Source of the DNA: an uncultured bacterium
Lineage (GTDB): Bacteria > RBG-13-61-14 > CAYWKU01
Assembly: GCA_964459325.1 (NCBI GenBank)
Contig: CAYWKU010000007.1
Location: 83,422-147,421 of the forward strand
Reading direction: 5' to 3'
DNA length: 64,000 bases
Shown: in pieces, positions 1 through 64,000 of the stretch
Position numbering within the stretch: the first letter of the stretch is position 1
Layout: the number at the start of each line of letters is the position of its first letter
The notes under the pieces: generated by a model
What the model saw: only the letters and a program-made list of their open reading frames with translations
Database searches by the model: none
Told to the model about the DNA's origin: nothing
Translations under genes and position numbers: made by a program

Positions 1-308
1 CGGATAACGCCGGCGAATGGCCCCTATGCGTTTCTCGCCGGGCTCGTTGGAAGGAGCCGGGCGCCAGCTTCTTTCAACTTTGAATTCATCCGCTGTCGGC
101 TCGGCCCCCGCCTTTGCGGTGAGTCGGAAGAAGCCGGACACGCTCCGGATGGCACGGCGGCGGATAACACGCGGAATGCCCCGATTAATCAGGATTCGCT
201 CGAAAGCCGCCTTCTGAGCCCGCTTCTGCACCCCTTGAAACTGGTTGACTATACGGTCCAAAATCACCTTAAACCCTTTTGCAGGGAAGGTTACTTGCGC
301 CCGGTAAA

Positions 309-420
309 AATGTCCAGAGGGGTTGTAAGGCGAAAACCCTCAATTGAGGGTGTGAAATAAGTTGACTTAAAATCTTGTCCTGAAATCCCGCAATGTCCAG
401 TGGGGTTGTAAGAGGAAACT
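309..420. repeat. Two imperfect 28-bp direct repeats upstream of the GMC oxidoreductase operon
   Basis: AATGTCCAGAGGGGTTGTAAGGCGAAAAC (309-336) and AATGTCCAGTGGGGTTGTAAGAGGAAAC (393-420), about 84 bp apart, just upstream of the start at 480. Confidence 0.55.
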
Positions 421-479
421 TCTGCGTTTATAGTCGTCCTGCACACTTTGAACCGTCCTTTTTGCGAAACGGAGGGAAA

Positions 480-995
480 ATGTTCTGGACAGGATTGATT
501 GTCGGAATAGTCGGCTCCTGGCTGGTCAGGGAGCTCTTTCTCGGGTATATCGCGCCTCCCACCGGCTTCAAGCGCCTGGGCAGGAAAGGCTATGCGGTAG
601 TCCGTGCGATAGGCGAAGCGTTGCTACCGGAAGGGGGGGACATTCCTTATTCTGCGGAGCAGGCCGATGTACCTCAGTTCGTGGACAACTACCTCGACGG
701 CGTGCCCACCCTCACCCGCCGGCTGATACACATGCTCTTCTTTCTTATGGAACACGCCACCTACATATTCGCCTTCACCACCCGCCGCCTTTCCGAGATG
801 GACGTGGACGCCCGGATACGCTACCTCGAGGGATGGGAAAACAGCCGCCTTTACGCGCGCAGGTTGGCCTTTACCAGCCTCCGGGCCATATACGGCATGG
901 CCTACCTGGCCCACCCGGATGTCGAGAAGGCCATGGGGATAGATATAAACCGCAGGTGCCGAGAAGCGCTTGTCGTTGAAAGGAAGCGCGCATGA
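480..995 (+). CDS. Small membrane-anchored protein, gluconate 2-dehydrogenase subunit 3-like; probable partner subunit of the downstream GMC oxidoreductase
   Basis: ORF 393..995; preferred ATG at 480 preceded by GGAGGG; N-terminal hydrophobic helix (FWTGLIVGIVGSWLV); stop overlaps the downstream start (ATGA at 992-995). Family assignment is from overall resemblance only. Confidence 0.5.
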   Translation: MFWTGLIVGIVGSWLVRELFLGYIAPPTGFKRLGRKGYAVVRAIGEALLPEGGDIPYSAEQADVPQFVDNYLDGVPTLTRRLIHMLFFLMEHATYIFAFTTRRLSEMDVDARIRYLEGWENSRLYARRLAFTSLRAIYGMAYLAHPDVEKAMGIDINRRCREALVVERKRA

Positions 996-2536
996 ATACC
1001 GAATCGCCCAATCCCCACGAGCACGTAAAAAGGTTCCGTGATTATGACCGGGATATGAAAGACAGTTGCGATTTCCTTATCGTCGGCTCCGGTCCCGCCG
1101 GCTCGGTGGCGGTTAAAGAGCTTTCGGAAGCGGGATACGACGTGGTGTTGCTGGAGGAAGGTCATCCCGTGGGGCCGGAGGATTTCGTCAGGGAAGGCTC
1201 CCGCTCCATGATGAGGCTGATGAAGGAAGCCGGCGTGCGCTCCACCCTGGGAAACATCGCCATGCCCACTATGCAGGCGATTTGCCTGGGAGGCGGTTCC
1301 CTCATCAACAGCGCCATTTGCATACGGGCGCCCGAGTTCGTGTTCGAAAGATGGCGCAAAGAATGCGGCATCGAATGGGCGAGCCGGGCCGAGCTGGACC
1401 CTCACTACGATAAAATCGCGGAATACTGGGGAGTTCAGCCCACCCCGGAAGACGTGCAGGGCCGCCGCAATCTCCTGTTCAAAGAAGCATGCGACAACCT
1501 GGGCATCGAAAGCCACCCCAACGACCGGAACGTGCAGGGGTGCAAGGCTTGCGCCGAATGCTTCACCGGTTGCCCCACCCGCGCCAAAAAGAGCACCGAC
1601 GTGGTGTTCATACCCGACGCCATACGCAACGGCGCCCGCGTCTATGCCAACATGCGGGCGGAAAAGCTGATAATAGAAGGTAACCGCGTGGCCGGAATAC
1701 ATGCCCGCGCGGCGGATAACTGGACAAAGCGCACCGGCCACTCGCTCGAAGTGCGTGCCAAATGCACCATCCTCGCCGCCGGGGTCGTTGGAACTCCCAC
1801 GTTGTTGCAGAAAAACGGCAATGCCGCCAACTCCTCCGGTTGGGTGGGCAAAAACCTCGTATTCCATCCCGGCGGGGCTATTATGGGAATTTTCGACGAG
1901 GAGGTCAACCCGTGGGACGGGGCGACTCAGGGGTACTCCTCCATCGAGTACCTCGAGCAGGGCTTCAAGCTGGAATCGTTGTGGGCGCCGCCGGCGGTGC
2001 TGGCCGTCAGGTTTCCCGACTTCGGCTATGACTTCAAATCCCACATAGCCAAGTACAAGCACATGGCGCCCTGGGTGGCGGTGATAAGCGGGCAGTCGCA
2101 GGGCCAGGTGCGCGCCCGAAAGAGAGGCTGGGACCCGCTGCTCAAATATAACCAGAGCCAGGAGGATGCTAATAGAATCAGGGAAGGCCTGTCCAAGGTG
2201 GCGCAGCTTTTCGAAGCCGCCGGGGCTCATTCGATGCTGCCCGGAGTGCACGGGCTGCCCACCGTCATGAAAACCGAAGGCGCTCCGAAAAAGATACTGG
2301 AAACAAAGTTGAAGCCGGCGGACATGGTCAGCGCCGCCAGCCACGTCTTCGGCACTACCAAAATGGGCGCCGACCCATCGAACAGCGTGGTGGACCCTTC
2401 GGGTAAAACTCACGACCTCGACGACCTGTACATAGTGGACACCGGCATCATGCCCATCTGCACCAGCGTTAACCCCATGTTCACCATCATGGCCATAAGC
2501 GATAAGATATGCCGGGGACTCAGGGAAAGATATTAA
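992..2536 (+). CDS. GMC-family FAD-dependent oxidoreductase (choline dehydrogenase-like)
   Basis: N-terminal Rossmann FAD motif DFLIVGSGPAGSVAVKELSEAGYDVVLLEEG; C-terminal GMC signature region (HVFGTTKMGADPSNSVVDPSGKTHDLDDLYIVDTGIMP); 514 aa. Confidence 0.85.
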   Translation: MNTESPNPHEHVKRFRDYDRDMKDSCDFLIVGSGPAGSVAVKELSEAGYDVVLLEEGHPVGPEDFVREGSRSMMRLMKEAGVRSTLGNIAMPTMQAICLGGGSLINSAICIRAPEFVFERWRKECGIEWASRAELDPHYDKIAEYWGVQPTPEDVQGRRNLLFKEACDNLGIESHPNDRNVQGCKACAECFTGCPTRAKKSTDVVFIPDAIRNGARVYANMRAEKLIIEGNRVAGIHARAADNWTKRTGHSLEVRAKCTILAAGVVGTPTLLQKNGNAANSSGWVGKNLVFHPGGAIMGIFDEEVNPWDGATQGYSSIEYLEQGFKLESLWAPPAVLAVRFPDFGYDFKSHIAKYKHMAPWVAVISGQSQGQVRARKRGWDPLLKYNQSQEDANRIREGLSKVAQLFEAAGAHSMLPGVHGLPTVMKTEGAPKKILETKLKPADMVSAASHVFGTTKMGADPSNSVVDPSGKTHDLDDLYIVDTGIMPICTSVNPMFTIMAISDKICRGLRERY

Positions 2537-2545
2537 ACTGTTAGT

Positions 2546-2619
2546 GGGAGCGACCTCCCGGCCTCGCCCGTAAGGCTACAGCCGGGGTCGCGACCTTCTT
2601 AATCGAGACCACAGGTCTC
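2546..2619. repeat. Dispersed hairpin repeat family, locus 1 (intergenic, after the GMC oxidoreductase gene)
   Basis: GGGAG-cgac-CTCCC hairpin, CCCGTAAGGCTACAGCCGGGGTCGCGACC (reverse complement of 21681-21707), GAGACC-aca-GGTCTC palindrome. Confidence 0.6.
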
Positions 2620-2854
2620 TCCAACTTTATAAGAGGGGCAACCACTGAACCGGGTTCATCAACGAGTTCGCCTCTACCCTTGCCCAAAAAGTTAAATTGT
2701 TTTAGTATTTTATACTTCGCGATAAATCAGGGTTATACTGTTGAGAATCGAAAAGAGGTGGATTTCCGGAAGACAAGGGGCTTAAGCCCCTTGTCCGGCG
2801 CACTCAAAAACTGTGTTGAATCAAAAACTATAATTAAAACAAGGAGTGGCAATA

Positions 2855-4894
2855 ATGGAATTGGCGCAAAGAATTCTGGTTTTCCTCATGTTGGTGGGCA
2901 GTGTGGTTTACTTTTTCTATCGTCTCTGGAAGCTGGAACTCAGGCTTGTTCTGCAGGGAGACAAGGAAAAGCGAACCGACAATATCGGAACGAGGATAAT
3001 ATCCCTGATTCGTGACGTTATTCTCCAGCGCAAGCTTTTCTTCAGACCCTACTCGCTGTCCGGCACCCTTCACGCTTTCGTCTTCTGGGGATTTCTGATT
3101 ATCGGCATACAAACACTTAACTTTCTTATCGAAAGCGTCGCCGGTTTCAACGTGGTGGCTCACACGCTCCCGCAGCTCAACGTCCTCTTCGACATAATGA
3201 CCGCGCTGGTTATCGTCTCGGTAATTTACTTCATCTACAACCGGCTGGTTAACAAGCCGCTGCGGCTGGAGCTGAGCAGCGACGCCCTGATAATCCTCGT
3301 CTTCATCGGCCTTTTGATGGTTACCGACGTCCTCATGGACGGCGCCGCTTACGCCTTGGGAACCACGGAACACGCCTGGACGACCGACCTGGCTTTCTTC
3401 GGAGGCGCAATCCGCGGCCTGCTTTCCGGGGTCGGCGATACCGGCAATTACGTGATATGGGCGGTAAACAAATGGGTGCACCTGGGCATTTTCTTGAGCT
3501 TCCTTATCTATCTTCCTTTCTCCAAGCACGGCCACCTCATGTTCGCGCCGTTCAACGGCTTCTTCCAGGAGCTTACCCCCAAGGGCCGGCTCCGCCCCAT
3601 CGAAAACATGGAAGAGATAATGGAATCGGACAACCCCACCTTCGGCAAGCACAAAATCGAAGAGTTCTCCTGGAAGCAGCTCCTGGACCTGTTTAGTTGC
3701 TCCGAATGCGGCCGCTGCAGCGACAATTGCCCCGCCCAGATAACCGGCAAGAAGCTGAGCCCCAAGTACCTGATGATAGACATGAAGCACCACCTCCAGG
3801 AGGTGGGTTACGTGGCCGACGGAAGCGGCGGCTCGGACGAAGAGGGCCTGACCAACTCCGACGGCAGCCGGCGCAAGGACCTGATTACCGAAGTCGTGGA
3901 CACCGACGTCATCTGGGCCTGCACAACATGCCGCGCGTGCCAGGAGTTCTGCCCGGTGCTCAACGAGCACATCATGGACATCGTAGACATGCGCCGCTAC
4001 AAGGTGCTCATGGAAGGCGACTTCCCCGCCGAAGCCCAGACGGCCCTGCGAAACATGGAAAACAACTCCAACCCGTGGGGCGTCGGATACAGCGAGCGGG
4101 CCAACTGGGGCCAGGACCTCGACATCCCCATCATGGGCGAGCTGGAAAACCCGCAGGAGGTGGAGTACCTGTTCTTCGCAGGCTGCGCCGCATCGTTCGA
4201 CGACGCCAACAAGAAAATCGCCCGGGCGGTGGTGAAACTGCTCAAGCGCGCGGGCGTCAGTTTCGCATACCTGGGCGTCGAGGAGCAGTGCTGCTTCGAA
4301 ACCGCGCGGCGTATCGGGAACGAGTACCTGTTCCAGGAAATGGCCAAGGCCAACATCGAGCTGTTCCAGAGCTACGGTGTGAAGAAGATAATCACCGCCT
4401 GCCCGCACGGTTATAACACCCTCAAGAACGAATATCCCCAGTTCGGCGGAAACTTCGAAGTATACCACCACACCGAAATACTGGACGACCTTATCAGGAA
4501 GGGGAAACTCAAACCCACCGAGCCGGTCAACGAGACCGTCACCATCCACGACTCCTGCTACCTGGGCCGTCACAACGACGTCTACGAGCAGCCGCGCAAT
4601 ATCCTGAAATCCATCCCCGGCTTGAAGCTGGTGGAAATGGACCGCAATCACCGGCGAAGCCTCTGCTGCGGCGCGGGCGGCGGGCGCATGTGGATGGAGG
4701 AGCACGAGGGGGTCAGGATTAACAATGTGCGTACCGAAGCCGCCCTGAACACCGGCGCATCGTGCGTGGCCACCGCGTGCCCCTACTGCGTGGCAATGTT
4801 CGACGAGGGGATAAAGAACTTCGAGAAGGAAGAAACATTCAAGCTCAACGACGTAGCGGAACTGCTGGAAAAAAGCCTCAAGCCCGAAGAATAA
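2855..4894 (+). CDS. Membrane-bound Fe-S oxidoreductase: polytopic N-terminal membrane domain fused to an HdrD/GlpC/DsrK-like domain with two ferredoxin-type 4Fe-4S motifs and two CCG-type cysteine-rich motifs
   Basis: ATG at 2855 with AAGGAG 8 nt upstream (ORF track begins at GTG 2846). Several hydrophobic helices in the first ~230 aa; CSECGRCSDNCP and CTTCRACQEFCP motifs; cysteine-rich motifs EEQCCFETARR and LCCGAGGG...ACPYC. Confidence 0.8.
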   Translation: MELAQRILVFLMLVGSVVYFFYRLWKLELRLVLQGDKEKRTDNIGTRIISLIRDVILQRKLFFRPYSLSGTLHAFVFWGFLIIGIQTLNFLIESVAGFNVVAHTLPQLNVLFDIMTALVIVSVIYFIYNRLVNKPLRLELSSDALIILVFIGLLMVTDVLMDGAAYALGTTEHAWTTDLAFFGGAIRGLLSGVGDTGNYVIWAVNKWVHLGIFLSFLIYLPFSKHGHLMFAPFNGFFQELTPKGRLRPIENMEEIMESDNPTFGKHKIEEFSWKQLLDLFSCSECGRCSDNCPAQITGKKLSPKYLMIDMKHHLQEVGYVADGSGGSDEEGLTNSDGSRRKDLITEVVDTDVIWACTTCRACQEFCPVLNEHIMDIVDMRRYKVLMEGDFPAEAQTALRNMENNSNPWGVGYSERANWGQDLDIPIMGELENPQEVEYLFFAGCAASFDDANKKIARAVVKLLKRAGVSFAYLGVEEQCCFETARRIGNEYLFQEMAKANIELFQSYGVKKIITACPHGYNTLKNEYPQFGGNFEVYHHTEILDDLIRKGKLKPTEPVNETVTIHDSCYLGRHNDVYEQPRNILKSIPGLKLVEMDRNHRRSLCCGAGGGRMWMEEHEGVRINNVRTEAALNTGASCVATACPYCVAMFDEGIKNFEKEETFKLNDVAELLEKSLKPEE

Positions 4895-4921
4895 TCCTTA
4901 AATTACAGCCGATTGAATCAA

Positions 4922-4951
4922 GGCCCGGTTCCCAATGAGCCGGGCTTTTTT
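4922..4951 (+). terminator. Rho-independent terminator candidate after the Fe-S oxidoreductase gene
   Basis: GGCCCGG-ttcccaatga-CCGGGC hairpin followed directly by TTTTTT, about 30 nt past the stop at 4894. Confidence 0.6.
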
Positions 4952-4960
4952 ACATGTGCG

Positions 4961-5088
4961 CCCGGCAGGGGCATGCCCCCGGACTTACTTCCGGGGTTTC
5001 CATAATGGTAGGCCCGACACTCCTGTCGGGCACACTCAAAGGCCACCGTGGAATGGGCGGCAAGAGTGCCGCCCCTACCGTGCCCGGG
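4961..5088. repeat. Dispersed hairpin repeat family, locus 2 (between the Fe-S oxidoreductase and acyl-CoA dehydrogenase genes)
   Basis: GGTAGGCCCGACACTCCTGTCGGG (5003-5031) and GGCAAGAGTGCCGCCCCTACC (5057-5082) are opposite-orientation copies of the unit seen at 21765-21826; GGGGCATGCCCC palindrome at ~4968. Confidence 0.6.
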
Positions 5089-5247
5089 AGTACGGAGTGC
5101 GGACAACCCCATCGTTATATGTCGGCCTGTCTGTAAGGACAACAAGAAACCTTGCCTTTCCCTTTCCCCCGCATCCCCTTGCGCCGCCCGTGCGATAAGC
5201 CTATACTGGACTTTCCTGAAAAATTAAATTTTCGATGGAGAGGGAAA

Positions 5248-6387
5248 ATGGAGTTTAGCGACGAGCTTAAGATGGTTCGCGACGAAACCCGCAAGTTCGT
5301 TGACCGGGAGATTATACCGAGGGAGATGGAAATCGAGGAGGCGGACGCGGTGCCGCCGGACATCGTAAGCAAGCTGAGGGAGCTTGGCTACTTCGGCATC
5401 AAAACCCCGCCCGAATACGGCGGCCTGGGGCTGGGACTGACCGGATACTGCGTGGTGCAGGAACAGCTCGGGCGAACTCACCCCGCCGTAAACCTCATCA
5501 TCAGCGGCAACAACTCAATAGGCGCAATGGGTATACTAAACGACGGCTCCGACGAGCAGAAGCGCCGCTACCTGCCGAAACTGGCCTCCGGCGAATGGAT
5601 AGCCGCCCTGGCGCTTACCGAACCCGGCGCCGGGAGCGACGCCGCCTCCATCAAAACAAGAGCCGAAAAGAAGGGCGACAAGTGGGTAATCAACGGCGCC
5701 AAGCACTTCATCACCCGCGCGGACATCGCCGACGTGTTCACGGTAATGGCGGTTACCGACAAGGAGAAAGGCCCGAAGGGCGGCATCACCGCGTTTGTGG
5801 TGGAAAAGGGAACGCCGGGCTTCGGCATCTCCAAGCCGCAACACAGCATGGGGTCGGATACGGTGCGCCAGTGCGAAGTTTATTTCGACGATTGCGAAGT
5901 TCCCGAAGAAAATGTTATCGGCGAAGTGGGGTTCGGGTTTCGCGTGGTGATGAAAGTGCTGGAGGATGGCCGCATCGGCCAGGCCGCGCGGGCGCTGGGC
6001 GCCATGAGAAGGCTGCTCGATTTGAGCACCGACTGGGCGAAGCAGAGGGTGCAGTTCGGCAAACCAATCTCCGAACGGCAGGCCATCCAGTGGATGCTGG
6101 CCGACATTGCCCGTGACATCTACGCTTCCGAGTGCATGGTCTACGACGCCGCCGGGCGAAAGGACGAAGGCGAGAGACTCCCGAAGCAGGCGGCGATAGC
6201 GAAGCTGTTCGCCAGCGAAGCCGCATTTCGCGCGGCCGACAACGCTTTGCAGATTCACGGCGGCACCGGCTACATGAAGGATTCGCCGGTGGAGTTTTTC
6301 TTCCGGGAGCTGAGGCTGCTCAGGATTATCGAGGGCACCAGCGAAATACAGCGGATGGTCATATCCCGGGAAGTTCTGAAAGAGTAA
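5248..6387 (+). CDS. Acyl-CoA dehydrogenase
   Basis: ATG at 5248 after a GGAGAGGG purine-rich stretch; typical ACAD sequence throughout (ALALTEPGAGSDAASIKTRAEKKGDKWVINGAKHFITRA, QIHGGTGYMKDSPVEFFFRELRLLRIIEGTSEIQRMVISREVL). Confidence 0.9.
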   Translation: MEFSDELKMVRDETRKFVDREIIPREMEIEEADAVPPDIVSKLRELGYFGIKTPPEYGGLGLGLTGYCVVQEQLGRTHPAVNLIISGNNSIGAMGILNDGSDEQKRRYLPKLASGEWIAALALTEPGAGSDAASIKTRAEKKGDKWVINGAKHFITRADIADVFTVMAVTDKEKGPKGGITAFVVEKGTPGFGISKPQHSMGSDTVRQCEVYFDDCEVPEENVIGEVGFGFRVVMKVLEDGRIGQAARALGAMRRLLDLSTDWAKQRVQFGKPISERQAIQWMLADIARDIYASECMVYDAAGRKDEGERLPKQAAIAKLFASEAAFRAADNALQIHGGTGYMKDSPVEFFFRELRLLRIIEGTSEIQRMVISREVLKE

Positions 6388-6444
6388 ATCGTTTGAGTCA
6401 CGGTATTCCCGCATGGGCGTAGCCATGCCCGGGGAAATGGGGGC

Positions 6445-8949
6445 TTACCGCAGGGAGTAGGGCGGAGCTTCGGGGCCGCCGTAGGCGCCCATGTCGTTGC
6501 GCGAGCCGTCGGGGTCGTCGTACTCGGCCGCCGGGTCGCCCGCATTTATGCAGGGTGAGTCGGGCGCGAGGCGGTAATCTTCGGTCAAATCGACGGCTCC
6601 CGCCCCCCAGTTTTCCACCGTCATGCGGGATGTGGTGGCGGCGGGCAACGCCGGGCTGAACTCCACCGTGTCCCCTCCGGTGATAGCAGTAACGGTTCGG
6701 GCCGTGCCGTCTCCCTCCAGCTCGATAACGTCACCCACCTTATAAAGCGAGGCGTCGTTGACTTTTATAGTGTTATCGGCGCCATCGGCCACAGTTCTAT
6801 CCCAGAAAATGGGAGCGTTGACAAACAACGGTGGCGCATCGATATTGCCTGACCCCCCATATCCCCCGGTGATGTCGCTATAAGCTACCTTGATGTCGCC
6901 GGTTCCCTCGATTTCCGCGGCGGCCGATGAACAGCCTTCCCAAAGGATGGAATTGCGCACCGACACTTCGGAATTCTCGGCGTATACGGCGTTTCCCCTG
7001 TTTTCGGCGAGGTTGCCGTTGAAGGTGCAGTTGGTGACCTCGACTTCACCTTTTATATCCGCCAGAGCCGCGCCTTCCCGCGATACGCCGTTTCCGGCGA
7101 AAACGCTGTTTTCGATTATCGTTCCGCTTCTGTAGCCGTAAATTGCCGAGCCGGATTGATAGGCGGAATTGCCAAGAAAATAACAATTGGATATTTTCAT
7201 TATACCCTTTTCATTGTAAACGGCCCCGCCCAAGCTGGTCCAGGATTGAGCGGATGCGCGGTTATTGAAGAAAGCGCAGTTGGCGACTTCCAGGCGCCTG
7301 CCTCTTACGTTCAACAATCCCGCGCCCTTATTTGCATAACTATAAGATATCCTTGCGTCGCCGTTTTTCACAATGAATCCGTCCAGCCGGGCATTTGAGG
7401 CTCCGTCGACGACGTGAAAGCTCCTGCCTTCCCCGTCGAGGACAGAAGGATACTCGAATGGATTTCCCCTTTCCGAAAGCTTCGTTTCGTTGCCTTCGAA
7501 TCCGCCGTAAACGTACACACCCTTATTCATCGAGACTACCGGCTTATTTTTCACGGGAGTGTAAACTCCCTCGGCAACCCAGATCTCATCGCCGGTAATT
7601 GCGGCGTCCGTCGCAAGCTGTATGCGGGTGAAGGCGTTATTCCAGGATTCGCCCGAGCCGTCTCCGGCCGCGTCATCGTCCACGTACCACACCTTCGAGC
7701 AATCGGTGGAGGATACGAATTCATCCCACCGGGTGTCTTCGGCGAATCGATGCCGGTTATAGTCTTCCATGTAAAAATCCGCCGGTGGAAAGTATATTGA
7801 AAGCCCGTTGGCGTCGGGGATGAAGCTTCTGTTATATAAAACCGCCTCGTCGATAGCCCGCATGGTGCTTTCGGCGCCGGTAAGCATTTGCGGGGGAATA
7901 TCCGAAGAAAGTAGCAGCGAGGCGAAGTGATACAAATCCATCACCGCGACGCTGCCGAAGCGCTGCACGCTGCGCCAGGCATTGCATATTTCGCCCGGAT
8001 AGTCGGTCTTTGCGAGCGATAATTGCCCGGCCATCGAATCCGCGCCCTCGGCCACCCGGTCGACTGCGGCCATATCCAGGGTGGATATCGTTAATATGTC
8101 GGGGGATTTATGATACTCGACGTAAGTATCGGAGATAATTCTCCCCAGCTCGGCCGTGCTCATCAGCGGGTCCAGCGCCAGCGGCCTGAGCCAGTTTTCG
8201 TAAGCCAGTCCCGGCACTTTGGGCAGGGATATGTAACCCTTGGCCTGCTTGGCCACCATGTATTCGGTGTAATCCTTCATGAAGTATACGTTCGCGGCCT
8301 GTTGTTGGGCGCATGCGCTGAATGCCACCAAATCCAGTGAATCCAGGCCGGTGCGGGTCAGGGCGCCATTAATCGCCGCTTCGGTCTCCTGAAAGTTGAG
8401 TATGTCGTAATCGCTGGTTTCGTCCTGCGAAGTGCCCCCCCAACCGAAACCGTGGTCCCAGATTACAAGGAGGTATCTGTTGGCGGGATAACTTATTACC
8501 GACCGGGCGATGAAGTCCTCCAGGGTTTGAGCCTCGGCCATATTAAGCTCACCCGCCTCCCGGAGCAGGGTGGAGTTGATGGTGTCCGGGAAGCCGTCCG
8601 GCTCGACGTAATAAAGCCTGGTTCCGGCCCAGTCGCCATTGGAGGCGTCGTAATCGTCTATCCGGTCGAAAAGGACAATTATGTTGATGTTGGAATCGCT
8701 ACCGACCCTTTCCATGAGGTTGAAGGCGTCTATTGCAAATGGCTCCAGGTCGTTGTCGCCGTCCATGTAGACCATCACGGTCCATTCCTTTTTGTCCGGG
8801 CTTTCGGCCTGATACGGGGTGACACGTTCGCCGTCGGAGGTATTACTCCATAAATTACCCACGGAATCGGAGCCGCACCCGAGGAAAATGAGGGTTTGAA
8901 AAATAAAAAAGAGGCCAAAGGCCCCTTTGATTCTGCCGCAAACGGCCAT
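6445..8949 (-). CDS. Secreted lipoprotein: clostripain-family (peptidase C11-like) N-terminal domain fused to a right-handed beta-helix repeat region
   Basis: Signal peptide with lipobox-like LIFLGC; WTVMVYMDGDNDLE and VIWDHGFGWGG motifs typical of C11/clostripain-like proteins; C-terminal repeated N-x-[ST]/G-N units (NCAFFNNRASA, NCYFLGNSAYQ, NCTFNGNLAENRGNAVYAENS) typical of parallel beta-helix. Confidence 0.6.
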   Translation of the reverse strand: MAVCGRIKGAFGLFFIFQTLIFLGCGSDSVGNLWSNTSDGERVTPYQAESPDKKEWTVMVYMDGDNDLEPFAIDAFNLMERVGSDSNINIIVLFDRIDDYDASNGDWAGTRLYYVEPDGFPDTINSTLLREAGELNMAEAQTLEDFIARSVISYPANRYLLVIWDHGFGWGGTSQDETSDYDILNFQETEAAINGALTRTGLDSLDLVAFSACAQQQAANVYFMKDYTEYMVAKQAKGYISLPKVPGLAYENWLRPLALDPLMSTAELGRIISDTYVEYHKSPDILTISTLDMAAVDRVAEGADSMAGQLSLAKTDYPGEICNAWRSVQRFGSVAVMDLYHFASLLLSSDIPPQMLTGAESTMRAIDEAVLYNRSFIPDANGLSIYFPPADFYMEDYNRHRFAEDTRWDEFVSSTDCSKVWYVDDDAAGDGSGESWNNAFTRIQLATDAAITGDEIWVAEGVYTPVKNKPVVSMNKGVYVYGGFEGNETKLSERGNPFEYPSVLDGEGRSFHVVDGASNARLDGFIVKNGDARISYSYANKGAGLLNVRGRRLEVANCAFFNNRASAQSWTSLGGAVYNEKGIMKISNCYFLGNSAYQSGSAIYGYRSGTIIENSVFAGNGVSREGAALADIKGEVEVTNCTFNGNLAENRGNAVYAENSEVSVRNSILWEGCSSAAAEIEGTGDIKVAYSDITGGYGGSGNIDAPPLFVNAPIFWDRTVADGADNTIKVNDASLYKVGDVIELEGDGTARTVTAITGGDTVEFSPALPAATTSRMTVENWGAGAVDLTEDYRLAPDSPCINAGDPAAEYDDPDGSRNDMGAYGGPEAPPYSLR

Positions 8950-9123
8950 ATTCCTTGCCTACAACCTCCCCACTCTTTAGGCTAATCATTTTATCCTGTA
9001 TTTTCAATGAAATTCCACAAAGTTGAGGAATATTCTACAGTCTTACTACAGCTTGTGTTGACATCCATCGGCCATCGATTACCCTAACCGCGACTTAACA
9101 AATCCGGCAGGGAGAGATTCATA

Positions 9124-10410
9124 ATGGAGTTGGAAAAAGCCATAGAGTTTCCTAAGGATTTCCTCTGGGGCGCCGCCGCCTGCGCTCACCAGGTGGAAGG
9201 CGACAACTTTTACAACGACTGGTGGGAATGGGAGCAGCAACCCGACAGCATCAAAAACGGCGACCGCTCCGGCAAGGCCTGCAACCACTACGAGCTGTTT
9301 GAAACCGACTTCCGCCTGCTCAAAGAAATGGGCGCCAACGCCCACCGGCTGGGCATCGAATGGAGCCGCATCTACCCTGAAGTGGACCGTCTCGACCCCA
9401 AAGCCGTCGACCATTACAAGAAGGTGCTCGAGACAGCGCGGGAAGCGGGCCTGGAGGTATTCGCCACCGCTCACCACTTCACAAGCCCCGCCTGGTTCGC
9501 GAAAAAGAACGGTTTCCTCGTCGAAAAAAACCTCGATTACTTCAAAAGGTACATCGAGCTTATCGCGAAGGAGCTGTCGCCTTACGTCACATACTGGAAC
9601 ACCATCAACGAGCCGGCGGTCTACGCCGTAATGGGCTGGATGGCGGGCGAATTCCCGCCCGGCCACCAGGACGTGGGCGACGCGGTGGACGTGCTCCGAA
9701 ACATCATACTCGCTCACGCAGCCGCATACCAGGGCCTCAAGGAATACTCCCCCAACGACGTAAAGGTGGGCATCGTCAAAAACATACCCCATTTCATACC
9801 CATGGACCCCGACGACCGGATGGACGTGGAAATGGCCGCCAGCCAGGACAAGTTCTTCAACGAATACCACCTGCACGGCATCGAGACCGGCGTGCTGCAA
9901 CTGGGCAAGGAAGAGGAGTTCCCCGAGCTGAAAGGCTCCACCGACTTCTTCGGACTGAACTACTACATGAAAATGATATGCGACAACGACCGCCCCATGG
10001 GCCCGATGACCGCACTGCCCGACGATAAAAAGACCCAGATGGGATGGGCGGTGCACCCGGACGGACTTTACGAGAGCATCATGAGGCTCAAAAAATACGG
10101 CCTGCCCATCTACATCACCGAAAACGGCATCGCCACCGACGACGACGCTTGGAGGGTCGAGTACATTACGCAGCATTTGCAGAAAACAAGGCAGGCCATG
10201 GACGACGGCGCGGACGTGAGGGGCTACTTCTACTGGTCGAACCTGGACAATTTCGAGTGGGCACAAGGATGGGAGCCGCGCTTCGGGCTTATCTCCTTCG
10301 ACCCCGAAACCTTCGAGCGCAAAATCAAGCCTTCCGGCCAATTCTACGGCGAATGCGCTCAAGCGGGCGCGGTAACGCCGGAACTGGTGGAAAAGTACTC
10401 CGAGGGTTAA
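9124..10410 (+). CDS. Glycoside hydrolase family 1 beta-glucosidase
   Basis: GH1 N-terminal signature FLWGAAACAHQVEGD, acid/base NEP motif (TYWNTINEP), nucleophile ITENG motif; 428 aa. Confidence 0.9.
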   Translation: MELEKAIEFPKDFLWGAAACAHQVEGDNFYNDWWEWEQQPDSIKNGDRSGKACNHYELFETDFRLLKEMGANAHRLGIEWSRIYPEVDRLDPKAVDHYKKVLETAREAGLEVFATAHHFTSPAWFAKKNGFLVEKNLDYFKRYIELIAKELSPYVTYWNTINEPAVYAVMGWMAGEFPPGHQDVGDAVDVLRNIILAHAAAYQGLKEYSPNDVKVGIVKNIPHFIPMDPDDRMDVEMAASQDKFFNEYHLHGIETGVLQLGKEEEFPELKGSTDFFGLNYYMKMICDNDRPMGPMTALPDDKKTQMGWAVHPDGLYESIMRLKKYGLPIYITENGIATDDDAWRVEYITQHLQKTRQAMDDGADVRGYFYWSNLDNFEWAQGWEPRFGLISFDPETFERKIKPSGQFYGECAQAGAVTPELVEKYSEG

Positions 10411-10536
10411 GAAAAAAGCCCGGACAAGCCGGTCATCGGTCATTTCTCCCTCCGGATAGTATCTGCGAGTCAGGACATTATCCATTTAACCGTAACAGAT
10501 TACAACAGTATACCTCGCCCTGCTCGAAAGATACCG

Positions 10537-10862
10537 GGTACCCCACCTTGCACGCAGTGCGAGGTGGGTAGCGAAGCTACAGGGAAATGTGGTATGAAGG
10601 ATTGCGGATTATCAATCGAGCAGTCTGCTATTTAATGAAGAGGGGAAAGGCGCCGGGGTATCGGTTTCGAAGCCGTCAATATTCCCTGCCCGTCCGGGCC
10701 CACCTGGAACCTTCGGGTCAAGGTGGGGTACCCGGTATCCCCGGGTTAAAACCCGGGGCTTAAAGATAAATGTGAAACTCCCCGGCTTAAAAGCCGGGGT
10801 TTCCGAGGGGTGAGCAAAATTGATAGCCCACACAACTTGCTTGTGTGGGTGAGCGAAGCTCA
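10537..10862. repeat. Cluster of stable stem-loops in a convergent intergenic spacer, including two copies of a hairpin-plus-GCGAAGC mini-hairpin unit and three GC-stem/TTAAAA-loop hairpins
   Basis: Unit 1 at 10537-10580 (ccaccttgcacgcagtgcgaggtgg + gtagcGAAgctac); unit 2 at 10827-10862 (cccacacaaCTTGCttgtgtggg + tgagcGAAgctca); between them ccccgggTTAAAAcccgggg and ccccggcTTAAAAgccgggg. Confidence 0.6.
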
Positions 10863-11040
10863 CGGGAGACAATTCCCTCCTGCGCCTTCGGCGCCGGGCT
10901 TACGCTTACGCTTTAAGCCCGGCTACCCGCTATCGAGCACACCATAATGTGTTCAAGCCATGACAAATTTTATACTTTGCGCCTTTGCGTGATGCTTCAA
11001 ATGACTTGGGTTGGGGTTGCATTTTGCTACGGTTTGGGGG

Positions 11041-11139
11041 TGTAGAATTCGAGGGTCGATTTTCTACAACATTTTCTACAGAATTGTAGAATATTCTACA
11101 ACGTTGTAGGATATTCTACAGGTGACAATTTTCGTCACC
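11041..11139. promoter_or_regulatory. Array of TTCTACA-containing palindromes (operator- or iteron-like), including an 18-bp perfect palindrome
   Basis: At least seven TTCTACA/TGTAGAA half-sites within ~80 bp; perfect palindrome TTGTAGAATATTCTACAA (11084-11101), near-palindrome TTGTAGGATATTCTACAG (11104-11121), inverted repeat GGTGACaattttcGTCACC (11121-11139). A related GGAATATTCTACAG copy lies at 9026-9039 upstream of the GH1 gene. Confidence 0.5.
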
Positions 11140-11193
11140 CGAAGCGTCGAACACCGGCGTGTATTCCACGAGCAGGGGATGAAAAAGAGGGGC

Positions 11194-12210
11194 TCAGACG
11201 GTCACCCTGCCCGCCTTTTCGGCCCGGTACCATTCTATAAGTGAAGGCAGGCCCTCCTTGATAGTCGGGTACCTCAACGGACCCGGCATGCGCGATTTCA
11301 TCCGCACGTTGGAGTAGACCAGGTCGGAGTGGGCGATGTCCAGCATCCCCCCTATGCCGAAGGGGAATCCCAGAAGGTCGCTGACCGCGTCCACCGGCAC
11401 AGCCAGCGTTTTCAAGAGAAACCGGGGCATGGAGCGGATTTTGAGCACTATCCCCAACTGCTGCGCGATGCGCTCCAGAAAATTCTTCACCGTTATCCGG
11501 TTGTCGTCCACCGCGTGGATTACCTTGGCGTGAGCCTTGGGGTCGTAACCGGCGCAAACCAGCAGGCGCGCCAGGTCTTCTGCGTGAACCAGCGGTATGA
11601 TTTTATCTCCCTTGCCCACGAACGGAAGGCCCAGCTTGCCGTACTTGTCCATGAAATCTATCAAGCCCTTGAGGTGGACGCTGTGAGGGCCGTATACCAG
11701 CGCGGGGCGGATGATGGCGTAGTCCAGGCCGTCTTCCAGGTGAGCCGCCCGCATTATCTGCTCGGACTTGTACTTGTAGGTGGTGTAGAGGTCGTGGAGC
11801 TTTTTAGACGGTGGAGTTTCTTCGGTGGCGGGGAATTCCGAAGGTATACCCGCCACGGATATGCTGGAGAGCAGCACCAGGCGCTTTCTGTGTTGATGCA
11901 ATGCCCTTCCGACCAGTCGCCGCACCAGCTCCATGTTGTGTTTAATGGCCCACTTGGTAGTGTTGGGCAACTCTCCCGCGTGGTAGATGACATCCACGCC
12001 GGCACAGGCTTCCTCCACCCTGACCAGGTCCCGAAGGTCGCCGTGAAATATTTCGACGCCCCGCTTTTTCCACGCGGCGGCCTTTTCGGGAGTGCGCACG
12101 AAAGCCCTTACCGGCACTTCGGCCCTGATAAGCTGCTCCACCAGGTGGGAGCCGATGAAACCGGTGGCGCCGGTTACGAGTACGGGATTTTTCTGCTGCT
12201 CGGATTCCAT
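11194..12210 (-). CDS. NAD(P)-dependent epimerase/dehydratase family protein (SDR superfamily)
   Basis: N-terminal Rossmann motif VLVTGATGFIGSHLVEQL; 338 aa typical of extended SDRs. Confidence 0.8.
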   Translation of the reverse strand: MESEQQKNPVLVTGATGFIGSHLVEQLIRAEVPVRAFVRTPEKAAAWKKRGVEIFHGDLRDLVRVEEACAGVDVIYHAGELPNTTKWAIKHNMELVRRLVGRALHQHRKRLVLLSSISVAGIPSEFPATEETPPSKKLHDLYTTYKYKSEQIMRAAHLEDGLDYAIIRPALVYGPHSVHLKGLIDFMDKYGKLGLPFVGKGDKIIPLVHAEDLARLLVCAGYDPKAHAKVIHAVDDNRITVKNFLERIAQQLGIVLKIRSMPRFLLKTLAVPVDAVSDLLGFPFGIGGMLDIAHSDLVYSNVRMKSRMPGPLRYPTIKEGLPSLIEWYRAEKAGRVTV

Positions 12211-12354
12211 TAGGGTCTATATTTAACCCGAAAGAAGCTCAAAAGGCAAGCGGGCGTGCCGCAAGTCGAGAAAAACACAAGAAAATCGGCAATTTATCGG
12301 GCAGGCGAAATGACCTTTGTTCGCTTTATACGGCCTTGCGCAATCAAGGCGGCG

Positions 12355-12669
12355 CTAATCGGAGGATTTTTCTCCGGCGGATTTTTTCTCCGCAGGCTTC
12401 GACGTATCCTTGGCCGCCTTGTCGGAGCTTGACTCGGCGGAAGTCGAGGCTTCGCTTTCGGAATTTTTGTCTGCGGCGCCGTTTCCGCCGTTTTTTCGCG
12501 CGTAGTCGGTGGCGTACCACCCGCTGCCCTTGAGGTGGAAATTATTTAGCGAAATCAATCGCTTAACCTTGCAGCGGCAGTTGGGGCACCGCTTCAGCGG
12601 GTCGTCGCTTATCTTTTGCATGACCTCCACCACGCCGCACCTGGGGCAGTCATATTCGTAAATCGGCAT
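12355..12669 (-). CDS. FmdB-family zinc-ribbon protein with a low-complexity Ser/Ala/Lys-rich tail
   Basis: [12 protein letters not shown]...CPNCRC arrangement (two CxxC pairs) at the N-terminus; C-terminal low-complexity tail. Confidence 0.75.
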
Positions 12670-12821
12670 CTTTACATCGCCTCCACAATTTTTGATGAAA
12701 AAACACGTACCTGAGGCTCAGTCATTAAGTAATATAATCTCCCGAACCGCCCCCGTCAAGAGAGGTGTTAGCACTCAAGGGAAATGAGTGCTAAGAACAG
12801 AAAGGGTTGATAAGCGCCGAT

Positions 12822-13937
12822 TCAGTTAGACCGGAAATACACCGGAATTGCCGCCAGTCCGAAGATTACCGGCGCCGCCCATGCGGCTATCCACGGCGTG
12901 TCGATGGCTCCCCCCCGCCCCAGGCTCAGCGTCCAGGCATGCAGTTCATAATAGGTGAGGCAAATTACAAGGGCCAGGACGATACCGCCGGCCACGCCGA
13001 CGCCCCTGCCGCTTCGCAAGCCCAGCGGTATAACCAGAACGAGCAGTATGAAGCCGCTGAGGGGGTAGCTGGTTTTGGCCCACAAATCCACCCGGAAGGG
13101 CGCCATGTCGCTGCCGGTGGCTTCCAGTTTCCCGATGTAGGCCAGCAGGTCGAACACCCCCATCTTATCGGGTTCCTTGTCCATGATTTCAAAGTTTTCG
13201 GGAGTTTCGGGGATGGCGATGACTTCGTTTTCCCCGTGCCGGGTGGTCATTTCGCTCCCTTCCGGGAATGAGCGGACGAGTAATCGCGAGGCCACCCATT
13301 TGTCGCCTTTCCATCTCACATCCTCGGCTTCCATGCGGCGGTTTACGCGGAAACCTTCTCCCGTTTCGTATAAGATAAGCCCTTCCATCCGTTGCTCGTT
13401 GATGACGTATTTCTTGACCCGGTAAATTCCGTTCGCTCCGCGATACCATCCGGCGGTGACGTTCAAAAAGGACTCGGTCGGCTCCTCGCCTTTAATGGCG
13501 GCTTTCTGCAATAGTTTGTACCGCTTAATCTTATCCCGTACAACTTCCTGTTGAGTGTTGCTGGCGGGGAGGAGTTGTTCCCCCATGATGAAAAGCAGGG
13601 CAGCTATCAGCAGGGAAAACAGAAAGACGGGCCGGAAAATCGCCCTGACCGGAAAACCCGCAGCCCGGACGGCAATCAGCTCCCTGCGGCGGTTCATTAT
13701 CCCCAGAGTTATCAGAGCCGCCAGCGGCAGGGTAAGCGGCATGATGTCGTACAAAATCCGGGGCAGCTTGTAAACCAGGTAAAGCAGCATCAGCTCGATG
13801 GGCGCGCCGCCTTCTCCCACGTAGCGCTGCACCCTGTCCAGGAAATCCACCATGAGAAATATGGCGGTAACGCCGACTATGCAGGCGGCGAATATACCCA
13901 GAAATTCGCGCAGCACCAGTCTTCGGAGGATTCTCAT
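12822..13937 (-). CDS. lptG: LPS export ABC transporter permease, LptG-like (YjgP/YjgQ family)
   Basis: YjgP/YjgQ-type topology and sequence (LREFLGIFAACIVGVTAIFLMVDFLDR); overlaps the upstream paralogue by 4 nt; second gene of an lptFG-like pair. Confidence 0.7.
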   Translation of the reverse strand: MRILRRLVLREFLGIFAACIVGVTAIFLMVDFLDRVQRYVGEGGAPIELMLLYLVYKLPRILYDIMPLTLPLAALITLGIMNRRRELIAVRAAGFPVRAIFRPVFLFSLLIAALLFIMGEQLLPASNTQQEVVRDKIKRYKLLQKAAIKGEEPTESFLNVTAGWYRGANGIYRVKKYVINEQRMEGLILYETGEGFRVNRRMEAEDVRWKGDKWVASRLLVRSFPEGSEMTTRHGENEVIAIPETPENFEIMDKEPDKMGVFDLLAYIGKLEATGSDMAPFRVDLWAKTSYPLSGFILLVLVIPLGLRSGRGVGVAGGIVLALVICLTYYELHAWTLSLGRGGAIDTPWIAAWAAPVIFGLAAIPVYFRSN

Positions 13938-15196
13938 GAGGGCTTATCTCCGCCGAATCTGCCCGCCACCCGGCCGGCGAACTCCGACATTCGCTCCAGC
14001 GCGGATGAAAGGGGTATGGGCCTGTCTCGTGAGACGCGGTACATGAACCACGAGCCGGTAATAACCACTATTGCGTCGGGGGCCCACATGGCAACGGCGG
14101 GCGATACGTACCCTCGTGCCGCTGCCATTCTGCCCCCGTTTATGAGGGCGTAATAAACGAGCGTAAGCCCGATGCTGGTGACTACGCCCTGGTTGCGGGA
14201 ACTGCGGGGGGGGCCGATTCCCAGCGGTATTCCCCACAGCGCCAGTATCAGGCACGCGAAGGGCAGGCTCAGGTTCTGATGCCGGGCGATACCTATCTGC
14301 CGCAGCGCCACCCGGTAACGCTGCATGGCCATTTGCGCCGATTCGTGGCCCGGGGCTGACGACTCATCCAGTTCCTTCAGTTTCTCCCTGATTTGCGTCT
14401 CCCGCTTTTTCAACTCCTTCATTCCCATCAGGTTGAACTGCGAGCCTCGCTCGAGGTCGTCTTCTTCGGATTCGTAAAGTTCCAGTTTCAGGTCGAAATC
14501 ATCGAAGGTGATGTAACGGAAGATGTCGGTATCCCTTTCGGCCAGATGTATCCTTCCGTTTCTGAGGTGAAGGTAGTTAACCATGTCTTGAGTATGGGAG
14601 GTGATTTCGCCTTCTTCCGCGAAAATCAATATATTCTCCGGGCCGCTTTCATCGCCCCCCCCGGAGCGGGATACCATTATACCCTTCAGTGTGCCGTCGC
14701 TTATCTCGTCCACGTAGATGGTAGTCCCCGAGCCTGCGTAAATAAAGCTTTTGGCGCTCACCAGCGACCGGGCGCTGCTCTGCAAAAGCTCGGCCTTTAT
14801 CCTTTCGGTCAATTGAGTGGAATGGGGTATGAGGTACAGGTTGAGGAAAGCGGTGGCCGCCGTGCAAAGGGCTCCCAGAAATATAACGGGTGGCAAAAGG
14901 CGGGAGATGCCGATGCCCGAAGCTTTCAGCGCCGTAATTTCGCCGTCGGCGCTCATGCGGTTGACCGCCAGCAGCGTTGCCAGTAACAATGCCGCCGGGG
15001 TAACAAGGGTGAAAAAGAAGGGGAGCAACAGCGCCATGAGCTTCATCACGTACTCCAGCGGCGCCCCTCGATTGACAATCCAGTCGGTAATTTTTATCAT
15101 GCGTTGAATCAGCATGATGATAATCATCGCCAGCATCGTCAGACCAAAGGGAACTGCGACTTCTTTCAGGACATATCTTTCAACAAGCAGCTTCAT
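13934..15196 (-). CDS. lptF: LPS export ABC transporter permease, LptF-like (YjgP/YjgQ family)
   Basis: N-terminus MKLLVERYVLKEVAVPFGLTMLAMIIIMLIQRM typical of LptF/LptG permeases; first gene of the pair. Confidence 0.7.
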   Translation of the reverse strand: MKLLVERYVLKEVAVPFGLTMLAMIIIMLIQRMIKITDWIVNRGAPLEYVMKLMALLLPFFFTLVTPAALLLATLLAVNRMSADGEITALKASGIGISRLLPPVIFLGALCTAATAFLNLYLIPHSTQLTERIKAELLQSSARSLVSAKSFIYAGSGTTIYVDEISDGTLKGIMVSRSGGGDESGPENILIFAEEGEITSHTQDMVNYLHLRNGRIHLAERDTDIFRYITFDDFDLKLELYESEEDDLERGSQFNLMGMKELKKRETQIREKLKELDESSAPGHESAQMAMQRYRVALRQIGIARHQNLSLPFACLILALWGIPLGIGPPRSSRNQGVVTSIGLTLVYYALINGGRMAAARGYVSPAVAMWAPDAIVVITGSWFMYRVSRDRPIPLSSALERMSEFAGRVAGRFGGDKPS

Positions 15197-15274
15197 TGCA
15201 CCCGCTCTGTCGGCCCGGCCGGCATTTTTTATATCATAAAAAGAATCCCTTTAACTACTTCGGGAAAAGGAATT

Positions 15275-16261
15275 ATGAAAATATTTCGTGGAGATGATGT
15301 TACACCCGGCGGCCCGGCACAACAAGCCTTAAAGGGCGGCTCGGTGGTGAGCATAGGGAACTTCGACGGAGTTCACCTCGGCCACCGGGAAATACTGGAC
15401 CGTGTTCACGAAAAAGCGGGACAAATGGGGCTGCCTTCCGTGGTCATGACTTTCGACCCTCACCCCCGGAAAGTTCTCTCCAGCCCGGAAAGCCTCAGGC
15501 TTATCACCGATGTCCGGGTAAAGTGCGCCATTTTCGAGCTGCTCGAGGTCGACGTGATGGCGATTATCAACTTTACCCGCGAGTTCGCTTCCGAAAGCGC
15601 CGAACAGTTTATCGACAAGTGGCTGATGATGCTCAGCCCGCGCCAGGTTATAGTGGGCTATGATTTCAACTTCGGACGGGGCGGCGCCGGAAGCATTGAT
15701 ATGCTGGAGACCGAGGGAGCCAGGCGCGGGTTCGATGTGGAGGTGGCGCCGGCCTTGCGGGCCGACGGGATGGTGGTAAGCTCCAGCCGCATCCGCAACC
15801 TGGTGGAAGGCGGAGAAGTGGCGCTGGCGGAAAAACTGCTGGGCAGACCCTACTCGGTATTCGGCCCCGTGATTAAGGGACACGGAAGGGGTAAAAGGCT
15901 GGGAATACCCACCGCGAACATCGGCGCCGAAGCCGAGTTGTTGCCGTGCGACGGAGTGTACGCGGGCGAGGTGGTTATCGAGGATGACCCGCTGCCGGCA
16001 ATGGTCAACGTGGGCGCCAACCCGACATTCGACGACATGCATCAAAGCGTTGAGGCATGCATACTGGATTTCGATAAGGACATTTACGGTAAGGAGCTTG
16101 AGCTGAGGTTCCGGCAGAGGGTGCGGTCGGAGATAAAATTTCCGGGGCCGGACGAGTTGGTCGCACAGATAGAGAAGGACAAGAAGTCCATTAGGAAGTT
16201 TTTTGAATATTACGGCGCCAGCTCGACTCCGAACCTTGCCAAGAGATGCCCGCCGGATTAA
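15275..16261 (+). CDS. ribF: Bifunctional riboflavin kinase / FAD synthetase
   Basis: ATG at 15275 (the ORF-track extension back to 15104 overlaps the divergent lptF promoter region); N-terminal nucleotidyltransferase motif SIGNFDGVHLGHREIL and C-terminal riboflavin kinase domain (GHGRGKRLGIPTANI). Confidence 0.85.
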   Translation: MKIFRGDDVTPGGPAQQALKGGSVVSIGNFDGVHLGHREILDRVHEKAGQMGLPSVVMTFDPHPRKVLSSPESLRLITDVRVKCAIFELLEVDVMAIINFTREFASESAEQFIDKWLMMLSPRQVIVGYDFNFGRGGAGSIDMLETEGARRGFDVEVAPALRADGMVVSSSRIRNLVEGGEVALAEKLLGRPYSVFGPVIKGHGRGKRLGIPTANIGAEAELLPCDGVYAGEVVIEDDPLPAMVNVGANPTFDDMHQSVEACILDFDKDIYGKELELRFRQRVRSEIKFPGPDELVAQIEKDKKSIRKFFEYYGASSTPNLAKRCPPD

Positions 16262-16441
16262 CCGCTTTTCCCGGGTGACCCGTCCGTCCGGACGGGTTGC
16301 GCAAACAACAGGAAATCCCGGGCGGCGCCGATAAATTTTTTATCGGTGCGGGCAGGCCATGCTGAAGGCACTGATAGTCGAGCTATCAGTGCGAGGCCAC
16401 CCGCCTCCCCCGCACTTGCGCGAACGAATGTGCACGTGGAG

Positions 16442-17869
16442 TTACTTCGTGCGTTGCGTGAGCGCAGAGGAAGGTGCAGGAACGAAGTTCCTGCCACCCA
16501 CGGTTATTTCGGGGATGCGAAGGGTAGGTTGAGCGTCGGCCACCGGGGCGCCCTGGCCGTCCTTGCCGCAGGTGCCTATGGCGTATCCGAGGTCTGTTCC
16601 CACCATGTCTATTTCCATGAGTATGCGGGGCCCGTTGCCCATGAGAGTGGCGTTCCTGACGGGCCGGCCGACTTGACCATTTTCGATGAGGTATCCTTCG
16701 GTAACCTCGAACACGAAATCGCCGTTGACTGTGTTGACCTGCCCGCCGCCCATTTTTTTCACAAAAAGCCCCTTATCGACGCTGCGAACTATTTCCTCCG
16801 GCGAGTTTTTTCCGGGCAGTATCATGGTGTTGGTCATCCTTACGATGGGGCGATGTCGGTAATCTTCGCGCCGCCCGTTGCCGGTGCTGTCGGCGCCCAT
16901 CTTTTTCGCTGAAATCCGCGACTGCATGTAGCCCTTCAACACTCCATCCTCGATGAGCACCGTTTTTTGAGCCGGCATCCCTTCGTCATCGTATCCGAAG
17001 GAGCCCCTTGCGCCGGGAATGGTGGCGTCATCCACCACCGTGATAAGCTCCGAGGCGAGTTTCTCCCCGATTCTGTCGCTGTACACGCTCAAGCCATCGC
17101 TCGCCAGGTCGCCTTCGAGTCCGTGCCCGACGGCTTCGTGTATCATTGTGCCGCCTGCCTCGCTGGAGAGCACCACCGGCATCCGCCCGGCGGGAGCGGG
17201 CGGGGAATCCAGCATGAGTATGGCTCTTCGGGCGGCGATTTCGGCGATAGTTTCCGGCGGGTATTCGTCGAAAATCTCCATACCCCGGGCGCCGCCGACC
17301 GGCTCGTAACCGGTCTGCACCACATCGCCGTCCGCGGCCACCACGTGCACCAGAAAGACCGTCTGGGTTCGGGTTTCCTCGACGAGTGAGCCGTCGCTGG
17401 TGGCTATCTGTATTTCCCTATGGCCGTCGCCGAAGTTGACCCTCACCTGCCGCACCCGCTCGTCGAGCTTGCGAGCTGTGTCGTTTGCTTTGACCGCAAG
17501 GGCCACTTTCTCCTCGATGCTTACCCCGGCGGGGTCGGTTTTTATTTCCCCCGGGGGGTTACCCTTGAGGGTTTTCAGCTTTTTCACCCCGGCATTGCCG
17601 CCTGATTCGAGGGCGGAAGAGAGGCTATCGGCAAGCTCCAGCAGCGAGGATTGGGTTATTTCGTTGGTGTATGCGTAAACGGTGCGCTCGCCCGACACCA
17701 GGCGAAGACCGGCTCCGGAGTCAATGCCCATCTGCGCCCGCTCTATCTTGTCGGCTTCGAGCTGAACGGCGGTCAGGGCGCTGGTTTCGATGAACAGGTC
17801 GGCGTAATCGCCGCCTTTTGAGAGGGTTGCCCTGAGTATCTTTTCGTGGTCGAGGCTGTAATCCTTCAC
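16442..17869 (-). CDS. tldD: TldD-family metallopeptidase
   Basis: HEAVGHGLEGD (HExxxH) motif that distinguishes TldD from PmbA; full-length similarity to TldD/PmbA family; 475 aa. Confidence 0.85.
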   Translation of the reverse strand: MKDYSLDHEKILRATLSKGGDYADLFIETSALTAVQLEADKIERAQMGIDSGAGLRLVSGERTVYAYTNEITQSSLLELADSLSSALESGGNAGVKKLKTLKGNPPGEIKTDPAGVSIEEKVALAVKANDTARKLDERVRQVRVNFGDGHREIQIATSDGSLVEETRTQTVFLVHVVAADGDVVQTGYEPVGGARGMEIFDEYPPETIAEIAARRAILMLDSPPAPAGRMPVVLSSEAGGTMIHEAVGHGLEGDLASDGLSVYSDRIGEKLASELITVVDDATIPGARGSFGYDDEGMPAQKTVLIEDGVLKGYMQSRISAKKMGADSTGNGRREDYRHRPIVRMTNTMILPGKNSPEEIVRSVDKGLFVKKMGGGQVNTVNGDFVFEVTEGYLIENGQVGRPVRNATLMGNGPRILMEIDMVGTDLGYAIGTCGKDGQGAPVADAQPTLRIPEITVGGRNFVPAPSSALTQRTK

Positions 17870-17999
17870 ATTCCACTCCTCTCGAACTGCACATTTGGAT
17901 AATTAAATTATTTTGCAGCGATGGTAAAAATAACGCAAATGTCAGCTAATAAAGAGGGGCTAAATGGGACTATATGCTTACTTAAAAAAGCCTCGAGAC

Positions 18000-18224
18000 T
18001 TATTTTTTCCATTCCTTTTGAGGAATTTCGGCGTTAACCAGGATGTTGCGCAATGTTCCGAGAGGAAGGTTGCGTCCCTTATGATACGGCACGATAACCT
18101 GTAACCCTGATTGAGAATGTCGCCACTTCCGATGACTTCCTTTTTGCGATATCATTTTAAAACCGTATTTTGACAGCAGAGATTCTACTTCTTTGGCCGT
18201 CATCCTTCTTATGCCGGAGCTCAT
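18000..18224 (-). CDS. hicA: Type II toxin-antitoxin system toxin, HicA family
   Basis: 74 aa; KGSHRKWRHSQSGLQVIVPYHKGRNLPLGTLRNIL matches the HicA fold signature; overlaps the upstream antitoxin gene by 4 nt. Confidence 0.8.
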   Translation of the reverse strand: MSSGIRRMTAKEVESLLSKYGFKMISQKGSHRKWRHSQSGLQVIVPYHKGRNLPLGTLRNILVNAEIPQKEWKK

Positions 18225-18445
18225 CCAATGACGACCTCACACGTAATCGCGTCATCACTTAACTCCAGGGGAGAAGGTTCCAGATATAATGCAATTGCTT
18301 CTTTTATATTTTCCAGAGCCTCCTCTTTGCTTTCTCCCGCCGAAATACATCCCGGCAATTCCGGGCACCATACCGCCCATTCCCCTGTTTCGCTATCCCG
18401 CTCCAATATAACTCGCCATTTCATTCTCCCATTCCTGCCTTTCAT
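18221..18445 (-). CDS. hicB: Type II toxin-antitoxin system antitoxin, HicB family (UPF0150)
   Basis: 74 aa; WAVWCPELPGCISAGESKEEALENIKEAIALYLE is characteristic of HicB/UPF0150; the real start may be the internal Met (MKWRVIL) at about 18424. Confidence 0.75.
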   Translation of the reverse strand: MKGRNGRMKWRVILERDSETGEWAVWCPELPGCISAGESKEEALENIKEAIALYLEPSPLELSDDAITCEVVIG

Positions 18446-18838
18446 AAGTTCTCTTTTTTATGGTAGCCTTTACCTCATTAATTTCAAATGCATCGGCGGA
18501 GCTGTGTCCGATATTCCCGGATAAGGAAGCGGACCGACTTCACACCTTGACCGCTCCCGGGGGTTTCATGAAATATGCTCATCACCAGGGAGGTGATGGC
18601 CGTTTTCGGGTTTTTTGCCCGCCATAAGCCGCCCTGCGGTCAAGATAGGTTACCCTTAACAAGGAATTTTGGAGAGCTGTGTGGTTTTGATTGTATGGCA
18701 ATATCATTGAGACCGGATATTCTTTCTTTATAGTGGGAGTGATATTCCTCGTTACCAAATACTGTTAAGAGGTTTCCACAGGTTATTGCCTTGTGCTATC
18801 TTTTTAATTAATAATTCCATCGAAAGGAGGGTTGATTG

Positions 18839-19615
18839 ATGTCTCCGCGATTCGTCGACCTGGCGATAGCCATAGAGAGCGACCTGCCGTCCGACCCGCC
18901 GAACATGATTCCGAAGATAAACTACATCGACCACAAGACCGGCGCCGAGCAGATGAAGATGTTCTTCCCGGGCGCAACCGACGACGACCTGCCCGGAGGC
19001 CTGGGATGGGCGGTGGAGGAAGTGACGCTGGCCACGCATTCCGGAAGTCACCTCGACGCCCCGTATCACTACCACCCCACGATGAACAACGGCGAGCGGA
19101 GCTGGACGATAGACGAAGTGCCGCTCGAATGGTGCATGGGCCCGGGGGTAAAGTTGGACTTCCGCGACAAACCCGACGGCCACAAGGTCACCGCCGAAGA
19201 GATGGAAAAGGCTCTGAACGACATAAATCATCCGCTCAACGAAGGCGACATCGTGCTGGTAAACACCGGCGCCGACAAGTACTGGGGAAAGCAGGAATAC
19301 CTGGTGAGAGGTTGCGGCATGGGCCGGGAGGCGACGCTGTGGCTGGCCGAGCGCGGGGTGAGGGTCGTCGGCACCGACGCCTGGAGCTGGGACAGGCCGT
19401 TGCCACTGATATCCAAGGAGTTCCAGGAAACCGGCGATTCCTCGATTATATGGGAAGGCCATTTCGCGGGCATCGAGAAGGCTTATTGTCACATAGAAAA
19501 GCTGACCAACCTCGACCAGTTGCCGCCGGACGGGTTCACTTTCTGCTGTTTCCCGGTAAAAATAAAGGGCGCCAGCGCGGGGTGGATTAGGCCGGTGGCC
19601 ATTATCTGGGAGTAA
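18839..19615 (+). CDS. Cyclase-family protein (kynurenine formamidase-like metal hydrolase)
   Basis: ATG at 18839 with AAGGAGGG upstream; HxGxHxDxPxH motif (THSGSHLDAPYHY) characteristic of the cyclase/arylformamidase family. Confidence 0.75.
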   Translation: MSPRFVDLAIAIESDLPSDPPNMIPKINYIDHKTGAEQMKMFFPGATDDDLPGGLGWAVEEVTLATHSGSHLDAPYHYHPTMNNGERSWTIDEVPLEWCMGPGVKLDFRDKPDGHKVTAEEMEKALNDINHPLNEGDIVLVNTGADKYWGKQEYLVRGCGMGREATLWLAERGVRVVGTDAWSWDRPLPLISKEFQETGDSSIIWEGHFAGIEKAYCHIEKLTNLDQLPPDGFTFCCFPVKIKGASAGWIRPVAIIWE

Positions 19616-19644
19616 ATAACGAACCATGTAAGTGAGGTGGAAGG

Positions 19645-20685
19645 ATGGAATTTATATCAAGGGAGCTTTTTTCCAGGTTTCGCCATCCGCAGAAAAACTT
19701 CGAGGAGATAGAAATCAGCGCCGAGGTGCGATGGGACCCGCTTACCGGTAGGGCGGGGCGAATTACGGCTCACAAGTCGGTCATGTTCCCCGCCGAAAAG
19801 GAGCAGCCCGACATATCGGAAGGCGTTGAGGCAAGCCGAAAGTTTTGCGTCTTCTGCTCCCCCAACGTTGACAACATGACGCCGAAACTTCCCGAGCAGA
19901 TTTTCGCGGAGGAAAAGCTCGAGTACAGGGGCACGATATTGTTCCCGAACATCTTTCCTTACGGCGCAGGCAGCGCCGTTCTTATCTACGGACGTGACCG
20001 CCATTACATCCCGGTGGGCGAGTTCGGTGTCGAGCTTCAGGTGGCGGCGCTTACCAACTGCCGGGAGTACATTTCCCGGTATCAGAAATTTAACCCGGCG
20101 ATGGTGCACTCGAGCATATCCCAGAATTACCTCCCGGCCAGCGGGGGCAGTCTTGTGCACCCTCACCTTCAGGTGCAGGTCGACGAGTTCCCGCCGCAGC
20201 ACCAACTGGACCTGGTGGAAAGCGCCCGCCGCTATTCACTGAAGACCGGCTCCAACTACTGGCAGGACCTGCTGTGGGAGGAAGAACAGAGGCAGGTGCG
20301 ATGGTTGGGGCGCATCGGCGAATGGGGCTGGTTCACCCCGTTTGCTCCGTGGGGCTTCAAGGAAGTGGCGGCGGCGCTGCCCGGCAAGAAGTGCGTCACC
20401 GAATGCTCGGAAAAGGAGTTGACCGAGTTGGCCGAAGGCATTGAAAACGTGCAGAGGTACTACCGCGCCGCCGGGGTGAACTCATTCAATTTCACCATAT
20501 ACTCCACCTCCACCGGCGAGGAGTCGTGGTCGCTCTTCTTCCGCATGATTTGCCGCGCAAGCTGGGAATCCTGGTACCGCAACGACCGGACCTTCCACGA
20601 AGTAATGCTCGGGGAGGCTGCGGTGTTCGAGCCTCCCGAGCGCGTGGCCGAGCAGGCTCGGCCTTACTTCGCGGGAGAGAAGTAA
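19645..20685 (+). CDS. GalT-like HIT-superfamily nucleotidyltransferase (galactose-1-phosphate uridylyltransferase family)
   Basis: N-terminal Cys pair (FCVFCSP) and HPH-x-Q active-site-like motif (SGGSLVHPHLQVQV); assignment by motif only. Confidence 0.5.
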   Translation: MEFISRELFSRFRHPQKNFEEIEISAEVRWDPLTGRAGRITAHKSVMFPAEKEQPDISEGVEASRKFCVFCSPNVDNMTPKLPEQIFAEEKLEYRGTILFPNIFPYGAGSAVLIYGRDRHYIPVGEFGVELQVAALTNCREYISRYQKFNPAMVHSSISQNYLPASGGSLVHPHLQVQVDEFPPQHQLDLVESARRYSLKTGSNYWQDLLWEEEQRQVRWLGRIGEWGWFTPFAPWGFKEVAAALPGKKCVTECSEKELTELAEGIENVQRYYRAAGVNSFNFTIYSTSTGEESWSLFFRMICRASWESWYRNDRTFHEVMLGEAAVFEPPERVAEQARPYFAGEK

Positions 20686-20712
20686 GCCCACTTCCCCCGT
20701 TTTAAAGCCGTT

Positions 20713-21555
20713 TTATTTGTTTCTGCCCAGCGTCTGCACCAGCGGTATGCCGTTGGTGCCGGCGGGTATGTATACCGTGGTGTGGTTCGGCGATTTGGCC
20801 ATGTCGAGTTGCGCCTGTATGGCCTCGTGCTGGAGATACAGCTCGCTCAGAGTCTCGTTGATAATACGCTGTGACTTGGCTATACCTTCGGCCTCAACGA
20901 CCCTTTTCTCGGCCTGTTTTCTCTCGATTTTAATCTCGATGTCCGTCTTTTCCAGTTCCTGGGTGGCGGCCATTTTTTCGCTGACGGCCTGGGTTACGTT
21001 CTTGGGATACTGGATGTTTCCTACCACCACCGACTCGAAAACGAAAGGCGTCCCCTCGTACTTCTCCCGGAGTCTGGCCAGGATATCGTCGCCGATTTTG
21101 GCGATGTTGTTTTTAATTTCCAGCGACTCGTACTTCTGGATTTCGTCCCGAACGGTTGTCCTGAAGACCTCTTTAACGGATTGCGAATACCACTGCTCGC
21201 CCATCCATTTTTCTACAACTCTTTTGGAGCCGTCTTCCTCGATGTGGCAGATAAGGTGGGCCTGAAACTCGATGCGCAGGTTGTCCTTGGCCAGCACCGA
21301 AGATTCGTTCATGAAGGGCTCGGTGTAAGTCCGCGTCCTCATGTCGATAATTTGTGCGAACTTCCGCCAGCTTATCCCAAGCTTTGCGGGGCCTTTGAGG
21401 GTGGTGACGTAGCCGCCCTGCCCGAAGTAATAGGGCCGGGAGTAGATGTAGCCCTCGTGCCCCGCGGGCACCTCGGGGTTGGTGATGCCCGTGCATCCCT
21501 GCAGCAGGGCAAAGCCCATTACCGCGACGATTGCGATGGTTAAAATGCGTCTCAT
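20713..21555 (-). CDS. SPFH/band-7 (prohibitin-like) domain lipoprotein
   Basis: Signal peptide with lipobox LLQGC; central region resembles SPFH domains with a C-terminal coiled-coil-like segment. Confidence 0.65.
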   Translation of the reverse strand: MRRILTIAIVAVMGFALLQGCTGITNPEVPAGHEGYIYSRPYYFGQGGYVTTLKGPAKLGISWRKFAQIIDMRTRTYTEPFMNESSVLAKDNLRIEFQAHLICHIEEDGSKRVVEKWMGEQWYSQSVKEVFRTTVRDEIQKYESLEIKNNIAKIGDDILARLREKYEGTPFVFESVVVGNIQYPKNVTQAVSEKMAATQELEKTDIEIKIERKQAEKRVVEAEGIAKSQRIINETLSELYLQHEAIQAQLDMAKSPNHTTVYIPAGTNGIPLVQTLGRNK

Positions 21556-21671
21556 GATTTCCTCCTTTCAGGAAACGGTTTAATCGGTTGTTGTTTGATT
21601 CTTTAAGATTTTACAAGCTTAGAGCATTAAAGGGTACCATGGTGTCGAAAAGCGCCCGATGCAAAGTACCT

Positions 21672-21826
21672 GATGGTAGGCGCGACCCCCGGCTGTAGCC
21701 TTACGGAGCCTGCCCGTCCGGGCGAAGCACTACTGTCGCGCACCCGCAGGCAGCTTCCGTGCTGCCCGGCAGGAGTGCCGGGCCTACCATCTTTATGCGC
21801 GGCAGGAGCGCCGGGCCTACCATTTT
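21672..21826. repeat. Dispersed hairpin repeat family, locus 3 (tandem copies of the CCCGGCAGGAGYGCCGGGCCTACCAT unit)
   Basis: 21765-21791 and 21798-21826 are tandem near-identical units with a CCCGGCA-GGAG-TGCCGGG hairpin; 21681-21707 is the reverse complement of 2567-2595; the same unit occurs at 5003-5031 and 5057-5082. Confidence 0.7.
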
Positions 21827-21858
21827 TCGACATCCTCGGAAAGCCCCCTGCTTACCTT

Positions 21859-24324
21859 TCATTTGTCCGAAAGCCTGAACACTCCGTCCCAGTCAGAGGG
21901 TGGTGGCTTTTCGAGGTAAAGCCGGCATCTTTCGAGGTAAGTGCGACTGGGACCGTCTTCCGGAATAAAGTTCAAAGCCGCTTCGAAACTGGAGATTGCG
22001 TCGCCCCAGTTCATCTTCCGGTAACTTACCACCCCGTCGTTGTAGGCTTTCAGCATCCGCACCCGCTTGCGGCTCAATGAACCTTTCCGGCCCATAAGCT
22101 CATATACCCTTACCGGCCGCTCCTTCCCCGCCACGGCCACCATGTCCAGGAATCTCACCTCGAAATGGTTTTTCACCTGCTTGTAGGTTTCGCGGGCAAT
22201 CATGATGTAGGTTCCGTACTGCTTGTTGGCGCCTTCGAGCCTGCTGGCCAGGTTCACCTCATCGCCCATGATGGTGTAGTTGAGCCTGCCCTCGCTGCCC
22301 ATGTTTCCCACCACCATGGGGCCGGTATTCAGCCCCATCCGGACGCGCATGTTCTTCACCAGGTCGGGCCGGTTACCTTCGCGTCGCCATTTTTCCCGAA
22401 GCGTACTCAGCGCCGCCTGCATCTCCAGGGCCGCGTTACATGCCCGGACGGCGTGGTCCTCAAAACTCAACGGCGCGCCCCAGAATGCCATGATAGCGTC
22501 CCCTTCGTACTTGTCGATGGTGCCGCCGTATTTTTCTATAACCCTGGCCATTGCCGAAAGGTACTCGTTCAATAACCCGACCAGCTGCCCTGCGTCGCCC
22601 AGCTTTTCGCTAATGGTGCTGAACTTTTCGATATCGCTGAAAAAGGCGGTAAGCTCCTTCTCCACTCCCCCGAGTTCCACCAGGGACGGGTCCTTGATAA
22701 TCTCATCCACCACGGTAGGCGCGAGATACTTGCCGAAAGTGTCCTTTATCCACGTCCTCTCGCGCTCGTGCAGTCTGGCCCTGTTGAACAGGCCGCCCGC
22801 ATAAAGGGCAACCACCGCCGACGCCGGAGCGGCTACGGGAATCCACAGACCGCCCCGAACGAAGCCTGCATACGAGCCGATTGCGACAGTCACCAGCAAC
22901 GCCGCCAGTATGGTTGCTCCCGCCGCCAGGGGCGGTCTCCAGAGCATGAATAAAATCATCGAAACCAGCCCCGCCAGAAAAACAATCCCTCCCTCGATAA
23001 TCTCCAGCCGCCATTTCCTTTGGCCGGGCATCTCAGCCATCTCGAGTAGGTCTTTGATTTTATTATCAAGAAACAGGGATAACGGAACGATAAAGTCCTT
23101 CGTGAGTATGGTGTCCAGGGTGTTGGCGTGAATTTCCAGTCCCGGAGTGTATCCCGTTTTTACGCCTTCCGCGGCGGTATCTTGGGAACTTATTTTCTGG
23201 CCGCCGAACGGGGTGGGGTATTCATCGTGGGCCAGTTGGTGAGTGTTTCCCACGAGCGCGATTTTGCCTTCTACTTTTTCGGGGTCGAAATCCCCCTTCA
23301 ATACGTCTCCAAAGGATATTCTCGGGTAAGTATCCCTCCCGCCGCGGTAGTTGATTAATATGTTTCCGTTTACGAGGGGAATTTTCAGCGCGTCCTCGTC
23401 TCCGCCCATTACAAGCTTCCAGTCGGTGCTTTGAATCAACTCTGGATGGGCCGGGTACCTGACCCTGATTGCGGTCTCCAGCGCCAGCGCTGCCCGCTTG
23501 TTCGGGTCTTCGGCCGAGCGCCCCACTATGGCGGGCATGCGCCTGACCCGAGCGTCCGGGTCTTCGATGATATTGACGGCGCCTTCGCCGAGGAGGGAGC
23601 CGAATCTCAACCCTTTAACGGCAACGTACAACTTCGTGCCCGCCGGTACGCCCTGCACGGTGAGCTCGAGGCTATCTTCATCCGCCGCCACGTCCACGTG
23701 ACCGCCCGAACCTTCTCTTACGGCGCCGGTGTCCTTGATGGGATTGAGTGAGTAAAATACCCGAAATCCGTTAATTACCCGACCGGGGCGCGGCTTCCAT
23801 CGGATGTCAGCCACGCCGTTTTCGTCCACCGTCACAATTTTTGAAGCGTCCACGACAGCCTCTTCGGTGACGCAGGGCACTTCGGTGTCCAGAAACATAT
23901 CCCTCGGCCGAACCCATCCGCCCATAGCGATGAAGCTGGAAAGTATCACATTCCCCGCGCAGGCTATTTCCCGGGCCAGTTTTTCATCTCCGGGCTTGGA
24001 AGTAGCGAAGTCCATGTCGAAAACCACCGCCATTGCGCCCGCTTCGTTGAGGGCTTCGAGAACCCGGGCGTGTTCGGCGCGGGTGATGGAGCCGATGGCC
24101 TTATCGAGGGTTTTGCGGGTGGATTCGTCTATGGTTACAAGCAGGACGTCCGAATGCGGAGCTTTTTGGCCCCGGATTAAAAAGCGCAGGTCGTAAGAAA
24201 GGCGCTCGAGGCCGTCGAAAGCGCCGGCGGCTTCCAGCGCGGTTATCGCCACAACGAGGGCAAGCCCCAGCCACAGGCCGGTCAGCCTGCCGGGAGGCTT
24301 CGAGGATTTTCCGGTATCAGCCAC
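21859..24324 (-). CDS. CHASE2 sensor domain-containing adenylate/guanylate cyclase (class III)
   Basis: N-terminal periplasmic CHASE2-like region, transmembrane helices, then cyclase catalytic domain (FFSDIEKFSTISEKL...YEGDAIMAFWGAP...RMGLNTGPMVVGNMGS...YTIMGDEVNLASRLE), C-terminal TPR-like tail. Confidence 0.8.
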   Translation of the reverse strand: MADTGKSSKPPGRLTGLWLGLALVVAITALEAAGAFDGLERLSYDLRFLIRGQKAPHSDVLLVTIDESTRKTLDKAIGSITRAEHARVLEALNEAGAMAVVFDMDFATSKPGDEKLAREIACAGNVILSSFIAMGGWVRPRDMFLDTEVPCVTEEAVVDASKIVTVDENGVADIRWKPRPGRVINGFRVFYSLNPIKDTGAVREGSGGHVDVAADEDSLELTVQGVPAGTKLYVAVKGLRFGSLLGEGAVNIIEDPDARVRRMPAIVGRSAEDPNKRAALALETAIRVRYPAHPELIQSTDWKLVMGGDEDALKIPLVNGNILINYRGGRDTYPRISFGDVLKGDFDPEKVEGKIALVGNTHQLAHDEYPTPFGGQKISSQDTAAEGVKTGYTPGLEIHANTLDTILTKDFIVPLSLFLDNKIKDLLEMAEMPGQRKWRLEIIEGGIVFLAGLVSMILFMLWRPPLAAGATILAALLVTVAIGSYAGFVRGGLWIPVAAPASAVVALYAGGLFNRARLHERERTWIKDTFGKYLAPTVVDEIIKDPSLVELGGVEKELTAFFSDIEKFSTISEKLGDAGQLVGLLNEYLSAMARVIEKYGGTIDKYEGDAIMAFWGAPLSFEDHAVRACNAALEMQAALSTLREKWRREGNRPDLVKNMRVRMGLNTGPMVVGNMGSEGRLNYTIMGDEVNLASRLEGANKQYGTYIMIARETYKQVKNHFEVRFLDMVAVAGKERPVRVYELMGRKGSLSRKRVRMLKAYNDGVVSYRKMNWGDAISSFEAALNFIPEDGPSRTYLERCRLYLEKPPPSDWDGVFRLSDK

Positions 24325-24341
24325 GGCGCCTTTAGAACCGA

Positions 24342-25832
24342 TTAGAAATCACGGTTATTCTTCCACGCCAACCGCCCGCCATCGGGTGGTGAAAGCTTCC
24401 CTTCGGTGGCTCCCACCATGGAGTCCATCAATATAATCACCCTTGCCTCGGCGAGGTAGTTGCTTTGGCGGTTTGTCATCCGGATTAGCCTGGCGACAGG
24501 GTCGGATACGATGATTCGGGCTTTTTTCTCGCCTGCGGAATCGTCGGCTTTGGTCTCCAAAGGCGCCTTACCCTGGCGGAGGGTAACCGTCGCCTCTGCT
24601 CGAAGCAGGAAAATGGGATTGGAAGGCGCGAAAAGGCTCGACCACGCGCCCATGCCCAGCGACGCCACGCGGACTTTCCTTTTTTGCCGCGCGGGGAGGG
24701 CCTTAATCCGCAACGGATTCGGCCCCAGCCGTGCGCCTTCGGGGTTTTTGCTCTTTTCAAGTGCATAAACCGCCGCGCCCCGACGTGAAAGGGCGCCGCC
24801 GGTGACCATTCCGGCGCCGTAAACCACGTTATCGTCCTTGTCGGCGATTACCGGAAACAGGGCGGGGTTAACCCCGGTGCCACGGGCGTCCACCACCAGG
24901 CCTGTGTAGTTTTCGGTTTTCTTTTCTTCCGGTTCTTCCTTCTCCTCCTCTCCCGGTTGAGGTCGAGGTTGCCGTTCTTGAGGTTCAGGAGCGGGCATCT
25001 GCCCGAAAATATCCCTGAACGCAATGGTCACGCCCTTGAGTCCCCACAGTGGCACGCGCACCGTTACATTAAATTCATCCCCTTTTCTCCGAGTATCCAC
25101 CACCTCGGCGCCCTGAACCAGCCCCCGGATGCGGTATTTCCTTTGCTTCTGTTTCTCCAGTATATTATCCATTCCCGAGTCGGGGTCGTAGTTGATGCCC
25201 TTTACGATTTCCATGGCCACGGCATAAGCGTCCACCCTGGCGGCGCGTTTGGCCATTTCTTCCGCATTCGGTTGTTCATTCGGTATTTTTCCCGTCCCCG
25301 TGGCTTCCAGGAACCCCTCCTCCCAGTTCACCTTACCTTTCGGGAAAGGTTGAATCGCCGCGGGGTAGCCTGTAGTTTCATCGGGTGGAGCGGGAGGCAG
25401 CTCCTTTTCGAGACCGGCGGGAATAACCACGTCCGCTTCAATTCTTACCACGTACAAGTCCCCCTGCCGCTCGTCGGTGACAACCTTTACGTTTTTCACC
25501 CTCCCCTGCAAAGTCGCGGTTACAGTGCGGCGTTTTTCGTCGGGAGCGGCCACCAGGTCGACAAACGCGCCCAGGGCCCTTTCCACCGCGTCGCGCTTTG
25601 CGAGGGCAAAAGCGGCCTTGCGGGACAGGCTCTCGCGTTTTCGCTCTATGGGCATTACCGCCGAGCCGGTGGTTCTTACGACGCGGGCGTCCTTTGAAAC
25701 GGCCTGCGCCTCGGCGGTGGAGGCGGTTGTTTCTTCCGACGCGGAAGAGTTGCCTTTATCGGGTGAAGAAACGATATACGCCGGAAAAATCACGACCACA
25801 GCAATTATCAGGCATATTATTTTCGATTTCAT
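24342..25832 (-). CDS. Secreted hypothetical protein with two internally repeated domains (possibly LPP20/FlgT-like)
   Basis: Start chosen at internal Met (MKSKIICLIIAVVVIFPAYIV signal peptide); two related segments (AAFALAKRDAVERALGAF... and AKRAARVDAYAVAMEIVKGI...). Domain identity is uncertain. Confidence 0.45.
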   Translation of the reverse strand: MKSKIICLIIAVVVIFPAYIVSSPDKGNSSASEETTASTAEAQAVSKDARVVRTTGSAVMPIERKRESLSRKAAFALAKRDAVERALGAFVDLVAAPDEKRRTVTATLQGRVKNVKVVTDERQGDLYVVRIEADVVIPAGLEKELPPAPPDETTGYPAAIQPFPKGKVNWEEGFLEATGTGKIPNEQPNAEEMAKRAARVDAYAVAMEIVKGINYDPDSGMDNILEKQKQRKYRIRGLVQGAEVVDTRRKGDEFNVTVRVPLWGLKGVTIAFRDIFGQMPAPEPQERQPRPQPGEEEKEEPEEKKTENYTGLVVDARGTGVNPALFPVIADKDDNVVYGAGMVTGGALSRRGAAVYALEKSKNPEGARLGPNPLRIKALPARQKRKVRVASLGMGAWSSLFAPSNPIFLLRAEATVTLRQGKAPLETKADDSAGEKKARIIVSDPVARLIRMTNRQSNYLAEARVIILMDSMVGATEGKLSPPDGGRLAWKNNRDF

Positions 25833-26002
25833 AATGTCCCCTCGATTTTTAAATGCGGCTGATACGGGTATACCGCTACCCGGGGTACAATTCCCCCTCA
25901 ATTCACCATAAGGACGGGTAAAAGATACCGGCTTTGGAGCATAATTTCAATATTCAGGTGTTAATGTTCTCCGGTGGGTAAATTCAATAGCCAAATGGAA
26001 AA

Positions 26003-27406
26003 TTACGGGCTCGGCTCTGCTTCCTCGTCTTTTTCCGAGAGCTTGCTCTGTTTTCTGTAGAGCGTGCGGCGGTTGATGCCCAGAATTTTGGCCGCCAGCT
26101 CCTTTTTGCCGCCCGTTTTTTTAAGAACTTCCCTGATGTATGTGTCTTCCAGCTCCTCCAGGGTCATGTCTTCGTTGACCGCTTTTTCCACCAGTTTCGG
26201 GGAATCCTCGGACGGCTCGAAAGCCAGCTCATCCGGGCCTATCACATCGGACTGGCAGAGCACCAGCGACCTTTCGATGAGGTTTTCCAGCTCTCTTACG
26301 TTGCCCTGCCAGTCGTGAGTCATCAACTTGGCCATGGCTTCCCGTGAGAGCCTTTTCAAGGAAGTATTCATTTGTTCGGAGTACTTGGTCAAAAAGTGTT
26401 CCGCCAGTAGAGGAATATCCTCCCTTCTTTCCCGAAGCGGAGGCAGGTGAATGGGAATGACGTTGAGCCTGTAATACAGGTCTTCGCGAAAGTTGCCTTT
26501 GGATATTTCTTCCCTCAGATTTTTCTGCGTGGCGGCGATTATCCTGACGTCGATAGTACGCGGCTCGCTGCCGCCCACCGGCCTGACTTCCTTGTCTTCG
26601 ATAACCCTCAGTATCTTCGCCTGCAGCGCCTGCCCCATTTCAGCGATTTCGTCCAGGAACACGGTGCCGTTCTGGGCATCCAGAAGCATTCCCCGGTGGC
26701 TTGCCACGGCGCCGGTGAACGCTCCCTTGACGTGCCCGAAAAGCTCGCTTTCCAGCAGTCCGTCAGGTATGGCGGCGCAGTTTATGGGTATGAACGGTTT
26801 ATCGTTTCGGGGGCCGTTGTAATGCACGGCCTTTGCCACCAGCTCCTTGCCGGTTCCCGATTCGCCGAGCACCAGCACGTTGCTGGATGTGGGCGAGACG
26901 CGGGATATGATTTCGAACACCCTCTTCATCGAAGGGCTTTTGCCTATTATGTTGCCGTAGCGGTACCGCTGGTGAACTTCATTGCGAAGTTGGATATTCT
27001 CGCGCTTGAGCCGGTACAACTGGGCCGCGTTGCGAACCCTGTTCCGTATTTCGTCGTTGTTGGTAAAAGGTTTGCTGAAGAAGTCGTAAGCGCCCTTCCG
27101 CATGGTCTCGACCGCCAGGTCTATCGACCCGAAGGCGGTAATCATGATAACGGCGCTTTCCGGGGATTTTTCGCGGGCGTAGGAAAGAACTTCCATGCCA
27201 TCCACATCGGGCATTTTTATGTCCGCGATAACTACGGGATAACTCTTTTCGGAAATTTTTTCTATTGCCGCACGGCCGCCGGTGACAACTTCCACCTCGT
27301 GCCCGTCCTTTTCGAGGATGTCCTTGAGCAGCGACCCCATTTCAACTTCGTCATCGACGACGAGAACGCTGGCGCTATGCTCCCGGTTATGTGCCTCTTC
27401 TTCCAT
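26003..27406 (-). CDS. Sigma-54-dependent response regulator (NtrC/Fis family: REC + AAA+ sigma-54 activator + HTH)
   Basis: Receiver domain (VLVVDDE...ADIKMPDVDG), Walker A GESGTGKE, GAFTGA sigma-54 interaction motif, C-terminal Fis-type HTH. Confidence 0.9.
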   Translation of the reverse strand: MEEEAHNREHSASVLVVDDEVEMGSLLKDILEKDGHEVEVVTGGRAAIEKISEKSYPVVIADIKMPDVDGMEVLSYAREKSPESAVIMITAFGSIDLAVETMRKGAYDFFSKPFTNNDEIRNRVRNAAQLYRLKRENIQLRNEVHQRYRYGNIIGKSPSMKRVFEIISRVSPTSSNVLVLGESGTGKELVAKAVHYNGPRNDKPFIPINCAAIPDGLLESELFGHVKGAFTGAVASHRGMLLDAQNGTVFLDEIAEMGQALQAKILRVIEDKEVRPVGGSEPRTIDVRIIAATQKNLREEISKGNFREDLYYRLNVIPIHLPPLRERREDIPLLAEHFLTKYSEQMNTSLKRLSREAMAKLMTHDWQGNVRELENLIERSLVLCQSDVIGPDELAFEPSEDSPKLVEKAVNEDMTLEELEDTYIREVLKKTGGKKELAAKILGINRRTLYRKQSKLSEKDEEAEPSP

Positions 27407-27409
27407 TTG

Positions 27410-29695
27410 TCAGGCCGATTTTTCCTCCAGTTTTGTCTGGATAACGGGCATGGTTATATTAAAGCTCGTACCCTTTCCGGAGTCGCTGTGCGCTTCGATA
27501 TTGCCCCCGTGGTCCCGGACTATCTTGGATACTATCGCCAACCCGAGGCCGGTGCCCTGGCCGGAGTCTTTGGTCGAGAAGAAAGGCTCGAATATCCGGG
27601 ACAGGTGTTCCTGCGAAATACCGGCGCCGGTATCCGAAATCGTTACCCGCACGGCATTATGGTCGATGGGCTTCATGTCCAGTCCCAATCTGCCTCCTTC
27701 GGGCATCGCCTGAATGGAGTTGAGGATAAGGTTCAAAAATACCTGCTGGAGCTGGTTATAGTCGGCTTCCACCGGCGGCAGGTCGGGCGACACGCTGAAA
27801 TCCACGTTTACACCGGTCTTTTCGAGCTGAGTTTCCAGGAGGTTCAATACTCCCTCCATCACCTCGGCCATCTCCAGTTTCGCGTAGTGCACCTTCTGGG
27901 GCCTCGAGAACTTGAGCAGGTTGTCGATGAGCTTGGTCATTCTTTCGGTCTGGTGAATGATTATCTGCAGCGATTCCTTCCGGGGGTCGCCTTCCGGCAG
28001 GTCGGAGAGCAGATACTCGGCCCTTCCGGAAACTATGTTGAGCGGAGTTCCCATCTCGTGAGCCAGCCCGGCGGTAAGCTGTCCGATTGCCGCCAGCTTT
28101 TCCGCGTGGATAACCTGTTGCTCCAGCTCCTTTTGTTCGGTAACATCCCGCAGGATGACGCTGTATCCGCGGGCTTTGCCCAGCTTGTCCCTCAGCAGCG
28201 TTATGGTCAGGTTGACCAGCACATTTTCGCCGTCCCGGGTAACCATTTCCGTCTCGTAGTTGGTCATGCTTTCCTTCTTTTCCACTACCCGGGAGATGTG
28301 CCCCACTTCCTCTTCGGCGGTGGAGTTGTCCGGCCACAGCGCATGGAAGGGGCGGTCGAGCACTTCCTTGGGGCGATAGCCGAAGACGTTTTCCGCGCCC
28401 ATGTTCCAGCTTACTATGTGGTAATCCACGTCCAGGCCGATGATGGCGTCGGCGCTTCCGTAAAGGACGGTTTCCAGAAACTCCTTGGTCTGCTCTTCTT
28501 CCGTAACGTCCCGTATGCTGCATATACTCTGCATGGTGCCCGGCACAAGTCCTACTGTGATGCTCGCCCTTCGCTCCTCGCCCTTCTTGTTGACGAAGGT
28601 GAACTCGTAGCTGGAGGGCGCTCCCACCGGGTTTATTCTTCGCCGCTCATGGTAACGCCCCATTCTTTCGCGCTCGGGCTCCGCCACCATCTCGAGAAAA
28701 CTCATCCTGCCTTCTATTTCCTCGCGGGTGAAACCGCTTATCTGGCAAAAGCGGCGGTTGACCCGGGATATGGTCTTGTCCGGCTCCAATACGCATACCG
28801 CGGTTCCGGAGTGCTCAAATAGAATCCTGTAATACTCCTCACTCTGGCGCCTTTCTTCGGCTTCCTGGAACTTGTGGGTAACATCCTGGATAATCTCGAT
28901 TACCTGCTCGACCTGCCCGCTTTCGTTCAATATGGGAAAGGCGGTAACCTCGTAAAACTCCCTGTATCTCCCGCGGGTGGTGGACACCATCCCCCGCTCC
29001 ATCACCCGGTTTCTTATGGCCCACGAGGCGGGGCAGTTTTCGCACACTCCTTCCGGCACTCCTCGAACCTGGCCGCATGTCCAACCCTTCACTTCACCCA
29101 CTTCCCTCACGAAATCCTCCCGCGCGGCGCGGTTGGCCCACAGCACCCTTCTCTTGTTGTCCAGGATTATCAGGTGTATTCCGAGGTTTCCGAGAGCTTT
29201 TCCGGCGCGCTCGACGTCGCTCATGCGGCGCCTCAGATGCCGCAGCTCTTCATTCTGCCGAACGGTTTTGACGGATTCTTCCTTCAGGCGGGCCTGTTCC
29301 AGGCGCGAATGGCTCTTGGCCAGGGCAATTTCAAAGGCCGAGTATATTTCGTCCAGGTCCCTCACCGCCTTGGCCATCGCGGCCCCGTTATCGGAAGCAA
29401 GCTCAAAAATCTGCTCCTGGACGGTTCTTTTACCCAACCGGAACGACTTGATAAGGTCGGGCAGGCGCAAATTCAATCCCACCGCGCGATGGGCCACTTC
29501 TTCCCCATACTCGGAAGCCTCTTCCGACTTGCCTTCCTTAAGCACGCGGACTGCCAGGCCCAATTGGTCCTGGGTTATCTCGTGGAGTTTCTTGCGCGAC
29601 TCGGCGCCGCCTTCTATGCCCTCGCGCGTAAGACCCTTACTCCACCGTTGAGTAATTTTATCCAGCCGCCCTTCAAGTTCTTTATGTAATTCCAT
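27410..29695 (-). CDS. Multi-PAS sensor histidine kinase (HisKA + HATPase_c), apparently cytoplasmic
   Basis: ATG at 29695 (ORF track begins at GTG 29704); H-box LAHEMGTPLN; ATPase G-boxes (DTGAGI, GQGTGLGLAIV); several PAS-like segments; cysteine cluster CGQVRGVPEGVCENC; no clear transmembrane helix. Confidence 0.85.
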   Translation of the reverse strand: MELHKELEGRLDKITQRWSKGLTREGIEGGAESRKKLHEITQDQLGLAVRVLKEGKSEEASEYGEEVAHRAVGLNLRLPDLIKSFRLGKRTVQEQIFELASDNGAAMAKAVRDLDEIYSAFEIALAKSHSRLEQARLKEESVKTVRQNEELRHLRRRMSDVERAGKALGNLGIHLIILDNKRRVLWANRAAREDFVREVGEVKGWTCGQVRGVPEGVCENCPASWAIRNRVMERGMVSTTRGRYREFYEVTAFPILNESGQVEQVIEIIQDVTHKFQEAEERRQSEEYYRILFEHSGTAVCVLEPDKTISRVNRRFCQISGFTREEIEGRMSFLEMVAEPERERMGRYHERRRINPVGAPSSYEFTFVNKKGEERRASITVGLVPGTMQSICSIRDVTEEEQTKEFLETVLYGSADAIIGLDVDYHIVSWNMGAENVFGYRPKEVLDRPFHALWPDNSTAEEEVGHISRVVEKKESMTNYETEMVTRDGENVLVNLTITLLRDKLGKARGYSVILRDVTEQKELEQQVIHAEKLAAIGQLTAGLAHEMGTPLNIVSGRAEYLLSDLPEGDPRKESLQIIIHQTERMTKLIDNLLKFSRPQKVHYAKLEMAEVMEGVLNLLETQLEKTGVNVDFSVSPDLPPVEADYNQLQQVFLNLILNSIQAMPEGGRLGLDMKPIDHNAVRVTISDTGAGISQEHLSRIFEPFFSTKDSGQGTGLGLAIVSKIVRDHGGNIEAHSDSGKGTSFNITMPVIQTKLEEKSA

Positions 29696-29875
29696 ATTCA
29701 CCACTAATTACCTTTTATGTTACATTTTGTCTCAAAATTGGAAAGAGTTCACAATTTTCATGTATAGTTTATCATCCACTGCTAATTATTTCAACGAGAA
29801 TTGGATGATTTTTCGTTGAGGTTCTTAACAATTGTCTCGTAACTACCCGAATGAACAATAGAAATTTGTTTTGAA

Positions 29876-30955
29876 CTATTTTCCCCCACCCAACACAACT
29901 TCTTGGAGGATTGAAGGGTAATGCCATACATCGAACAACACGCTGGCTCCTACGAAGCAGGAGTGAGTACAGGTGCAGCCTTTCCGGGATATACTTTTTC
30001 GGATGCTTTGAGCCTTTTCTCCGCGCCATATCGCGCGAAGATTGTATGATTCCTTCCTTAAGTCCCCCATCGGCTCCTCCAGCTCTTCGCAGGGGTAAAC
30101 CACCCCTTCCGGGTCTATGTAACCCACCACCCGGCCCGCCCTGCATGAGAAACGTTTCCCCTTCATCACCTCCAGCTCCAGCTTTCTGGCCCTGATTTTC
30201 GCACCCCGCAGCCATCTCCGGAAAGGCCCGCGATAAAACGGAAAATTCGACCAGTAAGTCTCAAGTTTCCCGAGCAGGTCCTCATATTCGTCAACCGAAG
30301 GCGGAGCGAGCGCCTTATCGGGAGCTTCTCCCCTGAAGAGCTCGAAGCCGTGAAAATCGGCATCCGGCATTCGAGACAACACAAATTCCATAAGCTTGCT
30401 CATGTTGTCCATGTTTCGATTCATGAGCACAGTGTTGAGGTTCAACGAAAGCCTCGGCTGCTCCCGCTTTTCTTTCGCCAAAACATCATAAGTGTCGAGC
30501 AGCCTATCGAAAGCGCCCTCAACGGCCCTGATTCGGTCGTGAACCTCACCCACCCCGTCAACGGCAAGGCTCACCGCTATCCGGGCTTTCGGGCATAATT
30601 TCAGAGTTTTCCGCACACAGTCCAGCGTTCTCTCCGGGAGCAGCCCGTTTGTGGGTATTGTAATCCGCCGCAATCCGCAATTTTGATAGTAACTCCGAGC
30701 CACCTCGGGCAAATCGTCGCGCATGACCGGTTCCCCGCCGGTAAACAAAAGCCATAACAGCGGCCCGGCGTTTCCGGCAACCAGTCGATGCTCATCGAGC
30801 GACAGCTCTTGGGTCGCCGTGTTGAGTTTCCGGTAGTTGAAGCAGGTTATGCACCGGGCGTTGCACCGCCACGTGGCGCCCAATATCAGGTAAACCGGGG
30901 GCAGGCTTTTCATGCCCAAAAGGTGTCCCGCCCCGACCGCCGCCGGTCTTATCAT
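29876..30955 (-). CDS. Radical SAM protein with C-terminal SPASM-like cysteine-rich domain
   Basis: CX3CX2C motif (CNARCITC) near the N-terminus; C-terminal auxiliary cysteines (FSCRAGR...YPCEELE...GCTCTHSCF); overlaps the upstream GT2 gene by 4 nt. Confidence 0.8.
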   Translation of the reverse strand: MIRPAAVGAGHLLGMKSLPPVYLILGATWRCNARCITCFNYRKLNTATQELSLDEHRLVAGNAGPLLWLLFTGGEPVMRDDLPEVARSYYQNCGLRRITIPTNGLLPERTLDCVRKTLKLCPKARIAVSLAVDGVGEVHDRIRAVEGAFDRLLDTYDVLAKEKREQPRLSLNLNTVLMNRNMDNMSKLMEFVLSRMPDADFHGFELFRGEAPDKALAPPSVDEYEDLLGKLETYWSNFPFYRGPFRRWLRGAKIRARKLELEVMKGKRFSCRAGRVVGYIDPEGVVYPCEELEEPMGDLRKESYNLRAIWRGEKAQSIRKSISRKGCTCTHSCFVGASVLFDVWHYPSILQEVVLGGGK

Positions 30956-31923
30956 CGCGGCCTCCTCAAAAGCTTGCCGTACTCACTCTTGGAAGGAAGG
31001 CGCAATATTCCCGTCAGCAGCCCTGCAAAGCTTACACCGTGAAGACAGGCGACGGCCCCGGCCCATTTGAGCCTGCCCGCCGATTTTGCTCCAAGGCTCG
31101 CTCTTGCCAGCAATATCGAATACGCCGCTATCGCCAACAATACAAGCGGCGGCCACTCAATCATCAGCCACAGAAGCACCGGAACCGCCGCAAGAGCCGC
31201 CCCCGACTTCCGGGTGACGTACATGCCGGGCCTCAGCCACAACAACCCCCCGTTCTGTTTTCGGAGCCGATAGCGTTGGGAAAAAAAGTCCCGCCCGAAC
31301 GGACGACGCTCATGTATGACGAAAAGGTCGGGGTCATAAATAAAATACCCCTTCGCCATTCGGCGGCAGAGGTAGATAAACTCACTGTCCTCCCCTCCGT
31401 ACCCCAGAGCTTCGTTAAAACCGCCGACGGCCTCGAAAACATCCCTGCGGACGAAGAAATTAACCAGGTGAATTTCGCCGATACGCGCCTCGTGTGACTC
31501 ACCTTTGTCACTATACGAATTTGAGCCGCTGCCGATTTTCGAGGAGAGGACGGCGTCGGTCAGCTCTTCGGCCCGAGTCTGCTCGACGGGCGCCAGATTC
31601 GGCCCTCCGCATCCCGCCGCCCGGGGGTGTTCTTCGAGCAACATCAATCCCTTTTTCAGCCATTTCCGGGGAGCGAGGGCGTCATCGTCTATAAAGGCAA
31701 GCATCTTTCCCCCGGAAACGGCCACTCCCGAATTCCTTTTGGCCGCCGGGTTCGGGCTTTCACATTCGACATAAATCACCCCCTCAGCCCGTCTCGACGG
31801 CGGGTTAGAGGCGTCATGCACAACGATTATCTCGTAATCGAAGTCCGCGTCCTGGTGGGTGAGAAACTCCAGCCGGTCATGTATGTCCTTCCGGCCGGAT
31901 GCGACTATGACGCTTGCATCCAT
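30952..31923 (-). CDS. Glycosyltransferase family 2 (GT-A fold)
   Basis: GT2-like D-x-D region (MLAFIDDDA), conserved acidic motif GYGGEDSEF, C-terminal membrane helices. Confidence 0.7.
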   Translation of the reverse strand: MDASVIVASGRKDIHDRLEFLTHQDADFDYEIIVVHDASNPPSRRAEGVIYVECESPNPAAKRNSGVAVSGGKMLAFIDDDALAPRKWLKKGLMLLEEHPRAAGCGGPNLAPVEQTRAEELTDAVLSSKIGSGSNSYSDKGESHEARIGEIHLVNFFVRRDVFEAVGGFNEALGYGGEDSEFIYLCRRMAKGYFIYDPDLFVIHERRPFGRDFFSQRYRLRKQNGGLLWLRPGMYVTRKSGAALAAVPVLLWLMIEWPPLVLLAIAAYSILLARASLGAKSAGRLKWAGAVACLHGVSFAGLLTGILRLPSKSEYGKLLRRPR

Positions 31924-31926
31924 CTA

Positions 31927-33333
31927 TCACAGCCTCAGTATCTTCAGCCCCGCGCGCGCCTGCCTGATAACTTCCCCCGGACTACGGATGGTTTTCAGCC
32001 TGCGCAGGATATATGCGGGGTTGCGATAAAAGCTTCGATACGCTCCCAGGGTAAGCTCTATCAACTCCTCCCGGGACAGGTTCTCCTCCCAAACCGGCGC
32101 CTGAAAATCCTCTCGCGGATTGAGGGCGAACTCCAGCCACGGGTCGCCGTTCCACAAACCCTTCTCCTTGCCCATCCGGTAAAGGTCGGTACCCGGAAAC
32201 GGCATAAGCAGCGAAAAATGCACGTAATCCGGCTTGAGCTCCCGAGCCAGCCGTACCGAGCGGCGCACGGTGTCGGAGGTTTCTCCCGGTGAGCCCACCA
32301 GGAAGTACGCCAGAGTGCGTATCCCGGCCTTCCGGGCGTTCTCAAAGCCGGCGCGGGCGTCGTCCACTGTTATTCCTTTCCGGAGGGTTTTCAATATTTC
32401 CGGGTCGCCGGACTCGACGCCCAGGTGTACCCGGTCGCAACCTGCCCTTTTTAGTGCTTCTGCCAACTTGATGTCGAGGTCGGTGACCCGAAGCCTTACG
32501 TCGAAAGTCACTTTCAACCCGCGCGACAATATAAGCTCGGCGATTTGCATGGCCCGCTCGCGGTCGGTGGCGAAATTGTCGTCGTAGAAAAGTATCTCCC
32601 GGATGCCAAGCCGCAGGCATCGCTCCATCTCATCCACCACGCTCTCCGGCGAGCGTGCCCTGAATTTCCTCCCCAAATGAGGCCGGTCGCAGAAAAGGCA
32701 GTTGTAGGGGCAGCCACGGCTGGACATCATGGTGGTAACCGGGTTGGCGCGGGCCAGCACCGAGGTGTAAACCCGAACATCGGTAAGTTCTCTTGCCGGG
32801 AACCGTAGCTCGTTGAGGTCTTCAATAAAGGACGGCGGAGGCCCTCTGTGTATCTCGCCATCCGCACTCCATACCGCCCCGGAAGCCTCATCGGGCCCGA
32901 CATTATTCCGAAGACAATCCACGAGTGCCGGAAGGGCCCTTTCGCCCTCTCCCGTAATCACGTAATCAACTTCCGGCAAAAATGCGGTTTCTTCCGGGTA
33001 GATGTGGGGGTGTGGCCCGCCCAGCACTGTCACCGCTCCGGCTTCTTTAGCCATCTCGCAGACCACCAACACGTCCGGCATGGTGAAGCTGAGCGCGGTA
33101 ACTCCCACGACATCGGGCGCGAAGGATGAGATTTTTTTCCGAATGGTCGCGTCGTCCAGGCCGGGCGCCTGGGCATCCAATATTGCAACCTCGTCCCGCC
33201 CGAGCCGCTCGAGTTCACCGGCCAGGTAAAGCAGGCCTAGCGGCGGATTCGCTCCCCGACCCGATTCGACCTTCTCGGGAAGAATGGACGGTATCATGCG
33301 CCCGGAGGGCGGATGTAGGAGAAGAACTTTCAC
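31927..33333 (-). CDS. B12-binding domain-containing radical SAM enzyme
   Basis: GTG start at 33333 overlapping the upstream stop (GTGA); N-terminal B12-binding-like region (VKVLLLHPP...PLGLLYLAG), radical SAM motif SRGCPYNCLFC. Confidence 0.8.
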   Translation of the reverse strand: MKVLLLHPPSGRMIPSILPEKVESGRGANPPLGLLYLAGELERLGRDEVAILDAQAPGLDDATIRKKISSFAPDVVGVTALSFTMPDVLVVCEMAKEAGAVTVLGGPHPHIYPEETAFLPEVDYVITGEGERALPALVDCLRNNVGPDEASGAVWSADGEIHRGPPPSFIEDLNELRFPARELTDVRVYTSVLARANPVTTMMSSRGCPYNCLFCDRPHLGRKFRARSPESVVDEMERCLRLGIREILFYDDNFATDRERAMQIAELILSRGLKVTFDVRLRVTDLDIKLAEALKRAGCDRVHLGVESGDPEILKTLRKGITVDDARAGFENARKAGIRTLAYFLVGSPGETSDTVRRSVRLARELKPDYVHFSLLMPFPGTDLYRMGKEKGLWNGDPWLEFALNPREDFQAPVWEENLSREELIELTLGAYRSFYRNPAYILRRLKTIRSPGEVIRQARAGLKILRL

Positions 33334-34187
33334 GGCTTGTAACGCTTGCCGATAAGGTCGGCCACCACGCCGATGGCCAGCACCTGCAGGGCCGCCACCA
33401 CCAGCCCTATGAATCCGACGCCCCAGCCTATGGCTCCAAGGTAGTGCCATGCTAAACCTACCGGTACGGCGGCGATAATGAGGATTACCGCCGCCGGCAG
33501 AAACACCCGCAGCGGGTTGAAGTAAACCAGCGTCCTTATTATCAAAACCAGCATGTTAAGAGTATCGTGGAAGGGGCGGAACTTGCTCCAGCCCTTGCGC
33601 TTGCGGTAGTTGATGGGAAGATACTCCACGTGAAACCCCTCGGATAGAAAAACCAGGGTGATGGTGGAGGTGAAAGAAAATCCCGACGGAAACAGGTTGA
33701 TATATTTGAGCGCCAAATCGCGGCGGAAAATCCTCAACCCCGAGTTAAGGTCGGGAATGTGAGTCTCACCCAGGTAATTCGCCATCCCGCCGATGGTTTT
33801 CTTAACCGCCCTTCGCAGCCACGATTCCTCCACGTGACGTCCCGTTCGCGCTCCAACCACCATGTCCGCCTCCCGGCTCATTTCGACCAGCTTCGGTATG
33901 GAGCCTTCGGGGTAGGAAGCGTCGGCGTCTATTATCAGCACCCGGTCGTAAGCGGCGCTCCTTACGCCAGTTTTCAACGCCGCCCCGTAGCCCTGGTTGT
34001 GGCCGTGGGAAATTACCCGCACTCCATCGGCGGTCGCGGCCACCGAGGCGGTGTCGTCGGTGGAGCCGTCGTCCACAACAAGAATCTCGTGCTCAATGCC
34101 GCCGAGGGCGGAATTTATCTCCTCCAGCACACCGACGATGCCGGAGGTTTCGTTGTATGCGGGCACTATGACGCTTACGCCTTCCAT
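33330..34187 (-). CDS. GT2 polyprenyl-phosphate sugar synthase-like glycosyltransferase (ArnC/GtrB/DPM1-like)
   Basis: ATG at 34187 with GGAGG upstream (ORF-track extension to 34241 overlaps the upstream gene); VSVIVPAYNE, VVDDGSTDDT, C-terminal two-helix membrane anchor. Confidence 0.8.
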   Translation of the reverse strand: MEGVSVIVPAYNETSGIVGVLEEINSALGGIEHEILVVDDGSTDDTASVAATADGVRVISHGHNQGYGAALKTGVRSAAYDRVLIIDADASYPEGSIPKLVEMSREADMVVGARTGRHVEESWLRRAVKKTIGGMANYLGETHIPDLNSGLRIFRRDLALKYINLFPSGFSFTSTITLVFLSEGFHVEYLPINYRKRKGWSKFRPFHDTLNMLVLIIRTLVYFNPLRVFLPAAVILIIAAVPVGLAWHYLGAIGWGVGFIGLVVAALQVLAIGVVADLIGKRYKP

Positions 34188-34188
34188 T

Positions 34189-36045
34189 CTATTTGCCTCC
34201 GGGGAGCTCGAAACGCGGGTTCTGCCAGAAAAACCGGTCATGGCCCGGGTATTTACGCGGCCCGACCTTAAAGGTTACCGTAGCCTTATTGAAAGATGCC
34301 GGAAGTTTTATCGTTATGGGCGTCGGATGGCAAACCCCTTCACCCGGCACGGCTTCCCCCCGGAAGGTCTCCGACCATTTCCCGGAAGAAAGGTTTACTG
34401 AAAAATCAACGCCGTCCGAAAGTGAAGGGTCGCATGACGAAGGCGCGAGCCGGGCGGCGGTTTTAAATGCCCTTTTGCCGTCCACGTGCATATCGGGGAA
34501 GCGGATGACCGACTCGGCTTTCTTCCTCGAATGATGAAGAATGCCGAACTCCGCCTCGCCGCCGAAATTTATAATCTCTGCGGTCGGGTTTTCCCACCGG
34601 CGGGTGGATTCCGGCGGCAGCTCGGCTTCATTCAGCATGTTCGCCAGAGGCATTGTTTTCGGAGGCCCGCCCCGTAACCACACCTCCGTGCCGTGCAACC
34701 GGTAGGCCGGAAACAGATTTTCGCCGCCGCTTCGCTTATTTATGGCGTCCTTAACGTAACCTACCTCCGGGTGGGATGTATCGAGTATGAATGCGCAAAC
34801 ATTCTCCGAATCTATAAATTCCCCCGGCGGCGGCTCGTTGGCCCCGACCGGGTGGAAGGTCTCGATGCCGTCGTAGTAGCGCAGGTATCCCACCGCTGCC
34901 GAGTTATAGGCTTTGCAATCGTCCTCTATCCTTTCGGAGACCATACGGGTAAGATTATAAAAGAAGGGGCTGCGCTTTTGCATGAAGCGGGCGTCGCTCC
35001 AGGCATAATAAGCGACAATAACAAGAATCAGCGCCCGGATGGCGTTTTTGCGGTACTCGTCCAGTACCGGCAGTCCCATCAGTATCGCGACGGGCGGGGC
35101 GAAGTAAAGCGCCGCCAGCGGATGAGTTTTTACCAGTTGCGGCGCAAGTATCAGGAAAAACAGCGGAATCAGCGCGTAAGCAATGAGCGCCGACGCGCTT
35201 TTCGGCGCCGCCCGCCAGGCCGCCGGGAGCCTGTGGACTCCCACGAAGACCAGCACCCATCCCGGACCGACTCCCACGAAGATGTTCGACAGAAAATCCA
35301 GCCACCCGCCCGGTTTCATGAAAGCCGCCGGGTCGCTGCGGGTTGCCGCGTGGCCCAGCACCGGTATGACCCCCACCACCGACTTCTGCCATATGAACAC
35401 GGCGGCAAGGGTTGCGGCGGCGGCAATGCCCGGCAGGAGGATGAACTTGAGGCTCCGCAGCTTCCTTTCTTCAAAAATCCCCGCCACCAGAACGGCGGGC
35501 AGGGCAAGGTATACCGTCCATTCGTACAACCCGCCGAGGGCTGCGGCGACTGTCATAATCGCCACTCCCTTCCGTGTAACCCGGCGGGTATAGCCGTAAA
35601 TCAACAGCGAGATGAAAAAGAGCGCCCCCGGCTCGTAATTGGTGGTACGCCCCGCCGTTACCGCCATGGTCATCATGGCGAAGAATATCCCCGCCGGAAA
35701 CGCCGCCCGCCGCGTGCCCGCTCTCACAAGTGCGCCCCATAGCAGCAGAGCCGTCCCAGCCCCGAAAAGGGCGCTTACCAGTCGCGAAACCCATTCGTGA
35801 ACGCCGAAAACCGAGTATAGGAAGGCATATACCAACTGAAGCAGTGGCGGATGAGCGGCGTGGTAGAGAAATTCACCCCTGAAAAACCCGAAGCCGGATA
35901 TGCCGCGGGTTACACCGAGGCCGTAAAAAAAATGAGACAGCGCCAGGGACTCCTGGAAAGCGCTGTCCAGCGGCAACACGAACGGGCCGGTCACATTCCA
36001 CAGTCTCAACAGCAGGCAGACCCCGGTAATCAGGAAGGCGCTCAA
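34189..36045 (-). CDS. GT-C fold membrane glycosyltransferase (family 39/83-like, ArnT/PMT-type) with C-terminal soluble domain
   Basis: About 10 predicted transmembrane helices in the first ~400 aa followed by a hydrophilic domain; placed next to an ArnC-like GT2. Confidence 0.6.
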   Translation of the reverse strand: MSAFLITGVCLLLRLWNVTGPFVLPLDSAFQESLALSHFFYGLGVTRGISGFGFFRGEFLYHAAHPPLLQLVYAFLYSVFGVHEWVSRLVSALFGAGTALLLWGALVRAGTRRAAFPAGIFFAMMTMAVTAGRTTNYEPGALFFISLLIYGYTRRVTRKGVAIMTVAAALGGLYEWTVYLALPAVLVAGIFEERKLRSLKFILLPGIAAAATLAAVFIWQKSVVGVIPVLGHAATRSDPAAFMKPGGWLDFLSNIFVGVGPGWVLVFVGVHRLPAAWRAAPKSASALIAYALIPLFFLILAPQLVKTHPLAALYFAPPVAILMGLPVLDEYRKNAIRALILVIVAYYAWSDARFMQKRSPFFYNLTRMVSERIEDDCKAYNSAAVGYLRYYDGIETFHPVGANEPPPGEFIDSENVCAFILDTSHPEVGYVKDAINKRSGGENLFPAYRLHGTEVWLRGGPPKTMPLANMLNEAELPPESTRRWENPTAEIINFGGEAEFGILHHSRKKAESVIRFPDMHVDGKRAFKTAARLAPSSCDPSLSDGVDFSVNLSSGKWSETFRGEAVPGEGVCHPTPITIKLPASFNKATVTFKVGPRKYPGHDRFFWQNPRFELPGGK

Positions 36046-36069
36046 TATAAGGTCGCGGGCGCTCGTTTC

Positions 36070-36987
36070 TCAATCCTCCTCGAAATATTCCTTCAGGCCT
36101 TCTTTCAAGGGTATCGTGGGCTCCCAGTCCAACTCGTTTTTCGCGCGGGTACAATCCAGTACGTTTTCTTTAACGTCCACAGGTCGGGAAGGTTGATAAT
36201 CAACCCGAGCCCGTATCCCCGAAACCTCCTCCAACAGTCCCACCAGCCTTATCAATGAGGTTCCTTCACCGGCGCCGATGTTGTAAATCGTCGAGGGCGG
36301 GGTGTCGATTATGACTTGCGCGTAAGCCCTTGCCACGTCGATAACGTGAATGTAGTCCCGTGTAATTTCCCCGTCCCCCCATATTGTGATGGTGTCCCCG
36401 CTATTTATGGCCTGTGCGAAGGCGCTTGCGGCTCCCAGCCCCTTACTTGGGTCTTGCCTTATGCCGTAAGGGTTTGAAGCGCGGAGGGCCACCCATTTAA
36501 GACCGTAAAGCTGCCCGCAAAGGGCTAGGTATTTTTCGACAGCCAGTTTATGCATCCCATACGAGCAGACCGGCTCGGTGGGATGATTTTCGACAATAGG
36601 CAATTTTCGCGCCGGGCCGTAGACCGTGCCTCCGCTGGAAGCATAGATTACTTTCTCAACACCCGCCTCGACGGCGGTCTTAAGCATGTTCACCGTTCCG
36701 GCCAGGTTGGTTTGAATGTCGGATACCGGGTCGATGTTGGATGTGGCGGGTATAGTCGAGCATGCCAGATGAACGGCGACGTCCATGCTTTTGAGGGCGC
36801 GAACCATATCGGCGGGGGAAGTGAAATCCCCTTCCATTATCTCGACTTTGCCTTTCAGATGCTCAATGCGCCACGGGTCGGCGTCCGGAAGGTCGAGTAT
36901 CCGCACCTTCACTCCTTCTTCCACCAGAATATCGGCCAGGTGAGAGCCGATAAAACCATATCCCCCCAAAATAAGAACGGAAGTCAT
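36070..36987 (-). CDS. NAD-dependent epimerase/dehydratase (UDP-sugar 4-epimerase-like)
   Basis: ILGGYGFIGSHLADIL Rossmann motif; catalytic YxxxK (CSYGMHKLAVEK). Confidence 0.85.
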   Translation of the reverse strand: MTSVLILGGYGFIGSHLADILVEEGVKVRILDLPDADPWRIEHLKGKVEIMEGDFTSPADMVRALKSMDVAVHLACSTIPATSNIDPVSDIQTNLAGTVNMLKTAVEAGVEKVIYASSGGTVYGPARKLPIVENHPTEPVCSYGMHKLAVEKYLALCGQLYGLKWVALRASNPYGIRQDPSKGLGAASAFAQAINSGDTITIWGDGEITRDYIHVIDVARAYAQVIIDTPPSTIYNIGAGEGTSLIRLVGLLEEVSGIRARVDYQPSRPVDVKENVLDCTRAKNELDWEPTIPLKEGLKEYFEED

Positions 36988-38255
36988 TAAATCCTCCGAT
37001 AAATACTTTCCATCTCGCTCGCGTGCTCTTCCATGCCGGGGACATGCATGGCACCAGGCTCCGGGGTTCCGCCGGTCAGCAGCTTTCGGAGCAGGTTGCT
37101 CAACGCTTCGGGGTCTCTTCTAGGGTAATAAAGACCCGCTTCTCCCGCGACTTCCTTTATTCCGGGCACGTCGGAAGCCACAAGCGCGGTTCGGGTCTCG
37201 AGCGCGTACAGAAGCACCAGCGGGGAGTTTTCTGCCCACAGGCTGGGCGCCGCCAGTATGTCGGTGTTTTCGTATATTCGGGCTATTTGTGTGGGGTCGA
37301 AGGTTTCCCGGTAATTCAGGGCATCGCCCAGAATTGACTTTACCTTGTCCAGGTACGCTTTTTCTTCTTCCGAACCTGTTGCGGCATACACGTTTAGCTC
37401 CCAGTTGCTCAAATCTTTCAATGCGCTCAATGCCTCGGCCAGAACGTGCAGTCCCTTGTGCCGCCTGAACTGGCCGATGAAGGTTATGCGAACCTTGTCG
37501 GAGGAACGTCGCTCAAAGCCCGAAAAAAGCGTTTTATCTATGCCGAAGGGCAGCTTTACGCCTTTCGGCCCCCATTTCGTGTACGGCCCGGCAAGGGCTC
37601 GGGTGGGAAATATAAGCCGGTCGGCCCGTTGAAGCACGCTCCGAAGATATTCAAGACGGTTTCGCATCCGCTTCAGCCCCGGGGATTTCAACTTCTCCAC
37701 CCTCTTTTCGGGTGGAAGCATCCTCAAGAAGGGTCGCTTCCAGCGCGAAATCCCTGCATAAGGGTCTTCGCCCGCAAAGCACGAAGCGCAGCGTATCCCG
37801 GCCATCGGCCCCGGGCATTCTTCGCCTTCCGGCGTGAATAATTGGCCCCATGCGCACATGTAGTGAAAGTCGGTGACGGTTACCACGGTTTTCGCCCCGG
37901 CGGATTCGGCAACCGGAAGCATTCCGGCACTCAAACCTCCCAGCAGGTAAGTGAAATGCGCCACCTCCGGCTCGAATCTGTTCACAACCTCCGCAAATCC
38001 CTCGTCAATCGTCGGGTTGCGGTAATGATGTTCGTAGTCGTTGTGGACGGAATAGGTGTTTCTGATTGTATGCACGGTCACATCGCCGTCGTAACGGGTG
38101 GATATTTCAAACTCCTTTCCCGGAGAATCCGTCCGGGTAAAGATTTCCACTTCATGACCCCTTTTCGCCAACGCTCCCGCCAGCCAGCGCGTATAAGTTT
38201 CTGTTCCCCCGAACTTTTCGGGCGGGTAACCGTGTACGGCGAGCATTACCTTCAA
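36987..38255 (-). CDS. Glycosyltransferase family 4 (GT-B fold)
   Basis: N-terminal MKVMLAVHGYPPEKFGGTETY typical of GT4; C-terminal domain with the conserved E-x7-E region; overlaps neighbours. Confidence 0.75.
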   Translation of the reverse strand: MKVMLAVHGYPPEKFGGTETYTRWLAGALAKRGHEVEIFTRTDSPGKEFEISTRYDGDVTVHTIRNTYSVHNDYEHHYRNPTIDEGFAEVVNRFEPEVAHFTYLLGGLSAGMLPVAESAGAKTVVTVTDFHYMCAWGQLFTPEGEECPGPMAGIRCASCFAGEDPYAGISRWKRPFLRMLPPEKRVEKLKSPGLKRMRNRLEYLRSVLQRADRLIFPTRALAGPYTKWGPKGVKLPFGIDKTLFSGFERRSSDKVRITFIGQFRRHKGLHVLAEALSALKDLSNWELNVYAATGSEEEKAYLDKVKSILGDALNYRETFDPTQIARIYENTDILAAPSLWAENSPLVLLYALETRTALVASDVPGIKEVAGEAGLYYPRRDPEALSNLLRKLLTGGTPEPGAMHVPGMEEHASEMESIYRRI

Positions 38256-39850
38256 CGCCGACCTCCCCGCGATGCTTCGAGCGCCTTACGGGCCTGCATG
38301 ATGGCTCTTCGTATTTGCGCATCGGGCGGGCTCAACCTGGAAGCCTCCTTGAAATTATCCAGCGCCTTTACGAATCTCCCCATCTTCAAATGTGCCAACC
38401 CCGCGTTTTCAAGCGGCTCCGCCCATCCCTGCCTGAGCTCGGAGGCTTTGAGGAAATAAAAAGCAGCGCCCCGGTAATCCTTGAAGCGGAAATGCAGCTT
38501 GCCGAGCGCATTGAAAGCGTTGGCCTGCTCGTAATCGGTAGGAGCGCCTATCTCTACCGCCCGGTTAAGGTGAGGCCAGGCGGAAACGTATCGCAGCTCG
38601 TCCTTGTACGCCAGGCCCAGGTCGTATCGGGCGCGGAACTTATCCGGCGATACCCGGACGCTTCGGCGGTGAACGGTTATCTTTGACGACCAGGTGGAAG
38701 CCACTTCGACGGCAGCCATGAGAAAAAGAGAGCATACCACGACAACTAAGGCAGGCGCCGCCTTTCGCTTGAAGGATGACGCCTCATTCCCGAAAAGCTC
38801 CCCCCCACCGAAAGCGATTATGCCCACTAACCCGACGGCGGGCATGTAAACCCTGTGCAAAAACGCAAGGTCCATGAGGGGAATTACGCCGGATTCCGGC
38901 CCGAGAGCCACCGGCATCCATATCATCAGAAACAGGGCCGGGCGGTTTTTGCGCAGCTTGTACGTCAAAATCCCCCAAACCGCTATTAACCCAACGCCCG
39001 AGATAATTACTTTCGCATCGAGCAGGCTTGTCCTCAGCACGGGATTCTGCTCAAGGGCCAAGCCCGTCGGCCACAGGAATTTTGCGATGTATCCCGGTAT
39101 GACTGTCAATTGGGTAAGGAAATACTCGTAAGCGCCGGGCAACTCCGATGAAGGGCCGAGGTACACCAGATGCCCCGAGCGCAAGACGGCGTAAATTACG
39201 AAAATTCCTCCCGCCGGAAGAACGGCTTTTATTCTTTCCCGTCCCTTCCCGTACAGAAAAGCGAGCACACATACCATTATCGGCGCCACCGCGCCGCTTT
39301 CCTTGCTCAATAGAGCGCCTACGCAAGCCAGCATCGAAATCCATAAGTACAGGTTCCTCCCCTTCCGGAGGTGCTCCAGGTATGCCAGCGCAGCTCCCAC
39401 CGTGAACATGGTGGCCAGCACCGCCGACCGGGCGGATATGTAAAACACTGAAAAGTTGATAAGCGGATTGAGGCAGAAAATCGCACTCGCCGCCAGCGCG
39501 ATTGCATCCGGGTTTTCGCGTTCGGCGAAAAGCGCCCTTACCAAGAGGAAAACCAGCAGCGAGGTTATCACGTGAAGCACGCCGTTTACCGCCTCGAAAG
39601 CCGGCGCATCGAAACCCGCGGCCTGAACGTTGGACCAGTTAAGAAGAACGGTTATCGCCCGGAAAGGACTTTGCAAAATAACGGAAACCGGAGAGCCCAC
39701 CAGCGCGGCGTTTTCGAGTATGGAAGGGTGGTCGTCCAGCACGAAAACGCCGCCCGATGCCAGGTGCACTATAAGGCCCGCAACCAGGGCGGCCAAAAGC
39801 GCGAGGTATGCAAATTTATCCCGAGGCGTCCTCACCGGCGCTTCCCGCAC
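38252..39850 (-). CDS. Polytopic membrane protein with C-terminal TPR repeats (TMTC/DUF1736-like, GT-C-type)
   Basis: About 10 N-terminal transmembrane helices followed by TPR-like repeats (YDLGLAYKDELRY, AFNALGKLHFRFKDYRGAAFYFLKASEL, ENAGLAHLKMGRFVKALDNFKEA). Confidence 0.6.
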   Translation of the reverse strand: MREAPVRTPRDKFAYLALLAALVAGLIVHLASGGVFVLDDHPSILENAALVGSPVSVILQSPFRAITVLLNWSNVQAAGFDAPAFEAVNGVLHVITSLLVFLLVRALFAERENPDAIALAASAIFCLNPLINFSVFYISARSAVLATMFTVGAALAYLEHLRKGRNLYLWISMLACVGALLSKESGAVAPIMVCVLAFLYGKGRERIKAVLPAGGIFVIYAVLRSGHLVYLGPSSELPGAYEYFLTQLTVIPGYIAKFLWPTGLALEQNPVLRTSLLDAKVIISGVGLIAVWGILTYKLRKNRPALFLMIWMPVALGPESGVIPLMDLAFLHRVYMPAVGLVGIIAFGGGELFGNEASSFKRKAAPALVVVVCSLFLMAAVEVASTWSSKITVHRRSVRVSPDKFRARYDLGLAYKDELRYVSAWPHLNRAVEIGAPTDYEQANAFNALGKLHFRFKDYRGAAFYFLKASELRQGWAEPLENAGLAHLKMGRFVKALDNFKEASRLSPPDAQIRRAIMQARKALEASRGGRR

Positions 39851-40181
39851 TTTTTTCGGCTTCCAATATGGCGATTGTCTGTGACAGGGATTTTACCTGG
39901 TCGGTCATCCGGGACATCCGCACCGAGAAGTGAATGTTAATTAACGCGAGGAACAACAGGGCAAACAGAAAAACGGTGGTGGAACTGGAGACCGCGCCTA
40001 TCAGGTGAGTCAGCCAGACCTGAAGGTCGTACCATGCGGCCAGCACAATTACGCCCGCTCCCACCGCCAGCCACAGTATGCTGAACTCCTCCTTCAGCTT
40101 CCTCCGGCGCACCAGCTCGACAATAGCCACCAGCAGCATCACTGCTACCGCCAGCGCAAATATCCTTTGTCTGGGCGTCAT
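39816..40181 (-). CDS. Small membrane protein, DUF2304-like (commonly paired with polyprenyl-phosphate GT2 genes)
   Basis: Start taken at internal Met (MTPRQRIFALAVAVMLLVAIV); 2-3 transmembrane helices; immediately downstream of an ArnC-like GT2. Confidence 0.5.
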   Translation of the reverse strand: MTPRQRIFALAVAVMLLVAIVELVRRRKLKEEFSILWLAVGAGVIVLAAWYDLQVWLTHLIGAVSSSTTVFLFALLFLALINIHFSVRMSRMTDQVKSLSQTIAILEAEKSAGSAGEDASG

Positions 40182-40194
40182 ATTCCACCTCCTT

Positions 40195-40887
40195 CTATTC
40201 CGGACGCCTGATGATAACAACCAGCACCGACAGGCTCATTTTAATTACGTAGTATAAAGGTACCAGCCCCGAGTGCATCCGCTTTCCCGGCGGCGGAGGT
40301 TTCATGTTCACCCCCACTTCCCCTATTCGGAACTTTTCCCTCAACATCATCACCAGTACGTCGGCGTCGGGAAAATCCTCCGGGTAAGCCCCCGATGCCA
40401 GCCGTTTCAGGGCCTTTCTGTTGATGGCCTGGAAGCCGGTGGTGGGGTCTGTGATTTTCTTGCGGGTGAGAATTCTGATAAGGGTTGAAAAAAAACGCAT
40501 CCCCGCTCTCCTGAGCAGGCCCGGCTTCCACTGCGAGTTCCCGAGAAACCGGCTGCCCATGCAAATGTCGCATTCCCCACCGGTCACCGGGCGAAGCAGC
40601 GACGGAATGTCGTCCGGGTCGTGCTGGCCGTCGGCATCGAGCTGCACCACCGCGTCGAAACCCTTTTCGAGGGCGTATATGTAACCGGTATGAATTGCGC
40701 CCCCGTATCCTATGTTGGCGGGCAGCCTTAGCACTTTAGCCCCGGCCATTTCTGCTACCCGTGTCGTGGCGTCTTCCGAGCCGTCGTCAACCACAACCAC
40801 CTCGTCGGCGTGTTTCGCGGCTCCGCGCACCACTTCGCCCACCCTGTCGGCTTCGTTTCGGGCCGGGATAAGCGCCATGACCTTCAT
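40195..40887 (-). CDS. GT2 polyprenyl-phosphate sugar synthase-like glycosyltransferase
   Basis: Start taken at internal Met (MKVMALIPARNEADR) adjacent to the upstream stop; the 90-aa Arg-rich ORF-track extension reads through the upstream gene; VVVDDGSED, DADGQHDP motifs. Confidence 0.8.
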   Translation of the reverse strand: MKVMALIPARNEADRVGEVVRGAAKHADEVVVVDDGSEDATTRVAEMAGAKVLRLPANIGYGGAIHTGYIYALEKGFDAVVQLDADGQHDPDDIPSLLRPVTGGECDICMGSRFLGNSQWKPGLLRRAGMRFFSTLIRILTRKKITDPTTGFQAINRKALKRLASGAYPEDFPDADVLVMMLREKFRIGEVGVNMKPPPPGKRMHSGLVPLYYVIKMSLSVLVVIIRRPE

Positions 40888-42101
40888 CCCGCCGACACCC
40901 CCACTTCGCTCCCCTGCAGGACTTTGAGGTATAGCTTTTCCGTGCGGGAAGCGATTTCGGGCCACGCCAGATTGCGGCGGATAAATTCCCGGCCCCTTTC
41001 TACTTTCTCGCGTGATTCTTCCGGGTTGTCCAGCACCGAAGCGATGGCGGCGGCCAGCTTTTCCGGTTCGCCGTAAGGCGTCACTTCGCCTATATCCGCT
41101 CCCCCTATAATTTCGCCGCAGCCGCAATCGTCGCTTACCACCACCGGGGCGCCGCACAGTATGGATTCAAACGGCACCAGCCCGAAGATTTCGTGCTCGG
41201 AGGGGTAAACCGTAACGTCGGCGTCGACGTAAAGCGCCCTCTTTTCAACGCCCCTGACCAGGCCGGTGTATGTTGTTATTTTATCCATTTTATTCGCGGA
41301 TACTTCCTCTTTCACCCTGGGAAGAAACCCCATGTCGTTACCCGCGATAACCAGCCTTACGGGGCGGCTCTTATTCAGGATGTTCACCGCCCTTACCAAC
41401 GGAATCAGGCCCTTGCGGGGGGTTATCTTACCCAGGTAGAGCACAATCGGGGTATCGTCGAGATGCCATTCGGAGCGGAACTTCCCCTTTTCGGGAATGG
41501 AAGCAAAAGCTTCGATATCCAGCCCGTTGGGGATAACGTTTATCTTTTCACGTGAAACACCCCTTTGCAGGTATTGCTCGACCTCGGAATTACTTACCGC
41601 TATCACTGCGGAAGCTCTTTTCAATGCCTTATTGAAAACGACCCCGTCCAGCGCCATCTTGATGCCCCTCTTGCGCTCGATGCGCGGGGCGGTGCCGTTG
41701 GCCGTTATTACGTAAGGGATGTTCCTCTTCCGGGCGAAAGCCGCGGCGGCAGTTTCCAGCCGATGGCGGTGCCCGTGAATGTGGATGACTTCGGCATCTC
41801 CGGCCAACTCCTCCAAAGCCTTTTTCATGCCCATCGGCAGGAAGAGTTGATGACGATAAGCGCCGCGGTTGGAAAAATTGCGCAGATAGCGAACCTTCAT
41901 CGTACCGCCTTCCATGCCGACGGTAAGTCCCCCCTCCGGGTGCCGTGAACGGGCCTGGAGGGCGTCGGTGGTTATCACGTTCACCCGGTGCCCGTCTCGT
42001 GCCAGTTGACGGCATAATTCGTAGGCCAGCCGGGGGATTCCACCGTATGCCCAGGCGGGCACGAAGTAGGGAACCACGTGTGTAACGTTAAGCTTTCGCA
42101 T
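40884..42101 (-). CDS. Glycosyltransferase family 4
   Basis: N-terminal VTHVVPYFVPAWAYGGIPR and C-terminal EIFGLVPFESILCGAPVVVSD motifs typical of GT4. Confidence 0.8.
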   Translation of the reverse strand: MRKLNVTHVVPYFVPAWAYGGIPRLAYELCRQLARDGHRVNVITTDALQARSRHPEGGLTVGMEGGTMKVRYLRNFSNRGAYRHQLFLPMGMKKALEELAGDAEVIHIHGHRHRLETAAAAFARKRNIPYVITANGTAPRIERKRGIKMALDGVVFNKALKRASAVIAVSNSEVEQYLQRGVSREKINVIPNGLDIEAFASIPEKGKFRSEWHLDDTPIVLYLGKITPRKGLIPLVRAVNILNKSRPVRLVIAGNDMGFLPRVKEEVSANKMDKITTYTGLVRGVEKRALYVDADVTVYPSEHEIFGLVPFESILCGAPVVVSDDCGCGEIIGGADIGEVTPYGEPEKLAAAIASVLDNPEESREKVERGREFIRRNLAWPEIASRTEKLYLKVLQGSEVGVSAG

Positions 42102-43059
42102 TCTTTTTACCGTGTTTGCCCGCCAGTATGGAGCTGGCTATCGGCCCTCCTACGAGCGCCACAGCCAACAGGAACACGCTGTCCACCACCGCCGCCCCGA
42201 GACCGCCCTGTACGGTATGCCCAAGTATTCCCGAGATGTAAGCCAGAAGCGGCTCCCGGAGCCCTACTCCCAGTGGAGTGAAATTTGCCATCTGTGTCAA
42301 ATATGCCGGAGGAGCCAGCAGAAATGCGCCGACAAGCTCGATGGGCTGGCCGAATGTCCTGAACACCACCCAGTAACGGGCAGCGAAAGTCGCCAGTATG
42401 CAAATTTCAAGCAAAATCAACCTGGTTATATTTGACCGGTCAGCCTTCAATACGTTCCATCCCTCGAACACGGCGGTTACGAACCGACCTATACGACCCA
42501 TGCGAAGCCGCAATCGGGGTAGGAGTATGATACCCAATGCCACAGCGGTTATGAGGCCGAACAAAAGGGGTATCTCCGGACGAACGGTCTCGGCTCCAGA
42601 CGCCAGATAGCCGGTTCCCGCCAGTCCGGCCACTCCCAGGGTCAGGGCCGTTATAACGAATCCGCCGCCGGTTATTACCGTGAACCGGTCTATGCCGAAG
42701 TTCTTTTGCTTGAAGAGATAATAAGCCAGCCCCACCGTTCCGCCCTTTATGGTGAGGGCGTTTCCGTAACCCTGCATGAGCGACAGACCGGCGCCTTCCG
42801 CGACGCCCATGTCTACCTTAAAGGACGACACCAGAAACTTAAGCCGCAAACCCAACAAGAGCCGGGTAAGGAGGTGGAGCAGGAGCAATAGCGCCAGGTG
42901 GGCCGGGTGGAAATCGAGCATTCGCGAAAAATTCTGCCGGTGGTGATAAAAGTACCAGCCCGCCGCAAGCGCCAGCACGACATAAATGGCAAGCGATATT
43001 ACCAGTCTGCGGGGTCGAGTCTCCTCCGCTCCGTCAGCTTTCGATTCGGGTTTTTCCAT
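42088..43059 (-). CDS. Flippase-like membrane protein (lysylphosphatidylglycerol synthase TM-region / UPF0104 family)
   Basis: About 8 transmembrane helices; resemblance to the LPG-synthase TM domain family often co-encoded with GT2 enzymes. Confidence 0.55.
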   Translation of the reverse strand: MEKPESKADGAEETRPRRLVISLAIYVVLALAAGWYFYHHRQNFSRMLDFHPAHLALLLLLHLLTRLLLGLRLKFLVSSFKVDMGVAEGAGLSLMQGYGNALTIKGGTVGLAYYLFKQKNFGIDRFTVITGGGFVITALTLGVAGLAGTGYLASGAETVRPEIPLLFGLITAVALGIILLPRLRLRMGRIGRFVTAVFEGWNVLKADRSNITRLILLEICILATFAARYWVVFRTFGQPIELVGAFLLAPPAYLTQMANFTPLGVGLREPLLAYISGILGHTVQGGLGAAVVDSVFLLAVALVGGPIASSILAGKHGKKNAKA

Positions 43060-43065
43060 GCGAGT

Positions 43066-43719
43066 TTATACCCAGTGGCGATATTCATGGGAGAGTATGC
43101 CCGTAACTTCCATCTGCGCCCGCTCGGGAAAGTTGGTGTCTATTATCCAGAAATCCCACCAATCCGTCATTTTCAGATAAGCGTCCCACCGCTCTTGGCT
43201 CTCTAGTTTATCGGTCGTTACTTCCTTTTTTATCAGGGGATTTTCCTTTGCCCTCAAAAGAAAGGCCACGTCCGGGGAGGGAAGGGAGCGAGCCTTGCGT
43301 TCCATGAATTTCTTGCCGCAGGCTCCGTTTTCGTAAAGCTCAGCCAGCGAATCATACAGGTAACGGTCGCAGATTACCGCCATCCCACGGTTTGAAAGTA
43401 TCTGTATGTAAGGTGTAAGCAGTAATATGCATATCCTGAAAAGAACTCTCTTCCAGATTGCGGTCAATGGATTGGAATAATCGGGAGGCGAGGTTCTTGA
43501 TTTACCCCTACCCGGCCGGAAAAGGGAAACCGTGACATTGCGCAGGCTGAGCGGATACACTTTTATCAACCGTACCGGATACCCCTTACCGACAAGGTCT
43601 TCGGCGGCCACCCTGGCCAGTCGGGTTGTACCCGAGCCTTCCACCCCGGAGAAGGTGATAACCGGCCCCCTCTTTTTCTGCACCGGCTGTCCTACCGCTA
43701 CATCGCTCAACTGTGCCAA
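43066..43719 (-). CDS. P-loop NTPase, thymidylate/nucleoside kinase-like
   Basis: TTG start; P-loop-like ITFSGVEGSGTT near the N-terminus; otherwise uncharacterised. Confidence 0.4.
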   Translation of the reverse strand: MAQLSDVAVGQPVQKKRGPVITFSGVEGSGTTRLARVAAEDLVGKGYPVRLIKVYPLSLRNVTVSLFRPGRGKSRTSPPDYSNPLTAIWKRVLFRICILLLTPYIQILSNRGMAVICDRYLYDSLAELYENGACGKKFMERKARSLPSPDVAFLLRAKENPLIKKEVTTDKLESQERWDAYLKMTDWWDFWIIDTNFPERAQMEVTGILSHEYRHWV

Positions 43720-43743
43720 TCACCCCGCGTTTTAAACATACTA

Positions 43744-45990
43744 TTACGGAACGCATCCCGGCGTGGCCTCAAAAAGCAGCCACGGCCCGGACGAACTCAA
43801 AGGTTGGAAATACTTTCCGGAATTCAAGATAGCTTTTACCGTTCGGGGATGCCACAAGTAGTATCCCCTTAGTTTGTAGCCCGGGGCCGCGTTTACCAGG
43901 AGCCGGCGACTGTCGTATTTCCGCATTATATTGCAGATAATTTCGTTGTTCCCCGCGGCCGTTACCAGCGCCGATGCGTCCCGCTCCCGCTCCGCCGAGT
44001 CCATAGCTCCTGTGGAAGGCTTAAGCCGGTCTATGACGTACACGTCCCGGTAAGCGGTCAGGCGATAACTGGTGAAAACGTCGGAAGTGACAGTGTGTCG
44101 CAGAGGCACGTCGTCCAGGAGCCCGGCGAACCTTTCGGTGTCCCATGTTACGTTTTCTTTCTTGTGAGCGTTCTCGTCGTGATGCCAGAAAAGCCCCTCC
44201 GTCGGCGCTTTGGTCATTATGAACCACGACTTGCCGGCGGCGCCCCTGAAGTAATCGGGCCGCACCGGGTACCAGGCCGCCGCCACGGCGAATACCAGCG
44301 CCGCCGCTATCAACGCGAGGCCCGCCCATCTTCGCGCCATGCCGGATAGCGCCCATATTCCCGCTCCCGCGCCGAGAGCGGCGAACATGGCCGAAAACCG
44401 CAAAGCCCGCCTCAAATACGCTACGTGAAGGGTCTTGCCGAAAATCCACGCCAGGTAGGGATGAAAAGCCACAAAACCCATGAAAAGCGTGCCCACTATC
44501 ACCACCAAGAGGGCCCGGTCACCTTTGGCGTACCTCAAAATCAGCCACGGCAAAGCCAACAGGCCAAGCACCGACCAGGGATACAGGGTCATGTCCGGGG
44601 CGGTATAAGAAAACGCCAGCGGGTGCAGCACGAAAAGCTTCGGGGTAATGAACCGGTTATACTCCCGCACCAGGCTGAACTCCTCCGGCCGCGCTCCCGT
44701 CGCTTCCATAACGCGCAATAGTGCAAATGGAGCGGATACCACTATGGCCGCGCCCACCAGGGCCGCAACTCGCTTTGCTTGCCGAGGATTGTTGGCCGCG
44801 CTTCGGTATAAAAAGGGCAACCACAAGGCGACCGGAATCATCACAAAAGCGGCGAACTCCCAGAACGACGGAGTGCCACCCACCCCCTGCACCGGGACGC
44901 CGACAAGCAGTTTATAAACGGCCCACACAACCGGGAGCACAAGCAGAAACCACCCGACCCTCCAGTTCCACCCGTATACCGGGCCGATATGCCCCCTGTT
45001 TGCCAGAAGGGTCACCACCGCCGTCATTGCAGCGGCGACTCCCGCCAGCACCCCCCACAACGGATGCACCAGGAAGGTTATCAGCACGGCGCCGGCGGAG
45101 CTTGCCAGCCTCCTCGATCCACCCTTCTGCATGTAATCATGCACAAATTTTATGCATATCGGGAAAAATATCAGCCACGCGGGGTCGGAGTTGTAGTAGC
45201 TGCACCGGCCCAACAAAATGAAACCCATCGCCGCGAAGTGGTATACTGAGTATATCACTGTAGAGGCCATCGCCGCCCGGCGCTCGAAGAAGGAGCCTGA
45301 CAAAGCGTAAAACGCCAGAATGGCCGCCGGTATGGTCAAAAAACCCGATTTTACGTACAGGGTAACCGGGTCCATCCTCAAGCCGGTGGAAATCGCGGCC
45401 CACATGAGCGCCCAGATGTTGTAGCTGTGTACCGGGTCGGAGCCTTCGTTGGCGAAAGCGATCGGAAAGTTGGCGGCAAACCCGCGAGTTACCAGCCTTC
45501 TGACCATCGTTATGTAGGTGTAGTAATCCCACTCCACCGCCCATCCGCGAAAGCTGCCCAGTTTCCAGGCGATTATTAAAGAAATGAAAACCACGGCCGC
45601 GAAGATTAACCCGACCCCGCACGGCTCCAGGTACCATCCCTTTTCCCACGTATGCTCCCGCTTTGAAAATACGAAAAACCACAAAAACAGCGCGAGCGCG
45701 ATTATCGGCATGACAATCAGCCCCGCATAAACCGGGGCCATTAATAGGAACATGGCCATCCCGACCAGCCCGAAAAGCAGGACTCCCATCACCAGGCTCA
45801 AGGGATAAGTCTCCCACGGGTCCAACGGCTCATAAGAAAGAAGTCGCAACAGAAGGTAGCCCGGAGAAACCACCATCCCGATGAAAACTATGGCTATGCC
45901 CGCCGTGCCGGACGGAAACCCGAAGAGGCATACCAGCCCCGCCAACGCGGACAGGCCGAGGGCGGCAAATATGTCGGTTTTTTTTCTCAT
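43744..45990 (-). CDS. Large polytopic membrane protein (~15 or more transmembrane helices), possible GT-C-type transferase or polymerase
   Basis: 748 aa, hydrophobic throughout with a C-terminal soluble domain; function unassigned. Confidence 0.45.
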   Translation of the reverse strand: MRKKTDIFAALGLSALAGLVCLFGFPSGTAGIAIVFIGMVVSPGYLLLRLLSYEPLDPWETYPLSLVMGVLLFGLVGMAMFLLMAPVYAGLIVMPIIALALFLWFFVFSKREHTWEKGWYLEPCGVGLIFAAVVFISLIIAWKLGSFRGWAVEWDYYTYITMVRRLVTRGFAANFPIAFANEGSDPVHSYNIWALMWAAISTGLRMDPVTLYVKSGFLTIPAAILAFYALSGSFFERRAAMASTVIYSVYHFAAMGFILLGRCSYYNSDPAWLIFFPICIKFVHDYMQKGGSRRLASSAGAVLITFLVHPLWGVLAGVAAAMTAVVTLLANRGHIGPVYGWNWRVGWFLLVLPVVWAVYKLLVGVPVQGVGGTPSFWEFAAFVMIPVALWLPFLYRSAANNPRQAKRVAALVGAAIVVSAPFALLRVMEATGARPEEFSLVREYNRFITPKLFVLHPLAFSYTAPDMTLYPWSVLGLLALPWLILRYAKGDRALLVVIVGTLFMGFVAFHPYLAWIFGKTLHVAYLRRALRFSAMFAALGAGAGIWALSGMARRWAGLALIAAALVFAVAAAWYPVRPDYFRGAAGKSWFIMTKAPTEGLFWHHDENAHKKENVTWDTERFAGLLDDVPLRHTVTSDVFTSYRLTAYRDVYVIDRLKPSTGAMDSAERERDASALVTAAGNNEIICNIMRKYDSRRLLVNAAPGYKLRGYYLWHPRTVKAILNSGKYFQPLSSSGPWLLFEATPGCVP

Positions 45991-47126
45991 CGGGTTCTGA
46001 TTATCTTTTGATAAAGCTCCAGCGTCCCCTCCACCATCCGGTCGGTCGTGTAAAGGGAAGCGGTCTCGAGGCCCTTCCGGATGAATCGCTCCCTCAACCC
46101 CTCATCATCCGCCAGTCGGAGGATTTTGGAGGCAAGCTCCTCGCTGTCGCCGGGGCGCACCGTAAAGCCGTTTTCGCCGTCGGTGATAAGCTCGACGGTG
46201 CCGCCGGTACGGCCACCGATGACCGGCGCCCCGGCCAGCATGAACTCCATGAAAACTATGCCGAAGCCTTCGATAAGCGACGGCATGGCGAAAATATCCG
46301 GCCTCATTCTCCTGACTTCTTCGTTCGGCTTACCGCCCATGAAGTTGACGTTTTCGACCACTCCCAACCGCCGGGCGTATTCTTCCATCGAGCCGCGCCT
46401 CGGGTCGTCTCCCACCACGTACAGGGCCACCCCCGGCTTCGATTGCTTAACCCGCGCCACCGCTTCCAACAGTGCCCCCAGGCCTTTTCTCTGAAAGTTG
46501 GCTCCCACGAAAAGTATGGAAGGGTCGCCGTCGAGCCGGGTCTCTTCGTTGGTGTCGACCCCGTCGATTCCGTAATTGACCACTTCCACCCGGGCGGGAT
46601 TAAGCCGGTAGGCTTTCGATATTATATCCTTCACGTAGCGCGAGTTTGCCGCCAGCCCGGCCAGTTTGCGGTAAGCCAAGGGTTCCACGAGCCTGACCGC
46701 GCGCCAGTATATCCACCGCGAGGGCCATTCGGAGTAATACGGTTTAAGCGCCGCGGGATTGAGGGGGCATGAGGCGGGGTAGTAGTCGTTTACGGTGCCC
46801 ACCAGCGGTATTATCCGCTTCGGCGAAAACAGCGCCTCCCGGGCGTCGGTGAAGTGAGCCAGGTCGAACCGCTCCCGGGCGCAAATCGACCTCAGCGCAA
46901 TCCCGAACCGCCACGCCAGCGGCGGCCAGTAGTTCACCTTCTTTTCCCACCCCTTCATCGCCACCTGCAACACTTCAATATCCGGGGTCTCGGCGCTCAT
47001 CCCTTCCGGGCAGACCACGGTTACCTCGACGCCCCGCTTTATGAGGCCGGCTACCAGGTTGGTGGCGTAAGTGCCCACGCCGCTCCACCTTTTCCCGAAC
47101 TGCTGGGTGAATATAAGTACCCTCAC
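45987..47126 (-). CDS. Glycosyltransferase family 4
   Basis: GTG start at 47126 overlapping the upstream stop (GTGA); VRVLIFTQQFGKRWSGVGTYATNL N-terminus and EGFGIVFMEFMLAGAPVIG C-terminal motif; the ORF-track extension to 47567 runs through the upstream methyltransferase gene. Confidence 0.8.
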   Translation of the reverse strand: MRVLIFTQQFGKRWSGVGTYATNLVAGLIKRGVEVTVVCPEGMSAETPDIEVLQVAMKGWEKKVNYWPPLAWRFGIALRSICARERFDLAHFTDAREALFSPKRIIPLVGTVNDYYPASCPLNPAALKPYYSEWPSRWIYWRAVRLVEPLAYRKLAGLAANSRYVKDIISKAYRLNPARVEVVNYGIDGVDTNEETRLDGDPSILFVGANFQRKGLGALLEAVARVKQSKPGVALYVVGDDPRRGSMEEYARRLGVVENVNFMGGKPNEEVRRMRPDIFAMPSLIEGFGIVFMEFMLAGAPVIGGRTGGTVELITDGENGFTVRPGDSEELASKILRLADDEGLRERFIRKGLETASLYTTDRMVEGTLELYQKIIRTR

Positions 47127-48046
47127 GGCGCACGCTCCGCGTATATCTCCATCACGTCCCCCAGCTTCACCAGGCTCAACACGTCGTTGGCGAAGCTTCG
47201 CAGGGCGGAGAGAAACGGGTATTTGAGAAAAATCCCCTTTACGGCGGATATGTTCTTCTGCCTCGACTCGAAACCGTATTCCTTTCGCCGGAATATGCCG
47301 GATACGATGTCCAGCGGGTTGATGTCCACGGTACGAAGCGCCACCGTCCGGCCCCCGGTTTGGGCTATCAGCCTTCTCGCGGTGCGGGGGCTGAAGACAA
47401 ACAGGTGCCGGGGCGGTATAAGCCCCTCCCACCTGCTGCCGAGAACGTACCGGGAGAAGGAGTTGTAATTGGGCGTGTTCATGGCCAGCAACCCTCCCGG
47501 CCTTAGTATCCGCCACGCTTCCTTCACCGCCGCAACCGGGTCGTAAAGGTGCTCGATGACGTCCCACATGGTTACCACGTCGAAGCTCTCATCTTCGAAC
47601 CCAGATTCCTCGAAGGAGCCGGCTCTTATATCGCATCCCAGCCTGCCGGATGCGACCTCGGCGGAGTGTGAAGCAAGCTCGCAACCCGCGATATCCCATC
47701 CCCGCCGGGCGGCGTATTCGAGGAAGTCCCCGGTTGAGCAACCCACGTCCAGCAGGCGGTTGAAGTAGCGATACCCCTCGGTGCGCCACATCCTGGGGCC
47801 GTAGATAAGCTCCTGCAGCCCGGGGTTGCCCTCCCATTTCAGCCGGTGCGCGCCCGCGTGATGTTTGCGGGCCCATTCTTCGGCCACATCTCGAAGCTCT
47901 CCGGGAGAAGGCGCGGGGTCGGTATACACCAGTGTGCACCGGCGGCACTTGACGTAAGAAGCGCCCTCCTTTTCAAATAGCTCCTCCCGACCGGGTTCGC
48001 CGCACAGCGGGCAGTTTTCGCGGTGTATCCAGCTTGCGCCTTCCAT
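47123..48046 (-). CDS. Class I SAM-dependent methyltransferase with N-terminal zinc-ribbon
   Basis: CPLCG...CRRC zinc-ribbon; SAM motif I LDVGCSTGDFL; acidic motif II (FDVVTMWDVIEH). Confidence 0.8.
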   Translation of the reverse strand: MEGASWIHRENCPLCGEPGREELFEKEGASYVKCRRCTLVYTDPAPSPGELRDVAEEWARKHHAGAHRLKWEGNPGLQELIYGPRMWRTEGYRYFNRLLDVGCSTGDFLEYAARRGWDIAGCELASHSAEVASGRLGCDIRAGSFEESGFEDESFDVVTMWDVIEHLYDPVAAVKEAWRILRPGGLLAMNTPNYNSFSRYVLGSRWEGLIPPRHLFVFSPRTARRLIAQTGGRTVALRTVDINPLDIVSGIFRRKEYGFESRQKNISAVKGIFLKYPFLSALRSFANDVLSLVKLGDVMEIYAERAP

Positions 48047-48051
48047 CTTTT

Positions 48052-48942
48052 TCAGTTTTCACTCCGTTTGAAAAATGCCCATACGCCCAGCGCCACGGCC
48101 ACCGAAACGATGGTAAGAATCCGGTAGGCGAAGGCGGCGGTGGCGGTGACGGCAATAGGAGCGCCGCCGATACTGGCGACGTAAGCCCACGTCACGTCCC
48201 TTACCCCCAGCCCTCCCGGCACCAGCGATATCAACCCCGCCACGAAACCCACGCTCAACGCCGGCAGAGTGATGAAAAACGGCTCCACCGTCTGGCCCGT
48301 GGCCCTTATCATGCAGTAAAAGCTTGCCGCTCCCATCGTCCATACGCCGGCGGTGCACAAAAAGTTCAATGGCATTCGGGACGGGGCGAACGCCGCCCGC
48401 AGCCCTTCCAGGAACCTCGCCCCGAAGCTTGTCACGCGGGCGGAGACGATAATCCCCAGCCCTACTATTACCGCCGCCACCGTAGCTATGATGAACACCA
48501 GCGGGTTGATTTCTCCCATTCCCGATTTTCCCCATCCCACGTACCAGGCGAAAACCGCCGTTACCAGGCCGGTGAAAATCAGGTCAAGTATCACTTCCCC
48601 GCCGGAAGCCGCCAGCGACCTGGTGGCGGGCACCCGGCGGCCCTTCATCAGGCCGATTTTGGCCCCGATGCCCACCCCCTGAACCATGGAGGCATAGTTC
48701 AGAAGGAACCCGGCCATCACCACCTCCAGCACGTGCCGGTATCTCATCTCAGGCGCAGCCAGCGACCGGAACCTGAGGGTGGCCATGGAAAGGTTGAAGA
48801 CCCAGAAGACCAGCGCCAAGCCCACCCACGCCGGAGAAAGACCCTTGACGGTATCCAGTATTTTCCGAGGGCCCACGTGATAAACCAGGTAAACCAGGGC
48901 CGCGATAACCACTACCATAAGGAACGGTCGAAGCCACTTCAT
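48052..48942 (-). CDS. Flippase-like membrane protein (LPG-synthase TM-region family), second copy
   Basis: Start taken at internal Met (MKWLRPFLMVVVIAALV); about 8 transmembrane helices. Confidence 0.5.
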   Translation of the reverse strand: MKWLRPFLMVVVIAALVYLVYHVGPRKILDTVKGLSPAWVGLALVFWVFNLSMATLRFRSLAAPEMRYRHVLEVVMAGFLLNYASMVQGVGIGAKIGLMKGRRVPATRSLAASGGEVILDLIFTGLVTAVFAWYVGWGKSGMGEINPLVFIIATVAAVIVGLGIIVSARVTSFGARFLEGLRAAFAPSRMPLNFLCTAGVWTMGAASFYCMIRATGQTVEPFFITLPALSVGFVAGLISLVPGGLGVRDVTWAYVASIGGAPIAVTATAAFAYRILTIVSVAVALGVWAFFKRSEN

Positions 48943-48988
48943 GGCCTGTTCCAGGAGGTTCGGTTTGCCGGTAGCTTCCTCGCTCAAT

Positions 48989-50140
48989 TCAAACCGCCCT
49001 TTTCCTTCGGAATCTCGATACAAGCTCCCGGGCCAACTCATCGCCGATGGCCCGCCTGTTGAAGCGGGTCTCGAAAGCCTCCCGCCCTCCGGCGGCCACC
49101 TTTTCCCTCAGCTCGCTTTCATTGTGGAGTTTCCTCACGGCATCCGCCAGCGCTTCAGGGTCGCCCGGTTTGACCAGCCACGCGCTTATTCCGTGCTCAA
49201 GGGCTTCCCGGGCGGCGGGTGTGTCGGCGGTTATCAGCGGCTTGCCCATCGCCAGCACGTTGAACACCTTGCAGGGAATAACACGGGACGCTTTCGGGCC
49301 GTCGGAAAAAATGCCCAGGCAGATTTCGGAGCGGGCTATGCGGTCGGCAAGCTCCGGGTAGTTTATCCACTGCCTTTCCAATGTCACCCGGGCGTTGCTT
49401 TCATCGGCCATCCTTTTGCAGTATTCCCATGTGGGGCCGTCGCCGATAAGGGTGAAGCTTATATCCTTTTCGTCTTCCAGAAGTTTTGCCGCCTCGATTA
49501 TAACCTCCGCCCCGTGCAGGGGGAGGAAGCTGCCGAAAAACAGCGCTTCCCCCGCGTTGATTTCAGGCGGCTCCTCGGGGAGGCTGAAATAATCTTCCTC
49601 CGCTCCTACAAACACCCTTATAAACTTGTCCGCCGGGACATTGAAATTACGGCTGTAATATTCGACGTGCGCCCCCGTGTCCAGTAGCACCGTGTCGGCG
49701 ACCCGGGAGGAGGCGCCGTCCAGGAATTTCAGAGCCTTTGCCTTTATGGAAGAGGAAGCGGCCAGCTCCCTGTCCTCCACCACCGCCTCGTACACCGAAA
49801 GAAACGCATCCAGCACCACGGGTTTTCCTTTCAAGGCGGCTAAAACCTTTGCGAGGAAAACGTCCAGGTGTCCGGGGTACCCCACTATTACCAGGTCGTG
49901 CGGCGGCATTTTCACCAGGTACTTCCACGAAAGCACTATCCATGCGATAACGAGCTTTACTCCGGCTTTTATCGCGCCCCACAGGCCGGTAACCGCTCCC
50001 GCCCTGGAGGCGGAATCTCCCCACGCCGGGCGGTGGCACTCGATAACCCGGCGCCCCGCATCTCTAAGGGCTGCGGAAACCACGTTGTTGCGGGGGTAGC
50101 CTTCGCCGGTGGAGTAAGTGCCGAAGTATACAATATTCAT
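48989..50140 (-). CDS. Glycosyltransferase, GT-B fold (GT4-like)
   Basis: MNIVYFGTYSTGEGYPRN N-terminus and overall two-domain GT-B-like architecture; weaker motif support than the other GT4 genes. Confidence 0.55.
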   Translation of the reverse strand: MNIVYFGTYSTGEGYPRNNVVSAALRDAGRRVIECHRPAWGDSASRAGAVTGLWGAIKAGVKLVIAWIVLSWKYLVKMPPHDLVIVGYPGHLDVFLAKVLAALKGKPVVLDAFLSVYEAVVEDRELAASSSIKAKALKFLDGASSRVADTVLLDTGAHVEYYSRNFNVPADKFIRVFVGAEEDYFSLPEEPPEINAGEALFFGSFLPLHGAEVIIEAAKLLEDEKDISFTLIGDGPTWEYCKRMADESNARVTLERQWINYPELADRIARSEICLGIFSDGPKASRVIPCKVFNVLAMGKPLITADTPAAREALEHGISAWLVKPGDPEALADAVRKLHNESELREKVAAGGREAFETRFNRRAIGDELARELVSRFRRKRAV

Positions 50141-50146
50141 GGCTTA

Positions 50147-50827
50147 TTAATCGAAAAAGCGATACCTGACTATGCACCATAATGCCGTTATGCCGTCTGT
50201 CCAGTGAATTTTCTTACCTTCTTCGTAATCCCTGCCGTAATAGGAAATGGGCACTTCGTAAATGCGAACCTTCCGGCGGGCGAATTTGGCGGTAAGCTCC
50301 GGCTCGATGCCGAACCTTTCCGAGCGCAACTTCATGTGCTTTATAACTCCCGTGCGGAAGCACTTGTAGCACGTTTCCATGTCGGTGAGGTTGAGGTTGT
50401 TGAGCACGTTGCTGAAAAGTGTAAGGAACCTGTTGCCCAGGTAGTGCCAGAAAAACATCACCCGGTGCGGCCCGCCCAGAAACCGCGAGCCGTAAACCAC
50501 GTCGGCGTAACCGTCCCTTATGGGGCCGAGGAGCTTTTCGTAGTCGCGGGGGTCGTATTCCAGGTCGGCGTCCTGGATGACGATAACGTCTCCCCTGGCC
50601 TGCTCGAAGCCGGTGCGGATGGCGGCGCCCTTGCCACGGTTCTTGTCGTGCCGGAAAGCCCTGATTCCCTCGATTTTTTCAACCACTTCCCACGAGCCGT
50701 CGCTGCTGGCGTCGTCAACCACCACGATGTCCATTTCATCCTCGATAGGACTTGACCTGACCCTGCGGATTATTTCCTCCACCGTGTTTCGCTCATTGTA
50801 GATGGGGATGATGACCGACACCAGCAT
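50147..50827 (-). CDS. Glycosyltransferase family 2 (soluble DPM1-like)
   Basis: Start taken at internal Met (MLVSVIIPIYNE), where stop and start overlap as TAATG; VVVDDASSDGS, QDADLEYDP motifs; no membrane anchor. Confidence 0.8.
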   Translation of the reverse strand: MLVSVIIPIYNERNTVEEIIRRVRSSPIEDEMDIVVVDDASSDGSWEVVEKIEGIRAFRHDKNRGKGAAIRTGFEQARGDVIVIQDADLEYDPRDYEKLLGPIRDGYADVVYGSRFLGGPHRVMFFWHYLGNRFLTLFSNVLNNLNLTDMETCYKCFRTGVIKHMKLRSERFGIEPELTAKFARRKVRIYEVPISYYGRDYEEGKKIHWTDGITALWCIVRYRFFD

Positions 50828-52377
50828 TACATCTTCTCCTTCTTGTAAATATATATGATTCTTCCCTCTTTTTTTACCATGGACGCCGGCTTCCAGCCCG
50901 GAGGCGCGTTGTGGGGATTCAAAAGCGGCGCCATTTGAGGATGAAACGCCCGGATAAGGGTGCTGTCCGCGATTAGGTAATCGACATCCCATCTTCGCGC
51001 GTATTCCAGCACCTTCCGCAGAGGCTCATCCGGCACCGGTACCCTTTCGGCGTTTGCGAAGAACGCCACGTAAGGCTCGCGGGTCATTACCTTCACGCTG
51101 CGACCTTCGGATTGGCGGGCTATGAATTCCGCCGCTGCCCGTTGAGGTTTCACCCATTCGGCGTCCGGGTCGGGGCCGTATTTTACTGAGGCGACGAGGG
51201 GTATCACCACGATTAATAACGCTGCAACCCCCGTTTTCTTCCCGGCCATATCGAAAGCATGGGCGATTCCCCTTCCGGCCACGATAGCTCCGAGCGGCAC
51301 CAGCGGAACGTAGTAGCGGGGGCTGGTGCCCGTCATCGCCTGCAGGCCTACGGCGGGTATCCACATGCTTAAAAGGTAGCCTATGGGTTTCCCTTCCCCG
51401 GCGCCTTTCCTGAGTATGCCGAACAGCCCCAATCCCATGGCGGCGGCAAAAACGGGCGGGAAAATGACGCTCAGGTCTCCGTAAGCGTCATCCAAGCGAG
51501 TGAAGGCGCGCCTTACAACCGCTCCGGCGTTATTACCGAGAAACTCGATTGTACCCATTTCTTCGGCGGCCACCTGAGCTTTCAGCCTGCCGGTTTCCGG
51601 GTCGATTTTACCTTTTTGCCGTTCATGTTTGTCGGGGTTGGATATGATGCGATACATCATCCCCTGCTGGCCGGTAAGCCGCCAGCTTCCCTGCTCAAAT
51701 TTCAGGTAGACAACGTAAGGCGCCGAAAATATCAACACGCCCGCAATGAAGGCCGCCGTTATGATAATCTTTCTTTTGCGTCCTTTAGACGACGCAAACG
51801 CCCATATCGCCGGGATGACGGCTTCGAATATTCCCGCCACCCGGGTCAGGTATGCCAGCCCCAGGGCTGCGCCGGAAAAGCTCCAGCGTCTTGCGGAATT
51901 TTTCTCCAGCGCCGACCACCCGATGAAAACCCCGCCCATCAATAGCGCCGTGTAAAGGCTTTCTGTAAGCGCCAAACCGCCGTAATGGACCATCTGTGGA
52001 TGGAAAGCCACGATAAGGGCCGCGCCCACGGCGGCTGTATCGCCGAAGGTGCGCCTTGCGAGCAATCCCGTCAGGACTATCGCCGCTCCCGCCGCCAGCA
52101 CCGACACCAGGCACCCCGCTATTTCCAGATTGCCGGTAAATATGCCAAAGAAAGAGCTTGCGGCGGCGAAAAGGGGTTGATAGTATCCCGTCTCGCTGCC
52201 CATCGGCACGCTCAGCCCGCCTTCGGCGATACGCCCGGCCAGAAGCAGGTAAAGGCCGCTGTCCGGGTGGTATATTTTCCAGGGGGAAGTAAGGGCGCGT
52301 AAAAAAACGCCCGCCGCCGTTATGGCGGCAAGCTTTCCCGGAAAGGAAAGCAGGAGGCTGTAAGCGCCTCTCCTCAT
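50827..52377 (-). CDS. GT-C fold membrane glycosyltransferase (family 39/83-like, ArnT/PMT-type)
   Basis: About 11 transmembrane helices with a C-terminal soluble domain; adjacent to two GT2 genes. Confidence 0.65.
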   Translation of the reverse strand: MRRGAYSLLLSFPGKLAAITAAGVFLRALTSPWKIYHPDSGLYLLLAGRIAEGGLSVPMGSETGYYQPLFAAASSFFGIFTGNLEIAGCLVSVLAAGAAIVLTGLLARRTFGDTAAVGAALIVAFHPQMVHYGGLALTESLYTALLMGGVFIGWSALEKNSARRWSFSGAALGLAYLTRVAGIFEAVIPAIWAFASSKGRKRKIIITAAFIAGVLIFSAPYVVYLKFEQGSWRLTGQQGMMYRIISNPDKHERQKGKIDPETGRLKAQVAAEEMGTIEFLGNNAGAVVRRAFTRLDDAYGDLSVIFPPVFAAAMGLGLFGILRKGAGEGKPIGYLLSMWIPAVGLQAMTGTSPRYYVPLVPLGAIVAGRGIAHAFDMAGKKTGVAALLIVVIPLVASVKYGPDPDAEWVKPQRAAAEFIARQSEGRSVKVMTREPYVAFFANAERVPVPDEPLRKVLEYARRWDVDYLIADSTLIRAFHPQMAPLLNPHNAPPGWKPASMVKKEGRIIYIYKKEKM

Positions 52378-53303
52378 CCGGTCTCGTCCTCGACCCGCTC
52401 GAACCGCAGCAGGCTTATCTGCTCGGCCACCAGCCCCAGCAGAAACACTATCACGCCGGTCACCAACAGCAGCAGGGCGAGGTTTGTGAACCGGTGCCAG
52501 AGAATGAAGGTGTAAAGGTAATAGAGCACTCCGGCCAGAACGAAAAATATGCTTATGGGAAGAAACACCCTCATCGGCGCAAACAAAGTCGCCACTCTCA
52601 AGAGAATGATGAGAAACCTCAATCCGTCCCGGAAAGGGCGAATCTTGCTCTGACCGATTCGGATGTCGAAAGTTAAAGGTGCGAAGTCCACGCTGTACCC
52701 GGCCCTTATCATGGACAGGGTGATGGTGGTGGGATAGCTGAAGGAGTTGGGCAAAAGATGCAGAAAGCCCCGGGCCACTTTGCGGCGCATGACCCGGAAA
52801 CCGCTGGTCAGGTCATATATACGCCTTCCGGCAATGTAGCCTGCGAAGGAGTTCATCGCCTTGTTGTAGAGTTTCCTGCCGCGCGTCTGCACCGTGGCGT
52901 CGTCGCGGGCGCCGACAATCATGTCGTATCTTTCAATCCGCTCCACCAGTTTGGGTATGGCCTCGGGCGGGTGCTGGCCGTCGCCGTCCATGAGTAACAC
53001 GAACTCCCGGTTAGCATGGCGAATGCCGGTTTTGACCGCCGCTCCGTTGCCTTTATTGTAGGGGTGTTTTATCAAGCGGATGTCGGCGTCTTCGAAAAGG
53101 GATACCGTGCTATCGGAGGAGCCGTCGTCCACCACGATTATCTCGGCCTCCGGCCCGACGACTTCCCTCACCCGCCGGATAACGCTGCCGATGTTTCCCT
53201 CCTCGTTGAAAACGGGCATCACGACGCTGAGCTTCTTATAGTCGAAACGACTTTTTTCGGGGGAGGTTTTTGCTTCGTTCACTTTTTCGTTTTTCTCATC
53301 CAT
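52374..53303 (-). CDS. GT2 polyprenyl-phosphate sugar synthase-like glycosyltransferase
   Basis: Start taken at internal Met (MDEKNEKV...), alternative at ~53219; LSVVMPVFNEE, IIVVDDGSSD, MDGDGQHPP motifs; C-terminal two-helix anchor. Confidence 0.8.
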   Translation of the reverse strand: MDEKNEKVNEAKTSPEKSRFDYKKLSVVMPVFNEEGNIGSVIRRVREVVGPEAEIIVVDDGSSDSTVSLFEDADIRLIKHPYNKGNGAAVKTGIRHANREFVLLMDGDGQHPPEAIPKLVERIERYDMIVGARDDATVQTRGRKLYNKAMNSFAGYIAGRRIYDLTSGFRVMRRKVARGFLHLLPNSFSYPTTITLSMIRAGYSVDFAPLTFDIRIGQSKIRPFRDGLRFLIILLRVATLFAPMRVFLPISIFFVLAGVLYYLYTFILWHRFTNLALLLLVTGVIVFLLGLVAEQISLLRFERVEDETG

Positions 53304-54667
53304 CCGGCCAGCTCCATTCCACGAGAGAGTAGATTGACGGCCCCCCCGGCTCCACCGGCCCGGGCAAGCCTTGAAACGACGTAAGAAGGCCTGGCGTAAA
53401 AACTGAAATGTGCGGCTCTCAGCGCCTTCCTCAACTTTTGCGGCGTCCAATATTCGTCCATCACTGCCGGTCGGGCCAGGTCGGCGTCGAAGGGGTTCAT
53501 GGCGTCGGTCATTCCGAGCCAACCTTTTTTTAGAGCCTCGTCGTAAAGCGGGGTTCCCTCCACCGGCGACAAAACGCTGAACTGGGCCCAAGTAACCCCC
53601 CACCTTGCCGCGAACCGGGCTGTTTCTTTAACGTGCTCCAGTCTTTCACCCGGTATTCCCACCAGAAAGTAAGCCAAAACGTCCATTCCCGCTTGCCGGG
53701 TCATGGTTATAGCCTTCCCGATATCGGACGAGGAAGTGCCCTTTCGCAGGAACCGCAGGCTTTTCTCGTGGATGCTTTCGATGCCGTAGGAAACTATTCG
53801 ACACCCCGCCCGGCTCATCCAATCAAGCATCTCCGGGTACACGTCATCTACACGGGCCTCGCACTTCCATCGGATGTTAAGTCCTTCTTCGATGATGCGT
53901 CGGCAGATTTCAATGACCCGCTCGGCGTCCAGCGTGAAAAGGTCGTCATAAATTATAACGGAACGTACGCCCGAATCGCAAGCAATTTGCCGCAGCTCCT
54001 CCAGCACCCTGTCGGCCGAATGAAGCCTCGGTGCGGAGCCAAAAACGCTTTTGTCGCAGAAGATGCAGGCATGAGGACAACCGCGACTCGTGAAAAGCGT
54101 GGTCGCCGCACCCGGCCCGAGAGGGGGATAAGAATACCGGGAGTGCTCCAGGAGTCCGCGGGCGGGATACGGGAGGCCGTCGAGGTCACCGGAAGGAGAC
54201 GCAGGCGGAGTGTGTCCTTCAGGTGTCACCACTCCGTGTAATGCGAAAAGGTCGCCGTTGTTTTGTAACGTTTCCAGCAGGTTTGCAATAACGCCCTCCC
54301 CTTCGCCCAGGACGACAGCGTCGGCGGGAAAATCGCCTTCGGTTGTGAAGAATTCCGCCCCCCGCATGGTAACATGAGGGCCCCCGATGACGACGGTTTT
54401 CCCCGCGTTTTTCGATATTTGTGCGGCACGGCAGGTTAAGTCCCATGTCGGGGTCATGCCGGTAAGCGCCGCGACCTTCGCGTTTGAAGACCGAACGCGG
54501 TTTTCAAATTCCTTCCAGCTCAGGCCGAGTGCCGGAGCATCGACCAGCTCGGCATCATGGCCCGCCTCCATGCAAACCCCTGCCAGATAAAGCAGTCCAA
54601 GAGGAGGCACAACGAAAGGCGGCTTGCGGCCTTCGCGGGCCGGAGGCACTGCAAAAAGAACTTCCAT
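53279..54667 (-). CDS. B12-binding domain-containing radical SAM enzyme
   Basis: N-terminal B12-binding-like domain (PLGLLYLAG, VVIGGPHVT), radical SAM motif SRGCPHACIFC. Confidence 0.8.
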   Translation of the reverse strand: MEVLFAVPPAREGRKPPFVVPPLGLLYLAGVCMEAGHDAELVDAPALGLSWKEFENRVRSSNAKVAALTGMTPTWDLTCRAAQISKNAGKTVVIGGPHVTMRGAEFFTTEGDFPADAVVLGEGEGVIANLLETLQNNGDLFALHGVVTPEGHTPPASPSGDLDGLPYPARGLLEHSRYSYPPLGPGAATTLFTSRGCPHACIFCDKSVFGSAPRLHSADRVLEELRQIACDSGVRSVIIYDDLFTLDAERVIEICRRIIEEGLNIRWKCEARVDDVYPEMLDWMSRAGCRIVSYGIESIHEKSLRFLRKGTSSSDIGKAITMTRQAGMDVLAYFLVGIPGERLEHVKETARFAARWGVTWAQFSVLSPVEGTPLYDEALKKGWLGMTDAMNPFDADLARPAVMDEYWTPQKLRKALRAAHFSFYARPSYVVSRLARAGGAGGAVNLLSRGMELAGWMRKTKK

Positions 54668-54802
54668 CTCAAGTCAAACATGGTAGAACAGGCGGCGTCC
54701 GTCGGCAATTGAAGAAGGAGGCTCACCCTCTTAATTTATCCCGGCATCTTGTTATTTCTTTCGCAGACATCCCCCAAAATTCATTTGAAAAAAAATACAT
54801 GC

Positions 54803-56317
54803 TCACTCGCAGATTTTTTTAACAAACTCATCATTCAGATATTTGGAGACAATCTTCTTTTGAGCTTCATCCGGAGAGTTCATGGGGTTAATGCAGGTAA
54901 AAAAATCGAGGAGCCGATTTTTATTCAACTTCAAGGCTGAGGAAAACAAGGATTTCACCAAGCCTCTGGAGAAATGTCTGGCGACGTAATTACGACTGAA
55001 AAATGAACCGATTAGCGATGCCATTTCGATGAACCGCCCGGGTCCCAATGTTTCCTTCGCATTTGCCTGCCTTCTGTTTTTATAGGTGTATGCCGACAAA
55101 AATCGCTCGTGATAAAACATATCCTTAAACTGTACGCCCATTTTCTCGAACTTGCTCAGCCCTTTTACTCCGCGCATCGGGATAAATATACTGACCGCAC
55201 AAGAGTCACAAATCTCCGATTTCGGAAGTTTATTTTTGTTTGGCGAGCTATATGCGAGCGGGTATCCGCCGAGGAACTGGGCAGATACGTAGACACCGGC
55301 GTCATAAAGGATTTCGTATACTCTTTTATAATCCAAAGGAAGGGTATTATTCTGCAAGCCTTTTTCCATGGTCTTCAAGGCCTCGGCTTCATCAGTTTCA
55401 TAGCCAATCGCTGCCAGCCTTAACCCCGCGCGCCCCGCCAATTTAAACAACTCCGGGTGTTTTAAAACATTATCCGCCCTGATGAAAGCAAAAAAGTTGA
55501 CGTCTATATTTTCCTGTAATAGCTTTTCGAATATTCTTGATTCAATCTCGGGATTTTCGCCGAAGTTGTCATCACTGATAAGTATTTGAGTTATTCCGAG
55601 TTTTCTCAATCTTGCGATTTCCTCGAACACTCTCTCCGGCGATTTGTATCTTTGTCTCATATACCACATGGTATTTGAAACGCAAAAATTACACGGATGA
55701 GGACATCCGCGGGATGATTCCACAACCCCGGCGTAACCATTCGAGTTCAGATAAGCATTATATAACCTGTAATTAATGAGTTCCCATTTTGCCAAGGGCA
55801 GGCTGTCCAGATTTGCTATCAATTCCCTGTCGGGGTTCACGCGGATTTCGCCGTCTTCTGTAGAATACGTAATCCCTGAAACGTCCGATAAGTCCGTTCC
55901 CCCGTCGAGAGCTTCTATCGTTTCCTTAAAAGTAATATCACCCTCTCTTCTTATAACTATATCCGCTCCTTTGTTTACCCATTCCCTGTCGTAAAATGTG
56001 GAGTGATGGCCTCCGAGAATAATTTTTGTTTCCGGGTTGATTTTCTTTATAATCTTGATTGTAAGCTCGCTGTTTAAGGCGTGAAACGGGGAAACAACGC
56101 TCAAGCACACGACATCCCGCCCTCGGAGCTTTTCCAGGTATTTCTTTTTGGAAATCGGGGACACCCTGGCATCTAATATTTCCATCTCATGGCCGGAAAC
56201 GGAGGCGGCGATTTGAGGGAATGTGGCGGAGCCTACGTGAAAAACCTCGTTAAGAAAGTCGCCCGGATAAGGCCATGTCGAATATAATACCTTTGGATAC
56301 AGAAAGAGTATTTTCAT
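54803..56317 (-). CDS. B12-binding domain-containing radical SAM enzyme (AT-richer codon usage than neighbours)
   Basis: MKILFLYP N-terminus, IILGGHHST, radical SAM motif SRGCPHPCNFC. Confidence 0.8.
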   Translation of the reverse strand: MKILFLYPKVLYSTWPYPGDFLNEVFHVGSATFPQIAASVSGHEMEILDARVSPISKKKYLEKLRGRDVVCLSVVSPFHALNSELTIKIIKKINPETKIILGGHHSTFYDREWVNKGADIVIRREGDITFKETIEALDGGTDLSDVSGITYSTEDGEIRVNPDRELIANLDSLPLAKWELINYRLYNAYLNSNGYAGVVESSRGCPHPCNFCVSNTMWYMRQRYKSPERVFEEIARLRKLGITQILISDDNFGENPEIESRIFEKLLQENIDVNFFAFIRADNVLKHPELFKLAGRAGLRLAAIGYETDEAEALKTMEKGLQNNTLPLDYKRVYEILYDAGVYVSAQFLGGYPLAYSSPNKNKLPKSEICDSCAVSIFIPMRGVKGLSKFEKMGVQFKDMFYHERFLSAYTYKNRRQANAKETLGPGRFIEMASLIGSFFSRNYVARHFSRGLVKSLFSSALKLNKNRLLDFFTCINPMNSPDEAQKKIVSKYLNDEFVKKICE

Positions 56318-56825
56318 ACACGGAACTCCTCAATCGTGTTCGATGAAGCCTCCAAGCACTCATTTTGAACGCGAAAAGTTGCCCATCCGATTGGATTATG
56401 CCGGGCGAGCCGAAAGCGGGTATTCTTTAAAGAACACCTGTTATCCAAAATGGCCGGCAATTGCAATTTTCTCGCGATTCCGAATAAAAACTTTTTTGTA
56501 AACAGAATTGTCAACTTCTTAAATCAAATAGTTCTTCTTGTTTTTTAATGATAACCGGGACATGCCGTGAATTCAACTTTCCGTAAATCGTTTGATTTCT
56601 CTATTCGAGTTCCGCCACAATTGCAGTGATTTTTTCAGTCCCCCGGCAATCAGCCGAAAAAGAAAAAAACAAAATTCCAGCCTATGTCGGTATTTGCCGG
56701 TGAAGTATATGATTGCTATACTGACAACAGTTAAAAGGTTACCACGTGTCTTTCAGACGGAAGAGGTGGAACAAAACTAATGTTTACCAATCCAATAATC
56801 AGATAAGCGAAACAATCCTTTTCTC

Positions 56826-58589
56826 ATGATGCCTCGAAACTTTTCCCGTCTAAGCTCATCCTCTCAGTCAGACAACTATATCACGCTGACATTGCTGACG
56901 TTGATAGGAGCATTCGCGTACTATATTTCCTACGTTCAATACGGTATGATTCAAGTGGACGAGGGTATTTTTCTGGATTTTTCCATCAGGATGATGCGCG
57001 GCAGGGAATGGTTCGTTGACTTTTTTCCACCGTACGGCCCTCTGAACTTCCTCCCACTGAGTGGAATTTTTTCCATTACAGAGCCAAGCTTTTTCTTTTT
57101 CCGATTGTTTTACATATTGTTCAGGCTTTGCGGTTTATGGGCGATGATTTCCGTTTCCAGACGCCTGATGCCCTCCAAATGGGCGGTGTTGGCGATTTTA
57201 CCCGTGATTATAGCTCCCGGCCATCTGTTTAAAAGCGTTTTCCTCCTGATGCCCATGTTGATTTTGTGGCTGGTTTTTCGGGCATGGGAATCGCGCCGGA
57301 TGTTCTGGCTGTTCGTGACCGGATTAGCCGCGGGCATTTCTTTGTACTTCCGCTACGAGATGATTTTTCCACTATCCGTTATCGCGCTCTTGGGACTCGA
57401 GCTAGACCATTTTCGCCGGCATTTTAAACATCATGAGCGCTGGATTCGGCGTTTGATTAGTATCACGGGCGTATTCGCCGGGTTGATGTTACCGGCGTTT
57501 TTTTTCCCCGGGGCAGTCAATGCTCCTAATATTTTGGGGCGTGCTTTCTTTGGAGGAAAAATTCCGGCTCTGGGAGTGCCGTGGCCCGGGTTTCCAACGA
57601 CCCATAGCCCGGACCAAACAGCCACGTTTCTGGTATTGTGGGGGGTGCTTGCAATTTACGCCGGGGTTGGAGCGGATATTTTGCGCACTCTGTTTCGGGC
57701 AAGGAGCTATCCCGCATGGGAACACAGGCTGCTGGTACTCGTGGCAGGGACACTGTTTCTTTACAATGTGCTCTTTCAAAGTAATCTTGGCCACATGCTT
57801 CAAGTCTCGGCCCCCGCCTTTCTGCTGCTGGCGGACATCGGGCGACGGGCCGTTGTATACGGCAAGAACACAATAATGAAAATAGCATCGGGAGCGGTTC
57901 TTGCCGGAATCCTAGCCGCCTTCCTGATTTACGCCGTCTTTTTAACCAACTTGCCCGGAGTCGCCGGCATCGCCCTTCGCCGGATGATGGACACTCCAAT
58001 AACTTCGCCCCTGGGCACGGTATATTTTCACGGGCCGAGAGCCGGCCAAATACAATCAACAATAAATTATATAATGTCTCACACCGAGCCCGATGACCCC
58101 GTGCTGGTAGTGCCCAGGGCCACTCTTATCTCGATAATGTCGGAACGACCGAACCTTAACCCATACGATACCGTAGAAACTTTTCCCACATTTGTATCTG
58201 GTTGGAAAACCGTTAACGATTTTTTTAAAGCCATTACCAAATCGGAGCTTATCGTTTATTTCGAGCGGCCGACGAGATTGGAACGGCCCCGTGCCCCGCA
58301 TCAAAGAATGCGCAGCAACGACTTTATATTCGAGACGATCCTTCGAAACTACACCTTCGAAAAGCGTTTTGGAGAGTATATAATCCTGAGAAAAGGAAAA
58401 GACGAAACCGGCGCCACAAGAGCCTTCATTGACGGCTGGGAGGCGTATAAATACGGTCATTGGGAAAAAGCGGAAGGTTCGTTGAAAAAAGCCGTCGAGG
58501 CCGGGCTTTCCGAGTCCGAAATACGACCTATTCTAAAAAATATCAAACATTTCAAATCATTAGGATTATCTCGTCCCCCGCAATTATGA
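56826..58589 (+). CDS. Polytopic membrane protein, GT-C-like, with C-terminal soluble TPR-like region
   Basis: About 12 transmembrane helices in the first ~400 aa; only plus-strand gene inside the cluster; function unassigned. Confidence 0.45.
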   Translation: MMPRNFSRLSSSSQSDNYITLTLLTLIGAFAYYISYVQYGMIQVDEGIFLDFSIRMMRGREWFVDFFPPYGPLNFLPLSGIFSITEPSFFFFRLFYILFRLCGLWAMISVSRRLMPSKWAVLAILPVIIAPGHLFKSVFLLMPMLILWLVFRAWESRRMFWLFVTGLAAGISLYFRYEMIFPLSVIALLGLELDHFRRHFKHHERWIRRLISITGVFAGLMLPAFFFPGAVNAPNILGRAFFGGKIPALGVPWPGFPTTHSPDQTATFLVLWGVLAIYAGVGADILRTLFRARSYPAWEHRLLVLVAGTLFLYNVLFQSNLGHMLQVSAPAFLLLADIGRRAVVYGKNTIMKIASGAVLAGILAAFLIYAVFLTNLPGVAGIALRRMMDTPITSPLGTVYFHGPRAGQIQSTINYIMSHTEPDDPVLVVPRATLISIMSERPNLNPYDTVETFPTFVSGWKTVNDFFKAITKSELIVYFERPTRLERPRAPHQRMRSNDFIFETILRNYTFEKRFGEYIILRKGKDETGATRAFIDGWEAYKYGHWEKAEGSLKKAVEAGLSESEIRPILKNIKHFKSLGLSRPPQL

Positions 58590-58668
58590 ACAAGAGGCCG
58601 TTGCAGAATTATGATTTTTCGTTTGGGATGTGTTGACCTTCATCGTGCCGAAAAAGAACCCCGAATGG

Positions 58669-58717
58669 ACAAGGGGCTTCAGCCCCTTGAATTTCAAGGG
58701 GTTAAAACCCCTTGTCT
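58669..58717. terminator. Tandem GC-stem hairpins between convergent genes (candidate bidirectional terminator; member of the GGGG-TTAAAA-CCCC hairpin family)
   Basis: GACAAGGGGC-ttca-GCCCCTTG followed by CAAGGGG-ttaaaa-CCCCTTGTC; further hairpins and T-runs up to ~58870. Confidence 0.5.
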
Positions 58718-58901
58718 GGAAAAGACATTCCCGGGGAGCTACAGAAAAAAAGCCTTCTCTCCCCCTGAAGCCTGTTTTGCAACGGTCTCAACAAATAAAA
58801 AACTCCCGGCCGTCTCTTTCGGCCCGCCCTTTTTTCGTGATTTATTTTAGAAAAACAGGCTGCGGCTTTTTGTTCGGGAGGGCGAAATGCCGGGGTTTAT
58901 T

Positions 58902-60269
58902 TCAAGGAAAAGTTCCCCGGCCAACAAAACCCAGTCTATGGGCGTTATAACTCGAAAAATCTATAAGCTTCTTGGTATAATTCAAAACACGATAATCCCT
59001 TTTCGTAGACCAATCGAGTGCTACACTGAGGGGATAATGAAACCGTGTATATCTTTCCGCTTCGATACTGTAACGCTTGAATTCAGAATCCAAATTGTCA
59101 GAACTGATGTTGGGGAGAGGAACGTCGGCGTAAAACGGTATATTAATTATCGAAAACGGATATTTTTTATGAAGTTTAATAATTTCTTTTACCACACCTC
59201 TACTTGGTCTGAGTCCCGAAAAGGCGATAAAAACTGAGATACTAATTTCGTCAACTCGCCGAGCCCACTCGAGAATACGAGCAAACTGACTTAAGTCGAA
59301 ACTCCGCATCCAATCTACCACCGGTTGAAAAATCAAATGAACACTTGTAAAACAAGAATTTATTATTTCCAACTCTTCGACTTTTGGAAGACGGTAAAAC
59401 ATGTATTCAAGGGAAAAATTTCGCTTTTTCGTAAATATCTTATCGACATATCCCATAGAGGGATATTCCAGCGGATCATGGGACACTATGTATACGTATT
59501 GTATTTTAGAATCGGCATGAAATCTATCAAAGTCAGAGGCCACGGCTTCCGGAGACCTGAATACCATCCCCCTTCCCATGAGAGCTTTTTGGTACTTGAA
59601 ATTTCCCATGCATTCGCATTTAAACTGACACCCCCTGAATACATTAAGATATGGATATACGAAATGAGAAAAAATGCTCCGTTGGGACTTGTAAATCCAG
59701 TTTTGCAGTGAAGGGAACCAATCAATGGTGATGAAATCCATGGAATCGAATTCTTCGCCGGATATAGTATATGTGACCTCTCCGGTCATATCGGCGCTGG
59801 TAACATTTGGGGGAAGACCTCCGTCGTCGCCGTCCAAAATACGCCCAACAAGCTCGGGAAACGGGCGGTCGGCATCTCCGATAACCACGTAATCCACTCC
59901 CCACTTGTCCACCAGTTGGCGGTGAAAAATGCCGGCGGTGTACCCGCCGATAATTATGCGGGCCCGGGGATTGATTCGCCTGATGCGCCTTACAAGACGT
60001 CCGGCCGAGGCAAGCGAGTAGAACCAGTGAACATCCATGGCTATTATCTTCGCCCGGGCTATATCGGAATCGGTTACATCAAAATCGAACCTGCCGAGTT
60101 TGGAGCCGGAAACGGCGTTTATGAGGGCAATCGCCCCCATGGGCACCACGCGACGAAACGAATGACCGCCATACGGATGAATGTAAAGTACGTCCAGGTC
60201 CCTTTCGCTCATAAAGACCTTCCCCTCTAAGCTGTTATTCCATTCTTGGAACTCAAGCGGAGGCGACAC
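58902..60269 (-). CDS. Radical SAM-like protein with B12-binding-like N-terminal region and a non-canonical CX3CXC cysteine motif
   Basis: FRGCQFKCECMG sits where B12-radical SAM enzymes carry SRGCxxxCxFC; N-terminal DVLYIHPYGG...IIIGGYTAG resembles a B12-binding domain. Confidence 0.5.
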   Translation of the reverse strand: MSPPLEFQEWNNSLEGKVFMSERDLDVLYIHPYGGHSFRRVVPMGAIALINAVSGSKLGRFDFDVTDSDIARAKIIAMDVHWFYSLASAGRLVRRIRRINPRARIIIGGYTAGIFHRQLVDKWGVDYVVIGDADRPFPELVGRILDGDDGGLPPNVTSADMTGEVTYTISGEEFDSMDFITIDWFPSLQNWIYKSQRSIFSHFVYPYLNVFRGCQFKCECMGNFKYQKALMGRGMVFRSPEAVASDFDRFHADSKIQYVYIVSHDPLEYPSMGYVDKIFTKKRNFSLEYMFYRLPKVEELEIINSCFTSVHLIFQPVVDWMRSFDLSQFARILEWARRVDEISISVFIAFSGLRPSRGVVKEIIKLHKKYPFSIINIPFYADVPLPNISSDNLDSEFKRYSIEAERYTRFHYPLSVALDWSTKRDYRVLNYTKKLIDFSSYNAHRLGFVGRGTFP

Positions 60270-60377
60270 GGCAAAACCTTACCACATATAAAATAGCTCA
60301 CAAAATCAGCCGGTAAATTGCAAGCATGCAGCCGGCCGGTTAACGGGCCACTCGCCGGCCAAAACGCCGTATTCGGT

Positions 60378-61913
60378 TTATGCATTATACCAGGAAGGTT
60401 TCCTGCTGCTCATGTACTGTTCGCCGCTACCGGATAAGAGACCTTTAAGTTGTGCCCATTGAAATTTCAGCGCCACTTTCCAGAACCACCAGTACAAGTT
60501 CCTTTTGAAGGGATAGGGACTTACAAGCCCCTTAAAAAAACCGCCTCCTCGAAAGATGAATTTCTTCATCATGTCGTTGTATAATTCCAGCATTTCATTC
60601 CGCGTCATGTTCTTGCACTCAATGATAGGATTAAACCAGTCATACTTGGAAAAATCCCTTTCCATTATTATTTTCGCTTCCTGAGCGTCTTCCCAGAATT
60701 TGGTGCCGGGCAGGGGGGTGATGAAATGAAACGCGGGGAAATTCACCTTGCTCTCCAACGCATAGTCCAGAATGGCCATCATGGACTCACGAGTCTCGTT
60801 GGGAAAACCTACCAGGTATGTGCATTGACACCACACCTGGGGATATTTTCTTGCCATAAGCTTGCATGCTTCCTTGGCTGTTTCGGATGTGTAGTTCTGC
60901 TTATGCAGCATTTGAAGGTCTCCGGTGGTAGCCCGTTCCGCGCCGATGAGGATCATTTTCATCCCGGACTTCACCTGTTTTTCGAGAATGCCCAACTTTT
61001 CATCCCTCAAAAGCATGTCCGCCCTCATGAAAGCGAACCACCCTATGTCCCAATTGCGGCGCAATATTTCCGTCGCCCACTTATCATTCCACTCAGGATT
61101 CATATTCCAAGTGCCGTCCACCCAATTGAACTGCCGACTGCCGTAATCGGTATACAGCCGTTCCATTTCCTCGATGGTTTTTTCCACGCTCTTGGTGCGG
61201 TACATTGGGCTAGCAACGGGTTTGTCGCCTTCCATGTGCCAGGGACTCTCCTGAGGCCAGAAAGAACAATATGTACAACCGGAAGTGCACCCGCGAGAAT
61301 GCTGAACCGGAATGCTCTTTTTGAAAGCCCACAATCTGCCGCGCTGCCCGTATATCTCGTGATTCATAAGGTCATAGGCGGGCAACGGCAGGTCATCGAG
61401 ATTTTTTACAGGCTCGCGGAACGGAGTCCGAACCAGCTTTTCTCCGTCATGGTAGATCAACCCCTTAACCGTATCCGGGTTCGGCTCGGACCTCATCAAT
61501 TCCTTGAGCAACTCCGGTAAAGTGTCCTCTCCCTCACCGAATACCAGATAATCAAAAGGAGCATCATTTCCCAGGTACATATCCGGCAGGAAAGGATAAT
61601 GTCTCCCCCCACCTATTACCACACAGTCGGGATTGGCGCGCTTGGCTATCCTTGCCACCCTTTCCCCTTCGTTGGCGTACATTGTCTCTTCGCCAATACC
61701 TACGAAATCGGCCCTCTCATCATTTATCATCTTCTCCAGAGTTCTCCAACCCGTTCGGAGAGCGCAACAATCAATAATCTTGATATCCAGGTCGGGAATA
61801 CGTTCCCGGACAGTCGCCGCAAGATAGGGATAATTAAGCGGCATCCAGAAATTGTCGTCCATGTTTACGAATTGCCAATAGCGACGCGGGGACCTGACGA
61901 ATAATAACTTCAT
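60378..61913 (-). CDS. B12-binding domain-containing radical SAM enzyme
   Basis: Start taken at internal Met (MKLLFVRSP); VVIGGGRHYP B12-domain-like segment; radical SAM motif SRGCTSGCTYC. Confidence 0.8.
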   Translation of the reverse strand: MKLLFVRSPRRYWQFVNMDDNFWMPLNYPYLAATVRERIPDLDIKIIDCCALRTGWRTLEKMINDERADFVGIGEETMYANEGERVARIAKRANPDCVVIGGGRHYPFLPDMYLGNDAPFDYLVFGEGEDTLPELLKELMRSEPNPDTVKGLIYHDGEKLVRTPFREPVKNLDDLPLPAYDLMNHEIYGQRGRLWAFKKSIPVQHSRGCTSGCTYCSFWPQESPWHMEGDKPVASPMYRTKSVEKTIEEMERLYTDYGSRQFNWVDGTWNMNPEWNDKWATEILRRNWDIGWFAFMRADMLLRDEKLGILEKQVKSGMKMILIGAERATTGDLQMLHKQNYTSETAKEACKLMARKYPQVWCQCTYLVGFPNETRESMMAILDYALESKVNFPAFHFITPLPGTKFWEDAQEAKIIMERDFSKYDWFNPIIECKNMTRNEMLELYNDMMKKFIFRGGGFFKGLVSPYPFKRNLYWWFWKVALKFQWAQLKGLLSGSGEQYMSSRKPSWYNA

Positions 61914-62340
61914 GGTATCCTCCCGTTCCCGAAACATCTATCTCGTAAATACGAAGCTTAACAATTGAAAATAACAATCCGGCCCGCGAAATAAAAGCGG
62001 ATTTTCCACATTTCCGTCAGCTCTACGTAACTCCGAGCCGCCCCTCCTTGGAGTCCATGCTCCCAAGAAGGTTCCAAAGCCCCATCCGCCCCACTCTTGA
62101 CGCGAGTCGTGACAGTCCACCTGCTTGAAATTATACAATATCCTGCCCCTCAATTCAACTGAAACCCACCGGGGGGCTAACGTTTCGTATTGTGTGTAAA
62201 AGTAAGGACTTTTTATGTACCCTCCGCTTTTTGTTGTCAAATAAAAAGGCATTATTTCATCCCAGAATTTGATATTCTCAGCCCGATTTTGTTATGGCGG
62301 TTTGCATAAATCCGGCTTGGCAAATAGTTTAAATTGTATC

Positions 62341-63381
62341 ATGAAATCCATAGATATCAGAAGCGACACGGTAACGGTGCCCACCCCCGGCATGCGGGAG
62401 GCTATCTGCAACGCCGAGGTGGGAGACGACGTTCACGGCGAAGACCCCAGCATCCGCCGGCTGGAGCAGATGAGCGCCGAAATTTTCGGCAAGGAAGCGG
62501 GCCTGTTCATGGCATCGGGCACCATGGCCAACCAGGTGGCCCTGCTGGCTCATACCCGCCCCGGCGACAACGTCGTCATCGGCGAGGGGGCTCATAACTA
62601 TTTCTACGAGTCGGGAGGAGGCGGTGCTCTGGCGGGAGTCCTGTTTACCGTGGTGGGCCGGGGCGGCACTTTCAACGCATCCGAAATGGAAAGCGGTTTC
62701 ACCCTTCCCGACCATCATTTCGCCCCCACCACGCTCGTTTGCGTTGAAAATACCCACAACCGCGCGGGCGGCAAAATATTCCCGCTCGAAAATATCGAGG
62801 GAATATCGAGAATGTGCACGTTGTGGGGGATAAAAACACACTGCGACGGCGCAAGAATATTCAACGCACAGGTGGCCACCGGCGTGCCGGTAAGCGAATA
62901 CGCCCGGCATTTTGACTCAATCAGCTTCTGTCTGAGCAAGGCGCTGGGAGCACCCGCCGGGTCGGTGCTCTTGGGAGACAGGGAATTTCGGGACAGGGCC
63001 CACAGGTACAGGAAAATGCTGGGAGGCGGTATGAGGCAGGCGGGATTCCTGGCCGCCGCCGGAATCTATGCCCTGGAACATCACGTCGAAAGACTGGCCG
63101 AAGACCATGAAAATGCTAAGGAGTTGGCGAAATCAATAGCCCGAAACCCCGGCTTCGAGATTGACCTCGAAGGCGTCGAGACCAATATCGTTAACGTAAG
63201 GATTGCCAATGATGCCATAAACGCCTTCCAATTCGTATTCAAGGCCTCCGAAAACGGCGTGCTGGTCTCGCCCCGGGATATGGGGTCTTTCAGGATAGTC
63301 ACTCATCTGGATTTTCAAGGGGAATGGATACCCGAAGCGGTGGAGCGTTTGAACAAAACACTGGAACAAATGGAGGCCTAG
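62341..63381 (+). CDS. ltaE: Low-specificity L-threonine aldolase (PLP-dependent)
   Basis: ATG at 62341; N-terminus MKSIDIRSDTVTVPTPGMREA typical of threonine aldolases; PLP-lysine region (FCLSKALGAPAGSVLLG). Confidence 0.85.
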   Translation: MKSIDIRSDTVTVPTPGMREAICNAEVGDDVHGEDPSIRRLEQMSAEIFGKEAGLFMASGTMANQVALLAHTRPGDNVVIGEGAHNYFYESGGGGALAGVLFTVVGRGGTFNASEMESGFTLPDHHFAPTTLVCVENTHNRAGGKIFPLENIEGISRMCTLWGIKTHCDGARIFNAQVATGVPVSEYARHFDSISFCLSKALGAPAGSVLLGDREFRDRAHRYRKMLGGGMRQAGFLAAAGIYALEHHVERLAEDHENAKELAKSIARNPGFEIDLEGVETNIVNVRIANDAINAFQFVFKASENGVLVSPRDMGSFRIVTHLDFQGEWIPEAVERLNKTLEQMEA

Positions 63382-63390
63382 GAGGAAAAA

Positions 63391-64000
63391 TTGTCGGAGT
63401 CCGGCGCCGAAGTAACGCTGAGGTTGTGCGACGATTACCGGGAAGATTTGGTTTGCAACGCGGTAACCTCCGCCCTCGCGGACCTGGGCGGCATGGAGCG
63501 GTTTGTTAAAAAAGGTCAGAAGGTGTTGATAAAGCCGAACATGCTGCTGGCCAGGGAGGCGTCCCGCATGGTCACCACCCATCCGATGGTAATGCGGGAA
63601 GTCATGTCCATGGTGGCGGATTCGGGGGCGTCCATGATAGTTGGCGACAGCCCGGCAATGGGCGGCGCAAAAGGCGTGGCACGTAAGTCCGGGTTGATGG
63701 AAGTAGCCGAACACTTCGGAGCGGATGTTATCAACTTCCGGGAAGTATGCCGCCCCCAAACCCCGGAAACATGTACCTACAAGATGCTGGAGCTGGCGGG
63801 AGAAGCCCTCGGAGCGGACGCCATTATCAACCTGCCGAAAGTAAAAACACACGGCGCCATGACCCTGACCGCCGGGGTCAAAAACATGTTCGGATGTATA
63901 GTGGGAAGAGCCAAGACCCAGTGGCACCTCAAAGCCGGCAGGGACGCCCTGGCTTTCGCCAGAATGCTTGTGGACGTCTATTCGACCGCCGGGCCGGTGC
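63391..64000 (+). CDS. DUF362-family protein, 3'-truncated by the window edge
   Basis: Open frame from TTG 63391 (GGAGG 5 nt upstream) to the window end, not in the ORF track because it has no in-window stop; translation contains the DUF362-like N-terminal pattern (LRLCDDYREDLVCNAVTSALADLGGMERFVKKGQKVLIKPNM). Confidence 0.45.
   Translation, partial: MSESGAEVTLRLCDDYREDLVCNAVTSALADLGGMERFVKKGQKVLIKPNMLLAREASRMVTTHPMVMREVMSMVADSGASMIVGDSPAMGGAKGVARKSGLMEVAEHFGADVINFREVCRPQTPETCTYKMLELAGEALGADAIINLPKVKTHGAMTLTAGVKNMFGCIVGRAKTQWHLKAGRDALAFARMLVDVYSTAGPV

Follow-up and report, generated by a model that had tools for sequence, protein, structure and literature searches.

A cysteine-triad PAS kinase and an NtrC-family regulator at the end of a bacterial glycosylation gene cluster

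What is a two-component system of the sigma-54 type doing at the end of a glycosylation gene cluster? The question arises from a 64,000-nucleotide stretch of DNA from an uncultured bacterium (the window, which is part of a 153-kb contig), where genes for a histidine kinase and a response regulator directly follow such a cluster. The obvious guess, that the pair drives its neighbours from sigma-54 promoters, is unsupported by the sequence, and the locus yields mainly a clean annotation. The reading favoured here, which we hold to be moderately probable, is that the genes for a soluble histidine kinase and a sigma-54 activator of the NtrC family form one coupled unit with its own sigma-70-like promoter and operator-like motif, that a PAS domain carrying three cysteines would sense redox state or metal, and that the sigma-54 targets of the regulator are not adjacent.

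The two genes and their products

A sigma-54-type pair had been predicted at this place on the minus strand, and Pfam domains and intact motifs bear this out (Table 1). The regulator matches Response_reg (4e-27), Sigma54_activat (3e-69, over the whole 168-position profile), AAA_lid_14 and HTH_8 (6.7e-12), the last a Fis-type helix-turn-helix at the C terminus (residues 415-452). Its receiver retains the acidic pocket D18-D19 and the phospho-acceptor D62 (in VVIADIKMP), while the AAA+ domain has intact Walker A (GESGTGKE at 181), GAFTGA (at 228) and Walker B (VFLDE at 249) motifs. Three marks of NtrC-family regulators, a receiver with a phospho-acceptor aspartate, a sigma-54 AAA+ domain with GAFTGA and a Fis-type helix-turn-helix, are thus present.

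From its N terminus the kinase runs through a sensor-globin-type domain, a long helix or coiled coil and three PAS domains to an AtoS/NtrB-like transmitter made up of HisKA and HATPase. The elements that define a HisKA-type sensor histidine kinase are likewise in place: the H-box HEMGTP supplies His549 (His546 if numbered from the ATG), and the ATPase domain retains its N, G1, F and G2 boxes (NLILNS, DTGAG, FEPF and GQGTGL). A TIGR00229 sensory_box match at residues 283-406 falls in the PAS-B/PAS-C region. Translation more likely begins at GTG 29704 (764 residues) than at ATG 29695, because the gene called on an identical contig has 764 residues, as does P0001, an orthologue with 88% identity. 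This start therefore leaves 171 bp to the stop of the last cluster gene at 29876; the spacing of about 180 bp first reported holds when counted from the ATG. The regulator starts 3 nt past the kinase stop, and the two genes are one translationally coupled unit. Long plus-strand reading frames that run antisense over both genes (26447-28822 and 28874-29689) have no Pfam match and were set aside as shadow ORFs.

Table 1. Features of the kinase-regulator locus, in window coordinates
Feature	Position	Strand	Basis or detail
Intergenic, regulator to next gene (FlgT_N-like lipoprotein)	25833-26002	minus	without -24/-12 element; best sigma-54 score 1.0
Sigma-70-like site TTGAAA-17-TATCTT	25950..25922	minus	promoter scan
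Response regulator of the NtrC family (sigma-54 activator), 467 aa	26003-27406	minus	Pfam, intact motifs
Regulator domains	REC 27035-27367; AAA+ 26447-26950; HTH_8 26051-26164	minus	Pfam
Cytoplasmic sensor histidine kinase, 764 aa	27410-29704	minus	Pfam PAS x3, HisKA, HATPase_c
Transmitter module	27443-28084	minus	Pfam HisKA 27896-28084 (6e-15), HATPase_c 27443-27763 (9.5e-28)
PAS-B (about 28478-28849) and PAS-C (about 28130-28480)	28130-28849	minus	Pfam PAS_8, PAS_3, PAS, PAS_9, PAS_4
PAS-A, bears cysteine triad	28883-29179	minus	Pfam PAS_4 3.7e-9 on isolated segment
Cysteine triad C210-X10-C221-X2-C224, CGQVRGVPEGVCENC	29033-29077	minus	translation
Long linker helix after globin-like domain	29186-29386	minus	
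Non-haem sensor-globin domain (RsbR N-domain type)	29396-29704	minus	
AT-rich intergenic region 5' of kinase	29705-29875	minus	sigma-70-like promoter; best sigma-54 matrix score -2.5
Operator-like motif GAGACAAAATGTAAC (family pattern GNGACAAWWTGTNAC)	29719-29733	minus	just 5' of kinase ribosome-binding site
Sigma-70-like promoter TTGAAA-17-TAAACT	29794..29766	minus	promoter scan
Last glycosylation-cluster gene, radical SAM/SPASM protein	29876-30955	minus	Pfam Radical_SAM 3e-10, SPASM 7e-8

Taken as a whole, the genes of this uncultured lineage specify an intact two-component pair of NtrC type, fairly ordinary among bacterial signalling systems. With the NtrB/NtrC class (AtoS/AtoC, ZraS/ZraR, Aquifex NtrC1/NtrC4) it has in common its transmitter chemistry and an identical regulator layout, and the nearest solved structures to the regulator are the Aquifex NtrC-family entries 4l4u (9e-105), 3dzd and 1ny5. 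AtoC and NtrC are the regulator's best NCBIfam matches, at 445 bits (cut-off 714) and 430 bits (cut-off 559), with ZraR at 385 (cut-off 760); for the kinase, AtoS reaches 301 bits against 646 and ZraS 215 against 479. All of these equivalog scores fall under their cut-offs and so exclude orthology between the pair and any named system. It also differs from the class in the input region of its kinase, where a globin-like domain accompanies the three PAS domains, and in having no target promoter found.

The neighbouring cluster and the search for sigma-54 promoters

Nine full-length kinase orthologues share 56-88% identity, after which the next match falls to 33%; the species-representative genome set contains a single orthologue. 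For TldD, the nearest named matches are MAGs with about 60% identity, labelled Nitrospirae, Deltaproteobacteria or Betaproteobacteria. In six of seven lineages of related uncultured bacteria the pair is attached to the same cluster, and the radical SAM/SPASM gene precedes either the pair itself or an enoyl-CoA hydratase gene and the pair (L085/L086, L089, L002, L003 and L087). The surroundings of this junction are far from fixed. Downstream of the pair the gene order has been rearranged, with cytochromes in some lineages and a lipoprotein and a cyclase in others, and at the upstream junction the hydratase gene has been gained or lost. In the remaining lineage, L004, the pair lies apart from the cluster, next to genes that, when tested for distant relationship, proved unrelated to those downstream of the pair in the window. 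Such synteny argues for a closer functional tie to the cluster than has been demonstrated.

The most direct tie would be activation of the cluster by the regulator from one or more sigma-54 promoters, so that envelope glycosylation followed the kinase signal. Besides the conserved gene order, this idea has precedent in that genes for exopolysaccharides and the cell exterior are common targets of sigma-54 regulators; two examples from Desulfovibrio vulgaris, DVU0110 and DVUA0057, are NtrC-type regulators at cell-exterior polysaccharide loci (PMC4641369). The PEP-CTERM-box regulator model TIGR02915, likewise NtrC-type and associated with polysaccharide loci, is the regulator's third-best NCBIfam match, though its 398 bits lie under the cut-off of 503. 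The likeness ends at the promoters: the targets of those systems have identifiable sigma-54 promoters, and none could be found for the pair in the window or at seven related loci.

The search for targets covered the 64 kb of the window and about 20 kb at each of the related loci. Intergenic regions of the window contain no -24/-12 element, the best scoring 7.7 against 12-14 for real sigma-54 promoters on this matrix, which was built from the published consensus; promoters of this uncultured lineage could diverge from it. The strict consensus TGGCAC-N5-TTGC, with up to two mismatches, matches the window 15 times where 24.5 matches are expected, and none of the 15 is intergenic by the gene map. 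The matrix scan gave 25 matches scoring at least 9, compared with 26.3 expected from shuffles, and all of those listed lie in coding regions; loci L001-L005 presented the same picture. A relaxed GG-N10-GC scan at every gap produced nothing above 8 of 11 consensus positions. Among the seven related loci no -24/-12 site lies next to the pair, and the only positionally conserved matrix matches recur in the conserved stretches coding for AKILR and LVAKAVH, where conservation of the protein accounts for them. Neither a -24/-12 target promoter nor upstream activator sites of the kind expected for an NtrC-family regulator were found in the window or these loci, and rpoN was not found within the window.

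At the cluster itself the outcome is the same. The operon starts that had been singled out for scanning (about 54700, 56320 and 61940-62340) have no -24/-12 element, and the conserved cluster start, footprinted in four genomes, has none scoring 5 or more. Sigma-70-like hexamers are found there in three of the four genomes, and a promoter of sigma-70 type appears to serve the cluster. Internal starts fare no better: the cluster is gapless from 54667 to 29876, because the sole apparent gap (344 bp, 39851-40194), considered as an internal operon start, turned out to hold a DUF2304 gene. The original prediction was that the pair may regulate the cluster through sigma-54 promoters, and it named a lack of such promoters at the cluster as the result that would count against it; inside the window the claim fails on that ground. 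With the pair standing away from the cluster in L004 as well, direct activation from sigma-54 promoters seems unlikely.

Given the lack of a sigma-54 promoter in the window or beside the pair in related genomes, and a cluster start of apparent sigma-70 type, any control of the cluster would therefore be indirect or depend on a promoter beyond the regions covered, or else it would amount to no more than read-through that transcribes the cluster and the pair together. No terminator-like site was found on the minus strand between the cluster and the kinase (29705-29875).

The input region of the kinase and its cysteine triad

The kinase had been described as having no obvious membrane segment and several PAS-like regions. 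The first point is confirmed by a highest Kyte-Doolittle mean of 1.02 over 19 residues, where the usual threshold for a membrane segment is 1.6. The second holds for three PAS domains recognised by Pfam, but the first ~148 residues are not PAS-like and form a sensor-globin-type helical domain that had been overlooked. As in sensor globins and RsbR N-domains, a globin-like helical fold is followed by a long linker helix; the conserved haem-ligating proximal histidine of haem-binding globin-coupled sensors is absent. Identity to RsbR-type non-haem sensor globins (the Moorella stressosome N-domain 3zta, B. subtilis RsbR 2bnl and pXO2-61 3pmc) is 11-13%, and whereas RsbR-type N-domains are fused to STAS, the domain is here fused to PAS and histidine kinase modules. 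Sequence and profile searches of solved structures with the N-terminal region and the triad PAS returned only generic PAS/LOV entries among the best matches.

The model of PAS-A has strands at 173-187 and 233-271 in a PAS fold and matches the PAS domains of LOV proteins, NifL and DosP in Foldseek; together with the three Pfam PAS stretches, these matches point to the five-stranded sheet and helical insert of the fold. It is this domain that carries the cysteine cluster noted at the outset, which is indeed present and invariant in all nine to ten kinase orthologues, with a spacing of CX10CX2C rather than the CX8CX2C first given. Conservation reaches well beyond these orthologues. When 25 distant PAS domains (19-30% identity) were aligned, the three cysteines made up three of just five invariant columns, and C-X8-13-C-X2-C occurs in 244 of 330 PAS matches from the top 150 database representatives. 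Judged from these alignments, conservation of the triad exceeds chance. Its first cysteine aligns with the flavin-adduct cysteine of LOV domains and the PAS-A model has all three cysteines in its helical segment, so alignment and model together place the triad in the PAS cofactor pocket.

What the triad might bind is suggested by analogy. OrpR of Desulfovibrio vulgaris is a sigma-54 activator with a [4Fe-4S] PAS domain, three cysteines of which are needed for redox sensing (PMC8359166), and in NreB the kinase activity is under the control of an Fe-S cluster bound by three cysteines in the helical part of a PAS domain (PMC13478379). The kinase resembles NreB in being a cytoplasmic PAS kinase with three cysteines in that helical part, but the motif order is reversed, CX2CX11C(X2C) in NreB against CX10CX2C. 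The partner of NreB is a NarL-type regulator, not a sigma-54 activator. With OrpR, compared here by description and spacing, the kinase shares the path from a three-cysteine PAS to sigma-54 output and a host whose gene content is of the anaerobe type; OrpR, however, is a one-component activator with CX8CX3C, whereas here the PAS sits on a separate kinase. The triad spacing thus departs from that of either Fe-S PAS domain. These two precedents show that a three-cysteine PAS can bind Fe-S and respond to sulfide or to redox state. A role in redox or metal sensing is therefore a reasonable proposal, and the analogy makes sensing through Fe-S, a metal or thiols plausible. The sequence would look no different if the site were purely structural and bound zinc. 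The best 60 of 119 structure matches to the triad-PAS profile include neither a solved member of the subfamily nor an NreB chain, of which the structure set may hold none, and in its main text a recent global classification of PAS domains names no cofactor for the triad PAS (PMC10468136).

A possible signalling route and the conserved operator

If the favoured reading is right, signalling by this soluble, coupled pair would begin at the triad PAS, which may carry a metal ion or Fe-S cluster, or else a redox-active pair of CXXC thiols, and so report the redox or metal state of the cytoplasm, with the globin-like domain as a possible second input. The signal would govern autophosphorylation of His549, from which the phosphoryl group would pass to Asp62 of the regulator. 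Once phosphorylated, the regulator is expected to assemble and activate sigma-54 RNA polymerase, while the regulator or another factor could bind the conserved palindrome upstream of the kinase, making the unit autoregulatory.

A different account, which we regard as improbable, reduces the link between pair and cluster to shared descent in a narrow clade, assigns the regulator a distant and unrelated regulon, and takes the triad for a structural zinc site or other fold-stabilising feature rather than a sensor. The gene order could be inherited, because only about ten related genomes exist, and in L004 the pair off the cluster keeps its own promoter and operator; yet adjacency of cluster and pair has survived both the rearrangement downstream and the gain or loss of the hydratase gene upstream. 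That no nearby sigma-54 promoter was found suits a distant regulon. A generic module would fit the occurrence of the triad PAS in thousands of proteins in public data, often in several or tandem copies per protein, but the predicted location of the triad is the cofactor pocket, not a surface or dimer position, and both characterised three-cysteine PAS domains are sensors.

The favoured reading of a redox- or metal-sensing triad PAS can be extended, more doubtfully, to a general proposal. The CX(9-12)CX2C(P) PAS is the signature of a very large family for which no cofactor assignment was found. With a bound metal or Fe-S cluster, this family may serve generally as a redox sensor of the cytoplasm; here it would couple redox state, via the sigma-54 activator and the conserved GTGACAA-N-TTGTCAC operator, to envelope remodelling by the adjacent 25-kb glycosylation/radical-SAM cluster. 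The triad PAS is extremely common in environmental genomes, and since no solved structure or cofactor was found for it, one biochemical characterisation would annotate thousands of sensors.

An Rfam scan of the window gave zero matches. A reading of the conserved operator-like motif as a hairpin was dropped because the versions in the window and in L085 are unable to pair. A search for further copies that might serve as activator sites found none beyond the chance level, either in the window or at the related loci. The motif occurs once per locus in all seven lineages, always ahead of whichever gene opens the unit, the kinase gene or, where present, the enoyl-CoA hydratase gene, and is kept even in L004, where the neighbouring genes differ. 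In L002 and L087 it is a perfect 15-bp palindrome, GTGACAATTTGTCAC, and its conservation makes it a practical DNA probe with which the true targets of the regulator could be sought.

The gene pair and the adjacent cluster

At the end of a run of glycosylation and radical-SAM genes, the window carries a sensor kinase gene followed by the gene for an NtrC-type regulator. The two form a genuine and intact sigma-54-type two-component system, as had been claimed, with all domains and catalytic motifs in place; its input region is interesting, though not unique. The kinase includes three Pfam PAS stretches, HisKA and HATPase_c domains and a complete set of catalytic boxes. In the regulator, Pfam recognizes Response_reg, Sigma54_activat (3e-69, full profile), AAA_lid_14 and HTH_8, and the sequence keeps the acidic pocket, Asp62, Walker A, GAFTGA and Walker B. 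Its closest solved structures are Aquifex NtrC-family proteins (4l4u, 9e-105), and it scores below every NCBIfam equivalog cut-off (AtoC 445 against 714, NtrC 430 against 559, PEP-CTERM-box regulator 398 against 503). The kinase start was originally placed at ATG 29695, but GTG 29704 (764 aa) is preferred from the closest orthologue, P0001 (88% identical), and the gene call on an identical contig. The last stop codon of the cluster, at 29876, lies 171 bp from this GTG.

Features of the window and operator-like 15-mers of related loci
Feature	Position	Strand	Remarks
FlgT_N-like lipoprotein (496 aa) and CHASE2 adenylate/guanylate cyclase (821 aa)	21859-25832	minus	downstream of regulator
Kinase and regulator genes	26003-29704	minus	separated by 3 nt (TGA-CAA-ATG)
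Regulator, downstream gene	26003-27406	minus	467 aa, complete NtrC-family activator
Cysteine triad C210-X10-C221-X2-C224	29033-29077	minus	CGQVRGVPEGVCENC
15-mer, window and L085	29719-29733 (window)		GAGACAAAATGTAAC
15-mer, L004			GGGACAAAATGTAAC
15-mer, L089			GGGACAAAAAGAGAC
15-mer, L003			GTGACAAAATGTCAC
15-mer, L002 and L087			GTGACAATTTGTCAC; perfect palindrome
DUF2304 membrane-protein gene	39816-40181	minus	Pfam 3.9e-23
B12-radical-SAM-type genes, three extra	54803-56317, 58902-60269, 60378-61937	minus	in low-GC block
PMT_2 gene	56826-58589	plus	in low-GC block

Two minor features of the coding sequence may be mentioned. In the metagenome contig L085 the regulator orthologue (12299-13624) is called as 441 aa and lacks HTH_8, against a complete 468 aa in L086, a near-identical contig; an assembly or frameshift discrepancy is the probable cause. 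Long plus-strand antisense ORFs overlie the pair (26447-28822, 791 aa; 28874-29689, 271 aa); both lack a Pfam match and are in all likelihood shadow ORFs, a by-product of GC-rich coding sequence. Elsewhere in the window, three stretches of 611-882 bp (10411-11193, 12211-12821 and 17870-18751) contain no ORF of at least 200 aa and no Rfam match.

The gene content of the cluster is as originally described: many GT2 and GT4 transferases, ArnT/PMT-like and LPG_synthase_TM proteins, a methyltransferase, an epimerase and several B12-radical-SAM enzymes. The run extends from 54667 to 29876 with no real gap, since the sole apparent one (344 bp, 39851-40194) is filled by the small DUF2304 gene. A block at 54000-62300 has a GC content of 45-49%, against about 57% elsewhere. 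Three orthologous clusters from metagenomes (L091, L092 and L093) are without this block and have the orthologue of the 53279-54667 gene as their first gene. This points to an accessory or acquired extension in the window.

Among 5.8 billion protein clusters there are only nine full-length kinase orthologue clusters (56-88% identity); after them comes a steep drop, to generic PAS kinases of at most 33% identity. The 185,579 species-representative genomes yielded a single orthologue, in an uncultured bacterium. The window's TldD reaches no more than about 60% identity to any named sequence, the matches being MAGs labelled Nitrospirae, Deltaproteobacteria or Betaproteobacteria. Cluster and pair are directly adjacent in the window and its identical contig L001, in L085/L086 and also in L089: one and the same radical-SAM/SPASM gene closes the shared run of cluster genes, and the pair comes next. 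Three lineages at greater distance (L003, L087 and L002) have an enoyl-CoA hydratase gene in between, and in a seventh (L004/L005/L006, 73% identity) unrelated genes lie on both sides of the pair. On the other side, the lipoprotein and cyclase genes are kept in L085/L086 and, after three inserted genes, in L089; multihaem cytochrome genes take their place in L002, L003 and L087. The junction of cluster and pair thus outlasted rearrangement downstream, moderate evidence that the adjacency reflects a functional tie, or at least co-transcription. No terminator-like site was found between the cluster and the kinase gene. At an otherwise unrelated locus with a homologous GT2 gene, L100, a sigma-54 regulator (41% identity) and a kinase (34%) lie at 18401-20509, about 8 kb from the GT2 gene and on the opposite strand.

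The kinase input region and its cysteine triad

The kinase was expected to be cytoplasmic and to have no transmembrane segment, and this holds: its highest 19-residue Kyte-Doolittle mean is 1.02, and no membrane helix is found. Residues 1 to about 148 of the window's own protein have no significant Pfam match; with ten orthologues included in the structure prediction, they fold confidently into a globin-like bundle (pLDDT 91.7). Since no histidine is conserved in it, this domain, overlooked originally, is a non-haem sensor globin. In the model, a helix of about 65 residues joins it to PAS-A, the first PAS domain, which carries three cysteines.

The spacing of these cysteines is CX10CX2C, not CX8CX2C as first read, and all three are invariant across the ten orthologues. 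A search with residues 155-290 against 1.84 billion representative proteins returned 4,315 proteins at E <=0.001; in the best 150 of these, C-X8-13-C-X2-C is present in 244 of 330 PAS-domain matches. A Pro usually comes next, and one protein often has several copies in tandem. When 25 such domains that share 19-30% identity are aligned, only five columns are invariant, and the triad cysteines account for three. Such wide occurrence and invariance among distant domains indicate that the triad is a hallmark of a very large PAS subfamily and not peculiar to this kinase. The best matches of a triad-PAS profile to solved structures were generic PAS and LOV domains only. In these profile alignments the first cysteine coincides with the Cys of the LOV motif GRNCRFLQ that forms the flavin adduct, and so lies in the cofactor pocket; in the model, the triad occupies a helical insert between PAS-A strands two and three.

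Redox or metal sensing by the triad, as proposed, is reasonable by analogy with known systems. In the Desulfovibrio vulgaris sigma-54 activator OrpR, PAS residues C52, C61 and C65 hold a [4Fe-4S] cluster for redox sensing (PMC8359166), and in Bacillus licheniformis NreB, C63, C66 and C78 hold a [2Fe-2S] cluster for sulfide sensing (PMC13478379). Both use three cysteines of the same PAS region, though their spacings are unlike that seen here; the main text of a recent global PAS classification mentions Fe-S binding solely for the NreB type (PMC10468136). Given the different spacings, an Fe-S cluster in PAS-A is putative, proposed by analogy with these proteins and not from membership of their type. 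The sequence is just as compatible with a zinc site or with a CXXC thiol-disulfide switch.

Sigma-54 promoters and the cluster

Direct control of the cluster by the pair through sigma-54 promoters, as originally predicted, is not borne out by scans of the available sequence. Allowing two mismatches at most, the strict consensus matched the whole window 15 times, fewer than the 24.5 expected by chance. A weight matrix built from the published consensus, from which the host's promoter type may diverge, gave 25 matches scoring at least 9, against 26.3 in shuffled sequence, all within coding regions. On this matrix three known promoters reach 12.1-13.9, and the best score on either strand of the window's 15 intergenic regions (5.7 kb) is 7.7. 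The regions singled out in the original prediction (near 54700, 56320 and 61940-62340) reach only 1.2 (54668-54802), 5.6 (56318-56825) and 5.7 (61938-62268). Upstream of the 53279-54667 gene and its orthologues, matrix scores stay below 5 in all four genomes (the window, L091, L092 and L093); sigma-70-like hexamers can be picked out by eye there in three of the four (TTGCCG-17-TACCAT, TTGCCA-17-TATACT and TTGACC-17-TCTAAT). At seven loci, covered to some 10 kb either side of the pair, matrix matches recur only within conserved coding parts of the kinase and regulator genes. Within the available sequence, then, the scans yielded no intergenic -24/-12 element, and by the standard originally set for it direct sigma-54 control of the cluster is not supported; promoters beyond this sequence, or of a divergent type, may still provide it.

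An operator-like motif before the pair

Directly ahead of the ribosome-binding site of its first gene, the unit has a single conserved GNGACAAWWTGTNAC-like 15-mer. Four lineages have the kinase gene in this first position and three the enoyl-CoA hydratase gene. The 15-mer occurs once within each locus and accompanies the pair even where the cluster is missing. In L002 and L087 it begins about 7 nt past a TATAAT box and so probably overlaps the transcript start. A hairpin is argued against by the less symmetric versions, which cannot form one, and this argues for a putative protein-binding DNA site. The dyad layout resembles that of sites for NtrC-class dimers, and such dimers commonly repress their own sigma-70 promoters. 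The preferred reading, by this analogy, is that the regulator would bind the putative operator and autoregulate the unit. Together with the conserved cluster adjacency, the operator offers the best lead to the biology of the pair.

In L002 (9893-10006), L003 (9877-10006) and L087 (9902-10006), a second promoter-like stretch, GTTGACATATTCATCA, is conserved between the enoyl-CoA hydratase and kinase genes, so that the kinase may have two promoters in these lineages.

Follow-up and report, generated by a model that had tools for sequence, protein, structure and literature searches.

Radical SAM enzymes with a SPASM or twitch domain are best known from the biosynthesis of RiPPs, and their usual annotation is that of peptide maturases. 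The sulfatase-maturing enzyme anSME belongs to the same broad circle and has two auxiliary clusters. Elsewhere, in the ArnC/ArnD/ArnT system and in DprE1/DprE2 with Emb/Aft, a polyprenyl-phosphate sugar is tailored and then transferred by a GT-C enzyme. Radical SAM enzymes are also known to act on lipid-bound sugars, as in the case of Cds and HpnJ (PMC13459092, PMC9092360). In the HpnI/HpnJ and Cds systems, a glycosyltransferase adds a hexose to a membrane lipid, and this lipid-bound sugar is then remodelled by the radical SAM enzyme (PMC13459092, PMC9092360, PMC9385802).

The gene examined here lies in a 64,000-nucleotide stretch of DNA from an uncultured bacterium (the window), where it closes a block of 11 genes in the order GT4-GT2-DUF2304-TPR/PMT_2-GT4-epimerase-PMT_2-GT2-B12 radical SAM-GT2-radical SAM (Table 1). 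This block was found to be conserved in five distinct homologous loci, with identities of 76, 60, 53, and 51% for the radical SAM protein. The gene that follows differs between loci, being a histidine kinase, an enoyl-CoA hydratase, or an unknown protein of 231 aa, which bears out the first-pass annotation of the radical SAM gene as the terminal gene of a glycosyltransferase operon. The overlap of 4 nt with the GT2 gene upstream (also GT2 by Pfam), on which that annotation had drawn, is indeed present: the junction reads ...AGGAGGCCGCGATGATAAGA..., and the shared nucleotides are ATGA, in which TGA closes the GT2 gene and ATG opens the radical SAM gene. A Shine-Dalgarno sequence, GGAGG, sits 5 nt ahead of this ATG, and the radical SAM gene is translationally coupled to that of its partner, hereafter GT2c. 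The spacer downstream contains a promoter-like site (29794..29766, - strand). No convincing terminator was seen directly 3' of the radical SAM gene, and the scan counts did not exceed those of shuffled sequence. Rfam models matched no riboswitch or other RNA family anywhere in the window.

Table 1. Features of the radical SAM locus, with positions counted from the first nucleotide of the window.
Feature	Position	Strand	Basis
AT-rich spacer closing the block, without conserved small ORF	29705..29875	.	171 nt, 29% GC
Radical SAM enzyme with truncated SPASM (twitch-like) domain, 359 aa	29876..30955	-	reported finding; ATG start
Partner GT2 (GT2c), 323 aa; GT-A domain and C-terminal transmembrane helices	30952..31923	-	4-nt overlap with radical SAM start
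B12-binding-domain radical SAM, 468 aa by ortholog gene calls (longest ORF to 33450)	31927..33333	-	Pfam, NCBIfam, PDB
Polyprenyl-phosphate sugar synthase-like GT2, 285 aa	33330..34187	-	NCBIfam AglJ, PpgS, ArnC-type matches
GT-C membrane glycosyltransferase (PMT_2)	34189..36045	-	Pfam PMT_2 39.5 bits; conserved in block
NAD-dependent sugar epimerase/dehydratase	36070..36987	-	Pfam Epimerase 165 bits; GalE-like, 154 bits
GT4 glycosyltransferase	36987..38255	-	Pfam Glyco_trans_1_4, Glyco_transf_4
Membrane protein, PMT_2-like N-terminus and C-terminal TPR repeats	38252..39850	-	Pfam TPR; PMT_2 25.6 versus cutoff 26.1 bits
Small three-transmembrane protein, DUF2304 by orthology	39816..40220	-	three hydrophobic segments
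Second polyprenyl-phosphate sugar synthase-like GT2, ~230 aa	40195..40887	-	Pfam GT2 86 bits; orthologs 230-236 aa
GT4 glycosyltransferase, opening gene of the 11-gene block	40884..42101	-	Pfam; synteny
Further co-directional glycosylation genes	42088..56317	-	Pfam scans

The open reading frame itself was upheld as called. Its product scores 40.8 bits against the Pfam Radical_SAM model (PF04055, cutoff 29.5) and carries the CX3CX2C motif (C31/C35/C38) and the GGE motif (G73-G74-E75) of the superfamily, both invariant in 39 homologues. The assignment as a SPASM-type protein stands in part. Residues 271-330 match Pfam SPASM at 33.0 bits (cutoff 21.5), but a full SPASM domain is not present: the canonical seven-Cys motif CX9-15GX4C...CX2CX5CX3C...C was not found, the CX2CX5C triad is missing, and the conserved C-terminal cysteines number five (C271, C289, C327, C329, and C333). 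In sequence and model, C271...C289 lie on short strands (E277-280 and E285-287) and are followed by C327-X-C329-X3-C333, an arrangement that agrees, at these two levels only, with a twitch domain, that is, a truncated SPASM with about four Cys ligands. Since there are five rather than seven cysteines, the protein is expected to be twitch-like, with a single predicted auxiliary Fe-S cluster; its best matches, SkfB and BlsE, are themselves twitch enzymes. One search returned 1026 homologues and the family comprises 2813 cluster representatives at E<=1e-30, so that the gene, judged by its relatives, is under selection and not a chance ORF, with a close ortholog carried by only one GTDB species representative. 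As for the lineage, the TldD protein of the window has no more than about ten relatives above 64% identity, and its named matches, at ~60%, come from a mixture of Nitrospirae, Deltaproteobacteria, and Betaproteobacteria.

The radical SAM protein falls into no curated family. Its three best NCBIfam matches are AhbD (82.7 bits, cutoff 500), AhbC (67.7, cutoff 650), and NirJ2 (67.6, cutoff 500), as would suit a tetrapyrrole or cofactor enzyme that neighbours glycosylation genes by chance. This reading is hardly credible: the equivalog cutoffs exceed the scores 6- to 10-fold, the window scans contain no heme biosynthesis genes, and the adjacency and fusion to a GT2 across phyla described below cannot be coincidence. 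On score and context together, a heme reading of the AhbD/NirJ type was rejected. The HMM classification proposed in the first-pass annotation likewise gave no RiPP, sulfatase, PQQ, or mycofactocin family at its curated NCBIfam cutoff, the RiPP families PqqE (42.5 bits versus 381), MftC (42 versus 265), StsB (44.5 versus 625), PapB (39.7 versus 340), and ScmE (45.7 versus 400) all being missed. The same is true of the lipid families HpnH (45.7 versus 225) and Tes (41.2 versus 450) and of the sugar-acting families BlsE, BtrN, and DesII (BlsE 36 versus 400). Fold comparisons pointed in two directions. The peptide enzyme SkfB leads in both structural and profile comparison, the best single-sequence match in the PDB is BlsE, and both BlsE and DesII rank high in the two fold searches. 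Peptide- and sugar-acting relatives thus score about equally, and the fold therefore does not decide the substrate class.

SkfB and CteB among the top fold and profile matches, together with the reputation of SPASM/twitch enzymes, could speak for a RiPP maturase with a precursor peptide gene that lies elsewhere or escaped notice, but almost everything around the gene makes this very improbable. The radical SAM core begins as early as about residue 20, so that no RRE or PqqD-like domain stands ahead of it; Pfam reports Radical_SAM and SPASM alone. No PqqD match was obtained in the neighbouring genes, and no peptidase, transporter, or PqqD gene occurs in any examined locus. The first-pass annotation had noted no obvious precursor-peptide ORF nearby, and none emerged from the comparison of loci: across 5 orthologous loci, the downstream spacer holds no conserved ORF of at least 15 aa, the overlapping gene fills the upstream side, and no small conserved ORF stands beside the radical SAM-GT2 pair in 80 loci. 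Conservation among the neighbours is limited to glycosyltransferases and a B12 radical SAM gene. Defence roles were also considered. In PADLOC, the radical SAM core drew no more than a generic viperin-like match of 35 bits and the GT2s drew none; conflict-type radical SAM systems require vWA-MoxR genes and peptides (PMC7159879), which are absent at this locus.

The partner of the radical SAM gene is far more constant than any peptide feature. When all ORFs of 65 loci, including high-GC Acidobacteriota, were searched with HMMs, the same type of GT2 was the immediate neighbour of the radical SAM gene in 60 loci and lay within 6 kb of it in 63. These loci span Nitrospirota, Acidobacteriota, Actinomycetota, archaea, and other lineages, and identities to the window copies co-vary between the two proteins (Spearman 0.63, n=31). 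Natural fusions were seen as well: 9 of the best 150 of 2813 family representatives join the two in one polypeptide, eight as GT2-TM-radical SAM and one as radical SAM-GT2, and a further one among the same 150 is a radical SAM-WecG/TagA glycosyltransferase fusion. The co-occurrence with the GT2 in other genomes, put forward as a check by the first-pass annotation, is therefore extensive. Full-text literature searches found no paper on the radical SAM-GT2 pair or on such fusions. GT2c itself matches Pfam Glycos_transf_2 (40.3 bits) and Glyco_trans_2_3 (35 bits), and its best NCBIfam match is MftF (67.6 bits, cutoff 280). Its predicted structure is that of a putative minimal hyaluronan/cellulose-synthase-like inverting enzyme. 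Such enzymes are defined by a GT-A fold with D, DxD, ED, and QxxRW motifs and by interface and transmembrane helices; in GT2c, DxD and ED are present and QRYRL stands where QxxRW is expected.

GT2c is also the only conserved protein partner in sight, and this bears on a maturase whose post-translational target would be GT2c, or a protein glycosylated by the PMT_2 enzymes, in the way that anSME acts on sulfatases. We regard this as improbable, since there is no sulfatase gene in the window locus or related loci, no other conserved protein partner was found, and anSME, with its two auxiliary clusters, is absent from the 25 best NCBIfam matches. Somewhat less improbable, yet still unlikely, is that the lipid part rather than the sugar of the GT2 acceptor or product is modified, with C-C bonds of a polyprenyl or membrane-lipid chain being formed or altered, as by Tes/GDGT-MAS and related lipid radical SAM enzymes. 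The scores for the lipid families lie far under their cutoffs, Tes-type enzymes have a full SPASM domain with two auxiliary clusters (PMC13459092), and no hydrophobic segment was found in the radical SAM protein. The fusions to GT2 and WecG/TagA indicate sugar chemistry instead.

Such chemistry fits the company that the pair keeps. Its frequent companions are a B12-domain radical SAM gene (at most 2.5 kb away in 15 of 65 loci), an ArnC/DPMS-like GT2, and a PMT_2-type GT-C enzyme, and in the window the sugar context consists of ArnC/DPMS-like GT2s, a PMT_2 GT-C, and an epimerase. The 285-aa GT2 matches ArnC (70.7 bits), DPMS, and GtrB among PDB sequences, and copies 42-45% identical to it occur in archaeal loci that also bear the radical SAM gene. 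A PMT_2 gene likewise lies 3' of the radical SAM gene in an actinomycete locus (L057). DUF2304 (PF10066) was assigned to the gene at the position equivalent to the small three-transmembrane protein in four loci (L002, L004, L006, and L007). Beyond the block, the co-directional genes encode two LPG_synthase_TM proteins, a dTMP-kinase-like protein, a 748-aa membrane protein, two GT4s, a SAM methyltransferase, two GT2s, a PMT_2 protein, and two more B12-domain radical SAM enzymes. In Acidobacteriota and Nitrospirota, the pair has housekeeping genes around it and no other sugar genes, so the polyprenyl-phosphate/GT-C part may be confined to certain lineages.

Two genes upstream of the reported one lies the B12-binding radical SAM gene, which the first-pass annotation had not brought up. 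Its product scores 86.5 bits for the B12-binding domain and 110.6 bits for Radical_SAM in Pfam, has the motif CPYNCLFC, and matches BchE and HpnJ at 172 bits each, both under cutoff in NCBIfam. Its best match of known structure is AprD4 (125 bits), a sugar diol-dehydratase. In all, the locus extends over ~26 kb and holds several GT-C enzymes with three (feature list) to five B12-domain radical SAM paralogs, a combination that suggests extensive radical tailoring of polyprenyl-phosphate-linked sugars. To our knowledge, no such tailoring has been described.

Taken together, we estimate a probability of roughly 0.6 that the radical SAM protein is a carbohydrate- or glycolipid-tailoring enzyme that serves the membrane GT2 of the adjoining upstream gene as its dedicated partner. 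The GT2 adjacency, the fusions, and the missing peptide features support a non-peptide reading, and on these sequence-level grounds the most likely substrate is not a peptide but a sugar or glycolipid. The non-peptide substrate proposed in the first-pass annotation is accordingly in good standing, and of the protein or glycan target that it had offered as an alternative, the sugar or glycolipid half is favoured and the protein half is the less likely. Neither nearby RiPP machinery nor any sign of a housekeeping maturase unrelated to the cluster was encountered. With a nucleotide sugar as donor, GT2c would glycosylate a membrane-bound acceptor at the cytoplasmic face. The radical SAM enzyme would split SAM to form the 5'-deoxyadenosyl radical and take a hydrogen from a sugar C-H, either of the nucleotide-sugar donor of GT2c or of its lipid-linked product, with the second electron presumably handled by the auxiliary cluster. 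The outcome could be any of the reactions of sugar-acting radical SAM enzymes (oxidation, epimerisation, deoxygenation, decarboxylation, or ring contraction), among which sequence cannot choose. In the window, the product would enter a route of polyprenyl-phosphate sugars and GT-C (PMT_2) transfer by which some envelope component beyond the cytoplasmic membrane is decorated, and the B12-domain radical SAM protein may act as a second, co-tailoring enzyme.

More tentatively, the GT2 and twitch radical SAM pair could be a previously unrecognised, widespread two-enzyme module that makes a radical-remodelled sugar on a membrane carrier or lipid. Were this so, the sugar might be carbocyclic, branched, deoxy, or epimerised, for example; a new class of envelope glycoconjugate would exist in Nitrospirota, Acidobacteriota, Actinomycetota, several archaea, and the lineage of the window; and in the fusions we would have the first examples of bifunctional glycosyltransferase-radical SAM enzymes. 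The family (~2,800 cluster representatives, E<=1e-30) is tied across bacteria and archaea to one type of membrane glycosyltransferase and not to peptides, and annotation pipelines should therefore avoid the RiPP label for it. The two-gene unit, and especially its single-polypeptide fusions, offers a compact expressible system in which to seek new radical sugar chemistry, and an envelope glycolipid or glycan not yet known could emerge in the environmentally important, mostly uncultured Nitrospirota, Thermoanaerobaculia, and Methanosarcinales.

Among known systems, SkfB (sporulation killing factor sactisynthase, PDB 6efn) is a twitch-domain radical SAM enzyme like the window protein, to which it is 18-19% identical. 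SkfB has an N-terminal peptide-binding extension and an adjoining precursor gene, whereas the window protein has neither and is instead paired, or elsewhere fused, with a GT2. BlsE (cytosylglucuronate decarboxylase), DesII, BtrN, and SpeY work in antibiotic pathways on soluble substrates, unlike the role proposed here, and we know of no pairing or fusion of these enzymes with a membrane GT2. Mycofactocin biosynthesis combines a SPASM-family radical SAM enzyme and a GT2 in one pathway (MftC/MftF), as here, but the MftC and MftF scores are far below cutoff, mftA, mftB, mftD, and mftE are absent, and MftC acts on a peptide before the glycosyltransferase does. HpnI/HpnJ (hopanoid cyclitol ether) and, by description, Cds (calditol synthase) follow the logic proposed here. 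A hopanoid pathway proper (HpnH/I/J) was rejected: all scores are far under cutoff, including that of the B12 radical SAM neighbour, which is not HpnJ (cutoff 578), and squalene-hopene cyclase (shc) and other hpn genes are absent from the window. The Arn and Dpr systems are matched in their overall plan, as the window has ArnC/DPMS-like GT2 genes and PMT_2 GT-C genes with tailoring genes in between, and its small membrane proteins may, by analogy, act as flippases. A deformylase or flavin/NAD oxidoreductases carry out the tailoring in those systems, whereas radical SAM proteins occupy this place in the window.

The radical SAM gene begins at an ATG and encodes 359 aa, with Radical_SAM assigned by Pfam to residues 30–192 (40.8 bits, cutoff 29.5) and SPASM to residues 271–330 (33.0 bits, cutoff 21.5). 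It overlaps the GT2 gene (Pfam) directly upstream on the same strand, here called GT2c, as the first-pass annotation had claimed: at the junction, AGGAGGCCGCGATGATAAG, the TGA that stops GT2c and the ATG that opens the radical SAM frame are both contained in an ATGA, and GGAGG lies 5 nt ahead of the ATG. The ORF is a genuine gene: 1026 homologues were found in one search (closest 76, 62, 61, and 60% identity), and 2813 of 1.84 billion cluster representatives matched the family profile at E ≤ 1e-30. It closes a tightly packed, co-directional gene array (table below), and the 11-gene block is found entire in contigs whose radical SAM proteins are 76, 60, 53, and 51% identical. Since the following gene varies among these contigs (histidine kinase, enoyl-CoA hydratase, or unknown), the radical SAM gene is, as first described, the terminal gene of a conserved unit. 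Sequence matches to ArnC, DPMS, and GtrB place the 285-aa GT2 of the block among the predicted polyprenyl-phosphate sugar synthases. Among solved structures, the B12-binding-domain radical SAM protein beside it comes closest to AprD4, a sugar diol-dehydratase (125 bits), whereas the NCBIfam matches of this B12-domain protein to BchE and HpnJ, at 172 bits each, fall far under cutoff.

Coordinates of features in the window (counted from its start) and in two homologous loci from other genomes, L008 and L057
Feature	Position	Strand	Remark
GT4	40884..42101	-	first of 11-gene block
GT2, ~230 aa	40195..40887	-	
DUF2304-type small membrane protein	39816..40220	-	
PMT_2/TPR membrane protein	38252..39850	-	
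GT4	36987..38255	-	
NAD-dependent epimerase	36070..36987	-	
PMT_2 GT-C	34189..36045	-	
GT2, 285 aa	33330..34187	-	
B12-binding-domain radical SAM	31927..33333	-	first B12-domain paralog
GT2c	30952..31923	-	
Radical SAM	29876..30955	-	last of 11-gene block
Upstream array	42088..56317	-	
B12-domain paralog	53279..54667	-	second
B12-domain paralog	54803..56317	-	third
B12-domain paralog	58902..60269	-	fourth
B12-domain paralog	60378..61937	-	fifth
Low-GC segment	54000..62000		
PMT_2	56826..58589	opposite	
Secreted protein, predicted	6445..8949	-	834 aa
TldD	16442..17869	-	
Downstream gene set	21859..29704	-	
PAS histidine kinase	27410..29704	-	in downstream set
Sigma-54-dependent response regulator	26003..27406	-	in downstream set
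L008, radical SAM homologue and following genes	10001..13467		
L057, genes beside cassette	12788..16001		
L057, RACo-type reductive activator	5755..7023		upstream

Additional GT4, GT2, PMT_2, LPG_synthase_TM, methyltransferase, and two B12-domain radical SAM genes are found up to ~56.3 kb, with two more B12-domain paralogs at 58.9–61.9 kb. The co-directional array running on upstream of the block contains two LPG_synthase_TM, two GT4, and two GT2 genes, a thymidylate-kinase-like gene, a SAM methyltransferase, a PMT_2, and a gene for a multi-pass membrane protein of 748 aa that no Pfam model matches; no Wzx/Wzy/Wza or initiating phosphoglycosyltransferase was found among its scanned ORFs. The five B12-domain paralogs fall within one 30-kb stretch and are mutually 22–34% identical where BLAST finds similarity, the fourth matching only the third. 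CX3CX2C is present in four of the five; the fourth has a B12-binding domain without the cluster motif or a Radical_SAM Pfam match and may therefore be inactive or a pseudo-enzyme. Three paralogs and the opposite-strand PMT_2 gene lie in a segment with a GC content of 0.45–0.49 (~0.57 in the rest of the window), which may have been added to the glycosylation locus by horizontal transfer. Downstream of the block, the set that begins with the histidine kinase and response regulator also encodes a lipoprotein with a faint FlgT_N match and a CHASE2-adenylate/guanylate cyclase; it is syntenic in the closest relatives, and in orthologous contigs multiheme cytochromes are encoded downstream. By eye, the N-terminal region of the predicted secreted protein is clostripain-like ("DGDNDL"), and the repeats at its C-terminus look like a beta-helix. 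TldD has only about ten relatives above 64% identity, its named matches at ~60% being a mixture of Nitrospirae, Deltaproteobacteria, and Betaproteobacteria. Membership of the radical SAM gene in a defence system was not supported.

To compare neighbourhoods, one genome per species was scanned, giving 557 radical SAM relatives, of which 80 loci were kept. A close ortholog (60% identity) was found in only one species representative; the remainder are 32–39% identical and come from Acidobacteriota (chiefly Thermoanaerobaculia), Nitrospirota, Actinomycetota, Rokubacteria, Thermodesulfobacteriota, and Fibrobacteres, and from the archaeal Methanosarcinales and Nanoarchaeia/Woesearchaeota. HMMs made from the window neighbours were run on all ORFs, and counts cover the 65 loci that extend 1.1 kb or more beyond the radical SAM gene on both sides. 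A homologue of GT2c is directly adjacent (≤300 nt) in 60 of these and within 6 kb in 63, in agreement with the first-pass reading, and percent identity to the window copy is correlated between the two proteins (Spearman 0.63, n = 31). A B12-domain radical SAM gene lies within 2.5 kb in 15 of 65, including 4 of 4 actinomycete loci, 4 of the 5 from archaea, those of the window clade, and some from Nitrospirota. Beside the pair in a Methanosarcinales locus are homologues of the 285-aa GT2 (42% identical) and of the B12 radical SAM protein (47% identical), so the four genes travel as a module; an actinomycete locus has its genes ordered B12 radical SAM, GT2c, radical SAM, PMT_2. In Acidobacteriota and Nitrospirota the pair stands amid housekeeping genes (thrA/B/C-like, dapB, obg, methylmalonyl-CoA mutase), which indicates that the pair alone is the minimal unit. 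In L008, a 38%-identical homologue without a GT2c neighbour is followed by a GT4 and a second radical SAM–SPASM protein, of 308 aa. In L057, an actinomycete MAG, the cassette has as neighbours another B12 radical SAM gene and genes for a corrinoid protein (B12-binding and B12-binding_2) and a URO-D/MtaA-like methyltransferase; taken with the upstream activator, these suggest that a dedicated corrinoid methyl-transfer system lies close by.

The two genes are also found fused. Among the best 150 of the 2813 family representatives, eight proteins of 618–699 aa have the radical SAM domain in the C-terminal half and, in all eight, an N-terminal GT2 domain (Pfam), which the GT2c HMM matches at 168–238 bits in seven and 87 bits in the eighth; hydrophobic segments separate the domains in seven. 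One further representative has the reverse order, and in another the fusion partner is a WecG/TagA glycosyltransferase (GT26 domain). These fusions (profile-search proteins P0240, P0258, P0272, P0282, P0338, P0361, P0377, P0383, P0372, and P0324) are strong evidence that the GT2 and radical SAM activities belong to a single pathway and probably form a complex.

Across 39 aligned homologues (31–75% identity), the CX3CX2C cysteines (C31, C35, and C38), the SAM-binding G73-G74-E75, and C271, C289, C329, and C333 are invariant, and C327 is kept in nearly all. The canonical SPASM motif has seven cysteines and two auxiliary clusters. The SPASM assignment thus holds at the level of Pfam but not in its canonical form: exactly five cysteines lie past residue 260, the CX2CX5C triad is missing, and the remaining pair on short strands plus C-X-C-X3-C would suffice for one predicted auxiliary cluster, the twitch condition. 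No hydrophobic segment was found in the protein. AlphaFold2 models it with high confidence (pLDDT 94.8, pTM 0.92), and the radical SAM core starts at about residue 20, leaving no space for a peptide-recognition (RRE) domain. A RiPP maturase is disfavoured, with precursor, RRE, and peptidase absent from every locus examined and no ORF conserved between orthologous loci in the 171-nt spacer (29% GC) 3' of the gene; together with adjacency and fusion, these absences lend support to the substrate other than a ribosomal peptide that was originally suggested.

No curated HMM covers the family, and all best NCBIfam matches were far under cutoff: AhbD (82.7 bits; cutoff 500), AhbC (67.7; 650), NirJ2 (67.6; 500), HpnH (45.7; 225), PqqE (42.5; 381), MftC (42; 265), Tes (41.2; 450), and BlsE (36.3; 400). 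Despite AhbD leading this list, score and context both disfavour a heme-type (AhbD/NirJ) function; Tes-like lipid-tail chemistry is possible, if tenuous. Against the PDB, the single sequence matched BlsE best (E = 2e-6), then GDGT-MAS, SkfB, PqqE, and MoaA, and the family profile matched SkfB (68 bits), then MoaA, CteB, GDGT-MAS, and anSME; Foldseek returned the same relatives at TM-scores of ~0.6. These matches place the fold in the SPASM/twitch radical SAM class, and because peptide- and sugar-acting relatives score about equally, the fold does not discriminate between substrates.

GT2c had no PDB sequence match, and none of its 117 homologues carried an informative name. Its model is confident (pLDDT 94.5), and the family keeps D79-D80-D81 and E178-D179, with QRYRL (consensus QRFxLR) at the position of QxxRW, the motif of processive synthases; on these features GT2c resembles a small synthase-type GT2 that is inverting and embedded in the membrane. 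A protein-maturase role for the radical SAM enzyme, acting on GT2c itself or on a PMT_2 target, is compatible with the sequence but unlikely: it has no precedent, and GT2 is the sole conserved protein partner. The most economical reading is that the radical SAM enzyme, together with GT2c, tailors a sugar or glycolipid. Sugar-acting twitch enzymes known biochemically include BtrN, BlsE, and SpeY. For lipid-bound sugars, genetic evidence of remodelling by radical SAM enzymes exists for Cds (calditol) and HpnJ (hopanoid cyclitol ether) (PMC13459092, PMC9092360, PMC9385802).

Beyond the observed domain content, motifs, coupling, synteny, fusion, and fold, we infer a sugar or glycolipid substrate class and two candidate orders of action, in which the enzyme would act, with some role for its auxiliary cluster, on either the nucleotide-sugar donor or the membrane-bound product. 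In the window, this product would be destined for a route of polyprenyl-phosphate sugar synthases, small membrane proteins, and GT-C transferases. Radical SAM enzymes acting on carbohydrates are a known kind; no description of the GT2c–radical SAM pair or its fusions was found in the literature searched, and what is new, as far as we can tell, is how nearly constant the pairing with a synthase-like GT2 is, that the two also fuse, and how broad the family is. The pair gives both enzymology and envelope biology a solid lead to follow. The proposed route resembles the logic of ArnC/ArnD/ArnT and DprE/Emb, in which a polyprenyl-phosphate sugar is tailored before GT-C transfer.

Follow-up and report, generated by a model that had tools for sequence, protein, structure and literature searches.

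The gene cluster described here raises the question why a B12-binding radical SAM enzyme (rSAM), a GT2 glycosyltransferase and a GT-C protein should occur together more than once in one locus. Are these trios copies of a single module, and what might the rSAM do next to enzymes of sugar transfer? The window, i.e. the whole stretch of DNA that was analysed, is 64,000 nucleotides long. The envelope-glycan locus takes up about 32 kb of it (29876-61937), and all units discussed below sit inside this region (Table 1). Domain calls are Pfam matches with the gathering scores as threshold, which for PMT_2 is 26.1 bits.

The original prediction described two rSAM/GT2/GT-C trios with different internal order (31927-36045 and 50827-54667) and a third unit of a GT2, a DUF2304 protein and a TMTC-like protein (38252-40887). 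Every gene of the two trios is confirmed by Pfam, and so is the third unit, in which the PMT_2 score of H is just below the cut-off. The named genes are thus correct, but their number was set too low. The cluster ORFs contain five B12-rSAMs, one SPASM rSAM, five GT2s and four PMT_2 GT-Cs, where the rSAM count includes Y with its sub-cut-off Radical_SAM score and the GT-C count includes H. Further cluster genes encode two LPG_synthase_TM proteins (L and Q), four GT4/GT1 glycosyltransferases, one class-I methyltransferase and one sugar SDR. No Wzx, Wzy, ABC-transporter or initiating phosphoglycosyltransferase domains were found among the cluster ORFs with Pfam, nor were flippase domains of the GtrA, SMR, MATE or Wzx type. 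This agrees with the idea that donor synthases and GT-Cs form several separate units here, and not a canonical O-antigen locus of the Wzx/Wzy or ABC type. Gene packing is tight, with overlaps of 4 nt at D/C, U/T, K/J and B/A and of 25 nt at V/U; at D/C the start of C overlaps the stop of D in the sequence GTGA, read directly from the DNA.

Table 1. Genes of the envelope-glycan cluster, with positions in the window and Pfam scores in bits (cut-off in brackets where given).
Gene	Product	Position	Strand	Evidence
A	radical SAM/SPASM enzyme	29876-30955	-	Radical_SAM 40.8, SPASM 33
B	GT2 of Glyco_trans_2_3 type	30952-31923	-	Pfam
C	class-B radical SAM, C-type family	31927-33333	-	B12-binding 86.5, Radical_SAM 110.6
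D	membrane-anchored GT2	33330-34187	-	Glycos_transf_2 98.6
E	GT-C (PMT_2), first gene of module 1	34189-36045	-	PMT_2 39.5
F	NAD-dependent sugar epimerase/dehydratase (SDR)	36070-36987	-	Epimerase 165
G	GT4 glycosyltransferase	36987-38255	-	Glyco_trans_1_4, Glycos_transf_1, Glyco_trans_4_4
H	GT-C-like membrane domain	38252-39850	-	PMT_2 25.6 (26.1)
I	DUF2304 small membrane protein	39816-40220	-	DUF2304 81.7 (25.5)
J	soluble GT2, GacI/PpgS type	40195-40887	-	Glycos_transf_2 86.4
K	GT4 glycosyltransferase	40884-42101	-	Pfam
L	LPG_synthase_TM (MprF-flippase-like) membrane protein	42088-43059	-	LPG_synthase_TM 61.7 (33.4)
N	polytopic membrane protein of 748 aa with some 13 hydrophobic segments	43744-45990	-	
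O	GT4 glycosyltransferase	45987-47129	-	Pfam
P	class-I SAM methyltransferase	47123-48046	-	Methyltransf_23/11/25
Q	second LPG_synthase_TM flippase-like protein	48052-49041	-	LPG_synthase_TM 72
R	GT1/GT4-like glycosyltransferase	48989-50140	-	Pfam
S	soluble GT2, 226 aa	50147-50827	-	Glycos_transf_2 122.4
T	GT-C (PMT_2)	50827-52377	-	PMT_2 48.3
U	membrane-anchored GT2	52374-53303	-	Glycos_transf_2 115.4
V	class-B radical SAM, V-type family	53279-54667	-	B12-binding 57.9, Radical_SAM 87.9
W	third B12-rSAM, directly upstream of V	54803-56317	-	Pfam
X	fourth PMT_2 GT-C, divergent transcription	56826-58589	+	PMT_2 29.4 (26.1)
Y	divergent B12-binding protein	58902-60269	-	B12-binding 36.4, Radical_SAM 17.4 (sub-cut-off)
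Z	fifth B12-rSAM	60378-61937	-	Radical_SAM 61.8, B12-binding 51.7

Module 1 (E-D-C) is transcribed in the order GT-C, GT2, rSAM. E has about six hydrophobic segments in a crude scan and a C-terminal extracytoplasmic domain of about 250 aa that belongs to no recognised family; by sequence it matches no solved structure. D is predicted to be a polyprenyl-phosphate sugar synthase like GtrB, ArnC and DPMS. Its nearest solved relatives are ArnC, DPMS from P. furiosus and GtrB, where the alignment with GtrB covers the full length, and it has three C-terminal hydrophobic segments. The best NCBIfam models for D (AglJ, PpgS, Dol-P-hexose transferase and ArnC) are all matched below their cut-offs. B begins 3 nt downstream of C and carries two C-terminal hydrophobic segments. 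The gene order G-F-E-D-C-B is kept in four loci of other genomes (L007, L008, L029 and L081), where orthologues of E adjoin D/C-type pairs and a B-type GT2 follows the C-type rSAM. The Patescibacteria locus L005 holds a relative of A (188 bits), and a Glyco_trans_2_3-type GT2 adjoins a SPASM rSAM there.

Module 3 (V-U-T) is transcribed in the order rSAM, GT2, GT-C. U is called as a 309-aa protein on the source contig and has three C-terminal hydrophobic segments. The overlap of the end of V with the start of its GT2 is also seen in the related loci L170 and L171. T is a variable and dispensable part of this module: it is present in L170, absent in L090 and reduced to remnants of 126 and 49 aa in L171, which is an 80%-identical relative.

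The trios had been proposed to be paralogous modules. In BLASTP comparisons of the window proteins this holds for the rSAMs C and V, which are reciprocal best hits with 34% identity (E 8e-67), and likewise for the GT2s D and U with 38% identity (E 6e-63). It fails for the GT-Cs, which are related only at the level of the PMT_2 family: E and T give no BLASTP hit, and the profile-profile comparison returns a probability of 1.3% (E 0.039). The strict form of the proposal, a within-cluster duplication of one three-gene module that later diverged, is largely refuted and scarcely credible: although V is the closest paralogue of C in the window and U that of D, C and V have far closer relatives in other phyla, the gene order is inverted around the GT2, the orders GT2-then-rSAM (C-type) and rSAM-then-GT2 (V-type) are each separately conserved in other genomes, and E and T show no detectable kinship beyond PMT_2. 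The C-type and V-type families are each monophyletic and are sisters of each other, with members that are 41-67% identical across phyla in each. Members of the C family share 45-86% identity and those of the V family 38-83%, against 31-43% between the two families; W is 22-26% identical to both. Because of the separate rSAM families, the differing gene order and the dispensable T, we regard the GT2-rSAM pair and not the trio as the evolutionarily coherent unit.

This coupling of GT2 and rSAM genes is very widespread. For the C family, species-representative genomes yielded 593 candidate relatives; in the 80 best of these loci the rSAM (about 470 aa) is 43-67% identical over its full length. 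The bacterial loci come from Planctomycetota/Brocadia, Deltaproteobacteria, Nitrospirota, Chloroflexota, Omnitrophota, Patescibacteria and FCPU426, and the archaeal ones from Altiarchaeota, Woesearchaeota, Iainarchaeum and Methanosarcinales MAGs. Every homologue stems from MAGs or uncultured enrichments, and the pairing of a GT2 with a B12-rSAM is found in no fewer than 80 uncultured species of bacteria and archaea. A GT2 lies directly upstream and ends at the start of the C-type rSAM, often with a 4-nt overlap, in 53 of the 75 informative loci; it is of the D/U type (GtrB/ArnC/DPMS-like) in 51 of these, and in 11 more loci such a GT2 is found on the same strand no more than 4.6 kb away. Over 54 pairs, the distances among the GT2s are correlated with those among the rSAMs (r = 0.82, 0/2000 permutations in a Mantel test), and the correlation drops to r = 0.19 for distant pairs. 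We looked for natural GT2-rSAM fusions and found none. The V-type rSAMs (457-462 aa, with one member, P0201, fused to a class-I methyltransferase domain) share an operon with GT2 genes or adjoin GacI/GacJ-type GT2 and DUF2304 pairs. The association is thus seen for two families of rSAM and for two GT2 architectures. In the literature we found no description of this pairing, nor of a class-B radical SAM enzyme translationally coupled to a GT2 in any three-component system.

The conserved core is the gene pair, while GT-C, flippase-like and methyltransferase genes are frequent yet optional neighbours. Among the downstream neighbours of the pair, LPG_synthase_TM proteins and methyltransferases belong to the commonest and are equally frequent (17 of 107 proteins each). 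The commonest other neighbours among 205 proteins are LPG_synthase_TM proteins (17), class-I methyltransferases (17 + 5) and PMT_2 GT-Cs (15 + 7); SDR genes are not consistent neighbours. In the Patescibacteria locus the GT2, rSAM, LPG_synthase_TM and methyltransferase genes form one operon next to a PMT_2-like protein.

We suggest, with a probability of about 0.5, that the rSAM tailors the polyprenyl-phosphate sugar made by its GT2 before flipping and GT-C transfer. The locus would then consist of at least three units of the three-component type. At the cytoplasmic face, the GT2 would attach a sugar to polyprenyl phosphate; the resulting lipid-linked sugar would be flipped, putatively by the LPG_synthase_TM proteins, and the GT-C would move the sugar to a presumed extracytoplasmic acceptor. 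L is a candidate for the flippase, and Q also matches the flippase-like domain TIGR00374 (52.9 bits, cut-off 43.2). In the units E-D-C and V-U-T, the translationally coupled class-B rSAM would act on the GT2 product, a polyprenyl-phosphate monosaccharide. C-methylation seems the most likely chemistry, with deoxygenation or ring rearrangement as alternatives. Each module may add a different modified sugar, which is a reasonable reading.

Other enzymes are known to act on lipid-linked sugars, such as ArnD, whose deformylation is a tailoring step at the lipid-linked stage, and MoeK5, which methylates the sugar of a phosphoglycolipid. Within three-component systems there is a precedent in epimerisation by ORF13 or by DprE1/E2-type enzymes, the latter acting on polyprenyl-P-pentoses (PMC11127046). 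HpnJ, which follows the GT2 HpnI, and Cds, which works on a hexose lipid head group, are precedents as well (PMC13459092). Three-component systems (GtrA/GtrB/Gtr*, ArnC/ArnT, CsbB/YfhO and the Citrobacter pentofuranose system, PMC11127046) encode a GT2 polyprenyl-phosphate sugar synthase together with a GT-C. The cluster shares this with them, in that D and U resemble GtrB, ArnC and DPMS and that E, T and X are PMT_2 GT-Cs. Unlike them, it has only LPG_synthase_TM proteins as flippase candidates and combines several units in one locus.

None of the rSAMs here reaches a curated equivalog cut-off in NCBIfam. AprD4 is a radical SAM 1,2-diol dehydratase from the apramycin pathway; its target is a sugar ring, and it needs the partner reductase AprD3. 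Among solved structures it (PDB 6fd2) comes closest both by sequence profile, with 151.9 bits across the rSAM core, and by fold, with TM values of 0.72/0.75, 25% identity and a comparable length (AF2 model of C with pLDDT 90.2). The substrate of AprD4 differs in being a soluble pseudodisaccharide, and the scores on NF033070 are 137 and 142 bits against a 500-bit cut-off. As this best fold match reportedly does not bind cobalamin (PMC12931638), in contrast to C with its B12-binding score, the methylase assignment is not secure. The class-B C-methyltransferases GenK, Fms7, MoeK5 and Fom3 have the same B12-binding and radical SAM architecture; none of them is among the PDB or NCBIfam hits. In a sequence similarity network, MoeK5 and Fom3 group together with HpnJ (PMC9204698). 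The four methyltransferases belong to secondary-metabolite clusters of actinomycetes, whereas here we find envelope glycan loci of uncultured anaerobes.

The rSAMs might instead tailor another cluster product, for example a nucleotide sugar ahead of its transfer, the completed glycan, or an acceptor that is a protein or peptide, with gene adjacency reflecting just a shared pathway. We consider this unlikely. AprD4 is the closest fold, and sugar-modifying class-B or related rSAMs such as GenK and AprD4 act on soluble glycosides. Many distant class-B rSAMs are also found in glycan clusters that have numerous GT4 and SDR genes, with no GtrB-like GT2 directly adjacent to the rSAM. Against this stands the specific translational coupling to a membrane-anchored GT2 of the polyprenyl-P type, which is retained in two loci where the rest of the cluster is not conserved (L002 and L004), and the minimal conserved unit contains neither a nucleotide-sugar enzyme nor a candidate peptide substrate. 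Gene adjacency as such fits action on the lipid-linked sugar or on a later intermediate alike.

It is quite improbable that the product is an end in itself, meaning that the GT2 adds its sugar to a membrane lipid or to polyprenyl phosphate and the rSAM turns this sugar into a stable modified head group, for example a cyclitol, that stays in the membrane and is no GT-C donor. Such a route is proposed for HpnI/HpnK/HpnJ, which make the hopanoid cyclitol ether, and for Cds: a GT2 puts a hexose on a lipid, and an rSAM, HpnJ acting after HpnI or Cds acting on the hexose head group, would then remodel it (PMC13459092). HpnJ is a class-B enzyme, and of the NCBIfam models it is one of the two that C matches best (171.9 bits, positions 84-463 of 472), but this score equals that of BchE and is far below the 577.6-bit cut-off. 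A GT-C-like protein lies within 5 kb of the pair in only 36 of 79 loci and is missing, for instance, in the Altiarchaeales locus L004. Since GT-Cs are absent beside many pairs and T is lost in close relatives, the tailored lipid-linked sugar may not always be a GT-C donor. However, the GT2s here are of the polyprenyl-P type, the context is not one of hopanoids or GDGTs, and no HpnK-like deacetylase is found in the cluster or among the frequent neighbours of the pair, which instead include PMT_2 GT-Cs and flippase-like proteins, as would fit a donor. The C family also occurs in Archaea as well as Bacteria, with identities of about 47-50%; both domains have polyprenyl phosphates, while their core membrane lipids differ.

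A modification of the isoprenoid carrier instead of the sugar (methylation, cyclisation or saturation of the polyprenyl chain) is highly improbable, since strict coupling to a glycosyltransferase would have no obvious reason if the lipid were the target, and although many lipid-modifying rSAMs such as HpnP/HpnR and GrsA/B are class B (PMC13459092) and HpnR and a ladderane-associated model are among the sub-threshold matches, these score no better than sugar- or tetrapyrrole-modifying models.

Module 2 (J-I-H) is contiguous also in L007. A scan of the 230-aa product of J detected no hydrophobic segment, the single one found being upstream of the preferred start. Judged by its sequence, I is a member of the GacJ/Rv3632 family, the activating partner of the GT2. 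H ends in TPR repeats matched by several TPR families, a TMTC-like architecture. The module shares a soluble GT2, a DUF2304 activator and a GT-C with GacI/GacJ/GacL (group A carbohydrate GlcNAc side chain) and PpgS/Rv3632/Rv3779. It differs from them in the TPR repeats and marginal PMT_2 score of H and in J, whose best NCBIfam model, PpgS, gives 102 bits against a cut-off of 370. Elsewhere (L088 and L089), again unlike the Gac and Ppg systems, the GT2 and DUF2304 pair is directly coupled to a V-type B12-rSAM.

Among the other cluster genes, N is matched by no Pfam or NCBIfam model at a limit of E <= 5 and its AF2 model is unusable (pLDDT 43), but it is kept in L170 and L171 and is possibly a further GT-C or a polymerase. 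The best model for S is AglJ (128.7 bits, sub-cut-off), and its orthologues in the same two loci are also called as 226 aa. The start of O was trimmed to fit their orthologues of 379-381 aa.

By gene content alone, the cluster also resembles the mycobacterial PPM/DPA-dependent lipoglycan assembly, which uses Ppm1, several GT-Cs and cytosolic GT4s and no Wzx/Wzy. Both combine cytosolic GT4s with polyprenyl-P-sugar synthases and several GT-Cs, but the six radical SAM enzymes have no counterpart in that system. The host seems to be diderm, with LptF/LptG present, unlike the mycobacterial comparison system.

A more interesting result of our analysis than the repeat of a gene trio, and one beyond the original prediction, is the widespread and uncharacterised pairing of a GT2 gene with an adjoining gene for a B12-binding radical SAM enzyme (B12-rSAM). 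All of the evidence on this pair is comparative. The prediction had described a trio of B12-rSAM, GT2 and GT-C that occurs twice in the cluster with a different internal order, and a third unit of GT2, DUF2304 and GT-C/TPR genes at 38252-40887. The ORF listing and Pfam agree with both statements: trio 1 is transcribed in the order E, D, C and trio 2 in the order V, U, T, and the third unit consists of J, I and H (see table). All Pfam scores in the trios and the third unit are well over the gathering scores, except for the PMT_2 match of H. The inventory was right in the genes it named but not in their count, as the B12-rSAMs W, Y and Z, the SPASM radical SAM enzyme A, the GT2s B and S and the PMT_2 protein X also belong to the cluster, which spans 29876-61937. 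Further genes in the ORF listing and Pfam results encode the LPG_synthase_TM proteins L and Q, the GT4/GT1 enzymes G, K, O and R, the class-I methyltransferase P and the SDR epimerase/dehydratase F. Wzx, Wzy, ABC-transporter and initiating phosphoglycosyltransferase domains were all absent from the Pfam results for the cluster ORFs. The cluster genes are packed as operon blocks. The stop codon of D and the start codon of C share GTGA, as read from the sequence, the U/T, K/J and B/A overlaps are 4 nt long and that of V/U is 25 nt.

Positions, strands and domain matches of cluster genes in the window (PMT_2 gathering score 26.1 bits)
Gene	Position	Strand	Product and Pfam match
E	34189-36045	minus	GT-C of trio 1, PMT_2, 39.5 bits
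D	33330-34187	minus	GT2 of trio 1 (Pfam)
C	31927-33333	minus	B12-rSAM of trio 1, B12-binding 86.5 bits, Radical_SAM 110.6 bits
V	53279-54667	minus	B12-rSAM of trio 2, B12-binding 57.9 bits, Radical_SAM 87.9 bits
U	52374-53303	minus	GT2 of trio 2 (Pfam)
T	50827-52377	minus	GT-C of trio 2, PMT_2, 48.3 bits
J	40195-40887	minus	GT2 of the third unit
I	39816-40220	minus	DUF2304 protein of the third unit
H	38252-39850	minus	TPR repeats and PMT_2 25.6 bits (0.5 bit below the cut-off)
X		plus	Fourth PMT_2 protein, 29.4 bits
B + A	29876-31923		GT2 and SPASM radical SAM enzyme
M	43066-43719		Thymidylate-kinase-like P-loop protein, 28.8 bits
N	43744-45990		Polytopic protein, 748 aa

The trios had been interpreted as paralogous donor/transferase modules. 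This holds for the GT2 and rSAM donor units but not for a duplicated trio; the GT-C is a variable addition. In an all-against-all BLASTP comparison the rSAMs C and V are mutual best matches (34% identity over 455 residues, E 8e-67), and so are the GT2s D and U (38% identity, E 6e-63), but the GT-Cs E and T gave no match at E <= 0.01. Profile-profile comparison of E and T, with small alignments, reached 1.3% probability (E 0.039) and aligned them weakly within the region that both match to PMT_2. Of the three enzyme classes, two are thus made up of paralogues; the GT-Cs are related at the Pfam-family level only. Proteins of the C family are about 470 aa long, and the best 120 database matches are at least 46% identical to C over the full length. 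V family proteins have 457-462 aa and 40-81% identity among the matches listed. In a joint rSAM alignment, C-family members share 45-86% identity with each other and V-family members 38-83%, compared with 31-43% across the two families, and a neighbour-joining tree recovers each family as monophyletic and the two as sisters relative to W, Y and Z. It follows that C and V are ancient paralogues. Both have closer relatives in other phyla than in their own genome. The BLASTP results, the E/T profile comparison and the C/V family tree reject a recent duplication of one three-gene module. In a quick neighbour-joining tree the GT2 partners of C-type and V-type rSAMs were not cleanly monophyletic.

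Genome comparison shows that the conserved unit is the GT2-rSAM gene pair, two genes of about 2.3 kb, and that this pair is very widespread. A scan for relatives of C in a GTDB-based collection with one genome per species gave 593 candidates, of which we analysed the best 80 loci (43-67% identity to C over the full length). The bacterial hosts of these 80 loci include Brocadia and other Planctomycetota, Deltaproteobacteria, Nitrospirota, Chloroflexota/Anaerolineae, Omnitrophota, FCPU426, Patescibacteria (Buchananbacteria, Parcubacteria, Saccharibacteria), Firestonebacteria, Eisenbacteria, Schekmanbacteria, Muiribacteriota, Sumerlaeota and Polyangia; the archaeal hosts are Altiarchaeota, Woesearchaeota, Iainarchaeum and Methanosarcinales MAGs. 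The end of a GT2 gene abuts the rSAM start in 53 of the 75 informative loci, in 51 of these with a GT2 of the D/U type. Many of these pairs are spaced by -4 nt, and most of the others by -1 to +4 nt. Another 11 loci have a D/U-type GT2 gene on the same strand no more than 4.6 kb upstream of the rSAM gene, from which one to three genes separate it. Independent gene calls give the 4-nt overlap in Brocadia (L002/L003) and in Altiarchaeales (L004) and a 5-nt gap in Patescibacteria (L005). At the Altiarchaeales locus the pair is surrounded by housekeeping genes, and no further glycan genes are close by. No GT2-rSAM fusion was present among the best 120 matches to a concatenated D+C query, all of which have a single architecture of about 470 aa. 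The pair was not found in any isolated, cultured organism, and the sole named complete genome is that of Candidatus Brocadia pituitae.

GT2 and rSAM distances across 54 pairs are correlated with r = 0.82, a value reached by none of 2000 Mantel permutations, but for pairs whose rSAMs diverge by more than 40% r drops to 0.19, so that the signal comes mainly from close relatives. Co-inheritance is therefore supported at shallow depth only, and deep co-evolution of the two enzymes is not supported. For V-type enzymes the order is reversed, the rSAM gene preceding the GT2 gene, with an overlap of 25 nt in the window and in the homologous loci L170 and L171 and of 4 nt in L088. More distant V-type rSAMs adjoin GT2+DUF2304 pairs of the GacI/GacJ type (L088, L089, L091, L097, L099), with methyltransferases, a second B12-rSAM and rhamnose-pathway genes near them. 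A generally phage-borne system can be dismissed, since relatives occur on three putative viral contigs only and are weak (34-40% identity). On the IMG/VR contigs L172 and L173 (3364-7335) a B12-rSAM gene overlaps a GT2 gene and a second C-like rSAM gene follows.

By their domains C and V belong to the class-B radical SAM enzymes, and they may use cobalamin. The five B12-rSAMs all exceed the PF02310 cut-off of 32.1 bits (W 48.6, Y 36.4 and Z 51.7; C and V as in the table). The CxxxCxxC cysteines do not vary within either family; they are C208, C212 and C215 in C-type enzymes and C197, C201 and C204 in V-type enzymes. In the AF2 model of C (pLDDT 90.2) strands and helices alternate in the N-terminal domain, and the model's best fold match in the PDB is AprD4 (TM 0.72/0.75, 25% identity), followed by TsrM, MgmA, OxsB, CysS and TokK; a sequence-profile ranking of solved structures was similar. 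AprD4 has been reported not to bind cobalamin (PMC12931638). None of C, V, W, Y and Z reaches any NCBIfam equivalog cut-off. With C scoring 172.4 on BchE (cut-off 481), 171.9 on HpnJ (577.6) and 137 on AprD4 (500), and V 173.4, 142.2 and 132.6 on BchE, AprD4 and HpnJ, scores fall so far short that an identity of either protein with BchE, HpnJ, HpnR, AprD4, PhpK, BzaD or another curated class-B equivalog is rejected. Source annotations in both families read 'BchE', 'YgiQ' or plain 'radical SAM protein'. In viral metagenomes 'bchE' (K04034) calls have been read as heme- or chlorophyll-related auxiliary genes (PMC13452462), and such calls may be class-B rSAMs of the kind described here. The source annotations noted in this connection are those of P0015, P0017, P0020, P0027, P0140-P0142 and others.

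The GT2/GT-C logic of the cluster is that of the known three-component glycosylation scheme. The GT2s D, U, J and S are predicted polyprenyl-phosphate glycosyltransferases from similarity at the family level: their best curated models are AglJ, PpgS, Dol-P-hexose transferase, ArnC and PgfS, all with scores under the cut-offs. The closest solved relatives of D are ArnC, the P. furiosus Dol-P-Man synthase and GtrB; the GtrB alignment runs from end to end. Like the synthase of Gtr-type systems, D and U are membrane-anchored, with three C-terminal hydrophobic segments; neither S nor the 230-aa product of J has any, and J has the DUF2304 protein I as its partner. Such systems also encode a GT-C with the synthase, here represented by E, T and X above the PMT_2 gathering score and by H marginally below it. 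Sequence comparison of E and T with solved structures gave nothing usable. The contiguous genes J-I-H share the GT2/DUF2304/GT-C architecture of GacI/GacJ/GacL (10.1101/180810) and are a GacIJL-type unit, the likeness being one of architecture, as J scores 102 bits on the PpgS model against a cut-off of 370. Pfam detected no GtrA, SMR, MATE or Wzx flippase family among the cluster ORFs. The LPG_synthase_TM proteins L and Q are candidate flippases for polyprenyl-P-sugars, and Q exceeds the cut-off of the flippase-like domain TIGR00374. No context of the hopanoid side-chain pathway (HpnI/HpnJ/HpnK) was found: shc, hpnH, hpnG and hpnK are missing among the scanned ORFs, and the scores are low for HpnH (A 45.7 bits, cut-off 225) and HpnB (D 23.8 and U 29.6 bits, cut-off 379).

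The genes around the pair vary. A Pfam census covered two genes on either side of the pair. Among 107 downstream proteins we observed LPG_synthase_TM (17), class-I methyltransferase (17), PMT_2 (15), GT2 (9), Radical_SAM (7) and PA14 (7) domains, and among 98 upstream proteins TPR families (up to 9), GT2 (8), PMT_2 (7) and methyltransferase (5). A polytopic GT-C-like protein lies within 5 kb in about 36 of 79 loci, an approximate number as the in-house iterated GT-C HMM was unconverged after five rounds. The GT-C is an optional, variable add-on to the pair. The GT-C gene T is intact in the 64%-identical L170, replaced in the 80%-identical L171 by two ORFs, of 126 and 49 aa, that lie between U and S, and absent in L090, which suggests recent loss or decay in L171, where the short ORFs span 8075-8601. 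In the Patescibacteria locus L005, GT2, rSAM, LPG_synthase_TM and methyltransferase genes form one operon, beside which a membrane protein with nine segments matches PMT_2 at 23.4 bits. A 671-aa protein (P0201, from a Logan contig of 2469 bp) is a V-type B12-rSAM fused to a class-I SAM methyltransferase domain, a fusion that supports a putative functional link between the rSAMs and the methyltransferases that are frequent beside them. In a Brocadia locus (L002, 9586-15116) two PA14 proteins adjoin the pair, one of 848 aa that also has a PMT_2 domain and one of 801 aa; together with the PA14 neighbours of the census they are suggestive of carbohydrate-binding GT-C variants. Four to five GT-C-like polytopic proteins, by the in-house model, surround the pair within about 3.4 kb in Altiarchaeota and an uncultured archaeon (L013, L018).

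A possible pathway begins with the GT2, which by homology would form a polyprenyl-P-monosaccharide at the cytoplasmic face. The coupled rSAM would then tailor the lipid-linked sugar, a role suggested because the pair is conserved and because two rSAM families and two GT2 architectures are similarly linked. MoeK5 and ArnD are precedents for the tailoring of lipid-linked sugars. Others are HpnI/HpnJ and Cds (PMC13459092) and, in three-component systems, epimerisation of the DprE1/E2 type (PMC11127046). From its frequency in the neighbourhood and the P0201 fusion, a class-I methyltransferase may often modify the sugar further. The LPG_synthase_TM proteins may flip the donor, as the flippase-like score of Q would allow, and a GT-C would move the sugar onto an extracytoplasmic acceptor. 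For the radical step we favour C-methylation, at about even odds, because methylase is the annotation of most class-B enzymes characterised so far (PMC13459092) and because it needs no partner enzyme. Dehydration of the AprD4 type is an alternative that would call for a reductase, but SDR genes are not consistent neighbours of the pair. Ring contraction of the HpnJ type, a further alternative, follows deacetylation by HpnK in the hopanoid pathway, but no such deacetylase was seen among the neighbours.

We found no description in the open-access literature, recent reviews of B12-rSAMs and lipid-modifying rSAMs included, of a class-B rSAM as the translationally coupled partner of a polyprenyl-P-sugar synthase, nor did open-access papers describe a B12-rSAM with a part in glycosylation that involves polyprenyl phosphates, GT-Cs or polysaccharides. 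We would give slightly more than one chance in three to the reading that the coupled pair is an unrecognised system of Bacteria and Archaea, in which radical chemistry on a polyprenyl-phosphate-linked monosaccharide would yield C-methylated, deoxygenated or carbocyclic donors, beyond nucleotide-sugar pathways, for delivery to the surface by GT-Cs. If so, three-component glycosylation would have radical SAM tailoring as its fourth component, and this step would be found widely among CPR bacteria, DPANN and Altiarchaeota archaea, anammox bacteria and other uncultured anaerobes. C-branched, deoxy or carbocyclic sugars would be predicted on the surfaces of Patescibacteria, DPANN, Altiarchaeota and anammox bacteria, and a working hypothesis would be at hand for two class-B radical SAM families that are large and tightly conserved. 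If the rSAM acted on the lipid-linked sugar, one of the best-studied routes by which surface glycans are modified would gain a new enzymatic step.

The cluster contains further features of interest. The overlapping genes B and A, for a Glyco_trans_2_3-type GT2 and the SPASM enzyme, are a second kind of GT2 and radical SAM pairing, and D-C-B-A forms one tightly packed four-gene block. A pairing like that of B and A recurs in the Patescibacteria locus L005 (12942-15890), where the relative of A scores 188 bits. Gene M, which is far under the cut-off of the dTMP kinase model, is kept inside the cluster in L170 and L171. The product of gene N has about 13 hydrophobic segments and 52-77% identity to its L170/L171 counterparts; no Pfam or NCBIfam model matched it even at E <= 5, and its AF2 model from a single sequence (pLDDT 43) is too low in confidence to use. 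It could be an unrecognised GT-C or polymerase. Across 54000-62000 of the window, the region of W, X, Y and Z, the GC content drops from about 0.57-0.59 to 0.45-0.49. The syntenic L170 lacks this stretch and has an FHA protein gene ahead of V, and L171 differs here. With its three B12-rSAMs and GT-C, the stretch looks like a variable addition to the cluster that may have been acquired.

The closest named relatives of C among the matches listed are Deltaproteobacteria MAGs (54-55% identity), and LptF/LptG genes at 12822-15196 indicate that the host probably has a diderm envelope. Rfam and tRNA scans of the window gave no match, cobalamin riboswitches included. Pfam matched nothing at E <= 1e-4 in two ORFs, 9079-10485 (468 aa) and 18752-19627 (291 aa), and as each overlaps long ORFs on the opposite strand they are possibly spurious. 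Directly downstream of the cluster, inspection of the translations revealed a sigma-54-type two-component pair. The contig that carries the window, 153 kb long at NCBI, is also present in the Logan assembly of SRR7048220.
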